A stretch of 63,523 nucleotides of DNA, counting the filler, from Reclinomonas americana ATCC 50394 (Eukaryota): assembly GCA_048213135.1 (NCBI GenBank). It is 4 parts of 2 records of this genome, joined end to end, with 100 filler letters (N's around TTAATTAATTAA, not from the genome) between each part and the next. Parts side by side here need not be neighbours in the genome. Positions count along the whole stretch, not along the records: positions 1 to 24,269 come from PS015169.1; positions 24,370 to 39,318 come from PS015169.1; positions 39,419 to 59,021 come from PS015169.1; positions 59,122 to 63,523 come from PS015170.1. One strand, written 5' to 3'. The first letter of the stretch is position 1, and every line of letters begins with the position of its first letter. The position numbers were made by a program, and so were the translations under genes. The notes below the pieces were generated by a model. The model was not told where the DNA came from. It was given only the letters and a program-made list of their open reading frames with translations, and did not search any database. Positions 1 to 63,523 of the stretch are shown here, one piece after another.

Positions 1-3000
1 TTCACCGATACTCTGTCCAGCAATGGTGCCGACCATTTCGCCGGGGGTGATGATGGCCTTTTGGAAGCGCGTCTCAATCTCCTTTAGCAGCGTGTCGAAC
101 GAGTCGCGATCCAGTTTGTGTTCCTGCGCGACAAGAACAAGAATGAGTACTGCAACGATACAAAGGATGCGCTGCCAAATCACGCAACAGCAATCACGCG
201 CTTGGAGGCCAGCATGGAGCGCACGTAGATTTCGAACAGCAGCGTGGCATTGGAGCTCATTTCCACGTCCTCGATCTTGGTGACTGTCACGCGACTGCAC
301 AGCTCGCGCACCTGGTTGATAATGTACACCGGCTGCAGGTAGCTCTGCGTGTGCACCGAGATGCCGGCCTTGCGCTGCGCGTTGATAATCAGACGCTCAA
401 TGTTGACAGGCATCGGGGCCTTGCCGACACGGATGCGACCGAGGAAACGGCGATCGTCCAGCAGCTGCGCAGTCTCGGCCGCCAACTCTGCCAGTTGCGT
501 GGGGTCATTCAGCAGCTCCATGCGTACCTGCACGGAGAAAAGAAAGACAGTGAGCACCAAATCCCCCCACACGGAGACCAGAAATCGATGGAAAAGTACC
601 TCAGGCGCCAGGCACTTGCCAAAGTCGGGTCGCGGATTGTGCCCGTCGAGTTCGTATCGGTACCTCCGGTTGAATTGGCCTTCGTCCATACCGAACAGCA
701 CAATCGACACGTCCTCCAAGTGAATCGGATCCAGACCGTCCTCGCCGTACACAAACTGCAGAATGTTGCCGCCAGCGTCACGGACGGTGGCATCGTAGCG
801 CACTTGCACATCCTCCATGGCCTTGATGAGGCGGCGCTGAATGTAACCGGTCTCGGCGGTCTTGCACGCCGTATCAATGATACCCTCACGACCGCCCATG
901 GCGTGGAAGAAGAACTCGGCGGGCGTCAGGCCCTGCACGTACGAGTTGGCCACGAAGCCTTTCGACTCGGCCTCGTACACGTCCTGCTTGTAGTGCGGCA
1001 GGGTGCGGTTGCGGAAGTTGAAGGCGATACGCTTGCCCTCCACGTTCTGCTGTCCGACCGAGGCCACGACTTGGGCAATGTTGTTGATGTCGCCCTTGGA
1101 GCCGGCCGTGGCCATGGCTTTGAAGTTGTTGGAGCGGGAGAGGCGTTCAAGGGCGTGCTTGCCGGCTTGCTCGCGGGCTTCGTTGAGGGGCTGAAAAGGG
1201 GGAGGAGGGCGAGGGAGGGGGAAGGGGAAGGAGGTGGAGGGGGAGGGAAGGGGAAGGGGTGAGGGGGAAGGAGGAAGGGGGGAAGGAAAGGGGGGAAGGA
1301 AAGGGGGTAAGGAAGTAGGGAGGAAGGAAGGGAGAGAAAAGGAGAGAAGGAGAGAGTGAGTGAGTAATCGACGTACGGTAGAGTAAGAAGGGAGTGAATG
1401 CGAGTACATAGTAGAGGTCGTGATTGACANNNNNNNNNNNNNNNNNNNNNNNNNNNNNNNNNNNNNNNNNNNNNNNNNNNNNNNNNNNNNNNNNNNNNNN
1501 NNNNNNNNNNNNNNNNNNNNNNNNNNNNNNNNNNNNNNNNNNNNNNNNNNNNNNNNNNNNNNNNNNNNNNNNNNNNNNNNNNNNNNNNNNNNNNNNNNNN
1601 NNNNNNNNNNNNNNNNNNNNNNNNNNNNNNNNNNNNNNNNNNNNNNNNNNNNNNNNNNNNNNNNNNNNNNNNNNNNNNNNNNNNNNNNNNNNNNNNNNNN
1701 NNNNNNNNNNNNNNNNNNNNNNNNNNNNNNNNNNNNNNNNNNNNNNNNNNNNNNNNNNNNNNNNNNNNNNNNNNNNNNNNNNNNNNNNNNNNNNNNNNNN
1801 NNNNNNNNNNNNNNNNNNNNNNNNNNNNNNNNNNNNNNNNNNNNNNNNNNNNNNNNNNNNNNNNNNNNNACGGTGGCATCGTAGCGCACTTGCACACTCC
1901 CTCCAGTGGCCTTGATGGAGGGCGGCGCTGAATCGGTAACCGGTCGTCGGCGGTCTTGCACGCCGTATCAATGATACCCTCACGACCGCCCATGGCGTGG
2001 AAGAAGAACTCGGCGGGCGTCAGGCCCTGCACGTACGAGTTGGCCACGAAGCCTTTCGACTCGGCCTCGTACACGTCCTGCTTGTAGTGCGGCAGGGTGC
2101 GGTTGCGGAAGTTGAAGGCGATACGCTTGCCCTCCACGTTCTGCTGTCCGACCGAGGCCACGACTTGGGCAATGTTGTTGATGTCGCCCTTGGAGCCGGC
2201 CGTGGCCATGGCTTTGAAGTTGTTGGAGCGGGAGAGGCGTTCAAGGGCGTGCTTGCCGGCTTGCTCGCGGGCTTCGTTGAGGGGCTGAAAAGGGGGAAGG
2301 AGGGCGAGGGAGGGGGAAGGGGAAGGAGTGAGGGGGAGGGAAGGGGAAGGGGTGAGGGGGAAGGAGAAGGGGGAAGGAAAGGGGGAAGGAAAGGGGTAAG
2401 GAATAGGAGGAAGGAAGGGAGAGAAAAGGAGAGAAAGGAAGAGAGTGAGTGAGTAATCACGTACGGTAGAGTAAGAAGGGAGTGAATGCGAGTACATAGT
2501 AGAGGTCGTGATTGACAGCAACTGACGATGAGAGATAGCAGACGAGAGCATATGAATTAGAGAAAGCGACACCGCGTGCATGTAAGAAAGGCACATGTAA
2601 CGCACGCAGTACTGACAAGGACAGGTTGAGGAAGAAAGAGAGAGAGAAGCAATTTGACGAGTGCGTGTCATCATCTGCGACACCAGAAGAGCGGTGAACG
2701 CGAGTGCAAGGTAGATAAGGTCAAACGAGTGCGAAAGAGTATGGTAACAACCAAATCGGCACATGTGTGTTGACGACCACCTGAACATGAAATGGCGCAC
2801 GAAGCGCTAACAAATGAGAGAGAGAGGGAGGGGGGGGGGGGGGGGACAGAGACATAGAGAGACAGAGAGAAGAGGAGAGAGAAGGAGAGAGAAAACGTGT
2901 GTGTGTGCGTGTGTGCGTGTGCGTGCGTCAGAGAGAGAGCGAGAAGCCAAACGTGCTGAAGAGCGCAAAATACGTCGGCTTGATGGAAAGCGAGAGATGG

Positions 3001-6000
3001 ATAGCGAGAGAGAGAGAGAGAGAGAAAAAAACACATAAACAAGAAGATGTGCCAGCACAAGAGGAGGGTTACCAAAAGGAGGCTGCTCTCTCACTCCCTC
3101 CCGTGATCTCCCTCCCTCGCCTGCTCTTCACCCCCCACTCACCGCATTCACGAGTCGCTCAAACGACTCGAGCAGCGTCAAACCGGGCTTCGGTTCAAGC
3201 TGATGCCGCTTCAGGTTCTCAATGTGCTGCTTCACACGGTTGCGCGCCTCCTCGACAATCTCCTCGATACGCCGCTTCGTCTCATCGTCGGGCACACAAT
3301 CGCCAATGCCAATGGAGAATCCATTGTGCAGCAGCCAGTAGTTGACCACACGCTGGCAATCGCCGACGAGCTTGGCGCACACTGCCGGGCCGTACTCCAT
3401 GTAGGTGACGTGGATGAGTGAGCCGCCTGACGAACCCATGGTGTTCTTGCAGCAAATGCCCGCAATCAGTTGGCCTGCCACACAAAGGGAGAGAGTGAGG
3501 GAGATGCGCTCATGCAAAGAGACTGAGGCCATTTATACCTTGCTGAATAATGACATTGGTGTCACCGATCGAGGCGTCCGGGTCGATCACGTCGGGGTGC
3601 GATGCGTCGTCGGGATGACCCTTGGACTTGCGATTCACATTGACCGGCGGCAAGAACTACGAAGAGAGAAAGTTTAGTGGCAAGCAAGAGAGCGCATCCC
3701 TCAACACGACATCACCTGTGAAAACAGCTGCTTGCCGGTCCACAGTGGGCGCGGCTTGAGAATGGCGGGTGTCGGGATCTGTCCGTTCCAGTCGTCGACA
3801 TACATCAGGTTGTTCATGAACATGTCCTGGCGGCAACAACGGGCGTGGGTGAGTCGGGTGACCAGCCACCGTATCTCTCTCTTTCTAGTTATCCTCACCT
3901 TCTCAATAAACACATCGCGCACGGTCAGTTTGCGGCACGCCAGCAGACTGTCCTGCACAATGCCCATGACGGGACTGTTCGACTTGGGTGAAATCATGTT
4001 CTTCGGCACCATCATCTGCACATGGAGGGGTGGTGAGTGTGCGCGACACCACAATGACCCGGAAAAAGAAGCAAACCATTTCCATCAGCTCGGCCTTGGT
4101 GAGAAGGCTTTGCGGCGCGTGCAAGTTCATTTCGTCGCCGTCGAAATCGGCATTGTATGGACTGGTGACGGAGAGGTTGAGGCGGAATGTGGAGAACGGC
4201 ATGACTCGCACGCGGTGACCCATCATGGACATTTTGTGGAGGGTCGGCTGGCGGTTGAACAGCACAACGTCGTTGTCCTGCGGTAAAGGGGGTAAGAATG
4301 AGAAGGATGGGTAGGAGGAAAAGGGGGTAAGAAGGAGAAGGATGGGAGAGAAGGATGGGAGAGAAGGGAGAGAAGGAGAAGGGGAAGGATGGAAAGAAGG
4401 GGTAAAGGGGGAGAGAGAGTGTGACGGAGACGGAAGGCGGAAGAAGTGAAAGAATGTGCAACAGATGAGAGGAGGAAGAGAGAGGAACTGAGGAGAGGAG
4501 CAAAAATGACACAAACATTTCTCCGTTTCTGCTTTCAATTTCCTTTCTACACTTCTTCTTTTATTCTTCAACCCCACTGACTTTTCTTTCTTCGTTTCTC
4601 TCTCACACGCATCCTCTCGCTGCTTTTCTCAGTGTGCAAGAGAGAAAGAGTCACAAAAATGAAGACGGAGACGACAGCCAGAAGCACGAGAGTTCTGTGG
4701 AGTCTGACGGAGGAAAGGGAGTCGAACAGGAACACGACAATGGGGACGCATGAGAAGGACGAGATGCGTGGAGACTGAAGGAGAGAACAGAGGCCTCTAA
4801 GAGAGAGGCAATCGACAAGAGGCGCATTCAATCGACCTTCTCCAACAACCTTTCCCTATAAACCCACACCACGCAACTGCCAAATGCCTCTCCACAGTGT
4901 ACCCATACATCAGCGGCACGTTCGACGAGTAGCGCAGATCCTTGCGCATGCCGTCGTCGGTGATGACGTAGCGCGCGCCGGGGTGCACCTGCGGGCCGCG
5001 ATGCACGAGGTCCTGCAGACGACGAATGTTGTACTGCGTCACGACCTCGGGCACCGTCATGCGCAGCGCGACCTTGTCGGGCACACCGACTTGGTCGATC
5101 TCGATGTTGGGGTCGGCGGTGATGACAGAGCGCGCGGAGAAATTCACACGCTTGCCCATGAGGTTGCCACGAATGCGACCCTCCTTGCCCTTCAGGCGCT
5201 GTCGAATGGATTTGACAGGGCGGCCACCGCGCTTCTGCTTGGCACGCTCCAGTCCCTGCTGCTCATTGTCCATGTACGTGATGACGTGGAACTGCAGCAG
5301 CTGCTCCGTCTCCAGCAGCTGATGGGGTGGTGCTCCCGACTCCTCTTCGCGCCGCAGGTTGCGGTTGACAATGAGAATGTCGGAGAGCTTGAAGGTCAGG
5401 TCGTCTTCCGAGCGACCACCCGAGCCACCGGCCACCACCGACGGCCGGATGCTCGGCGGGGGGACGGGAAGCACGGCTGCATTTATATTTTGCTGTCAAA
5501 TGAATGCAGAGACGGATGACGGGAGAAACAAAAAAAAAACGCAACTGAGAATCATCCAGTCGGGACGAGCCTGGTCGGGGTTGAAGCCCATCATCTTGTA
5601 GGCCTCGTCGTCGACCTTGCTGAGGATTTCGTGGGCCACTTTTGGGCTCAGTCGTTCCTGTGGTGCACGACAGGAGAGGGTGAGGGAAAGGAGGAGAAGG
5701 GTGGGAGGGGAAAGAGGAGAAGGGTGGGAGGGGAAAGAGGAGAAGGGTGGGAGGGATAAGAGGAGAAGGGTGGCAGGAAAAAGAGGAGAAGGGTGGGAGG
5801 GCAAAGGGGAGGCAGGAAGAAGAGAGGAAGGGCGAGGGACTGAGAGAGAGTTGCCTTCGCTCCCCTTCCCTCTCCTATTTCACCCAGTTCACCCACCTTG
5901 GTGTGCCCACTTCCACCACCGCCGCTCTTGTACTCCACCCACAGATCCATCTTCATCTTGCGAATGTTGTGTGGGCGCTGGAAGCCACAGCCGCTGTTCT

Positions 6001-6807
6001 CCACCATGCTGGCATCAAAGTTGCCTTCGGCTTCGAGGCGCTTCCGCTCCTCTTGCTCCGCCGCCGTGTNNNNNNNNNNNNNNNNNNNNNNNNNNNNNNN
6101 NNNNNNNNNNNNNNNNNNNNNNNNNNNNNNNNNNNNNNNNNNNNNNNNNNNNNNNNNNNNNNNNNNNNNNNNNNNNNNNNNNNNNNNNNNNNNNNNNNNN
6201 NNNNNNNNNNNNNNNNNNNNNNNNNNNNNNNNNNNNNNNNNNNNNNNNNNNNNNNNNNNNNNNNGGAGAGAGAGAGAGAGTGTGTGTGTGTGTGTTTCAT
6301 TACTGCTCGCGAGCATCTCTCATGGTTGTCACAAGCCTCGTTCTCTCGTGCACCACGAACATGCTCTCACGTGCATTCACAACACAAACTCTGTAATTGT
6401 CGCTCTGCGTGTGCAGGTACGTGCGTGAGACAATGAGCGTGTGAATGAGTATTGTTGTCTGTCGCACTTACACCTGCACATGCAGCTGTCTCTTGCAACA
6501 CGTTCTCTCATGCAGTCACAGCGCACACCCTCACACTGACTGTGCGTGTGAATGCGCGAGAGACTGAGTGTGTGCATGCGTGTTGTCTCCAATCACGCAT
6601 TCCCCACATCTCATGCATGCATTCTCTGGCACCTGCTGTCTCTTGCTCTCTCTCTCACACACACTCACACTCACTCTCTCACACACTCTCTCCACTCAGT
6701 GACATGCACTGCTAATACGCAACAATCTGCTTGGGGCTGAGCACACCAAACTGGATTCGCCCAATGGCCTTCAACTCGGCCGTCGATCCATGCAAGTACT
6801 CGGTCAT
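1..6807 (-). CDS. RPB1: RNA polymerase II largest subunit, multi-exon; 3' end runs off the window, some exons lie in gaps
   Basis: First exon [28 protein letters not shown]. Motifs [43 protein letters not shown], catalytic [11 protein letters not shown], and bridge helix [35 protein letters not shown]. Confidence 0.95.
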
Positions 6808-7267
6808 TGCAACTCACTCGCTCACTCACTCAACGAGAGAGACACAAAGAGAGAGAAAGAAGGAGAGAACGCGCGCGCGTGTGACAAGTGAGATGTCACT
6901 GCAAGCACTCACTCACTCACAGCTGCGTGTGCGTGTGTGTGTCTGCGCGTGTGCGACTCTCAGGCACACAAAGGGAGGGAGTGTGTGTGTGTGTATGTGT
7001 GGAAATGTGGTCGAAGTGAAATTGGAACGGCCGAGCGTGTGGTCTTCGCTCGCCGACTGAAATCACAAAAAAACTGAGTGTGCATTGATTGGTCAGACTG
7101 TGGAAATAAGAATCTGTCCCGCCGCATTGTCGGCTGCAGTGTGCGTGCGTTAGATGGCCAATTGGGTGATAATGAGTTTGTGTTGAGCTGAACACAATTG
7201 TTTGCGTGTGAGAATCGCTCGCAATCGGCAATTTCACGGCCAATTCGAATTCGAATTCGAATAAACA

Positions 7268-8078
7268 CAACAACAACTTTACTAATCCAAACAGCAGCAG
7301 CTGCATGATGATCACCATCTTGAGTGAGCACCAGAAACTCAGACATCACGTGAACACTGAGAGAAAGTCGAGATGGCTAATGCTGGCGTTTCTGCAAGAG
7401 AAACCACGGCTTATGACAAGCATGGATTTGACGCCAAATTCCAAAAAGGAAGCAAGAAAGATAGCAAAGTGTTGGTATCAGAACACATAGAGAAAACCAA
7501 CAAAGCCAGGCAACGTGCAAGTAAGTCCGGGAAGGAACTGAGATGCGTTTGAGAGGTTGTTGTTGGTGATGGTGTTGTTGTTGTTGCTCACGGAAGTTGT
7601 CACTGCCGTCTGTTGATTCTGGCAACGGCACCGCAATGCGCCGACCAGATGTAATGGTCGTGGCGAGCGGCACAGCTGCACAGTTTCGACAGCAAGCGAT
7701 CCGTGTAAACACATCGGAAGTCATCGACGTCGATACGTACTGCAACGGAGGCAGCTGGTCGCTGCATACGCATCGCAGGGTACCACTCTATAAAGTAAAG
7801 GCTCCGTTTATCCAGGCAATGCATCCTTCAACCACACAACGAAATGATGACACCTCCACTGTTTTTGCCTTGCCTGCTTCATGGATCCGGACCCGGCGGT
7901 GCTTTGTTGGCGTCAAATCCATGCTTGTCATAAGCCGTGGTTTCTCTTGCGGAAACGCCAGCATTAGCCATCTCGACTTTCTCTCAGTGTTCACGTGATG
8001 TCTGAGTTTCTGGTGCTCACTCAAGATGGTGATCATGATGCAGCTGTGTTGCTGTTTGGATTAGTAAAGTTGTTGTTG
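7268..8078. mobile_element. Element with ~170-bp near-perfect inverted arms (MITE-like, or two inverted copies of a dispersed repeat)
   Basis: 7268-7437 is the reverse complement of 7907-8078 with few mismatches, around a ~470-bp spacer. The arms end in (CAA)n/(TTG)n. A partial third copy lies at 32582-32613. Confidence 0.6.
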
Positions 8079-8777
8079 TTGTTGTTGCCTGGNNNNNNNN
8101 NNNNNNNNNNNNNNNNNNNNNNNNNNNNNNNNNNNNNNNNNNNNNNNNNNNNNNNNNNNNNNNNNNNNNNNNNNNNNNNNNNNNNNNNNNNNNNNNNNNN
8201 NNNNNNNNNNNNNNNNNNNNNNNNNNNNNNNNNNNNNNNNNNNNNNNNNCTTATGGCCTTTTCCCGAATTCGATGTGCCGTGTACGATCGCAGAAAACGC
8301 TATGCGTCTCAATGCAAGTGCGTCAAATCCACTGGTCAACCACGCTTATGCGGTGAAGATCGCAGTTCTCGACTTTGTTCGGAGCTCCGAGAGCGAACAC
8401 ACACACACAAGGAACCTGCTGCTGCCTCATGATTGGATACGGTTGAACTTGGTCATCAAGACAGCTGCTGCTTGCTTGGAATGAGTCGCTGTCACGGCAT
8501 TATATCCCCGAAAGAGTCGCAGTTGACCAAGTGTACTTCACGTTTCTTCCAGAGGAACAGCAGTCACAACAAACGCTCTTTGTGAATACAAACAAGAGAA
8601 GAACGGACAGATACAATTGGATTACGATTGTGACTGCTCCGTTCTTCTCTTCCAGAAACCTCAGTATACTAAACAGTAACTATCACCATACAATAAACAC
8701 CAATGAAGCTTTCGAGGGTGATGGACGAAACAAGAAGCGGAGAATAGAATCAAGAGAACGTGGCCATCTGCCTACAG

Positions 8778-11700
8778 CTAGAGCAAAGAGCATATGCCGA
8801 GATCAAAAGTGTAAAGCTGACCGCCACCCACAGCAGCCGCCAGCATGGCACCGTCGCTGCTGGAAGCCAACGCAGTCCACGCGCGATTGGAATCACGAGA
8901 AGTCCAAGTCACACCAGAGTCAGTGGAGGTGTATACATTGTCGCCATTCGCCACCGCCATCAGGTTGGTGCCGTCGCTGCTCGAGGCCACTGACGTCCAC
9001 TGGCGAGTGGCTTCGCGAGCTGTCCAAGTCACGCCAGAGTCAGTGGAGGTGTAGATCTGAATAGAACCGCCAGCAGCTACCAGATTGGTGCCGTCACTGC
9101 TGGAAGCGACCGTCAACCAGTTACGATTGGAATCACGCGGAGTCCAAGTCACGCCAGAGTCAGTGGAAGTGTAGATCTGCCCATTCTGCTCAACAGCCAC
9201 CAGCTTGGTGCCGTCGCTGCTCGATGCCACAGATCGCCAGTGCCGATTAGAATCACGAGCGGTCCACGTCACGCCAGAGTCAGTGGACGTGTAGATCTGA
9301 TCTGGATTCACCACGGCCACCAGCTTGGTGCCGTCGCTGCTGGAGGCAACTGATGTCCACTGGCGATTGGATTCACGTGCAGTCCATGTCACACCAGAGT
9401 CGACGGACGTGTAGATCAGACCAGGGTTCACCACAGCTGCCAGCTTGGCGCCGTCACCGCTCGAGGCTACCGCTGTCCATTGGCGACTGGTCTCGCGAGC
9501 GGTCCACGTCACGCCAGAATCAATAGAGGTATAAATGTTACCAGGGTTCACCACGGCTGCCAGCTTGGTGAAGTCACTGCTTGAGGCCACAGATCGCCAG
9601 TTGCGACTGACCTCACGAGTACTGGAAGGGCGAGCAATGCATGACAACCCTTGTACAAATAACAAAGTCAGCGACTGCGCACAGTGAAGACGCGATTAGG
9701 AACAATAGCACTACTCACCGGTGCATGGACTCATGCAGATGCACAATCCATCAGTGCCACAGATACCGTTTCCATAGCACGTCGTGGCCGCCACACAGTT
9801 CGCATTGCACGATGCACCGTAATAGTCAGCATCGCACAGACACGTGCCGTCAGTCTTGCACGATCCGTGACCGGAGTACGTGATGCTGGGACTGCAGTTG
9901 CAGTTGGCATTGGTGTAGTCGCCAGTGCACTGGCATGAGCCGTCAATAGGGCTGAATGTGCCGTGGTAAGAGCACACAGAACATATGCTTAGATCGACAG
10001 TGTAGATCTGGCCTCCACTCACAACAGCCACCAGTTTGGTGCCGTCACTGCTGGAGGCCACTGATACCCAGTTACGGATTGAATCAAGAGAAGTCCACAT
10101 CACGCCAGAGTCGGCCGTGGTGTATATCAGACCACTGTTCACGACAGCCGTCAACTTGGAGCCGTCACTGCTGGAGGCCACCGATCGCCATTGGCGATTG
10201 GACTCGCGAGCTGTCCACGTCACACCCGAGTCAGTGGAGGTGTAGATCTGCAGACTAGTTCCGGTAGCAACGAGCTTGGTGCCGTCACTGCTAGAGGCCA
10301 CTGACAACCAGCTTTGAAAGGGGTCACGAGTCGTCCACGTCACACCAGAGTCAGTGGACGTATGCAGCCCGCCGCCGGCCGCCGCCACAGCCACAAGCTT
10401 GGTGCCGTCACTGCTGGATGCCACTCCAGTCCAGTTGCGATTGGATTCACGAGCAGTCCACGTCACACCAGAGTCAGTGGACGTGTAGATCTGACCTGGA
10501 TTCGTCACGACCACCAGCTTTATGCCGTCATCGCTGGAGGCTACTGAGTTCCAGTTGCGATTGGATTCACGAGCCACCCAACTCACGCCAGAGTCAGTGG
10601 AAGTGTAGATATGACCGCCAAGCACACCAGCCACCAGCTTTGTGCCGTCACTACTGGAGGCCACTGACAGCCACTCGCGATTGGACTCACGAGTCGTCCA
10701 AGTCACGCCAGAGTCGGTAGAAGTGTAGATCTGGCCACCGTTCACCACGGCTGCCAGCTTGGTGCCGTCACTGCTGGAGGCCACTGCAGTCCAGAATCGA
10801 TTAGAATCACGAGCAATCCATGGGCTGGTCGAGCACGACGATCCTGCGCACATCAACACAATCAGCGATCGCGCGCGCAGCGAAGGTGAATTCGGGACCA
10901 GAAGCAAACTCACGCACTCACCACTACATGGACTCGTGCAGCTGCACGTTCCATCGATGTTGCACGTTCCATGTCCAGAGCACGTGACAGTGGGACTGCA
11001 GTTGCAGCTGGCATTGGTGTAGTCGCCAGTGCACAGACAAGTGCCGTCACTCTTGCATGTTCCGTGACCAGAGCACGTCGTGGCCGCCACACAACTCACG
11101 TTGCACGAGGCACCGTAATATTCAGCGTCGCACTGGCACAGGCCGTCAGTCATGCACGCTCCGTGTCCCGAGCACGTGACGCTGGGACTGCAGTTACAGT
11201 TGGCATTGGTGTAGTTGCCAGTGCACTGACATGTGCCGTCAATGGGGCTTAATGTGCCGTGGTCAGAGCATACCGAGCAAGTGCCGAGGTTTAACGTGTA
11301 AATATTGTGACCACCCACGGCCACAAATCTTGTCCCGTCACTGCTGGAGGCGACTGACAGCCAGGTACGGATTGAATCAAGAGAAGTCCACGTCGCACCA
11401 GAGTCAGTCGACGTGTAAATTCTGTCAACATTCACCACGGCCACCAGCTTGGTGCCATCACTGCTGGAGGCCACTGCAGTCCAGAGACGACTTGAATCGC
11501 GAGCCGTCCACGTAACACCAGAGTCTGTGGACGTGTATAGCCGACCAGAATTCACCGCAGCCACAAGCTTGGTGCCATCACTGCTGGAGGTCACCGACAC
11601 CCACACGCGACCGGAATCGCGAGCTGTCCACGTCACGCCAGAGTCAGTGGACGTGTAGATCTGACCGTTGTTAGTAACAGCAGCCACCAGCTTGGTACCG

Positions 11701-14700
11701 TCACTGCTGGAGGCTACCGACACCCACGCGCGACTAGAAGCGCGAGCTGTCCAAATCACGCCTGAGTCAGCAGACGTGTAAATATTTCCAGGATTCGCAA
11801 CAGCCACCAGCTTTATTCCGTCGCTGCTAGATGCCACTGCAGTCCAGTTACGACCAGCATCACGAGCCGTCCAAATCACGCCAGAGTCAGCAGACGTGTA
11901 AATATTACCAGGATTCACAACAGCCACCAGCTTGGTTCCGTCACTGCTAGATGCCACTGCAGTCCACACGCGACTTGAATCGCGAGCCATCCACGTCACA
12001 CCTGCGTCAGCAGACGTGAAAATATTACCAGGCTTCACAACAGCCACCAGCTTGGCTCCGTCAACACTCGAGGCCACTGCAATCCAGTTGCGACTCGAAT
12101 CACGAACAACGGAAGAGCTGACTGCGCACGAAGGCCCTGTGTACGATTACAATATCAGCGACAGCGCACGACGAACTCACTGACAGGACCAACTGCACCA
12201 CTCACCAGTGCACGGACTCGCGCAGATGCACGAACCGTCGGAGCCACAGGTACCGTGTCCAGAGCACTTGGCAGTGGGACTGCAGTTGCACCTGGCGTTG
12301 GCGTAGTCGCCCGTGCACTGGCATGTGCCGTCAGCCTTGCATGTTCCGTTGCCAGAGCACGTCGTAGCTGCCAAACAGTTCACAGTGCACAAGGCACCGT
12401 AGTAGTCAGCGTCGCACAGGCACGTTCCATCGATGTTGCACGTTCCACGTCCAGAACAGGTGGTGGCGGGACTGCAGTTCACATTACACGATCCTCCATG
12501 ATAGTCAACATCACAATGGCACGCGCCATCAATGTTGCAAGTTCCATGTCCAGAGCACGTGACAGTGGGACTGCAGTTGCAACTGGCATTGGTGTAGTCG
12601 CCCGTGCACTGGCAAGTGGCGTCACTCTTGCACAATCCGTTGCCAGAGCACGTCGTGGCTGCCACACAGTTCTCAGTGCACGAGGCGCCGTAGTAGTCAG
12701 CGTCGCACTGGCATGTGCCGTCAGTTTTGCAAGTTCCGTGACCAGAACAGGTGGTAGCGGGACTGCAGTTCACATTACACGATCCTCCATAATAGTCAGC
12801 ATCACAATGGCACGCGCCATCAATGTTGCAAGTTCCGTGACCAGAGCACGTGGCAGTAGGACTGCAGTTGCAGCTAGTGTTGGTGTAGTCGCCATTGCAC
12901 TGGCATGTACCGTCATTCTTGCACATTCCGTTACCAGAGCACGTCGTGGCTGCCACACAATTCACAGTGCACGAGGCACCGTAATAGTCAGCGTCGCACT
13001 GGCACGTTCCATCGATGTTGCACGTTCCATTGCCGGAGCACGTCGTAGCAGCCACACAGTTCACAGTGCACGAGGCACCATAGTAGTCAGCGTCGCACTG
13101 GCACGTTCCATCAACATTGCATGTTCCGTGACCAGAGCACGTGACAGTGGGACTGCAGTTGCAGCTGGCATTGGTGTAGTTGCCAGCGCACTGGCATGTG
13201 CCGTCAGCCTTGCATGTTCCGTGACCGGAGCACGTGGTGGTGGGACTGCAGTTGCAGTTAGCATTGGTGTAGTCGCCCGTGCACAGGCATGTTCCATCAA
13301 CATTGCATGTTCCGTGACCAGAGCACGTGACAGTGGGACTGCAGTTGCAGCTGGCGTTGGTGTACTCGCCAGTGCACAGACACGCGCCGTCACTCTGGCA
13401 CGTTCCGTGACCGGAGCACGTGGTGGCCACCACACAGTTCACATTGCACGATCCTCCATAATAGTCAGCGTCGCACTGGCACGTGCCATCGATATTGCAT
13501 GTTCCGTGACCGGAGCACGTGGTGACCGGATCGCACGACGACTCACACGTGCCGAGCGCACAGCTACCAGAGCAGCAGTCACCACCAGTCGAGCACGCAC
13601 CACCCAATGCCAAGCAACCGCATCGCGCTGTACCGTTCGCCTCAAAGCACTCGCGACCCTCGGCACACTGCGCGACGATCTGAGTGGTGCCATAGACACA
13701 GCTCAGCAACTCACGTCGATTCAGTGAGCACGTCGTGGTGCCGTCTGGCAGCGTGCACACGCCGCAGTCGGAACCACTGTAGCCGGCGGGGCACGAGATT
13801 GGCGCGCCTTGCGCCGCACGACCAGTTGCCACCCACGTCACGTACTCCACGTCCAACGCATCCGCCCCGCTGGCGTTGAAAGAGATCGCCGTCACATAGT
13901 CCTCGTTGCCGAGGCGCTTGGTGGTGAACTGGAGCGACTGCTGATCGATGCGGTTCTGCACAATGACTGCCGACGACTTCCACCCACGCAGGAACAGCTG
14001 CACGCTGATGGTCGCACGTAGCAGACCATTGGGGGTCGACGCCGTCACCAAACTGGCTGTCTTTGTCACTGTACTGCTGGTGTGTGTTGTTTCTGCACCA
14101 CAAAACAATGGGTCAACAAAGAATAACATGGTGCGCAGCGTCTCAAAAAAAAGAGAGAGGGGAAAAGGTGATCGCACCACCCGAAAGCATGACAAATCCA
14201 CTGTTGTTGGTGCTGTCGGTGCGCGCCGGTGCCACAGCAAAGCGCGCACACACCGCCCCCATGCGTGAGTCGCCGCTCACCGTCCCCTTGACGACAAAAC
14301 TCGACCGCGAGGCTGAGCTGCTTGTCACCGAAAAGTTGTCGCCGCGAACGCGACCATCGTCACTATCACTCGACTGCCGCATCGACAGCACACCAATGAC
14401 GGCCACCGGAATGGTTGGCACCGATGCAAACTGGTACGTAGACGACACACTCAACAGCTACGAACCGTCAGCGGGTCAATCAACACGATTGCACACAACC
14501 GCATCGCACGACCAAACCACGCAACAGTCGAACTGCTCTTGTTCACCGCATCCGACAACCACGACTTGCTCGTCAGCGTGCGCTGACCATCCACTGACAG
14601 AGCATTCGTCTGGTGCACGTAGTACGCCAGGTAGCCTGCAGGCGAATGATGAGTCACACTTCCTCTCACACGTCTCCTCCGCCACCTAACATCGCCAGTG

Positions 14701-29094: not shown

Positions 29095-30516
29095 TGACGA
29101 CATGCGATTGGCGGAGAGCGACACGGCGCCAGCCCCCACCAGCGGTGGTGGTGGTGGTGGCGGTGGCGGCGGCAACCCAGCTCGACTATCCGTGGGTGTG
29201 GTACTCCGTCGACGCCTCTGCAGCGACGGCGACAGACTGATTGTCGGCGACCGGCGACCGGGTGATTCACTGGCGACTGGCACGCTGCGCGTGGCGGAGA
29301 TGCGTGCCGGCGGCGGCGGTTGCACGGGAGACGATGCATTCTGTGCTGCGGCGGCACTGCCGCCCTTGGCCAGCTGGTGCAGTGGAGTGGGGTCGTCGTA
29401 GCGTTGTTGGGCGGCGCTGGTGTGAAGGGGAAGATGAGTGTAAGGTGGGAGGAAAGCAAGAGAATCACTTTGCGTCTTGTTCGAGTCTCCAAATATGCAC
29501 TCACGGAGATCGCACAAGCCGAGACAACACCGTGACGATCGCGCACACCCACAAACACGCACTCATTGCTTATGCTTTCGCCTCTCTTCGTTCTTTCTCT
29601 CTCTCTCCGGCCTTCACTCCTTCGACTCACAATTCTCACAGACACAAAATCACGCTCTTACACACTCGATCACTCTATCAGTCACAAATACAGTTTCCCA
29701 CGCCAGCATGCAATAGCTACTCTCGCTTTCACGTCTCTTGCTTCATCATCAGTGCCTTCGTCCTATCTTCTTCCTCTCGCCCCTTCCCTCTTTCCCATTC
29801 CCCCCTCCCTCCCCCTTTCCCTCTCGCCCGCTTCCTCTCCCACACACACCTGTTCGGTGTCGACGGCGTGCGCATCACGCGTACCCGCGGCGAGTGCGTA
29901 ATGATATCCGACGGCATGCTCCCCGTGCTGCACGACACGCCAGCGACCTTGCTGCCACTGGAATCGGTCGGCGCACGTCGCTCGACAGCACTCATTGGCT
30001 GGCGCACAGAGCCAACCGTCGGCTGCGAGTGTCGCGAGGGCTCGCCAGAAGCCGGCTGTAAAGGAAGAGGATGAGGGGGAGATGACAGGAATTACACGAG
30101 TGCACAATCACAAGAGACCTGCGTGGCATGGTGGTGATACGAGGACACTGGTGGCGGTGACGAGGCGAGCCGTCGGAGATGGACATCTGCAAAGCATGGG
30201 TGAGTGTGGAGATTGGCTGACGCGCACTTACAAGAGAGCAACTCACCATCGTCAGACGACGGGCCAGCCGTGCTTACGTGAACGCTGCTGAGGTCCGAAA
30301 GTGCGTGACTTGCGGCTGCGAGATGGCAAGCGAATGAGCGCAGAGCGGAGACGGAGGGCGGAATACGACGTGAGGCAGGAGTGAGAGGGACCCGTGAGTG
30401 ATACTCGGTGTGAGCAAAACCAGGAAGGGCAGAAGGGGTATAGGAATCGAGGGCTTGGTGATCACGGGGGGGAATGTGAAAGAACACGAAACAGCGAACA
30501 CACACGCAAACGAATC

Positions 30517-30562
<46 letters not shown>

Positions 30563-30920
30563 ACAGAGACACAACAAACNNNNNNNNNNNNNNNNNNNNN
30601 NNNNNNNNNNNNNNNNNNNNNNNNNNNNNNNNNNNNNNNNNNNNNNNNNNNNNNNNNNNNNNNNNNNNNNNNNNNNNNNNNNNNNNNNNNNNNNNNNNNN
30701 NNNNNNNNNNNNNNNNNNNNNNNNNNNNNNNNNNNNNNNNNNNNNNNNNNNNNNNNNNNNNNNNNNNNNNNNTATCCATTGTGTCACTGGTGCTTTGCTG
30801 TTTCGAGTTCTTTTGTTTTCACTCTTACTCCTTGTCTTTCTCTTGTTAGTCGTTCTACTGTGCCCCCCTCGTCGCCCTGTTTCTTCATCCACCAATCCTG
30901 TTTCTGGTTCTGTCTCTCTT

Positions 30921-30958
<38 letters not shown>

Positions 30959-32130
30959 CTTTTCTCACTCAGTCCTTGCTTCTGTCTCTTTTGTTTCTTT
31001 TCTTGTTCATTCTACATTGATCACTATTCCTCCATCGCACGATCCTGTTTTTTATTCTCTTGCTCTCTCTCTCCCTCTCGCTTTGTGTACGTCTCTATGC
31101 TTTCTTTTTTTCCTCTGTATTTCAGTCTTCAGTGCCCCATGCAGCGCGCTGCTTCTCCATTGCTTGAATCCTGTTTCTGATTTTCTTGCTCTCTCTCTCT
31201 CTCTCACTCACTCCTTCTTTCTGTGTCTGTGCTTGTGCATGCTTCTGTGCCGCACTTCATCTTCATGACACCAATCCTCTTTGTAATTCTCTACCCTACA
31301 CACACACTCACTCCTTTTCTGTTCCTTGTTTGTCTTCTTTCTTCGATGCCCAAATCACCACGCTGATCCTGTATCGCACCGATCTTGTTCTCTGTCTCTC
31401 TCTCCCAGTTCTTCTCTTGCATTAATTGACGCTCCACCTGCTTGAGCGCTGAATGTCCCTTCCTCGTCTATGGTGCGTTCTGAGTGAATTATTCTCTGCG
31501 TTTCTCTCTCTGTCTCCCTGCCTCTCTTTCTGCCTCTCTCTGTCTTCCTCCATGCCTCTCTTGCTCTCCCTCTCCATCTCATCATCTCCTTTGCCTGCAC
31601 AGCGACACGCCCTTCACTCCTCCTCCCCGCTGTCCTCCGCCACCACGACCACCGTCACCGCCGCCGCCACCGCTCCCACCATCGACTCCACCGTGATCGC
31701 TGGCGACGGCACTGCTCCACCACCCCCGTCACTGACGCTCCTGAGTCCGTCGTCGTCGTCGTCAGCACGCATTCTCGGCGCCGGCATGCGACCACCGCCA
31801 CCCTCCGATGCGTCATCCACTGAACTGTGCGAGCTCGGTTTGAGCGATGTGTCGACGCCGCCAGGACATCGGCGACGCTCGCGGCTGCCCACGGCAGCGC
31901 AGACATTTACCGCGGCCACTAACTTCAAATGAAATAATGATAGATTTGGTTGGTGTTTTCGAGGTGTGAGAAGCTGCTGAAGAGCAGTTGGGCAAAGAGG
32001 CGCAGAGGGAGAGGGCGTCGTGTTTAATCAAACGGTGTTCATCATGCAGCTGTATGGACTCATGCAAGTGGAACACACCCTTACCAGCATCCACAGGCTG
32101 ATCGATGAGCAGAGAGGATTGACGTTTTGC
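29095..32130 (-). CDS. Pro/Ser-rich hypothetical protein, fragmentary exons
   Basis: GC-rich coding-like blocks (29095-29418, 29850-30055, 31600-31920) with splice sites on the minus strand. No recognisable domain. Confidence 0.5.
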
Positions 32131-32901
32131 GCATGCCACACACGAGAGTCATGAATATGAATGCGGNNNNNNNNNNNNNNNNNNNNNNNNNNNNNNNNNN
32201 NNNNNNNNNNNNNNNNNNNNNNNNNNNNNNNNNNNNNNNNNNNNNNNNNNNNNNNNNNNNNNNNNNNNNNNNNNNNNNNNNNNNNNNNNNNNNNNNNNNN
32301 NNNNNNNNNNNNNNNNNNNNNNNNNNNNNNNNNNNNNNNNNNNNNNNNNNNNNNNNNNNNNNNNNNNNNNNNNNNNNNNNNNNNNNNNNNNNNNNNNNNN
32401 NNNNNNNNNNNNNNNNNNNNNNNNNNNNNNNNNNNNNNNNNNNNNNNNNNNNNNNNNNNNNNNNNNNNNNNNNNNNNNNNNNNNNNNNNNNNNNNNNNNN
32501 NNNNNNNNNNNNNNNNNNNNNNNNNNNNNNNNNNNNNNNNNNNNNNNNNNNNNNNNNNNNNNNACGGAAAAAGCAGAAAAATCGAGATGGCCAATGCTGG
32601 CGTTTCTGCAAGAAAACTTGCACTGCTGTTGTTTGCAGGGATGAACAGAAGTCTGTTCCACGCCATACTCACACGCCACAGTGGTGTGTGACTTATCGCC
32701 TCCATGTCAGCACTCCAGGTGTGAGGTCCGCCAGTCGAGCTGCGATCCCGACAAATCAACACGACAGGACATAAATTCGGACATTGGCGTACGCCAATTG
32801 CAGCATAAAATAGCTGCTTTGCGCGCCAAAGCCATACTCTTTTCATCCTACTCAAGAGCACTAACCACCACCCTCTCTCATTCATTCTTCTCGACATTGT
32901 T

Positions 32902-34606
32902 ATGTCGCGATCACCAACTCGTACATTTCTGGCTTCCGCCTTGCTGCTGATCTTGTGCTTGCAAGCAACAAACGGTTCGGCCTCCACACTGTGTGCGTGC
33001 TGTGTTCACTCATCTTGCCACTGACAACGGCGTGTTGTGAACAGCGGTGTTTGCACAAGGGGCGCCAGTCAACACCCTGCCTGCCACTGGCATAACAGAC
33101 ACCTCCGCCACCCTCCATGGCACAGTGAGCTTCGCGTCCTCGTACACGTACGCCTACTTTTTGGTGTCAGCCGACATGGTGACGTACGTCTCCACCGCTG
33201 CAAACCCGCCGTCGCCAGCAGCCAACGCAGACTTCTCGCTGGTCCTCACGGGCCTGCAGCCGAATCACCAGTACTGCTTCTATGCACAGCAGCAGAATTT
33301 CAGTCCGATCGCAGTTTTCCCACCGATCAACGGCGCCACGCTGTGCTTCACCACGCTGACGAACCTGCCGGCGACGGCGGCGCTCTCCCCGCAATCGTAC
33401 CCAGCGCCCTCGGTCGCCGGCCAGCCGCTGGGCATCCTCACTTCGGTGGGTGGCGACTGGCAGACCTACACGTTCACTGTGACTGGCGGTGCCAATGCGG
33501 CCTCAGTGCACCTGGTCGGCAATGTGCTGGTGGCCACGGTCGGCGGACTGCAGCACACGCTGGAGGTCATTATTGGCACGACCGGCAGCGGCTCCACTCA
33601 TCCGACAACAAACACGACGTTTGCCATCGTTCCCATTGGTGAGTGGGGGGAGGAAGGGGAAGGGAGGGAGGGAGAGAGGTGAAGGAAAAGAGGGTAGTAG
33701 TGGAAGGGAAAGGAGGGGGCGAAAAAGTGAGGTCAGTAGGAAAGAGCCTGGTTTCGACAGTGAACGATCAGAGTCAACTCAACATGTACAGGAAAGAAAG
33801 TGAAAAATGAGAGAACCGACCGGAAAGTTAGATACAAGCAAAAGATATTCAAGGGAACGCGTGAGACAAGAAAGGGTGGTTGAGAAGAAGAAAGAGAGAA
33901 ACAGAGAAGTAACGGGAGAGGTGTAAGCAGCGAAACGAAAAGTATTCAAGCGTGTTGCCAGGAGAGAGAGAAAGTTGCGCCGTATCTGTTGAAGAAGAGA
34001 TAGCAACTTGAAAAGAGTAGGCAGCCAAGCGAAGGTGCTCACTTTCTATCACCAGTACCGCCGCCAGCGCCAACACCGCAGCCGCCCGTCGTGACTCCAT
34101 GCACCTGCCCGCCGCAACCAGTTCAGCCAATGCAGCCCGTGCAGAACTGCCCGACTCCTGAGCCGGTGGTGTGCCCTGTTCCTCCGCCTTGCCAAGCGGA
34201 GTGCCCTCCGTCCCAGCCGGCTTCAGCTCCTGCTCCACAGTGCTCCCCGGTGTCCATGCCGGCGACTCTTGTCGGGGCGGCCATTGGTGCCGCTGCCGCA
34301 TCTGCATTGCTGTGCTGCCTATGGTGCTGTTGCATCTGCTGCAGCCGTCGTCGCCGAAGGGAGCGCGCCGCCGCTGTTGCTGCTGCCACGGACGGCAAGG
34401 TGTGTGGTGAACGGAATCTATGTTGCTCCAACATGACAAGAGACTCACGCGAAAACAAAACGCAGACGCCCGGCAATGACGTTGAGAACGCACACTCACC
34501 CGAGACAACTGGCACTGACGAGCTGAGCCAGCACGAGTCGGCTGCAGCAGTGGCGGCTAGTGTAACAGATGTTGCGCTGGATATGGGTGCGGTGCCGGAG
34601 CTGTAG
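32902..34606 (+). CDS. Type I membrane protein: signal peptide, FN3-like and cadherin-like ectodomain, Pro/Cys stalk, TM helix with Cys cluster
   Basis: ATGITDTSATLHGTV motif, QYCFYAQQQN, stalk PPQPVQPMQPVQNCP, TM LVGAAIGAAAASALLCCLWCCCICCSRRRRR. Confidence 0.7.
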
Positions 34607-35098
34607 AAGGGGAAGGAAGGGAAGGTAATTTAATGTACAATGTGATTTAGTTATACGAGGCAGTGAGAAGCAGGTTGAGAGATGAAACGCAGGTTGGACA
34701 GAGCGCAGTGATGACAGGGAGAATTAAACAGAGAAGTTCGCTAACTGCGCGCTGCTGCTGATGGTCACTACGAGGGAGGAGGCAAAGGTGGGGCAACAGA
34801 GAGTGAGAACGGAGTGACAATGAGCGCAGAAGACGTTGAATGAAATCTCAGGTTGCTGATCACCGAGGGATGAAGGGGAGTGAGGCCAGCGGAGAACGAA
34901 GACGGAGAGAATTAAACGCAAAGCTAGTGAGAAGCGCTTTGAATAAAAGCGATTGTTGACGATTACTGCGCGGGAGGAAGAGTGAGGTTAAACGCCGAGG
35001 TGTCGCTAAATGTTCGCTGGTGCATCTGGTCCCTGCGAGATAGGAGGCACATGACAAACGACTGAGAGTGAGAAGCATGAGTGCGGCTGCGAGTGAGT

Positions 35099-35947
35099 TC
35101 ATTTCGACTTCTTCTTGGCCGGCATCTTGCTCACGAATCGATGCGCACGCTCGTCAATGTAGCGCCAGGGAACGTCGGCCCACTCGCCGGCTGTGGTGGC
35201 ATGTCAGTTGCAAAAGGAAAAGGCACAGGAGAATAGTGATGAGAGACACGCACCCGAGTCAATGCCGATGCGGCGGGTGGCGAGGACGTGCTCGTCGGGA
35301 GTGGGTTCGCCGGGCTCGAGGAAGATCTCTTCGTTGAGGTGGAGGTGCTGGCCGTCGTGGGCGTCGCGGGTGATCTGTGGGGGAGGATGAGGGAAAGGCA
35401 AAGGCCAGGGAAACACAACACACGCACACGCATCGACTGGCACAGTTTGGATGGACCGGAGCACAGGTCGGTGAGAGCAAAGGAGCTTGCCTGTGACGTG
35501 CATGGTGAGTGCAACGGGTGAGGAGGGTTGTTCTAAGGAGCCGTGAGGGCACCAACCGGCGCGTTGCCGCGAGAGGCCGCAGCACGGAAATTCATCATGT
35601 GCTCGATGCCTTCGAGGGGTTCGAGGGCGCGGATCTGGGTGGGAGGGAGGAGGATGAAAAAGAAAGGCAAAGGGAGGTGCAGACAAAAGAGAAAAGATAT
35701 ACGGGCATTCGATATCACACACGAGGGTGAAAGAAGAAAAGAAGAGATGCAGGCAGTGAGAAAATGAAGTGAGAGAGAGAACAAAGAATACGGAGGAGGA
35801 GGAGGAGCAAGGAGGAGGAGAAGGAGGACGAGGAGGAGGTGGAGGTGGTTGTGGAGGTGGTGGAAGAGGACGAGGACGAGGTGGAGGTGTAGGAGGATGT
35901 GGAGGTGGTGGAAGAGGAGGAGGAGGAGGAGGAGAAGAAGAAGAAGA

Positions 35948-36000
<53 letters not shown>

Positions 36001-36848
36001 GACGACGACGAGAGGAGAGAGAGAGNNNNNNNNNNNNNNNNNNNNNNNNNNNNNNNNNNNNNNNNNNNNNNNNNNNNNNNNNNNNNNNNNNNNNNNNNNN
36101 NNNNNNNNNNNNNNNNNNNNNNNNNNNNNNNNNNNNNNNNNNNNNNNNNNNNNNNNNNNNNNNNNNNNNNNNNNNNNNNNNNNNNNNNNNNNNNNNNNNN
36201 NNNNNNNNNNNNNNNNNNNNNNNNNNNNNNNNNNNNNNNNNNNNNNNNNNNNNNNNNNNNNNNNNNNNNNNNNNNNNNNNNNNNNNNNNNNNNNNNNNNN
36301 NNNNNNNNNNNNNNNNNNNNNNNNNNNNNNNNNNNNNNNNNNNNNNNNNNNNNNNNNNNNNNNNNNNNNNNNNNNNNNNNNNNNNNNNNNNNNNNNNNNN
36401 NNNNNNNNNNNNNNNNNNNNNNNNNNNNNNNNNNNNNNNNNNNNNNNNNNNNNNNNNNNNNNNNNNNNNNNNNNNNNNNNNNNNNNNNNNNNNNNNNNNN
36501 NNNNNNNNNNNNNNNNNNNNNNNNNNNNNNNNNNNNNNNNNNNNNNNNNNNNNNNNNNNNNNNNNNNNNNNNNNNNNNNNNNNNNNNNNNNNNNNNNNNN
36601 NNNNNNNNNNNNNNNNNNNNNNNNNNNNNNNNNNNNNNNNNNNNNNNNNNNNNNNNNNNNNNNNNNNNNNNNNNNNNNNNNNNNNNNNNNNNNNNNNNNN
36701 NNNNNNNNNNNNNNNNNNNNNNNNNNNNNNNNNNNNNNNNNNNNNNNNNNNNNNNNNNNNNNNNNNNNNNNNNNNNNNNNNNNNNNNNNNNNNNNNNNNN
36801 NNNNNNNNNNNNNNNNNNNNNNNNNNNNNNNNNNNNNNNGACGAGGAG

Positions 36849-36930
<82 letters not shown>

Positions 36931-38316
36931 AGAAGAAGAAGAAGAAGAAGAAGAAGAAGAAGAAGAAGAAGAAGAGAGAGAGAGAGAGAGGAGGAGGAGG
37001 AGGTGGAGGAGAAGAGGAGCAAGAAAGAAAGAAAGGTGGGGGTGGAGTGGAAGGAAGAGAAAAGGAGGAGCAACAGCAGCAGCAGGAGAACAAGGACGAG
37101 GAGGAGAATAAGGAGACAGAAGAACAAACAGGAAGGAAGAAAAATGACAAGCACCAGAAAGTGACCAGGAGAACGGCAAAGTGAAGGAGAGGCGATGATG
37201 GCAGGACAGTCAGAAGCAAGGGAAGAGAACGCCCACAGGCAGAAGAACACGCAAATAGCATGACACACTGCAAATAAGAGAGCGTCCTTCTCCTCCTACG
37301 CGCTCACCAGCACTCCATGCGGCGAATGCGTCGTGCAAATGACATTGATGCAGCAGTAGCCGTGGATCGGATACACGTATGCATGGCCCGGGCCCTTGTA
37401 CATGCTCTCGTTCTTCTTGGTTCGACGACCGCCGTCTGCGAAGGAGGAGGAAGGAGGAGATGAGGAGGAAGAGATGTCACACGGAATTAAGAGGATGCAA
37501 GAAAGTGAAAGGAAGGAAGAACCGGTGGAATGGCTTGGTCGACGAATAGACATGTGAGAGAGATGCGGATCAAAGGAGTTTGCAGGAGGGATGCTGTGTT
37601 CAAAGTGAGTGAGGAAGGGGGCGAAGAGAGGGGGACGGAGAGGCAGAGAGAGAGAGAGAAATGTGGGCAGGGGAAGGAGAGGAGGAAGAGATGAGGGAGA
37701 GGGACAATGAAGAAGAGGAGAAGGGCACGGTCACGCAACACGAGTGAGCAGCTCGATCATCGGGTCCAGCATATGCCTTTTGACACAGGATGATGAGTGA
37801 ACAGAGCAGGGAAGAGGAGAGAAGAGGTGGGAAGGAGAGAGCGCAACTTCCACCTCCACAATGCGACCGCGCATCACTACGTCATCACCGATCCTGTGAG
37901 AAGCGTGAGTGAGAGAGTGAGTGAGTGAGTGAGGGAGTGAGTGAGTGAGGGAAGGAGGGAGTAAGTGAGTGAGTGAGTGAGAGTGAGAGGAATGCACTTC
38001 CTTTCTCCTCTTCATCTCTTCTCCTCTCCCCCCTCTCCCCTCTCTTCTCTTCTCTCCTCTCTCTCCCTCTCTCCTCCTCTCTTCCCTTCTCTTCTCCCAC
38101 ACACACTCACCTCCGCACAAGCACAGCACCCAACAATCGCTTGGCCACATCGTGCACACTCGACTCTGGCGCCAAGATGACTTGCCACAGTGAATCAATC
38201 TCTGCAGTTGTGTCTGAGCGAATGCAGGCGCGTTTCCGGTCGGGCTCTTCAGGCGATGGTAATGAGGAAGAGGAAGTGGCGTCTTCTGTTACGGAGCGAG
38301 TGCGACGACGACTCAT
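35099..38316 (-). CDS. MPG: 3-methyladenine DNA glycosylase (AAG/MPG family)
   Basis: Spliced motifs VAKRLLG, GRIVEVE|AYAGPDDRAAHS|YGGRRTKKNESMY, GHAYVYPIHG, VL|IRALEPLEG, LCSGPSKLCQ, RRIGID, PWRY. Confidence 0.92.
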
Positions 38317-38595
38317 TGTGTTTGTTTGTGTGATTGACAGGATTTTTGTCGTGTTTGTCGGATTTGTAGAGGAAGAGATGATGACGTTTGTGTGGAACGC
38401 GCTTGGAGTTCAGCGTGTGGAGGCAAGGGTGGTTGGGCTGCGTGATGAGTGCGCTTTCTTGTGGCGTGTACTTGTCGGATTTGTTCGAGTTCGATATTTC
38501 CGGCTGCACGCCAGTCACGCCGGTCACGCTCCCTACTCCTGCCATCAGAGCAATTTTTCATCCCGAGTCCTTTGAGCGAAGATCACGCAGTCACC

Positions 38596-38967
38596 ATGCG
38601 GTTGCGCCAGGCACTGTCAATATGTTTCCTTCTCATTGGACTGTTTGTCTGTGGAGGTGTGTCTCCCAGCAATTGTCTCTACACACTTCATCAACTCACC
38701 TCGATCAATCGCACAGCCGCCGCTCAGGACGCCACCTCTGACATCAACAGCGTGCCGCGCGATACGAGCTCATCGAGCTCACCCGCGTCGTCCATCCCTC
38801 TCTTCGCCTGGCTCGCCGGCGGAGGTGGCTTTGCGGGAGTCGCACTCTGCGCGTTCTTCTGTTGCTGGTGTGGCGGGTGCGGGTGGCTGAGGCGCTGCTG
38901 CTGCTGCCGCTGCTGTGGAAAGAAACCCACACCCGCACGCAACGACGTGGATCTGGAGGCCGGACGT
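38596..38967 (+). CDS. Small single-pass membrane protein with Cys-rich tail (3' end uncertain)
   Basis: Signal peptide MRLRQALSICFLLIGLFVCGG and TM followed by CCWCGGCGWLRRCCCCRCCGKK. Confidence 0.6.
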
Positions 38968-39362
38968 ATGGTTTGTGGGAGAAAGAGCGAAAGAGACGAA
39001 TAGAAGAGTTAGAAAGAGAGAAGGACGCAGAGGCAGAGAAGAAGAGAGGGCTTGTGCAGCGAGCATGAGAGATATCTTTAAAACCGCCACGAGTTTCGAC
39101 AGAAAGTGAAAGTGAATGAGAAAGAGAACGCATACCAAGAGAACATGGGATACAGAGACAGAGAGAAAGAGAACGAAAGAGCTTCTACACCGAGCATGAG
39201 AGATACCCTGTAAGAGCGCCATGAGTTTCGACAGCCAAGCACGTGACAGAGAGGGACCACAAGAGACACAATCGCCCACTCATGCCTTCTCTCTCACACG
39301 CAGCACCGCGCCGCCCGCNNNNNNNNNNNNNNNNNNNNNNNNNNNNNNNNNNNNNNNNNNNN

Positions 39363-39374
39363 TTAATTAATTAA
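39363..39374. other. Artificial scaffold linker
   Basis: TTAATTAATTAA within N runs. Confidence 0.95.
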
Positions 39375-40142
39375 NNNNNNNNNNNNNNNNNNNNNNNNNN
39401 NNNNNNNNNNNNNNNNNNGCTGCTGCTGGCTGTGTGGCTGCGACTGTACTTGCCCCCCGCTGGATTGGCCCACTCATTGTTTGTTGGGTCGACCGCGAGG
39501 GGAAAGCCTTTCCTCCCAACCCCCCAACTTCTTTCTTCACAATGGTGTCTATGGACACCAAACCCCCCACTTGCCACCAAAAGGCTGATCACATGATGTG
39601 ATGATTGTGTGTGTGTGTGCGAGAACGAAAGAGAAAAGAAGAGAGGGCGGCGAGCAAGCAGGTTCAGAGGTGTGAAGGATGCATGCGAGAGAGTGAGCAG
39701 CATAATGCACACCTGACTTGTCAGTGCAGCTGAAGAATCTGTTGTCGATGCGACGAGAAGACAGCGCAGTGTAGGATCACACCTCAATTCTCTTCTCTTG
39801 TGCGTTGTTGAATCACAGCACTGAGCGCGCACATGTTCCGACAAGTGCAAGTCTGTGCCACGTCATCACATTGCTGTCCACGTGGCAACATCGATTGTGT
39901 GCACCTCAAGAGAGCAACGAAAGCGAGCTCCGTCGCGTACGTGTGTGCGCCGTATACATCATCAGCCGCTGCCGAAGAGAAAGAGGTGTGTGCATGTGCA
40001 GAAGGGCGTCTGAGGCTGCGCCTGTGTGGCCCATCGCTGACAACAGCACATACACACGCACACACTCTGTGACCCTCTCGCTCCGCAGAATCTACTGCTT
40101 GCCAGAGTACTGTGCAGAAAGGGAGGGAGAGGGGAGAACGCG

Positions 40143-40321
40143 ATGCAGTTGACCGACTGCTTCCGGGTGATGACGCCGAGTCGTGTGCTGTGGATGACAC
40201 TGCTGGTGCTGCTTGCACTGTGTCTGCTTGCTGCCACGCCGGCGTATGCTGGTGCCGACTACTACAGGCTGCTGGAGGTGGACCGATCCGCCGACGAGAA
40301 CGACATCAAGAAGGCTTACCG
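40143..40321 (+). CDS. First exon of a signal-peptide J-domain (DnaJ, ERdj-like) protein
   Basis: LLVLLALCLLAATPAYA followed by GADYYRLLEVDRSADENDIKKAYR and a GT donor. Downstream exons were not found. Confidence 0.8.
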
Positions 40322-40374
40322 GTGCAGTGCAAATCGGATGCCTGTGCATTATCCACCCCTTGCTCACTCCCTCA

Positions 40375-40423
<49 letters not shown>

Positions 40424-41427
40424 GTCGTCGTCGTCGTNNNNNNNNNNNNNNNNNNNNGCTCGCACTCGCGCTCGCCGCCGCCCAAGGCTCGCGACGTTGA
40501 TGGTGCGGGCGCGCGCGACTCGCCACGCGCAGCTTCACCTCGTGCCGCTTCGCGCTCGCCGTCGCCGGTCCCTCGCCGCAGCCCGTCGCCTTGAAGGGGA
40601 ATTGACATGTGTGGCGTGACGGCGACGTGAGTGCGTATTGCGTTGTGGTCACTGTTCTCTTGTGTCTGTTCGTTGCTAGGGATTGTTGTCTGTGTGTGTG
40701 CGTGTGCGTGTGTGTTTTTATGTGTCATGTGTTTCGGAGAGGCGGAGGAGGACGAGATGCGGTGTTGTGGTGGTGATGGTGGTGGTGGTGGTGGTGGTGG
40801 TGGTGATGGCCAAGGAGGGCGATATTGAAGTTGGCGATTGAGGTTCCGGGCGTGGCGGCATCTGGAGGTGTTCTTTTTCGGTGGGCGAGGCGGCGACGGC
40901 TCCTCGCTCCTGTTATGTGTTGCTTGTGTGTGTCTCTGTGTTGTTTGTGTGTGCTGTGTGATCACATTGCTCGCCCTGTTCCCTTCTCCGTTGCTCGCCA
41001 GGGAGGCGTCTCTTTTGTTGTTGACGGGAAGCGGTGACGTTGACGTCTGTTGTTGGCACCTTTCGATCCACTTCGGGGAGACGTGCAGTGGCGTCAGGAA
41101 GAGGACAGGAAGGAGAAGCAGAGGCACGAGGGGAGTGATCGTGGACCTGGTCGTGAGGCACATTTTTGAGGAGACGGTACACACAAGAGGGAGACAGAAA
41201 GGATGACGGTTGCCACTGGAGGCCGCAAGTGCTGCATAAGTAGGAGGACGAGGAGAAGAAGGAGCACAGGAACGGCGGACGCGCGGGTAATGTGTCAAGA
41301 ATAGCGCAAGTTTGTCTTGCTTCGTGTGTATTGTGTGTGTGTGNNNNNNNNNNNNNNNNNNNNACACACACACACACACACACTCGCTCACACTCACACT
41401 CATACTCGCACTTGTCTCTGCCACAGA

Positions 41428-42710
41428 GCGTGCGATTGTACTCGGTGTCTGGCAACGAAATGCTGCGCCAGTGGTCACATCGCAGTGCAGCGCTCGATTG
41501 CGCCTTTGGCTCCGACGCCAACGAGTGCTACTCGGGCGGTCTCGACTGCCGCGTCATACGGTACATGCACTCACACTCTCTGTCTCACACATGCATGTAT
41601 GCATGCATTCAATTTCTGTGCATTGCATTTTGACTTGTCCCTCCCCTGTCTCTCAGGTATGAACCGACGACGGGGCAAGAGGTGCTGGTTGGCGAGCACA
41701 GCAAGGCGGTGCGGTGTGTGGAGTACTCGGCGGCGCAGGGCATTCTGTGCTCTGGATCGTGGGATGCCACGGTCAAGCTGTGGGACATGCGGGCGGCGCA
41801 GGTGAGGGAGAAGGAGAGAGAGAAGAAGGATAGGAGGTCAGCAGCATTTCTTGGATCGCTCTCGTTACACCTCTCTGCACCGATGTCTCTCTCTCTCTGT
41901 GTGTGAGGTTGTGTGTCGAGCTGGTGTGCTGTTGTCGTGTCGCTCAGATCTCTCGGCGTACACAGTCGGTGAGCACGCTGGAGGTGCCGGATCGTGTGTA
42001 TTCCATGTCGGTGTGCGATCAGGTGTTGGTGGTGGCCACGGCCGAGCGACATGTGTTTGTGTATGATTTGCGGAGACCCGACAAGCCGGAGCAACGTCGT
42101 GAGTCGGCGCTCAAGTACCAGACGCGGTGCGTGTCGGTGTATCCGAATCGCGAGGGTTACGCACTCGGCTCGATCGAGGGTCGTGTGGCGATGGAGTACT
42201 TTGATCCGTCGGAGGTTTGTCCTTTCAGCAGTGTATTGTCTCGCTCTCCTCCGTGCCCACGCTCTCTCCCTCTCTCTCTCTCGTGTGCACAGGCGGGTCA
42301 AGCACGCAAGTTCGCCTTCAAGTGCCACCGACAAAAGATCAACGGCATCGACCATGTGTATCCGGTCAACGCCATTGCATTCCACCCGGTGTATGGCACG
42401 TTTGCGACTGGCGGTTGCGATCGCAAGGTGTCGATGTGGGACGGCGGCAACAAGAAGAAGCTGGTCGATTTCGAGTACCCGTGCAGCATCGCGTCGCTCT
42501 CCTTTAGCTACAATGGTCTGCTGCTGGCGGTTGCGTCGTCGTACACATTCGAGGAGGGCGAGAAGGAGTTGCGCCACCACACCAACACACACATCTATCT
42601 GTGTGCCACACACATACTCTTTTCTCACACGCACATGTGCCCGCGACAGTCACGCCCCCGACCAAATCTTCATCCGCACTGTGGCCGACAAGGAGGTGCG
42701 GCCCAGGTAA
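41428..42710 (+). CDS. BUB3: Mitotic checkpoint WD40 protein Bub3 (5' part missing)
   Basis: [80 protein letters not shown]. Confidence 0.93.
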
Positions 42711-42848
42711 CGCATCGTGGTGGCACGTAGCACTGTGCCGCGCTCACAGGCTGGCTGGTGGTTTGTTTTTTGACGACGGCAATACTGCGATGTGTGTGGG
42801 AATGAAAAAAATGCAAGACAGGTTCCAGTGGTATTTATTTCTTGTGGC

Positions 42849-44515
42849 TCATGCATACGAGCCAAGCTCCATCGACATGAGACTCTGCTCGTTCTTGTCG
42901 TTGCATCTGCGCGGCAGAGAGAGAGAGCACAAGCAGCAACAGTGCGTGGTCAGCAATCTCACCCACTGCACGTGATTGCCAGAAAAACTGACGACGCAAC
43001 GGCCACAAGTCGTCCTTGGGACACTCGTGTGGCTTGAACGATTCGCCCTGCAGCAAACGTGAGTGTGTGCGCCACCCAGTGCAGGTCAAGCGCGTGTGTG
43101 CGTCGACGCAACTCCGAAATTAATGGGCTCCAACAGCTCGGAGAAGCAGGCGGGATAGTCGGGCGACGTCTCTAATCTCAGTGTGCTGGCCCGCCCCGTG
43201 TGCAACAGCAAATTGTACTTGAAGGCGAACGGCCGACGACCGCGAGTCTCCGAGCGGCTGCGCTCGGTCTCGCCCAAGAACCACTCGACCAGCAAGTGAT
43301 CTGGTGGCCGACGGGCCCACCCCTCGCGGAAGTACGACGCCAGCACCGCCACATCGCTGAAATGCACGAGTGCGCCGTTCAGGCCGAATGACACGCGAAT
43401 CGCCGACCATTGCTCGCCGCGCCGCTCCTCGGCCTTGTCGGTGATGTAGAGCAGTGTGCGTAGAGAGTGCGGGCAAAAGTTCATGTCGTCCTCGGCCAGC
43501 ATAAAGTACTGCGCGCCGCCGTCGTACCTGCCAATAAACATGTGAGGAAGAAGAAGAGGCGGTGACCACAGCATCCATGAAAAGCAACTTGGCCACCGAC
43601 TCCAGCAGCATCACCACATCGCGTGTCTGCTCCATCACCCGCGAACTGGGCACATTGGGGCTGCCTCGCGTGTCGGGAAACGGTTGCAGTTGTCCCTTGG
43701 AGCGCGGCTCATTGTCGCGAAAGGCAAAGTGCGCGGCCAGCATCGGGTTGCTGAGGAACTCGCGCTTGAGGTTCTCATACACCGGATGCTGACCGGGGCG
43801 ATTGTTGAAGATGACGAAAAGCACCTTGCCGAACAGCGGGTGCGTCGGATGCCGCGGCAACTCGCGTGCAATCGATCGCAGAGTGCCGGTGAGGTAGTCC
43901 TCGCGCGCGCGTGGAATCGTGGGAATGCCGACCACCAGCCATCGCTTCTGCCGATCGTCCATGCTGGCCGCCAGTGAGCTCGTCGCCGCGGGAATGTTCG
44001 GGCACGGTGGTGGCTCCGGGCAGTCTGCAAGATCGTCATCATTACAAGCAACTGTCTTCTAACCTCGATAACACGAGCAACGCACCCTCCAGCACCTCCA
44101 CCACCACATCCTTTGTCGACGAAGACGATGCAGCCGCAGCAGCAGCCGCAGCCGCCGCAGCTGCAGCAGCTGCTGCAGCAGTGGCCGAGGGCGACGCAAC
44201 TGCACCGACCTCGCGACACACCGCCCGCAATCGATCGACATCCTCGCGCAACGCATCCAGCTCAGTGGAGAACTCCTGCACCGCCTTTTGCGTCTCCTCC
44301 GCCTCCGCATGCCGCTGCTCCCGCAACTCGGCACACGCGGTCGCTGCTTCCCCCTCATCCTCCTTGGCTACGGTGTCCTTTTCGCCCACGTGCACCACAT
44401 GCGCCTGTCGCGGTGTCGACGTGTACACCCACACAACGAGCACAAGGAAGACACCGGTCAGCGCCAACGCCACCTGTCGCACAGCAGGCGACGACACTGA
44501 CGACGTTGGCGCCAT
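42849..44515 (-). CDS. Type II membrane glycosyltransferase, MGAT4/GT54-like
   Basis: N-terminal TM, coiled stem, WLVVGIPTIPRAREDYLTGTLRSI, QTRDVVMLL, YFMLAEDD, IRVSFGLNG, PPDHLL, HTGRAST. Confidence 0.8.
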
Positions 44516-44567
44516 CCACGCGTCACACTGAGACAGGCTGTCCTCCCAGTGTCCCCTTTGTGTGGAG

Positions 44568-46728
44568 ATGTGGTCGTTCCTTGGCAGTGTCTTGTGCTAC
44601 TTGCTGTACGCGCTGGTGGCGGCTGTGCTTGTGCAGTGCTCAGTGGCACTCTATCGCATGTTTGTGGCGCCTCGAGAGTACCGCGGCAAGCATGTGTTTA
44701 TCACTGGAGGATCCACGTTGCGTCGACTCTGTGTCTCTCTGTGTGCATGTTGCTCTGTGCTCATTGTGTGTGATGCAGTGGCATTGGACTGAGCATTGCG
44801 CACAAGTTTGCCCGTCGCGGAGCGAATGTGGTGGTGTGTTCGCGCACAGAGAGCAAGCTGCGAGCGGCTGTCGACGAGCTGGAGAAGAAGGCGCGTCTCT
44901 CTCTCTCACACACGCACTCTCATTATTAGCTGTGTGACTCCTTCAAGTNNNNNNNNNNNNNNNNNNNNNNNNNNNNNNNNNNNNNNNNNNNNNNNNNNNN
45001 NNNNNNNNNNNNNNNNNNNNNNNNNNNNNNNNNNNNNNNNNNNNNNNNNNNNNNNNNNNNNNNNNNNNNNNNNNNNNNNNNNNNNNNNNNNNNNNNNNNN
45101 NNNNNNNNNNNNNNNNNNNNNNNNNNNNNNNNNNNNNNNNNNNNNNNNNNNNNNNNNNNNNNNNNNNNNNNNNNNNNNNNNNNNNNNNNNNNNNNNNNNN
45201 NNNNNNNNNNNNNNNNNNNNNNNNNNNNNNNNNNNNNNNNNNNNNNNNNNNNNNNNNNNNNNNNNNNNNNNNNNNNNNNNNNNNNNNNNNNNNNNNNNNN
45301 NNNNNNNNNNNNNNNNNNNNNNNNNNNNNNNNNNNNNNNNNNNNNNNNNNNNNNNNNNNNNNNNNNNNNNNNNNNNNNNNNNNNNNNNNNNNNNNNNNNN
45401 NNNNNNNNNNNNNNNNNNNNNNNNNNNNNNNNNNNNNNNNNNNNNNNNNNNNNNNNNNNNNNNNNNNNNNNNNNNNNNNNNNNNNNNNNNNNNNNNNNNN
45501 NNNNNNNNNNNNNNNNNNNNNNNNNNNNNNNNNNNNNNNNNNNNNNNNNNNNNNNNNNNNNNNNNNNNNNNNNNNNNNNNNNNNNNNNNNNNNNNNNNNN
45601 NNNNNNNNNNNNNNNNNNNNNNNNNNNNNCGCACCGCAAACTTGGCCGGCGAGTACGTCGAGTAGCCGACAAAGGTCATGAACGCCGCCGCCGACGACAC
45701 CATGATGATTTCTCCGGCACGCTTCTCGTCGACCTTGCATGCACCACAGTGAGATGACCATCATCGGCAACCCCTTTTTGCGCACCAGAAGAGAGAGAGA
45801 GCACACCATCATCTTGGCGGCGATCTTGACGGGGTACAGAGTTCCAAAGTAGTCCAACTGAATGGCGCGCTCAAACAGCGCCAGATCCTGCTCCACAAAG
45901 TAGCCAGGCGTGGAGGCACCAGCGCACGCCACCAGCACATCAATCGGGCCCAACTGCGCCGCACTCTGCTCCATCACACGCGCCACATCCGCACGCGACG
46001 TCACATCGCACACGAAATGCTGGAAACGCTGCGAGGAATCCACACGCGACTACGCAATGCACNNNNNNNNNNNNNNNNNNNNNNNNNNNNNNNNNNNNNN
46101 NNNNNNNNNNNNNNNNNNNNNNNNNNNNNNNNNNNNNNNNNNNNNNNNNNNNNNNNNNNNNNNNNNNNNNNNNNNNNNNNNNNNNNNNNNNNNNNNNNNN
46201 NNNNNNNNNNNNNNNNNNNNNNNNNNNNNNNNNNNNNNNNNNNNNNNNNNNNNNNNNNNNNNNNNNNNNNNNNNNNNNNNNNNNNNNNNNNNNNNNNNNN
46301 NNNNNNNNNNNNNNNNNNNTGGTCTGGCGGAGACGCTGCGCAATGAGCTGCTGCCGCACAACATTCGTGTGCATCTGCTGTGCCCGTGCGACACGGACAC
46401 GCCGGGCTTTGCGGAGGAGAATCGCACCAAGCCGGTGGAGTGTGTGGAGATTAGCAAGCAGGGTTCGGTGGTGTCGGCCGATGCCATTGGCGCCGGTCTC
46501 ATGGCCGGTCTCGACCGCGGCGACTTCTTCATTGGCGGCGACTTTGGCTCGCAGGTGCTCTTTGCGCTCGGCAACGGTGCCGCCAACCCGCGCTCCGGAT
46601 TCGGGCTGCTGGAGGTTTTGCTGCTGCCGCTGCTGGCGGTGGCCGGCTGGTTCGTGCGCCACACCAACGACACGATCGTGAAGAAGTTCTTCAAGAAGCC
46701 ACAGGCGGCACCGCGCGCTCGCAAGTAG
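44568..46728 (+). CDS. KDSR: 3-ketodihydrosphingosine reductase (SDR family); middle exons at 45630-46062 are mis-oriented in the assembly
   Basis: N-terminal TM, HVFITGGSTGIG, VSSAAAFMTFVGYSTYSPAKFAVRGLAETLRNEL, CDTDTPGFAEENRTKP. Confidence 0.88.
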
Positions 46729-46826
46729 ACCCCTCCTAATTTGAATGAAATCTGTGCTCCCCTTCTTTGGAGAAAAATACGAGTTGTCCTTCACAACACA
46801 GAGAACCGCTCTCCCACGCCGTGCGG

Positions 46827-47980
46827 TCAGTCGCGCATGGCAACGTCGCCGTCGCCACCACCGGCCAGCGCCTCGTGAATCGCCGTGTCCATCTTGACCA
46901 CGCACTGTGTGGTCTCGCGCCCGTCCTTGTTCGCCGACTGTCGCACCTCTGTGCAACAACAACCACGTGAGGGGACGTCAGCGAAACATGAAATGCACTG
47001 CCGTGCCACGACGCACCAAGGGCAAAATCATCCTGCGTGTCCATGGGCTTGATGGCGGCAATGCCCTCCTTGACGAGGAACGACAGCTGGAACATGCGTT
47101 CGACGGCCTCGGGGAACGAGTGGCCCTGCAGAATGTCGTGCCGCACGGTGAGTGATCGCTGGTGCGACAACGCGTCCAGCTCCTTGCGCATCCTCGTGAC
47201 ACGCAGAGTGGTGGGATCCGCCGTCTCCTTGGCGGAGGCGGCCGACGGATCCACTTGCGAGATCTTGGTCACCGGAGCATCGCGCAACGCTCGTCGCTCC
47301 GTGTGCTTGCGCTCCTTTAGCGGATTCTCAATCGAGCCGTACCTACGCGCGCGCAGAGAGAGAGAGAGAGAGCATGGGCACCCGCGCAGCGCCTGTCCCT
47401 CCGAGACACACACACACACACACACACGCAACAGGAACTCGATGCGTGGTACTGTGGGATACAGATGGCACACCGACTGGCCGAGAGTCATCCACGAGAT
47501 GCCGGCGGCCTCCGGGTCATCGCCCGTACGCTTGTACTCTCGCGCAAACTGCTGGCACACCTCGCCCGCGTCAATCGCATCGGGATCCGTGCGCAAGTGC
47601 TTGGCCTGGTGCACACCAGCCGACGAGATCTTCTTGATCCACGCCGAGTCTTGCGCCGCCTCTCGCGGGTGACTCACTGTGCATGCGCGCAAGAGATGAT
47701 CAACACGGCGAGTCACACAGAGACAGATGCGCGCATGAGGAACCTTGCTGGAAGATCTTGTCGCCCTGTTTCAACAGATCCGACGCCTTCTCATTGCCAG
47801 GCAAACGCAGTGCCTCCTTTGCATCTGATACGCGTCATTGTTGTTGTTGTCAGTGTGTTACAAAAGTGTCACACACACACGCACACACAAGCACGCACCA
47901 TCCGTTCTCTTGGTGAGTGCCTCGTACTCCTTGCGCGTCTTCAAGCGCAGTGCAAGCTGCTGTGTCTCTTCGGCGTCCAT
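46827..47980 (-). CDS. NSE4: Smc5/6 kleisin subunit Nse4/EID3-like
   Basis: RKEYEAL, VSHPREAAQDS, EFLYGSI, SFPEAVERMFQLSFLVKEG, QCVVKMD. Confidence 0.75.
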
Positions 47981-48116
47981 GTGCGAGGCAAACCCACGTA
48001 TGAATGTTAAGGTGCGCGGGAATGACGTCACGCTCTGTCCATGGTCCACTGTCCCTCATTACATCGCAGCTCTCTCTCGCGCCGACACTTGCCTCTCCCT
48101 CTGCATCTCTTTGTGC

Positions 48117-48147
<31 letters not shown>

Positions 48148-48199
48148 CACCTTGCGCCTCTGCGTGTGTGGTTTTGTGTGTGTGTGTGTGTCTGGCGAG

Positions 48200-49544
48200 A
48201 TGGCCACCGAGGAGCAAGTGTTTGTGAACGCGCTGCAGCTGCGTCGCGATCAGCGCAACGCCATATTAGCGCGCACCGATGAGTTTGTCAAGGCTGCAGT
48301 CGAGTTCCTGGGCGACGCGGAAAACGTTGCGCGAGGGGCGGAGAGAAGCGATGCCCGGTTCGGTCCTCTCTCACTTGCTCACCTCTCTTCCCTCCTTTGT
48401 GTGTGTGTGTGTGTGTGTGTGTGTGATGCATCAGGTTGCCGAGGTGCGCAGCGCATATCGCGATGCGGTGGGTGCATATCATCAGCAGTTGGCGTTGCAT
48501 CGGCAGCGCGAAGTGCACGACGATCGACTGACGCGCGCGGCGTTGCGGACGGCGCCGGAGGAGCGCTCGGCATCGGAGCGCATCTTTGTGGCCACGCACC
48601 AGCGACACGCAGAGTGGCGCGAGTTGCTGGCGAACAAGGAGCGTGAACTGGAGGAGCGACAGGAGACGACGCCGTATCAGCGGCTGACGGTGGAGGAGCG
48701 CGATGCGGTGCGCCGGTTAGGCGAGTGGCGGCTGGAGGAGCGTAAGCGGGAGGATAGGCGGGTGGCCGACACGAGATTGCGACAGAGATTGATTGGTGGT
48801 GGTCCCGGATCGTACACGATGAGTACCGGAAACAGTGGTGCTGGTTCGACGCAAATGTGGACCGCGTCGTCGCCCATGCAGTCCGGTGTCTATGTACCAC
48901 CACCACTGCCGCCACCGCCACCGCTTTCGTTGGGCATGTCGGCGACCGCTGTCACCAGCACGACGCCGCAGGCGGCGGCCGGTATTACTCCGCGCCGTGC
49001 CGCTTCGGTGTCGCACATTCAGCGATTACAGTCGGACCCGGGTTTCTCTGGTCACGATGCCATGAACGGGCACGGATCGCTACAGCTGACGCCCCATCAG
49101 CAACAACAACACTATCAACACTACCAGCAACAGCACCAGCACCAGCAGCAGCTGCAGCAGCCGCAGGGTGCCTCTGTCGATCCTCTCCGGTTGCGATGTG
49201 TGGCCGAGACGTTTAGCACGCGGTTACCGTCGGCCGACTACTCACGGTTGCAGCTGTTGTTGGAAAAGGTGCGTCGACTTTCTCCGCACTCTCCCTTCCT
49301 TCCTCTCACACCATTTTTTGTCACGCAGGGTGTTATTGGCGACGTGTTGGACATGTACCTGCGTGGTGAGGCCCCACCAGCAATACAAGCGCCGCCATCC
49401 AAGGGATCCGCGGCCATGGCAGCCATGGCCAACGGGTCCTCGTCATCGTCGTCGTCATCATCGTCATCTGCACAACGCGGCGCGTGGAATGGTGTGACGC
49501 ACCAGCCGGCCTCCAAGACGCTCACCGACCACTTCTTTCGCTGA
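48200..49544 (+). CDS. Hypothetical protein (coiled-coil N-terminus, Pro/Gln/Ser-rich C-terminus), 2 introns
   Basis: ATG at 48200. Introns 48326-48434 and 49269-49329 give a continuous ORF. Confidence 0.7.
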
Positions 49545-49670
49545 CAGCAGAGTTGGAGATGCCTCAATTTAGTGACACGCTGTATGTGTATCCGTCCACG
49601 AGGGATAGCTGCTGGGATGGATGTCGCTTGCCCACCCATAAAACAAACGGCGACAGATTTTCACTCATGC

Positions 49671-50580
49671 TCATCGCCGCCGTTCGGTGCTGGGCGTGCG
49701 CTTGGGGCCCTGCAAGACGTGATCGAGCAACGCGTCAAAAGGCAGCGGACTTCGATCAGCCGTTGTGATCACCGTCGGTGCTGCTGACTCGGGCGAGATG
49801 ATTGTCGTCGTCGGCGGCGGCGGCGGCGACAGTGGTGGCTTGCGACTGGCCGGTAACCGCACCGGCGACTTGTGTTGCTGCTGCTGCTGCTGCTGCTTGT
49901 GCTCCAACACATGCTTGATCGACGCCAGCACGCGTCGTTCCACCTCTGGCGACAGCGGTGCACCCACCGCCGCGGTCGCACGCAACGGTGTCGACGAGGG
50001 CGACAAGAATGCCTGCCGCGATCGCCGTGGCGTGTGCGACAGCTGCTGCATCAGTGCCAGCAGCACACGCTCTTGCTGCTCCAGCAGTGCACGCCACTTG
50101 TGCGATGACGACGACGACGACAGCTCAGTCGCCGCCAGCTCGCGGTTCAGTCGCCACGCTTCGCGCGCGAAATCTGAAGGCACACCACCATTATCTGCTG
50201 TCGCCAAGTCGCCACCTCCACTGCCGTTGCCGCCATAGTCGTCGCTGTACAGTAAACTGTCGTCGAAGAGGCGTGACTCGTCTCCCACACTCATCTCGCC
50301 CAACGCGCGAAAATCAATCCCGCNNNNNNNNNNNNNNNNNNNNNNNNNNNNNNNNNNNNNNNNNNNNNNNNNNNNNNNNNNNNNNNNNTCAAAACCAGCC
50401 ACCAATCTTGTTCGAATGTGACTTGCCTCTTTGCTTGCTGTGGTCCACACTGGTCCGCACGGAAGCCAGCAACGCGATAGGACTTTGAACGATTGGGGAG
50501 GGGGCCGTGCTGCCGCATCGATGAGTCGTGAGATCGATTCACCTCACTCCAAGCCGGCACCGTTTCAACCGATCGATCGA
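49671..50580 (-). CDS. Hypothetical low-complexity protein (start unresolved)
   Basis: Long GC-rich ORF with poly-Q/poly-P runs, interrupted by a gap. Confidence 0.5.
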
Positions 50581-50913
50581 CCTGCAGACCATATGCATGC
50601 ATGCAGCGTCGAGTCAGCATGGGCAACTGTCGACACGGTTCATTCGATCGTTGTTGTGTGCTTGCGTGTACGCCGAAGTCGTTGTGGACCGTGCAGAGTC
50701 GAGAACATCACCAGGTCGACATGCAGTTCAAGAGTCGACGTCGACGTCGACCACCACATCGGGGTACAGCGCTAGCTGTTCCCCGATTGCCAGAGCTGGA
50801 GAGTACCCTGTACCCCGACCTTTCCCGGTCGACTGTACCCCGTACCCCGAGGGCAAAAAAGTGCTGTACCCCCGTACCCCACGTCCCGCGCACCCCCCTC
50901 CCGCGTCCAACCA

Positions 50914-53900
50914 ATGAACACCGACGACGGAATGCTGCCTCTGGTGGCGGAGCAGCAGCAGCCGCGGGATCCGCTCGCCGCTGAGCAGCCGCCAAATGAA
51001 CCAGAGAATCATCCGTTGCTGTTGCAGCCAGTGGAGGGACTGCTCCGCACGCAGGTTCGGAGAGAGCAAAAGGACGATCTCTCTCGCCACTGTGTTCACA
51101 ATCCTCTCCTGTGTGTGCGTGGGCAGATCTGGAGGCTGATTCACACGGCCGCTGGCGCAGTGGGCGGGTCCACGTCACGGGCGGCGTTTGCGTCGCGTCG
51201 CTTTGAGACTTCTGTGCGCATTTGCATCGTTGTTGATCATCAATCATCCTGCTGCTGCTCATTTGTGTCGAGCAGGTCTCGCTGCTGAAGGGTCTCCCGC
51301 AGCGCCGCATCTCGCAGGCGGTCAGTCAGTGGTGGTTCAACTCCTCCAAGGGCATGGTGTACGTTGAGTAGCGTGTGCGAGTGCACAGATCGCTCACCCC
51401 GAATTGCATAGCTCATCTCAGTTGGTGCGCAGGATTGGTTGTACCTGACGACTGTGGCGTTGTCGGTGGTGTTGTACGTGTACTGCACGTACAACACCGA
51501 TTCGTTGACGTTGCGTGCGAGCGTTTGGTGGTCACATGGGTGACGGGGTGTGTGCTGACAGAGTGGAATGGGCCAGATCATTGTGGCTGAGAATCTTGGA
51601 GTTGTACATTGCGACAGTGTTTGTGGCCGACTTTGTGTTGCATGCACTCATCGCGCGTCGCTTGTGCGTGGCGTGCTCCCGCTAGTTATCAATGTGCACG
51701 TTGCATTCATCGCCTTTGTGCAGGCGACTGTTCCTGCTGAGCGTTACCGGCATTGGGGATTTCATCACTCTGTGGCCAGTGTTGCGTCGTAACTCGTTTA
51801 TTGTTGCGTGGGGTGACAGTGTCCAATGCGTGTGTGTGCTGACGGCACAGGGTGCTGGTGTGGGCAACCGATGTGAGCGGCGTTTGGGGTCTGCTGTGGC
51901 GACTGACCAGCGTCCCGCGGATTGTGCGATTCTCTCGCCTGCAGCGAGTGTTCCACAGAAGAGGCCTGGATATCGAGAGCTGTTGCGTCTTCCTGATTCT
52001 TCGGGGGCGACCACGTCTATAGTATCGCCCACTGACGGGCACTTCTCGACACGCAGCCATCGCTCTGCAGGTGCAAGTGCTGGCCTTCACCGTCGTCTGC
52101 ATTCTCTTCATTGCTGCTGGTGCCTTTCAGGCCGGTTCGTTTGGGGGATTGTGTGTGTATGTCTCCAGCTTCCTCCTGTGCTGCTTACGCGAATACGACT
52201 GGCAGTGGAGATTTTCTGGGACGGCATTATAGTCACATTTCTACAAGCGGTGTACTTTACTGTCGTGACCATCGCCACGGTCGGCTACGGCGACATCTCA
52301 CCGCAGGTTCCTCTTTTGCCCATCGTCTCCGTGTAGTAGTGGTGGTGCTTGTCGACTCATGTGTGCATCGCTGGCGGCAGACCAATGTCGGGCGCGTCCT
52401 CGTGATTCTGTTCCTCCTGACCGTCATCATCATCATTCCGCTGGAGACGAACCGCTTGTTTTCCATCATCTCCGAGACCAATCGTTGCGTGCCACGACCA
52501 AATCAAATTATCTGCTTTCACTTTTGTGTGATTGACTGAGAGACGCGAATACAGGTTACCGCCGCAAAGCGGTAATTCGGCGCGGTCATCAGCATGTATT
52601 GGTCACGGGGGATATCGGTACCGCCAACATTGTGCGCTTCACACGCGAGTTCTTCCACTCGGCACACGGCACACAGCGCCTGCAATTGGTATTCCTCGCT
52701 ACTGTGAATCCGTCGACGGAAACAGAAGTTGTTGCGTGTGCGCGTGCGATTGCTTTCGTCGTCTCTCACGTTGCACGAGTTAACTGAGCTGTTGGGTTCT
52801 TGGCTAGCTTTTCTTCACGCATCCGCACGGAAACCTGATGCAGTACGTGCTGGGATCTGCTGTCTCGCCTGTCGATCTACGTCGCAGTGCAACAGCAGAC
52901 GCGGTAGCGGCATTCGTGTTTGTGGATCGACTGTCACCGAGGCTCGCCGACAGTGATGCGATGAACTTTCTCCGCGTCGCCGCCATTCGCAGCACCAACG
53001 ACATTTGCCCCATATTTGCGCAAGTGACCTTGCCGCAAAACAGGGTGCGCATGAGAGCGGGAGATTTTTGTTCTCCCGCACTCCTGTACTCATGTGTTTG
53101 TCGCAGAAACACCTGTTGGCGGCAGGCGCCACTCAAGTCGTGTGCATCAACAGTCTCAAAATGGTTCCTTCAAACGCCACCGATGTGTATTTATTGCGAT
53201 GCTTACTCGTGCTCCTTCATCCTGCAGAGCATTCTTGCTCGTAGCTGCCTGTGCCCGGGCTTTTGTGCATTCGTCAGCAATCTGATGAAATTCGACACCC
53301 CATTCAGCCACTTGGACGGCGACAGCTGGGAGGAGGAGTATGGTTGCGTGTTGTTCGCTCACTGTCGCTGCCGTATTGTCATCCCCTCATGCTGCCGGTG
53401 CTGTCACACAGCGCACGGCTACGCTCATGAGATTTACACGACTTCATGGCCGAAATCCATGCACGGAGTCAGCTACGGCGATGCAGCGTCGGTGCGTCAT
53501 CCTTGTGTAATCTGCACATTCATTCGTGCGTGATTGCGCACTGACTGCGACTCTTTGACGACAGTACCTTTACGCCAAGTACGCTGCCATTCTCCTGGCA
53601 GTCACCGGCAGCATTCGCGACCCGCAGAAGAATTATGTTGCCTACGTGCGTCGACAACGAAGCGCACCACTTGCCACCACACAGGCCATGAGCATCTCAC
53701 TCATTCTTTGCATGTAGCGCACAATGGTGGCACCGCCTTCTACTCTCGTGTTGGAAGCCGGTTATAGATGCACGCTGATTGCTGCAGATGCGTCAGTCGC
53801 GCTGAGCATCGCGTTCGACACCCACTTTGAATCCGTGAAGGGGAATCATCGCCGTGCCTCTCTCACCCTGAACCGTACACCACCAGGTGCGTGTCGAGAC

Positions 53901-56900
53901 GAGTACCCATCCCCCTGTGTGATCGTTCACTCATCACGTGCATGCGCACAGTTTCCTCTGAGTCGACCCTGTCTCGGGAGAGTCGTGGTGGTTCTTTCGT
54001 TCTACCCCCGGCACCGGTCACTCGCTCGCTGCAAGATGACCCAGAGCTGCTTCTGGCTGTTCGGTCATCTGAGCACCACGTTGCTGGTTTGCAGCATGTT
54101 TTCCTTGCTTCTTTCGCTTTCTCTTGCGCACTGACTTTCCTCTGCCGTAGCGGTGGAAAAGGAGCAGATTCGCAGGTCGGCCGAGTATTTGAACGAGGCG
54201 GCCAAGCTCAGCGTACCGTTGCGTCACTCGACGGCTGCATTATGCTTCCGTGCACTTCTCACCACTCCTGGGAAACAGCGTGCATCTTCTTGCTGCTCGC
54301 TATGCGCTCTTGCCACGCATTCGGTCTCTGAAGGAAAGTGTGGTGGAATTCATGCCGCTGGAGATGATGGATCATATTCTGGTGCGTGTTTTTTGAGGGT
54401 GAACGATGGTGTTGAGTGGTAGACTGACTGTGCCCAGTTGTGCGGTCCGCTCGCCAACGTGGTCCACTTTGTGCTACCACTGCGGTCATTCACCCTCGGT
54501 TCTTTGGACGCACTCGTCGACATTGTTGTGCTCACTCCGCACCTTCCAACTGGTTCGCCTCTGAGCATCCTTTCGTGTGCGTAGCCTGTTGCTCACCGTC
54601 GCCACGCGTCCTGCAGCTGACGAGTGGGCGCCTCTGTCGGTGCTTCCCAAGTTGCATGTGGTGGTGGGCGATCCGCGCGGTGAGTGGCACTGCGTACTTG
54701 GCTTGCGCACTGCCTGTTAATCTCCTTTTTTCCTGTCGTTAGAACGCACGGATTTGCAGCGATGCAACGCGAGAGTGGCCAAGTCGATTGTTGTTGCGTC
54801 ACTCTGCCAAGTAGTGGTGAAGAAGAGCGCATTTGGCGATCTCCTCCTTCTCACCGCCGAGTGCATGCACAGATTTTGACGAGCACGCACTTATCGGGAG
54901 ACTCATCGTCTGTGTTGGAAGCCGGTGTCGATGATCACGACACCATCTTGACGCAGCTGCAGCTGGTTCAGTCGTACTCGCTCGAGAAGTTTGTGCTGGC
55001 CGACATTGGTGCGAACCGAGTAAGACAAGTCGTGACGTGTGTGTGTGTATATTTCTGTTTCTCACGGGGTTTTTACTTGCAGGTCATGTTTCCAGTCTGA
55101 AGTTCTTGAGACCAACCGTGCACGTCACAGTGGAAAAAGCGAATGCTGCTTTGCCGTTGCGTTTGCCTTGCGCCTGCTGCTCACGAATACTGTGATCTGC
55201 TTCATAACGTCGGTCGACAGTTTCGGCAAAGCCCAGAACAAGGTGCTGCCGGTGCTGGCCGCCGGTAGAGCCTACGTGAGCGACACCCTTGACAATCTCA
55301 TGTGCATGGTCAGTGTTTTCCGCTGATCCATGTCACTCTCAGTGCTGTCTCATGGTCTTCGTTGCAGTCGTTCTACACGCCGTCGGTGCTGCCGCTCATC
55401 GAACACATGGCCGGTCTCGTAGACGCCTGTATCCACGACTTCTCCATCCCCCAGGGCAACATGTACAGTTTCCCGTGTCCTGAGGGGCTCGTTGTTGCGT
55501 CGCAATGTTGCGGCATTGTGTTGCGTGGGGTCTGACTGACTTCTTCTTGGCGAACAGGGCCGGTCATTCCGCGACGTGTTCGATACCATGATGCAGGTGT
55601 ACGGCATCCTCGTCGTTGCGTTGTATCGACGAAAGGACGGATGCCAACTGCCGTACGTCTTCACTTGCCCGCCGAAGAATACCGTTGCGATTCAGCATGA
55701 GTGTGTGCGCACACGGCGGTTGATATGTTGGACTCACGTGTCACCGCTCTGCTCTTGGCATGCAGGTTGTACACCAGCAAGATCACCTAATGGTCCTGTC
55801 GCGACTTCCACCATCCGCACTCGACTTGTCGCTTGTGGACGGTAACGCAGGCTGTGGTGACCCAGGCGCGCCATTTGTCCGCCGGTGTGCAAGTGTACGC
55901 GATGTGGCTGCGTCGCCAGCTACACGCCTACTTCGACGGCGTCACACGGACAAGATGTTTGCCGGTCTAGAATACGTGAGTGATGACACAGCGTTGCGGG
56001 AAAGTGGTGCGTCTGCTTCCCGCTGTGCGACTCCGGTGCGAGCATCTGGTGGACAGCAGCAACGGTTTGCAAACGTTGTTTTGTACGGAGAGACTGTGGA
56101 AGGACTCATCATTCACCCCTTATATTCGTGTAGGCAATCGGGCACGCAGTCGTCCCAGTCGACGCCAAGTCACGCCCACGCACGGCGGACCATGTCCGAC
56201 ACGGATGTGAGCGAGCGCCCCTCCACGCCATCAATGGCGTCCAGAGCAAGCGCGGTCGGGCCTCCTCCTCTCAGCAGCGTAACATCGCCGACCAAGTCAA
56301 TGGAGACGACGGCGCCGATACTAATGCCGGCACTGCATCGATCGCGGGATGTGTTGATTGGTGGCGGTGCCAGCGGCCACACTGTGCGTGTCCGGCGGCC
56401 CCTCGGTGCTCCAGTTCCGTTATTTTCCCGGCTCTTCACGCTGCGTATAACGTGCTCACCTTCTCTGTGACGACAGCTGCACGGCGCAGCGATGACGTCT
56501 GCCCTCGAGGAAGCCGATGATTGTGGCTGTGGATCTGGCCATGTGGAAGTACCCCTGCCGCATGACCCGGCGTACGAGACGTGGCTGGGTGTGGTCTCTC
56601 CGACAAAAGGCGACGGCTGTGCGTCTGCGGCGGCGGACGAGGCGGAGACAGTGCCGAAGCGGGCGCCCAGCCCGCTGCAGCTACCGCGTACCGAGTCACT
56701 GCCTGCGTCTTCACCGGTGCTCTTTTCGACCCCGCACAGCTCGCCCCTTCTTGCGAGAAGGCGCCAGAGTCGCGCTCTGGCCGCCGACGGCTCATCGTCA
56801 TCGCCACCGTCGACACCGGAAGTAGTTACAACTCCTGCCGCCAGTGGCGCTGATGCAACTACTCCACGCTTTGTAGTGGTGCACGTCGAAGACTTCGATA

Positions 56901-56962
56901 TTGATGGTGCGTTGCAGTATGCACCTCCGAACGGCGACGGCGAAAAGGAAGGCAGCAGCTGA
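50914..56962 (+). CDS. Slo/BK-family potassium channel alpha subunit with RCK domains, more than 25 short introns
   Basis: TM segments, pore AVYFTVVTIATVGYGDISP, HVLVTG, QYVLGS, ILARSCLCPGFCAFVSNL, WEEEYAHGYAHEIY, FVLPLR, VVGDP, AAGRAYVSDTLD, GILVVALYR, YVFTCPP. Confidence 0.9.
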
Positions 56963-57226
56963 AGCACGTCGTTGTCACGAAGGAGAGCGCCCGCTCACTG
57001 TGCGTCGGCGATGACGCGGTGGTGGTGGTAGAAGAGCATTGTTAATGTATAATCAAATTTGCGATGATGGGGAACTGCGCAACTCATCGCAGCGCCAATT
57101 GTGTTCGATTTCTCATCCTCCGTTCTTCTGTGAGCGAAAGAGTGCTGACTCGCGACAACACGCCACGTGTGTGTGTGTGCACCTGGGAAGGGCAGAGGCC
57201 TGTGAGCCGAGTCGCGCGCGCCTCTC

Positions 57227-57300
57227 ATGCGGCAGCAACCGTTGATCAGCTCGCGTCGAGCGTTGACGAATCAGGTGTGTGTGCACGCGTGTGTGTGCGT

Positions 57301-57331
<31 letters not shown>

Positions 57332-58946
57332 TGTGCATGTGCGTGCGTGCATTCATGTGCTTGGGGGAAAGAAGCACACGTGTGTGTGAGAGAGTATCAG
57401 ACTGGATGAATCATACTTTTTCTCCCTTCATCTCTCGCCCTCCACTCCCCGTCAGCTTGTTCTCTGGCTCATACACCTCCCTTTCCCTTTCACAAACCAT
57501 CGCTTCTCACATCGATGCACACCTCACACATCAATGTTGCGACAATGCAAGATTTGGCAAGTTGTGCGCTTTGCCGCCGGAGGAGTCGGAGGCCAGGCGA
57601 ACCGCAGTTATGCTGGGCGTCGAGTTGACACATCGGTGCGCGTGCGCGTAGTTCCTCCTTCAAAGGCGGCGGTCATTTCTTTTGGTTCTCAAATGCGTGT
57701 CTCGTCAACAGGTCGCTCTTCTCGACCTCCGACCCACCAGCTTTCAGGTGCGGCTGCGCAGGTTCATGGCGCATTCCACCTTTGGGTTAATCTATGTTGC
57801 GTGGTGCTTGGGTACTGTCGAAGCGCCTGCTGCGAGACTGACACAGGCTGGTCACAGGATATCGTTTTGATGGCGCTGGCGCTCTGGGCCGTCATCCAGT
57901 ACGTGTGGTCTACGTATGAGCCCGGCTACTATGAGTTTCGCAGTACCTCTGTGTGTGTGGGAGAGAGACGTCAAGTAGGCCACGCTTTCGCTGTGCATCT
58001 CACCTCCACAATGCAGCGTTCCGTGGGTGCGGATTGTTGAAATCTTTCTGGTGTGCATCTTCGGCTTCGACGTGGTGTTGCAGTTCTACATAGCAAGGCG
58101 GCGGTTCGTGTGCATGTATGTGAGTCGCACACTGTGGTTGACACGCACGCTGAGTCACCATGTCACAGCTGGTGGTACTTGTCGACTCGAGGACTTGCCG
58201 ACATTCTCAGCATTGTGCCCAGGTAATTCGCACGCGCGCCTCTACACAATCCCCGCTCTTGCCCTCACACTCGCGAACACAGTGTGGTGTTCTTTGCTAC
58301 GGGAAATCGCTCCGTTCAGCTGTACTTCCTGCGTGTGCTCCGCCTCCTGCGTTTGATGCGCCTGTTCCGCTTGAGCCGACGCCGCACGTTCTACACACGT
58401 CGCGATTGGTCCCAAAAATGTTCGTGTGTTGCCTCACGCTCACCTCCTCCGTCGTGACAGCAGCGTTGTTACTTACACTTTCTACCCGCTTACCGCGCAC
58501 TGTAGCTGTGGCCGACGAACTTCTCAAGTTCGTCTTTGTGATCTTCTGCCTAATTTTCATCACCGCCGGTCTGATCCAGACAGGTTCGCGCAAAAGGCCT
58601 TGACTTCTCTCTTTATGCCCAAGTTAGCGATTTGCTCACATATATATATGCTTGTGTCGCCTGTGCAGTCGAGGATGCCTTCAATGGCACACAGATGACC
58701 TTCCTCCAGGCCGTGTACTACATTGTCGTCACCATTACGACTGTCGGCTATGGTGACTTTACGCCCAAGGTGTGCGTGTGTCACAGCGAAAATCTACTCT
58801 GGTCTGTCTCTCACAACCGTCTGTGTGTGTGGCATGCGGACAGACGGAACTCGGCCAAGCAATCATCATTGTCTTCATTCTGACGGCCATTTCGTTGCTG
58901 CCAGTGTTGACCACGCAGCTGTTGAATGTCATGGCGCTCACCAACA
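57227..58946 (+). CDS. Second tandem Slo/BK-family K+ channel, truncated by the scaffold end
   Basis: S4 FLRVLRLLRLMRLFR, pore AVYYIVVTITTVGYGDFTP. The N-terminus and most intron positions match the upstream paralog. Confidence 0.88.
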
Positions 58947-59065
58947 GTTGCGAAACTAGCGTGCAATAGCGCACCTCTCTCTTCCCTTACCTATGCATGT
59001 GCGTGTGTGCACGCTCGCGGGNNNNNNNNNNNNNNNNNNNNNNNNNNNNNNNNNNNNNNNNNNNN

Positions 59066-59077
59066 TTAATTAATTAA
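59066..59077. other. Artificial scaffold linker
   Basis: TTAATTAATTAA within N runs. Confidence 0.95.
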
Positions 59078-59121
59078 NNNNNNNNNNNNNNNNNNNNNNN
59101 NNNNNNNNNNNNNNNNNNNNN

Positions 59122-62100
59122 GCCACTTGGTCGCTCGGTCAGCTGGAGCTGAACGCGCCAGTGGTGAACGAGGCGAAGCGAGTGCCGGCAGTGGAGATCC
59201 ACGCCAACACGATGTGGGTGCAGTCGTACACGCAGTTCAAGCTCGGCACTGACCAGCTTGGTCCTGGATATCGCACTCTGAATGTGCAGACGTACGCGGA
59301 GAATGNNNNNNNNNNNNNNNNNNNNTGTTGTCCGTGAAGAACTGCACTAGTGGAATGCGGTTTCCGCTGCCGAGGGCGTCAACTCCAAAGATTGCGCTCA
59401 CAAATGCTTCCACGTTGAGCGCATTCACATGCATCTCCAGCAGCGGGATTCGCAACTGCTCCGGATTCGCCACAGCGGCGTTCGAGTGCACACCGAACGA
59501 CGCCTTGGTGCGCGCCTTGAGCAAGTAGGTGCCACTGTAGATGCTGAACGTCGGAATCGGATTGTAGAACGGGGAGGCTGCATAGTCTTGCCCGAACACA
59601 GCCGAAGTCCGCATCACCATGCTAAATGTGTCGCCTGACATCGAAGTCGAAGTGGCATAAGTATCTGCATTTGTACCAGTCAATCAGTCAACGTGTTGCG
59701 GCGAGAACAGGAACAAGAGAAGACACACGACAGTCCGCAACTGAGAGCCGGAATCTCGGCCGCCAGTGATCCAAGCTGCATGACAGAGCTAGAATAGGCC
59801 GTAAACTTTGTTGTCTCAAAGTCTACTTCGTTGGTCCACACGGTGAATTTCGGGTTGGGTGCGCTCGAGTTACCAAACTGCGGCAAAAGGGAGGCAATGC
59901 ATCAGCACAGGAGCAAGCGGGCGCCAGCGCGGTGACCGACTGGTACACACCGTCACCAAATTGTCCGAGTCAAACTCCATCACCGGCGAGCGGACAGTCA
60001 TCGTGCTCGCAGCCGCCACCACCATGTTCGCCGTGGTAACCGGTGAGCCAAGCAGCACCGTGGGCGCGACTGCACTAATAGATGTTGATGTAGAGATGGA
60101 CAATGTCTGCACATTTGCGAGAAGGGTACAGGGTTGGAGACGGCGCACGCAGACGGCAAGAGACGGAAACACATGTGTCATACCTGGCCCTCCATGGTGA
60201 TGGTGTTTGTGGACGAAGGACTACCGAGCCGGATAGACGGGCTGACCAAGTTGTAGACTGTCGGTTGCACAGTGTGCGTTCCACCGCCGATGGTGGCGGT
60301 AGTGGCGGACACTGTCAACGTCGACGCAGTGACACTCGCCGATGTGGTGCTGTTGAGCGTGAAGATGGGCACCGTGAGGGCAGCCGACGTGCCAAAAGTG
60401 CTCGTGGAGACCTTCAGTTGTAGCCATGGTTAGCACAACAACAAGGAACAAAGGGAAAGAGGGGACGACGACACACACCAGCGCGCGTGTCATGAGCGTG
60501 GCAGTAGTCGGAGCGCCAATGTTGACAGCCGACGACACTTGCGTGCCAATGTTTGTGGTGGGCGCATCGACGAGCACCTGCGTACCGCCGCTGATGTTGA
60601 TCTGTTGTTCCATCATCAAAATGTGAGACGCACAAGGCAAGCACAACACACATTGCCGCAGCACAACAAACCGCGTCACAAAGCAACGAGAGTGGAAACG
60701 CTGCGCCACTGGCGATTTCGACAGAGCAACCAGAGCGCGCCAGGCGCACACCCGTGGATGACAGCAGCACAGTGCTCGGTGTCGCGCCGGTGACTTGCAG
60801 GGTAATTGGCTGCGATGACAGCAGCGACACCGTGTCGGTGGCCGTCAGCGCAACTTGCCCGACAGTGGCCTATGCACGCGCACAGACACCAACATGAGAA
60901 AAAAACAGCAGCACGGTAGAACCCAAAAAGACTGCGCACAACACCAGCGTACCGTCACTTTCGTCGGTGCCGAGATCACCAGACTGGCGGTTTGCAGCGA
61001 CAGCAAGTTGTTGCTCGTAACACCCAGATTGTTGGTGGTGGCAGCAGAGCCGAGAGACATGACCGGCGCCACCGAGGAGTACGAGTTGTTGAACTGTCCA
61101 TCCCAGGCACTGGCTCTGGCCACTATATTGGTGCTGGCTGGTGTTCCAATATTCACCGCCGTACCGTACATGTTGAGTGCGGAGACGGTAAATGTGTAAG
61201 CGCCACCCGTGAAGTTCGCAGAAGTGGAGGCGGCCAGCGAAAAAGCAGCAGTCGTGAAGCTGATGGAAGTCGGCGATGTCAACGAAAACGTCGGAGCCGA
61301 CAGCTGAAGCGAGGACCCAGCGGTCACGCTGACAGCCAGGCCGCGAATCGACACGGACGCCGTCGAAATTCGTCCAACATTGACTGTGGTGGACAGCGAG
61401 TTGCCGACGTTGACCAGAGCACCATCAAGAGCGGCGCTGGTCACAGCCGTGACGCCAATCTGCACACGCAAATGCGTGAGAAAAATACTCTAAGCGCAGT
61501 GATTGCTGAAAAATACGCACCGTATCACAAGCGAGCTGCATCGGAACTGCAGCATCACTCAGCACAATGCTACAGGCATCGCGGCTGATCTGAATCGAAG
61601 CCGTGGAAACCGCAATGGTGTCGATAGGTGACACGCCAACGGAAACGCCAAACGAGCCAGCGACGGACGAGAATGTTGTTTGCTCAGCAAACACACTGGC
61701 TGTGGGAACAGGGACTGCCGCACTGCCGATTTGCACAATGGTGGAGCCCTGCATGCACGTCGGTTGAGGTTCAGCAACCAACCCAACTTTCAACAAAGCG
61801 GCGAGAAAAAAATGGGCACACGACTAGCGCACCATAAGAGACACATTGTCGCCAGAGAGGGAGATCTTGTCGTTACTCGTCAGTGCAATGTTGGTTGTGC
61901 GCGACACATCACCAATGGTGAACGTGCCGGCGACCGAGGTCCACGATGTGGCGATTGAGGACGACCACACTTGCGAGTTGACAGCAATGCTCGTGGTGGT
62001 CCCATTCAGTCCGAGAGTAATATCGCTGGCATGAAGACGCAACGTCACCGGATTGACCGTATACAGATTACCACTACGCGAGAATAGTGCTGATGAGAAA

Positions 62101-63523
62101 CACGAACACAACCAGACAAAAGCCACGCGACACTGTCGTCGTACCTCAGAGTCGCAGACGTGTTGGAATTCAGCGAAAACGTGGGCGTGGTGAACGAAGC
62201 GGCACTCGAGGCTGTCACAGTGAGGGTGCCAGTGGCGGCCGTCACCGATACCGCCGACGACAGCGTCACCGCGCGACCCGTCTGCGCCAACACGTGAGCC
62301 GGTAACACACGCAAGGACACACACATGACAATAAAACCAACCAGGGACAGCGTACTGGTCGCCGGACGACCAATTGCGATTGAGGTGGAAGTGGTCTCAC
62401 CAATGGAGACAAGCGGGGCGTCAGCAGTGACGCTGCTTGAGCCGCTCAAGCCGATCTATTGAGCGTGGTGGAGAGACACAGAGATTGAGTACCATCACTG
62501 CGGAGCACAAGAGGTCATCCGAGGGCACTCGTGAACTCAACTGCTGAGCAACTCAGCGTCATGGGCGTTGCCGATGTGTTGATCGTTAGCGCACAGGTAC
62601 CGCGGGACAGGGTAATCGAGTTCGCCGTCATCGAGAGCGCCGGGGTAGGTGCCGACGAGCCGACAGTGATCGAGAACGAAGTTGTCGCACGCACAGCACC
62701 TGTTGTGGCGTCCACAGTCAGGGCGGGAACCACCGTGCCGGGCAAACCAATCGCCAATGTTGTGGACGACTGGAGCAAGACGTGGCACATTCATGAGAGG
62801 AGGCGCGAAGGCACGTACGTGAGCGCATCGCATCGTCTTACCAGCAGTGTGAGTGCGGATGCAGACAAATTGAGTTGGTTGGAGCTGGTAAGCGCCAATA
62901 GCGTAGTTGATCCACTACCGATACTGATCGACGGAGCAACACTCTGAATCGACGCGGACGCAGTCTCCGTCAGGGCCTGTGTCACCAACGAAATGGAGGT
63001 GGTGACGCCAGCCTGTCCAAGTGTCATCTGAGCCGCCTGCTCCACCAATGTGTTGGCGACCACGGACATGGCGCCAACCGAGAGGGAATAGCTGCTGGAG
63101 GCCGTCACGGTAACCGACGGTGCAGCTAACAACACACAATGCGGGTGAGAACATGCACGGAGCGCTATAGCAGCGAGCGACAGAGGCGGGGTAAACAACG
63201 AAACTCAGCGAGGCAGTCGTGGCGCTGGCAGTGAGCGTGCCGGTGGTGAGCGTGGTCGACGAGGTAGCAGTGACAGTCATGTCCTGCGTCACGACCGCCA
63301 GGGTGGTAACCTGAGGTCGGCCAATGGTGATCGTCGTCGCAGCGACCGTGCCCAGACGAATGTCGGCACCCTCAATGCTGACTTGGGTGGTACCGACCAT
63401 GCGTGCGGCGCTGCACGTCAACAGCATGGGATCGACGCCAGTCGACAGGCTAATCGAGCACGTGCCACGCGTCAGCGTGAGGGCACTGGCGGTCAAATCA
63501 ACTGAAGTGGTGCTCGCCGTGAG
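59122..63523 (-). CDS. Very long Ser/Thr/Ala/Val-rich beta-repeat protein, partial at both ends
   Basis: Multiple GT-AG-bounded exons with recurring motifs such as ITIGRPQVTTLAVV, IAIGRPATSTLSL, VNVGRISTASVSI, and a repeated RGTC..PM.L.C segment. Confidence 0.75.

Follow-up and report, generated by a model that had tools for sequence, protein, structure and literature searches.

Does the string GTTGCG(T) mark a genuine class of 5' splice sites in Reclinomonas americana, and how does it relate to the ordinary GTGCGT donor? An earlier note had listed 32 introns beginning with it in the window analyzed here, a single stretch of 63.5 kb with some 20 genes, 11 of the 32 donors lying in one gene. 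All 32 positions read GTTGCG on the expected strand, with T at +7 in 26 of them. The base at -1 is A in 10, T in 12, C in 9 and G only at 53343, a significant depletion of G (1/32, p=4e-4). All junctions were set by homology, reading frame and the GT-AG rule, and a gene finder was run without donor motif and with a self-learned donor table (the latter partly circular). GT-AG is an assumption here: shifting both intron ends by 1 nt changes the downstream exon at its first base only, which becomes G, and in 10 of 27 introns this exon already starts with G and the mRNA would be the same. No close relative of the source organism was found in the protein collections searched.

Use as a GT-AG donor is supported for 24 of the 32 positions, ten fixed by homology or motif and 14 added by the gene finder, which also proposed three GTTGCGT donors beyond the earlier list (Table 1). 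The run without donor motif recovered six listed donors (5545, 14708, 15621, 42568, 47432 and 48326). The other eight are not fixed, and none was refuted. At 6723, a rival GTATTA donor 4 nt downstream (6719) keeps two more homologous residues and the next exon is lost in the gap 6070-6264; 58947 lies 75 nt ahead of the artificial linker 59022-59121; the boundaries at 27169, 51781, 51982, 55156, 55684 and 57796 are not fixed. The protein junctions that had been put forward were all recovered: TGGS-T/GIG in KDSR, where removal of the intron restores TGxxxGxG, IVEVE/AY and AAHS-Y/GG in the 3-methyladenine DNA glycosylase (MPG), and those of RPB1 at 5545 (WMIL-T/VLPVPP) and 4877. In the glycosylase gene, we take the 12-codon exon 2 to match human AAG and the junction at 37847 to match the motif of the human enzyme; a PDB search with this exon by itself gave no match. 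An alternative GT one codon earlier had been suggested for three donors. For 52731 it lies at 52728 and scores 27 points lower; for 54793 and 55494 it is a candidate, as the motif-free run took 54790 and 55491.

Table 1. Introns and motif copies in the window (slash, exon-intron boundary; "motif-free" and "learned", gene-finder runs without donor motif and with the self-learned table)
Feature	Positions	Strand	Length (nt)	Sequence	Basis
GTTGCG donors fixed by homology or motif
RPB1	124..188	-	65	gct/GTTGCGTGA...CGCAG/g	best GT-AG of 1740 frame-compatible joins vs 6 RPB1 homologs; 4 non-canonical neighbours higher
RPB1	4278..4877	-	600	gca/GTTGCGTGG...CGCAG/g	best GT-AG of 7453 joins; 3 same-length non-canonical neighbours higher
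RPB1	5477..5545	-	69	tca/GTTGCGTTT...TGCAG/c	none higher of 3854 joins, no splice-site rule; motif-free
eIF2B-epsilon	22724..23394	-	671	tct/GTTGCGTTG...CACAG/c	best GT-AG of 3703 joins vs 7 homologs; 3 non-canonical neighbours higher
Glycosylase	37436..37739	-	304	cgt/GTTGCGTGA...CGCAG/a	AAHS-Y-GGRR; exon 3 aligns to PDB 1bnk_A residues 58-92
Glycosylase	37777..37847	-	71	gaa/GTTGCGCTC...AAAAG/g	GRIVEVE/AYAGPDD, sequence read; learned
KDSR-like SDR	44717..44778	+	62	cac/GTTGCGTCG...TGCAG/t	exon 2 first residue (GIG) aligns at residue 16 of PDB 8x89_A
BK-type K+ channel	52484..52554	+	71	atc/GTTGCGTGC...TACAG/g	best GT-AG of 1242 joins vs 7 distant homologs; 9 non-canonical joins higher
BK-type channel	52731..52807	+	77	gtt/GTTGCGTGT...GCTAG/c	best GT-AG; one join higher
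BK-type channel	53343..53411	+	69	atg/GTTGCGTGT...CACAG/c	best of 2469 joins, no splice rule, tied with 1-nt neighbour
Listed GTTGCG donors from the gene finder
BNR/EGF-repeat gene	14636..14708	-	73	tga/GTTGCGTTC	motif-free, learned
BNR/EGF-repeat gene	15458..15621	-	164	caa/GTTGCGTTG	motif-free, learned
BNR/EGF-repeat gene	15932..16072	-	141	tct/GTTGCGTCG	learned only, partly circular
eIF2B-epsilon C-terminal region	20422..20484	-	63	agc/GTTGCGTGC	learned
RAE1/BUB3-like WD40 gene	42568..42649	+	82	gga/GTTGCGCCA	both runs; alignment of upstream exon with PDB Rae1 chains extends to residue 88
GT54-like gene	42907..43000	-	94	gcc/GTTGCGTCG	learned
GT54-like gene	43048..43112	-	65	gga/GTTGCGTCG	learned
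NSE4-like gene	47343..47432	-	90	cct/GTTGCGTGT	motif-free, learned
Orphan gene	48326..48434	+	109	aac/GTTGCGCGA	motif-free, learned
Channel 1	51510..51561	+	52	gac/GTTGCGTGC	learned, also without donor model
Channel 1	54218..54338	+	121	acc/GTTGCGTCA	learned and a further run
Channel 1	54793..54872	+	80	gtt/GTTGCGTCA	learned and a further run; in-frame GT 3 nt upstream
Channel 1	55494..55557	+	64		learned and a further run; in-frame GT 3 nt upstream
Last gene	59665..59741	-	77	tca/GTTGCGGAC	learned
Additional GTTGCGT donors
Extra intron	14458..14525	-	68		motif-free, learned
Extra intron	16367..17245	-	879		motif-free, learned; spans gap 16500-16719
Extra intron	20034..20154	-	121		learned
Comparison introns (not GTTGCG)
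RPB1	4016..4076	-	61	atg/GTTTGCTTC	no join higher, no splice rule
RPB1	3827..3898	-	72	aag/GTGAGGATA	best, tied
RPB1	3657..3715	-	59	cag/GTGATGTCG	best GT-AG solution
RPB1	3475..3538	-	64	aag/GTATAAATG	best, tied
eIF2B-epsilon	22471..22537	-	67	caa/GTGCGTCGT	best, tied
Channel	52307..52380	+	74	cag/GTTCCTCTT	best, tied; directly after TVGYGD pore exon
Exonic copy
GTTGCGT, not a constitutive donor	42530..42536	+	7	GTTGCGT after gcg	codons A-V-A-S; inside unbroken alignment to PDB Rae1 chains (query residues 4-88)

The motif is far more frequent than composition predicts. The two strands of the window together contain 40 copies of GTTGCGT, against 12.38±3.69 in 100 dinucleotide shuffles, none of which reached 40 (maximum 21), and 78 copies of GTTGCG. 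On our own gene-strand map, GTTGCGT is found 37 times in sense and twice in antisense (binomial p=4e-8), and GTTGCG 59 and 15 times, with 4 unassigned (p=7e-6). GTTGCG is the top donor hexamer of the motif-free run (8/62 donors vs 1.1% of all GT sites, p=6e-7), and accounts for 22 of the 92 donors obtained with the self-learned table and for 10 of the 19 homology-checked junctions. We put the introns starting with GTTGCGT at probably a third to a half. The proposal that this is a mainstream mode of splicing thus holds inside the window, which is its scope here. A literature search by donor letter strings, rather than by lineage, returned no earlier description of a GTTGCGT donor class. Perfect copies of GTTGCGT also remain unspliced in exons, at 42530 and probably at 55615, and the motif alone is insufficient for splicing.

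The GTTGCG sites are evidently real donors that form a major class, anti-correlated with an exon-final G. At validated junctions, G precedes 1 of 10 GTTGCG donors and 8 of 9 others (Fisher p=0.001); in gene-finder introns, it precedes 0 of 22 and 37 of 70 (p=2e-6). The gene finder is unreliable for donors other than GTTGCG: of the nine such donors that were validated, it missed four by a few codons. YTNAY branch-like motifs are present in 21 of 27 GTTGCG introns and 8 of 9 others, the pyrimidine fractions are 0.63 and 0.68, and both sets end in YAG. These shared branch and 3' signals point to the same spliceosome. It could be argued that there is no splice-site class at all, and that the pattern reflects mis-set boundaries, mobile "introners" of one family with a common end, or U12-type introns of the minor spliceosome, given that junctions were set from sequence, that eight listed donors are not fixed, and that a rival donor lies beside 6723. 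This has been tested as far as sequence permits and we regard it as extremely unlikely: ten junctions are fixed by homology, and branch and 3' ends are like those of other introns. When 27 GTTGCG introns were compared all against all, only three short chance-level matches (13-20 nt, E=0.007) emerged, with no sequence conservation beyond +8, and the donors are unlike the U12-type 5' consensus, /RTATCCTT.

How are the two donors related? The claim that GTTGCGT is the ordinary GTGCGT displaced by one nucleotide is supported by several comparisons. When sense copies of GTTGCGT (n=37) and GGTGCGT (n=18) are aligned on TGCGT, their flanks do not differ (chi-square p=0.75 and 0.74): the preceding base ranks T>C>A with little G, or T>C with little A or G, and the following base G>C>T with little A. 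Inserting one base into GTGCGT gives 13 distinct variants, of which GTTGCGT alone has a strong sense enrichment (37:2), the remaining insertions at +3 giving 1:1 (GTAGCGT), 7:2 (GTCGCGT) and 5:9 (GTGGCGT). GTGCGT itself shows a sense bias only where G precedes it (GGTGCGT 18:5 vs HGTGCGT 34:32). The matching flanks and the sole enrichment of the T insertion favour one common element, which can be written G-K-TGCGT-(G/C), cut at its first GT. With K=G, the first GT would begin at the second base and the leading G would stay in the exon; with K=T, it would begin at the first base, the cut would fall one nucleotide further upstream, and the usual G-T of +5/+6 would move to +6/+7, leaving C at +5.

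With moderate confidence, we consider that GTTGCG(T) genuinely and very commonly serves ordinary GT-AG spliceosomal introns as their 5' splice site, and that it is the same element as G/GTGCGT. Pairing with the 5' end of U1, and afterwards with U6, would take place one nucleotide off the cleavage site; the first G of the intron would stand where ordinary donors have the exon-final G, and catalysis would then pick the GU. To our knowledge, such a donor arrangement, one base out of step, has so far been known only from rare mammalian sites. In human cells, pairing of U1 with 5' splice sites in a shifted register, or with a bulge at +3 (or +2), is documented, as is the ability of U1 to pair away from the cleavage site, which U6 then fixes (PMC4856993). 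The bulge suggests another explanation, in which G+1 and U+2 pair with U1 normally, a single U at +2 or +3 is looped out, the GCGU that follows pairs as it does in GTGCGT, and U6 tolerates the same bulge. Besides its validation in human (PMC4856993), this would account for the sole enrichment of the T insertion, because a bulge in a UU run is degenerate. We nevertheless find it improbable: the exon-final base would still lie opposite the C of U1 with its preference for G, but only 1/32 listed donors have G at -1, versus 8/9 other donors, and base -1 of the GTTGCG class resembles base -2, not -1, of G/GTGCGT, which favours the shifted over the +3-bulged alignment.

The shifted register fits the standard U1 5' end, ACUUACCU, imperfectly. 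It would set U+2 against C8 and C+5 against a pseudouridine, and would place U10 at -1, which predicts A, although the commonest bases there are T and C; the depletion of G at -1 is predicted by none of the pairing models considered. The U1 of this lineage, or a paralogue of it dedicated to these sites (possibly with changes in U6), might instead have co-evolved to be continuously complementary to GUUGCGU, for example with A for the C that is the usual partner of intron G+1. In that case the normal register would have GUUGCGU as its cognate site and G/GUGCGU as a one-mismatch relative. This would agree with GTTGCGT being twice as frequent in sense as GGTGCGT (37 vs 18), as expected of the best-matching site, with seven near-invariant positions without help from the exon, and with the poor fit to standard U1 of C at +4 or +5 and of T before the element. 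The U1 5' end ranks, however, among the most conserved RNA sequences of eukaryotes, lineages with unusual donors included, and the GTGAGT, GTGAGG, GTATAA and GTTTGY donors found here with an exon-final G resemble ordinary U1/U5-type sites. We see this explanation as possible but rather unlikely; the existence of transcribed variant U1 genes in human (PMC3561869, PMC10870369) speaks for it. A search of the 63.5-kb window for snRNA genes found none, even at E<=5.

The imperfect fit of standard U1, together with the exonic copies at 42530 and 55615, which show the motif to be insufficient alone, would also suit an intronic UGCGU that is bound by a protein, or acts as an intronic enhancer, one or two bases from the GU and independently of snRNA pairing. 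We know of no protein factor that reads such a motif, and we hold this to be very unlikely. In all validated cases the motif lies at exactly the same distance, to the nucleotide, from the cleavage site, and it is strictly anti-correlated with exon-final G, as is known for the donor classes called U5-type and U6-type (PMC9803359, PMC11732430).

Minor observations concern the channel introns. The donor at 52484, whose intron is flanked by ORFs matching Pfam Ion_trans_2 and BK_channel_a, is the weakest member of the validated set, and the intron starting at 55494 holds three copies of GTTGCG spaced 13 nt apart (55494, 55507 and 55520).

The motif GTTGCG(T), which an earlier note on this DNA had read at the start of 32 GT-AG introns, is present at all 32 listed positions on the strand claimed for it, with T at +7 in 26 of them (+1, +2 and so on are intron bases, and -1 is the exon-final base). 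At the scale of the window, which has 52.6% G+C, the frequency of GTTGCGT exceeds what composition predicts: the two strands together carry 40 copies, against a mean of 12.38±3.69 in 100 dinucleotide-preserving shuffles, none of which reached 40 (maximum 21). It also stands near the top of the over-represented GT-heptamers of the window once microsatellite-like words are excluded. Using our own gene-strand map, built from homology matches and gene predictions, we counted 37 sense and 2 antisense copies of GTTGCGT (p=4e-8). The shorter GTTGCG gives 59 to 15, with 4 unassigned (p=7e-6), the largest sense excess among all GTNNNN hexamers, the GT microsatellite aside. Because of both the excess over shuffles and the sense-strand excess, the motif is a transcript-level signal rather than an effect of composition.

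The results rest on the window sequence and protein homology, and concern one window with about 20 genes. Junctions were fixed by scoring all frame-compatible joins, within about ±45-75 nt, of neighbouring exon pairs against homologs of RPB1, eIF2B-epsilon and the BK-type K+ channel. No splice-site rule was imposed, and the rank of the GT-AG solutions was then read off (see the table). The closest relative is 66% identical for RPB1 (a jakobid entry), at most 38% for eIF2B-epsilon, and at most 44%, over short stretches only, for the BK channel. An orphan open reading frame had no homolog match in the collections searched. Two further genes contribute junctions through conserved motifs. In the DNA glycosylase gene, the short exon of 12 codons, which we take to match a motif of the human glycosylase, found no match as the sole query against the PDB; the downstream exon aligns with human 3-methyladenine DNA glycosylase (PDB 1bnk). 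Exon 2 of the KDSR-like gene aligns from its first residue onward to an SDR structure, starting at residue 16 of the latter. The alternative GT that the earlier note had seen one codon before 52731 does exist, but homology favours 52731, the upstream GT scoring 27 points lower. Altogether, ten GTTGCG donors are fixed by homology or a conserved motif. Nine other donors were validated in the same gene segments, leaving out the BK junction near 53010-53165, so that GTTGCG accounts for 10 of the 19 validated junctions.

Donors and other located features of the window (a slash marks the exon-intron boundary)
Feature	Position (strand)	Sequence	Remark
RPB1 GTTGCG donor	5545		top; none of 3854 joins scored higher
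RPB1 GTTGCG donor	4877	ERHLA, then GTTGCGT	best GT-AG solution; outscored only by same-length neighbours with 1-3 nt shifts
RPB1 GTTGCG donor	188		best GT-AG solution
eIF2B-epsilon GTTGCG donor	23394		best GT-AG solution
BK channel GTTGCG donor	53343		best of all joins
BK channel GTTGCG donor	52731		best GT-AG solution
BK channel GTTGCG donor	52484		best GT-AG solution, weaker support
Glycosylase GTTGCG donors	37847 and 37739		two GTTGCG introns either side of a 37-nt exon
KDSR-like GTTGCG donor	44717	TGGS-T-GIG	join restores SDR TGxxxGxG
Other validated donor	4076	atg/GTTTGC	
Other validated donor	3898	aag/GTGAGG	
Other validated donor	3715	cag/GTGATG	
Other validated donor	3538	aag/GTATAA	
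Other validated donor	3142	gcg/GTGAGT	
Other validated donor	22537	caa/GTGCGT	
Other validated donor	22118	aag/GTTTGT	
Other validated donor	21739	ttg/GTGAGT	
Other validated donor	52307	cag/GTTCCT	
RPB1 donor	~5896	aag/GTGGGT	weakly supported
RPB1 donor	~599	gag/GTACTT	weakly supported
Donors beyond the listed ones	14525, 17245, 20154	GTTGCGT	gene finder
In-frame alternative GT	52728, 54790, 55491, 23807		3 nt upstream of GTTGCGT
RPB1 ATG	6786-6791 (-)		
Duplicated RPB1 exon	~2290-1922 and from 1187		region 1187-2314, around gap 1430-1869
BNR/EGF gene	8778-17363 (-)	YTSTDSGVTWT	
Gene named BUB3	41460-42710 (+)		
First pore exon	52232-52306 (+)		
Second pore exon	58680-58921 (+)	TVGYGD	
Triple GTTGCG	55494-55526 (+)		copies 13 nt apart
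Linkers	24270-24369, 39319-39418, 59022-59121	44 N, TTAATTAATTAA, 44 N	100 nt each

The remaining listed donors were approached with a gene finder, a small hidden-Markov model with 3-periodic coding states. Its introns start with GT, end with AG (with a mild preference for YAG) and span at least 40 nt, with no other splice requirement; it was trained on homology-verified exons first and on its own output second. In the motif-free form, GTTGCG is the top donor hexamer, opening 8 of 62 introns against 1.1% of all GT sites (p=6e-7), and GTGCGT comes next (6/62). With a self-learned donor table, which is partly circular, the two account for 22/92 and 12/92, respectively. The two channel genes were never assembled whole and four validated non-GTTGCG donors were off by a few codons; the intron totals are therefore rough. 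Overall, 24 of the 32 listed donors have support, which comes from homology or motif for 10 and from the gene finder for 14; the remaining eight (6723, 58947, 27169, 51781, 51982, 55156, 55684 and 57796) lie outside both supports. At 6723, a rival GTATTA donor at 6719 keeps residues that match the homologs, and the next exon falls in the gap at 6070-6264; 58947 is only 75 nt upstream of an artificial linker.

The earlier note had described GTTGCG as the ordinary donor of this genome, GTGCGT, moved by one nucleotide, and this descriptive half of its claim is supported. Inserting one base into GTGCGT yields 13 distinct variants, and strong sense enrichment is found in GTTGCGT alone; the other insertions at +3 give sense to antisense ratios of 1:1 (GTAGCGT), 7:2 (GTCGCGT) and 5:9 (GTGGCGT). 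The sense bias of GTGCGT is itself confined to copies preceded by G (18:5 for GGTGCGT vs 34:32 for HGTGCGT, H being any base other than G). The flanks of GTTGCGT (T/C/A/G before it 18/10/7/2, G/C/T/A after it 16/12/8/1) and of GGTGCGT (10/4/2/2 and 10/4/3/1) are alike (chi-square p=0.75 and 0.74). Position -1 of the GTTGCG class thus resembles position -2, not -1, of the ordinary class, which fits a shifted alignment and not one with a bulge at +3. With the flanks lined up, the downstream consensus is displaced by exactly one nucleotide relative to the ordinary donor, and the simplest description is a single element G-K-TGCGT-(G/C), with K being G or T, cut at its first GT.

The exon-final base bears on the same choice. 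Across the 32 listed GTTGCG donors it is A in 10, T in 12, C in 9 and G in only 1 (p=4e-4 vs 27.7% G), and G is found in 1/10 validated and 0/22 predicted GTTGCG donors vs 8/9 validated and 37/70 predicted donors of other types (Fisher p=0.001 for the validated junctions and p=2e-6 for gene-finder introns). These counts speak against a bulged register, in which G at -1 would remain favoured, G being depleted here.

Shifted-register 5' splice sites of mammals, reportedly described by Roca and Krainer in 2009, are a rare atypical class (e.g., GUUAAGU), and Roca et al. are said to have described, in 2012, registers in which U1 pairs with the 5' splice site around a bulge at +3 (or +2). In the passages cited here (PMC4856993; PMC9311317), both shifted and bulged U1/5' splice-site registers are established at rare human sites, and U6 picks the cleavage site where U1 binds nearby. 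As far as these passages go, the GTTGCG class resembles the shifted sites in having GU at +1/+2, a consensus displaced one base downstream (PMC4856993, PMC9311317), the intron's first G in what would be the pairing place of the exon-final G, and a cut that stays at GU; with the bulged registers it shares one extra intron nucleotide between GU and the downstream consensus (PMC4856993). In contrast to the rare mammalian class, no single donor type of the window is as common as GTTGCG, among validated and predicted introns alike (10/19; 8/62 to 22/92). Its displaced core is GCGU instead of AAGU, it avoids the exon-final G, and its pairing with U1 is something that we infer. Protists are also known to have lineage-specific donor consensuses, such as GTTTGT in Entamoeba. 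These likewise depart from GTRAGT, and GTTTGY occurs in the window as well (4076, 22118 and 42215), but in them G stays at +5 and T at +6, bases which in the GTTGCGT class have moved to +6/+7.

In our preferred reading, the 5' end of U1 would pair with the element in a register one nucleotide off the cleavage site. With the standard U1 5' end, ACUUACCU, shifted pairing would leave U at +2 and C at +5 unpaired, and T is favoured over A facing U10. The fit of a standard U1 to the shifted register is thus imperfect, and GTTGCGT is twice as frequent as its 'canonical' partner. On these grounds we take seriously, though we hold it to be doubtful, a rival in which the U1 5' end of this lineage, or a second U1, would be complementary to GUUGCGU. 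No snRNA or member of any other Rfam family was found in the window at gathering score, and matches with E<=5 were low-complexity artefacts only. Neither the preferred shifted pairing of a U1 nor any other pairing model considered explains the avoidance of the exon-final G.

This avoidance divides the donors into two grammars, in which exon-side and intron-side strength are anti-correlated. The G/GT class is loose on its intron side (GTGAGG, GTGATG, GTATAA, GTTCCT), whereas the GTTGCG class has seven near-invariant intron bases. A split between exon-anchored and intron-anchored donors is described in plants, yeasts and animals, where, in the passages cited, the U5-loop-1 type (AG//GU) and the U6-ACAGA type (//GURAG) correspond to LUC7-dependent left- and right-handed sites (PMC9803359, PMC11732430, PMC11842720). 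Set against what these passages contain, the split in the window is an extreme form of the same division: one class is exon-anchored with G at -1 and the other is intron-anchored without it, but the intron-side class is here one base longer with C at +5, and the anti-correlation with G at -1 is near-absolute instead of a tendency. A perfect copy of GTTGCGT that follows G within a conserved exon, at 42530, is unspliced, and a channel exon probably contains a second such copy, at 55615; from these copies, the motif is not sufficient for splicing. A rewritten splice code could be proposed, which we regard as rather improbable taken as a whole. It would combine a U1 5' end or dedicated second U1 complementary to GUUGCGU (perhaps with matching changes in U6, U1C or LUC7), one spliceosome handling an exon-anchored G/GU and an intron-anchored H/GUUGCGU grammar, and an exon-final G that silences exonic GTTGCGT.

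Apart from their donors, GTTGCG introns look like the other introns of the window. At the ten fixed junctions their removal restores the reading frame, which points to U2-type GT-AG introns, and all 27 compiled ones (median 77 nt, range 52-879) start with GTTGCG and end with AG. The 3' signals of U2-type introns are present: a branch-like YTNAY motif in 21/27 (vs 8/9 of the validated others), a pyrimidine fraction of 0.63, similar to that of the nine validated others, and C, T or A at acceptor position -3 in 21, 4 and 2 introns, YAG acceptors being found in other introns too. They are hosted by housekeeping genes (RPB1, eIF2B-epsilon, DNA glycosylase) as well as lineage-specific ones. U12-type introns, whose hallmarks are a /RTATCCTT donor and, near the 3' end, the branch site TCCTTAAC, offer a parallel, as a second highly conserved 5' motif next to a looser major consensus. 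However, GTTGCGT is unrelated to /RTATCCTT, the class is far too frequent, its branch-like motifs (CTCAT, TTGAC, CTCAC, CTGAC) are as in other introns, and so are its pyrimidine tract and YAG; we rejected this assignment. A family of introners or other mobile elements was rejected as well: an all-against-all comparison of the 27 introns gave three short non-self matches at chance level, and past +8 their composition is random, so the introns do not form a mobile 'introner' family. Finally, we also rejected introns starting with TT, with both ends moved by 1 nt; these would be compatible with protein homology, but their last bases would vary. In 17 of the 27 compiled introns, the downstream exon opens with a base other than G.

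Few features of spliceosomal donors are as conserved as G at +5 and the exon-final G, and, to our knowledge, non-canonical U1 registers have been described in mammals alone, as a minor reading mode for odd sites. We found no description of GTTGCG or GUUGCG as a donor class in the main text of open full-text literature searched with splice terms; the matches were to primers and unrelated sequences only. What would be new here, as rated from one window and about 20 genes, is a non-canonical donor register, previously a rarity, serving as a main mode. If the top donor indeed has C at +5, a shifted consensus and no exon-final G, the register between snRNA and cleavage can turn into a mainstream, heritable splice code, and there would be a natural system in which to ask what fixes the cleavage site once U1 departs. 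In a genome of this kind, at least every third intron would be mis-annotated by gene finders trained on standard donors. In the passages cited, Andalucia is intron-poor (PMC7050145) and Diplonema has 1.6 introns per gene (PMC10161547), so that neither matches the DNA described here.

Several features of the window deserve mention in their own right. Of its 20 N runs, 3 are artificial linkers, which make it a stitched pseudo-scaffold where neighbours across linkers are not assured; the enrichment of the k-mer TTAATTA(A) is an artefact of these linkers. Microsatellites of the (CT)n, (CA)n and CTCACT types are abundant in introns and spacers; they dominate the k-mer statistics and give rise to spurious Rfam matches, e.g., Hsp83_3_UTR. 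An exon of RPB1 is duplicated around a gap, probably an assembly duplication, and the intron upstream of it measures 858 nt with one copy and 1952 nt with the other. The ATG immediately preceding the first recognisable RPB1 residues is out of frame with them, so that the true start, or another exon on the 5' side, must be sought elsewhere. A very large gene alternates BNR/Asp-box-like units with tenascin-type EGF-like cysteine repeats, and has long open exons and at least 5 GTTGCGT introns. The gene named BUB3 in the earlier note does match yeast Bub3 in the PDB (E=6e-9), but its match to the mRNA export factor Rae1/Gle2 is better (E=5e-19). The second K+ channel pore exon lies about 6 kb past the first, which suggests two tandem paralogous channel genes. 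Four sense copies of GTTGCGT follow GTT and thus have an in-frame alternative GT. Finally, three copies of GTTGCG open a single 64-nt channel intron; the first copy alone is in frame with the mapped acceptor, and the extra ones may be decoy or alternative donors.

Follow-up and report, generated by a model that had tools for sequence, protein, structure and literature searches.

A +1 shifted register of U1 pairing has been established experimentally in human cells (Roca and Krainer 2009, as cited in PMC4856993). In the account given there, cleavage still takes place at GU, the U1-complementary block (AAGU) lies one base deeper in the intron and G+1 replaces G-1 in the helix; such sites are rare, and all validated non-canonical registers together make up 1.5% of 201,541 human 5' splice sites. 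The same source describes bulge and asymmetric-loop registers (Roca et al. 2012; Tan et al. 2016), which have an extra nucleotide at +2/+3 between GU and the block and keep the canonical pairing from -1 to +2. For the tunicate Fritillaria borealis, the authors speculate that U1 may read a donor class particular to that lineage in a shifted register; the introns in question are non-GT (bioRxiv 10.1101/2025.08.15.670264).

We analyzed a single window of Reclinomonas americana DNA, a stretch of 63.5 kb of which 4.1 kb is masked, so that ~59 kb were searched. Its donors form two families: G/GT with a loose GCGT block at +3..+6 (consensus G/GTGCGT), and H/GTTGCGT without a preference for G at -1. 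The second family resembles the human +1 shifted sites in its displaced block and retained GT cleavage, and G+1 may likewise replace G-1 in the helix. It differs in abundance, with ~28 surplus sites in ~59 kb, and in carrying a near-invariant GTTGCGT, known here from sequence alone, instead of a displaced AAGU. With the bulge and asymmetric-loop registers it shares the extra nucleotide, but here G at -1 is not favored and T alone serves as the extra base. In contrast to the tunicate introns, those described below are GT-AG introns with a defined motif.

The GTTGCGT motif and the introns that carry it

Counted independently of gene models, GTTGCGT occurs 40 times in the window versus 12.38 ± 3.69 expected from dinucleotide shuffles, and none of 100 shuffles reaches 40. 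The preceding base is T in 19 sites, C in 11, A in 8 and G in 2, i.e. T or C in 30 of 40. HGTTGCGT is found 38 times where 9.41 are expected, a count that none of 100 shuffles attains, and GGTTGCGT 2 times where 2.33 are expected, a count attained by 70 of 100 shuffles, so the excess is confined to HGTTGCGT and amounts to ~28 surplus functional sites essentially without G at -1. The hexamer GTTGCG is present 78 times against 50.7 expected; as this surplus (~27) equals that of GTTGCGT, the functional motif is the 7-mer. Within the spans of the genes that homology or Pfam could anchor (RPB1, EGF-like, eIF2B-epsilon and two Slo genes), a tally of the listed motif sites gave 23 sense and 1 antisense copies.

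Three GTTGCGT donors were confirmed in the RPB1 gene (minus strand). The donor T/GTTGCGT at 182..188, cut before GTT, opens a 65-nt intron (188..124) and is the best GT-AG junction against 6 RPB1 homologs (signal 12.9). The donor A/GTTGCGT at 4871..4877 (intron 4877..4278, 600 nt) is the best of 6 frame-compatible junctions using 8 homologs, and A/GTTGCGT at 5539..5545 (intron 5545..5477, 69 nt) is the best of 9 junctions by homology. A candidate donor of the RPB1 5'-region, T/GTTGCGT at 6717..6723, is a sense-strand motif that the gene finder does not call. An EGF/teneurin-like gene, assigned by Pfam, has the donor T/GTTGCGT at 14519..14525 (minus strand, 68-nt intron, gene finder signal 9.7). 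Further gene finder donors on the minus strand are A/GTTGCGT at 14702..14708 (73-nt intron, signal 11.7), A/GTTGCGT at 15621 and T/GTTGCGT at 16072 (15615..16072; signals 5.2 and 5.5), and C/GTTGCGT at 43000 and A/GTTGCGT at 43112 (42994..43112; signals 7.4 and 12.3), while C/GTTGCGT at 44717..44723 (62-nt intron, signal 11.8) is on the plus strand.

Such donors are also present in a pair of paralogous Slo-channel genes on the plus strand. In Slo-1, the donor C/GTTGAGT at 51363..51369 follows a Tyr codon and corresponds to T/GTTGCGT at 57796 in Slo-2. The gene finder and the paralog map support C/GTTGCGT at 51510..51516 (phase 2) and T/GTTGCGT at 51982..51988 (phase 1). The phase 2 donor T/GTTGCGT at 51781..51787 has a Slo-2 counterpart of equal phase, G/GTAATT at 58223 (alignment column 83). 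Junctions fixed by homology are C/GTTGCGT at 52484..52490 (Slo-2 counterpart A/GTTGCGA at 58947), T/GTTGCGT at 52731..52737, and G/GTTGCGT at 53343..53349, the sole verified exception to the lack of G at -1; the exons flanking the intron 52731..52807 carry positions 3-48 and 58-118 of the Pfam Slo-like_RCK profile. The gene finder and hand curation add C/GTTGCGT at 54218, T/GTTGCGT at 54793, C/GTTGCGT at 55156, T/GTTGCGT at 55494 and C/GTTGCGA at 55684 (54218..55690; signals 8.0-11.6). The GTTGCGT at 55615..55621 (plus strand) was rejected as a donor and assigned to coding sequence, since read-through keeps the frame; the peptide across it resembles what we take to be a conserved C-terminal segment of Slo proteins. 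The Slo-2 donors (57796..58953, plus strand) further include T/GTGTGT at 57953, T/GTGCAT at 58110, C/GTCGCG at 58399, G/GTTCGC at 58584 and G/GTGTGC at 58770. The spliced Slo-2 model is open over 230 codons and is 37% identical to Slo-1, with an alignment score of 340 versus -4.7 ± 15 for shuffles.

The host is intron-dense, and its introns are short GT-AG introns with a mode of ~65 nt, a branch CT[G/C]A[C/T] and a YAG acceptor. All curated introns have GT and AG termini and their removal restores the frame, the Slo models being open and the RPB1 junctions being the best by homology. The best branch-like 7-mers in 24 curated introns contain CTGAC, CTCAC, CTCAT or CTTAC, 9-42 nt from the AG. 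By termini, frame restoration and a predicted branch site the introns are therefore of the U2 type, and they share with ordinary U2-type introns the GT-AG ends, a CTSAY branch-like motif 10-40 nt upstream of the acceptor and the short length. U12-type introns start with RTATCCTT-type donors and use a TCCTTAAC-like branch site; a minor-class assignment was rejected, since GTTGCGT donors occur here together with the CTSAY branch motifs that the other introns also have. An introner-like, transposon-derived origin was also rejected, as an all-against-all blastn comparison of 28 GTTGCG introns gave matches in 4 pairs only. The matching stretches span 14-31 nt, and a single 19-nt match between two long gene finder 'introns' bearing CT repeats accounts for 86 of the 94 hits.

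The last exon base in the two donor families

The gene finder, whose scoring ignores exon bases and whose false-discovery rate is 7-19%, predicts donors at 31 of the 78 GTTGCG sites, preceded by T (12), C (10), A (7) and G (2). The sequence-only reading had counted ~32 such donors, which is reasonable, and a single one with G at -1, at 53343; to this homology-verified site we add a second, the candidate at 49190, which is inside a 424-codon open frame. The class accounts for between 8 of 59 called donors (flat-donor run) and 25 of 72.

That these donors rarely have G at -1, the central claim of that reading, held: in the gene finder set G precedes 3 of 35 GTTG-type donors versus 22 of 37 other donors (p=5e-6). 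The fraction for the ordinary donors is 16/26 at a signal score of at least 6 and 22/37 at a score of at least 4. The donor matrix of the gene finder was trained on GTTGCG-rich sets; a run with a flat matrix, which has 13 null for every 59 real introns, gives a weaker contrast, 3/14 versus 23/45 (p=0.07). Homology junctions were set without a donor motif, and at 5545, 4877, 188, 52484, 52731 and 53343 the chosen GT-AG junction scored best in each case; at such junctions G at -1 is found in 1 of 6 GTTG-class and 8 of 8 ordinary donors (p=0.003). Among donors starting with GTT, it precedes 9 of 11 GTT[^G] donors versus 3 of 35 GTTG donors (p=9e-6).

In RPB1 (3137..4076, minus strand) the homology-refined donors 4076 GTTTGC, 3898 GTGAGG, 3715 GTGATG, 3538 GTATAA and 3142 GTGAGT all have G at -1; of the seven donors of this kind reported earlier, these five were confirmed. 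The ordinary Slo-1 donors (52135..55314, plus strand), resolved by the gene finder, hand curation, homology and the paralog map, have G at -1 at 52135 and 54553 (GTTCG), 52307 and 53164 (GTTCCT), 53045 (GTGCGC), 53492, 53887 and 54382 (GTGCGT), 54087 (GTTTGC), 54680 (GTGAGT), 55009 (GTGCGA) and 55309 (GTCAGT). Counts in this gene were 11/11 in the first hand curation and 12/14 after three later additions. Ordinary donors without this G do exist, namely T/GTGCGT at 51664 and C/GTGCGT at 53646 in Slo-1 and 3 of 6 in Slo-2.

Measured against background, the effect is smaller. G is scarce before any GTT in the window (15.7%), and before GTTG the background is T 42%, C 23%, A 21% and G 14%. The fall below background at GTTGCGT sites (2/40 versus 15.7%) is marginal, with p of only 0.039 and Poisson estimates between 0.048 and 0.002 depending on the background assumed. 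The robust part is the missing enrichment of G that the other donors show, not a deep depletion. The scarcity of G before GTT, together with the false-discovery rate of the gene finder, could suggest that the motif sites are not donors or that the -1 pattern is a local dinucleotide bias. We consider such an artefact extremely improbable: the threefold motif surplus is limited to the sense strand, homology sets the junctions, the spliced Slo models have open frames of 214 and 230 codons, and the contrast is drawn against other donors of the same genes and not against background.

Other eukaryotes show well-known dependencies between exon position -1 and the intron side of the donor, and a strong intron-side match could simply make G at -1 dispensable in an unchanged register, as the GTGCGT donors at 51664 and 53646 might indicate. 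However, GTGCGT has the same intron-side block and keeps G at -1 in 5 of 6 donors of the gene finder set. In a test based on the 3' signal only, which used neither a coding model nor a donor model, the fraction with G at -1 climbs from 0.18 to 0.42 for GTGCGT as the downstream intron signal improves, whereas for GTTGCGT it remains at or below 0.07. GTTGCGT, moreover, has almost no intron-side match in the canonical register and would need G at -1 most. Unlike the dependencies of ordinary U2-type introns, the one seen here is ungraded and tied to one 7-mer and a 1-nt displacement of the consensus. Simple compensation is very unlikely.

Displacement of the GCGT block and its proposed pairing with U1

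In the position profiles the GCGT block occupies +3..+6 of the ordinary donors and +4..+7 of GTTG-class donors, a displacement of exactly one base. Ordinary donors with G at -1 (n=22) have C at +4 in 12, G at +5 in 18 and T at +6 in 15, and the GTTG class (n=35) has C at +5 in 29, G at +6 in 26 and T at +7 in 28; the 7-mer GTTGCGT is far stricter in conservation than the ordinary donors. Beyond the heptamer the classes do not match, +7 being A-rich in the ordinary donors (8/22) while the corresponding +8 is A in 1 of 35 shifted donors. The base at +3 before GCGT is enriched for T alone, with no surplus in the window of GTCGCGT (10 versus 14.0 expected) or GTAGCGT (3 versus 3.6 expected). Introns of phase 2 make up 12 of 35 in the GTTG class versus 3 of 37 among the others (p=0.009), and the class fills the phase where an exon G is rare.

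We propose, with about an even chance of being right, that one heptamer cut in two ways explains both families. One 5' splice-site reader would bind G-[G/T]-T-G-C-G-T in either family, probably the U1 snRNA 5' end at the commitment step, and cleavage before the first GT of the heptamer would be set later by U6, U5 and Prp8. In the second family, intron G+1 would occupy the slot of exon G-1 and U+3 that of U+2, a +1 shifted register. Enrichment of T alone at +3 is expected if U+3 pairs with the A normally opposite U+2, and filling of the G-1 slot by G+1 would leave the last exon base free. As in the human +1 shifted sites, the block is displaced by exactly one base and the exon -1 G preference is lost.

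Pairing energies constrain this proposal. For GTTGCG donors (n=25), the standard U1 5' end gives means of -0.22 kcal/mol in the canonical, -0.45 in the shifted and -0.50 in the bulged register. The pairing gain in the +1 register is thus negligible with standard U1, which comes close to the refuting condition set by the sequence-only reading, and is obtained only with a hypothetical GCGT-adapted U1, for which the means are -7.1 (shifted), -0.2 (canonical) and -6.1 kcal/mol (bulged). Because standard U1 pairs negligibly in every register, the model needs a changed U1 or a non-U1 reader; the U1 5' end might be complementary to UGCGU, e.g. with ACGCA replacing ACUUA. Even so, only ~1 kcal/mol separates the shifted from the bulged register with the adapted U1, and G at -1 would still stabilize both (-10.3 and -11.0 kcal/mol, respectively). 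Thermodynamics alone does not account for the missing G at -1.

The near equality of these energies, with the bulged register slightly better once G is present at -1, leaves some room for U1 pairing with G+1 and U+2, bulging of one U (+2 or +3) and resumed pairing on GCGU, with cut and register unshifted. A UU pair permits a migrating bulge, which could account for the T preference, and bulge registers are commoner than shifted ones in human, as given in PMC4856993 and PMC9311317. Such pairing, however, leaves U1 C9 free for the last exon base, and G at -1 should be at least as favored as in ordinary donors, while it was observed in 3 of 35. A bulged base should also tolerate C or A, and GTCGCGT and GTAGCGT show no surplus. 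Neither the retained -1 G preference nor the non-specific extra base of bulged registers is seen here, even if a migrating UU bulge could still yield T, and we regard this explanation as unlikely.

A separate reader, i.e. a second U1 variant, another RNA or a protein complementary to GUUGCGU in the ordinary register, would make the two families independent signals. The strictness of the 7-mer, its poor pairing with standard U1 in any register and the pyrimidine-rich -1 position (30/40), which could reflect purine pairing, agree with such a reader. But the -1 spectrum (T19, C11, A8, G2) is near the GTTG background, which implies that no -1 pairing is required, and it would be a coincidence that the motifs are one base apart and their blocks coincide after a 1-nt shift. 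In addition, paralogous introns change class at a fixed position. A separate reader is quite doubtful on these grounds.

At two intron positions that the Slo paralogs have in common, both carry a GTTG-type donor, with a differing -1 base (c/t and c/a), and at a third shared position T/GTTGCGT in one paralog faces G/GTAATT in the other. All 8 introns common to the paralogs keep their phase, even across donor classes, and no 1-nt sliding was seen among them. The earlier idea of a single heptamer with two cut registers is thus supported in part, by the one-base displacement of GCGT, the T specificity, the contrast in G at -1 and the phase 2 bias; its corollary of 1-nt intron sliding is not supported by the 8 of 8 unchanged phases.

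Possible implications for intron placement in this lineage

The proposed +1 shifted register would release the last exon base, and introns could then arise where the coding sequence offers no G, such as phase 2 sites and sites following a Tyr codon. It is possible, if somewhat short of an even chance, that this lineage uses the +1 shifted register as a standard genome-wide intron mark (1/7 to 1/3 of donors), served by a U1 co-evolved to read UGCGU. If so, a register known from rare human sites would be a major donor class here, and cleavage by the spliceosome would regularly fall one base upstream of where the U1 helix would place it. The last exon base would be relieved of splicing constraint, and introns could enter coding positions otherwise closed to them, in phase 2 or following Tyr, Asn and His codons.

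Excess of GTTGCGT and the base preceding it

The observation that GTTGCGT donors almost never follow an exon G is real. Expected motif counts on two strands were obtained from 100 dinucleotide-preserving shuffles. GTTGCGT, with which introns of the second donor class begin (cut as /GTTGCGT, the slash marking the cut site), occurs at 40 sites on both strands against 12.38 +/- 3.69 expected, and 0 of 100 shuffles reached 40. HGTTGCGT (H being A, C or T) was found 38 times, a count that none of the 100 shuffles reached (9.41 expected), whereas GGTTGCGT was found twice against 2.33 expected, a count of 2 being reached in 70 of 100 shuffles. Therefore, the ∼28 sites above chance all lack G as the last exon base (-1G). 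With G at the window background rate (14-20%) or the coding rate (29%), 6.3 to 10.5 copies of GGTTGCGT would be expected, and the probability of two or fewer is 0.048 to 0.002. As a caution, G precedes just 15.7% of all GTT in the window, and against that rate 2 of 40 gives p=0.039.

The hexamer GTTGCG occurs at 78 sites against 50.7 expected; this excess is the same as that of GTTGCGT, therefore T at +7 belongs to the functional unit. Neither GTCGCGT (10 vs 14.0 expected) nor GTAGCGT (3 vs 3.6) is in excess in the whole window, and GTCGCG was rejected as a second shifted form. The consensus of the ordinary donors (all other GT donors), GGTGCGT, was found 24 times against 11.6 expected (1 of 100 shuffles). 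HGTGCGT was found 76 times against 45.4 expected, but this count is inflated by TG-rich simple sequence, in which repeats raise the raw TGTGCGT counts. Simple repeats rich in (GA)n and (GT)n/GTGCGT lie at 57290-57330 and elsewhere, in intergenic and intronic DNA.

Gene content and cut sites fixed by homology

Of the 63,523 bases of the window, 4,138 are masked as N, in 20 blocks, and its genome is intron-dense. The minus strand carries the gene for the largest subunit of RNA polymerase II (RPB1), which extends from ∼6.8 kb down to position 1; its homologs align in blocks, and the NADFDGD catalytic motif lies at 4154. The closest RPB1 proteins (jakobid, Naegleria, plants) are 50-53% identical, and a comparison with metagenome contigs gave no close relative (identities of 34-38%). 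Around the N block 1430-1869, the minus-strand stretches 1922-2314 and ∼830-1187 align to the same RPB1 residues (e.g. P0004 706-840 and 722-1033), and the plus-strand context gcagggtgcg/GTTGCGGAA is found at both 1008 and 2102. The doubled stretch within RPB1 is either a local duplication or an artefact of the assembly.

A pair of paralogous genes for Slo/BK-type potassium channels occupies 51.2-57 kb and 57.5-59 kb of the plus strand; single exons match Slo-like_RCK, BK_channel_a and Ion_trans_2 in Pfam. With the Slo ORF as query, a word-indexed search of proteins was empty, and an exhaustive search yielded 40 remote homologs. Pfam analysis of 30 long ORFs identified an EGF/teneurin-like gene (8781-16400, minus strand), eIF2B-epsilon and an Nse4-like ORF, with otherwise weak matches only; BUB3, which the sequence-only reading had named, was not located. 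The EGF/teneurin-like exons of 699 and 811 codons, full of teneurin-like EGF repeats, are unusually long compared with the 30-80-codon Slo exons. ORFs at 59327-63520 on the minus strand encode repetitive Thr/Ser/Ala/Val-rich peptides, the two ORFs tested having no Pfam match; they may form a surface-repeat protein gene with ∼13 introns.

To fix cut sites, neighbouring homology blocks were paired, all frame-compatible, stop-free junctions ending in AG were enumerated, and the spliced peptides were scored against 6-8 RPB1 homologs; RPB1 donors were GT or GC in one run and GT only in the other, and the donor motif past GT was not used in scoring. The best RPB1 junctions (minus strand) place GTTGCGT donors after A at 5545, after A at 4877 (a 600-nt intron) and after T at 188, and ordinary donors at 4076 (G/GTTTGC), 3898 (G/GTGAGG), 3715 (G/GTGATG), 3538 (G/GTATAA) and 3142 (G/GTGAGT). 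The same procedure was applied to Slo (plus strand) with 10 remote homologs from the exhaustive search. It gave GTTGCGT donors after C at 52484, after T at 52731 and after G at 53343, and ordinary donors at 53045 (G/GTGCGC), 53164 (G/GTTCCT) and 53492 (G/GTGCGT); the junction at 52307 gave no clear best and was left out. The exons flanking the intron at 52731 match positions 3-48 and 58-118 of the Slo-like_RCK profile. In this homology-fixed set, -1G is present in 1 of 6 GTTGCGT donors versus 8 of 8 ordinary donors (Fisher p=0.003).

The GTTGCGT at 55615 belongs to a coding sequence and does not act as a donor. Three further plus-strand copies are intronic: one at 51803, next to the GTTGCGT at 51781, and two at 55507 and 55520, which with the GTTGCG at 55494 form a series spaced by 13 nt. 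These extra copies (in 51781-51809 and 55494-55526) could be back-up or decoy binding sites, whose use would shift the frame.

Donor classes in the larger intron set

Three approaches to a larger set were dropped: gene finders in self-training ended up with spurious long introns, a signal-only EM collapsed to 12 introns, and ORF bridging alone gave half as many matches in reversed sequence as in the real one. Introns were instead called on both strands by a frame-aware dynamic programme with reversed sequence as the null; its models for donor (+3..+8 only), branch, acceptor and length had 29 curated or homology-fixed introns as their training set, and the intron score takes no exon base. At a signal score of at least 6, 56 introns were called versus 4 in the null, and at least 4 gave 72 versus 14. 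The programme chains across genes via long 'introns' that score low and are lost at the score filter, and the set holds known single errors (e.g. 51896, 58215).

The share of donors with -1G is 3/30 for GTTG-type donors versus 16/26 for all others at the higher threshold (p=6e-5), and 3/35 versus 22/37 at the lower one (p=5e-6); at GTTGCG donors alone it is 2/25. Among donors with T at +3, -1G is present in 3 of 35 if G follows at +4 and in 9 of 11 otherwise (p=9e-6). Ordinary donors of the types GTTCGT, GTTCCT and GTTTGC, which have T at +3, have -1G in every case. Donors were called at 31 of the 78 GTTGCG sites, preceded by T in 12, C in 10, A in 7 and G in 2 cases, which matches the sequence-only count of ∼32 such donors with a single G; the second -1G call (49190) is doubtful, lying inside a 424-codon open frame.

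The training set of the donor matrix held many GTTGCG sites. With a flat donor matrix, GTTGCG was still the top donor hexamer (8 of 59) at high noise (13 in the null), and the -1G contrast fell to 3/14 versus 23/45 (p=0.07). We also ranked every GT by its best downstream branch, acceptor and length score, using no coding or donor model. From below the median to the top decile, the -1G share rises from 0.18 to 0.42 for GTGCGT and from 0.13 to 0.37 for GTT[CT][CG][TC]; for GTTGCGT, which has 14 of its 40 sites in the top decile, it is 0.07, 0, 0 and 0.07 over four bins.

At scores of at least 4, ordinary donors with -1G (n=22) have G (12) or T (9) at +3, C (12) at +4, G (18) at +5 and T (15) at +6, and the GTTG class (n=35) has C (29) at +5, G (26) at +6 and T (28) at +7. 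Therefore, GCGT is a consensus common to both classes and lies one base deeper in the GTTG class. The -1 base of this class (T in 15, C in 10, A in 7 and G in 3) is near the composition preceding GTTG in the window at large (T 42%, C 23%, A 21%, G 14%), thus it looks unconstrained rather than pyrimidine-selected. Neither class shows much signal at exon positions -2 to -5. Past the heptamer the classes differ, with A in 8 of 22 donors at ordinary +7 and in 1 of 35 at shifted +8. Intron lengths are similar (medians of 71 and 65 nt), and GTTGCG introns, compared with each other, are not copies of one element. Phase 2 is found in 12 of 35 shifted versus 3 of 37 ordinary donors (p=0.009); ordinary donors nearly avoid this phase, as expected if they require an exon G, given that codon position 2 is seldom G.

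Proposed register of U1 pairing and conservation between Slo paralogs

A +1 shifted U1 register predicts this donor pattern and is, we infer, the best available interpretation of it. In this register, G+1 of the shifted donor would take the slot of G-1 and U+3 that of U+2, GCGU would pair as in ordinary donors, and cleavage would still occur at GU. Rare sites in human have been shown to use such a register (Roca and Krainer 2009, as described in PMC4856993), and all validated non-canonical registers together account for 1.5% of human 5' splice sites by the figure given in PMC4856993.

Pairing energies were calculated with the standard U1 5' end from a table in PMC4856993. With this U1, the mean best energies of 25 GTTGCG donors are -0.22 (canonical), -0.45 (shifted) and -0.50 kcal/mol (bulged, that is, canonical pairing at G+1/U+2 with one U bulged), against -5.95 kcal/mol for ordinary donors with -1G. 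Thus, standard U1 leaves the strict C at +5 and G at +6 unexplained. A hypothetical U1 5' end with GC replacing the two pseudouridines gives -7.1 kcal/mol for the shifted, -6.1 for the bulged and -0.2 for the canonical register, so that the bulged register is close in energy to the shifted one. The bulged register would leave C9 free to pair with -1G, for which there is no selection, and +3 tolerates no base but T; for these two reasons, neither of them decisive, we prefer the shifted register. The Rfam scan of the window found no family at the gathering score and, at E<=5, no snRNA, just sub-threshold matches on a repeat at ∼37.9-38.1 kb; no tRNA was found in the window. At that repeat (∼37900-38115, both strands), which is probably palindromic or of simple sequence, many unrelated models, such as the Hsp83 3' UTR and several miRNA precursors, match far under threshold.

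For the N-terminal halves of the two Slo genes, spliced models have open frames of 214 and 230 codons and align with 37% identity (score 340 vs -4.7 +/- 15 for shuffles). All 8 intron pairs between them have the same phase; 5 share an alignment column, 2 lie within two columns, and 1, in a gapped region, differs by 12 columns. GTTG-type donors follow a Tyr codon in both paralogs (tac/GTTGAGT, tat/GTTGCGT), where G would make a stop codon, and are also shared at the S6/RCK boundary (atc/GTTGCGT, aca/GTTGCGA). At column 83, agt/GTTGCGT in one paralog corresponds to cag/GTAATT in the other. Ordinary G/GT donors are present in both at two positions, and T/GTGCGT pairs with T/GTGCAT at one. Therefore, donor class is kept by position, follows the -1 base and can switch without a move of the boundary. 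The deeper GCGT block and the missing -1G preference fit the proposal of one motif read in two registers, but its corollary of 1-nt intron sliding is unsupported, no slide being seen among these phase-matched introns.

Among the papers listed by a full-text literature search, none describes a GTTGCGT donor class, judging by titles and the beginnings of abstracts; a consensus given only as a logo or in a supplement would escape it. Andalucia godoyi, with introns in just 12% of surveyed genes as reported in PMC7050145, is an unlikely source of the window; diplonemid donors are given as (G)/GTATG in PMC12621601. Gene finders with one donor matrix that includes exon position -1 would misplace or miss the GTTGCGT class.

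To our knowledge, work in model organisms on the uncoupling of U1 binding from the cut site has been confined to a handful of atypical sites and to engineered U1 mutants. If the shifted register is true, a genome with both registers side by side, often in one gene, would offer a natural setting in which to study the handover of the cut site from U1 to U6/U5, the co-evolution of the donor consensus with the 5' end of U1, and how the -1G requirement limits intron placement in coding sequence.
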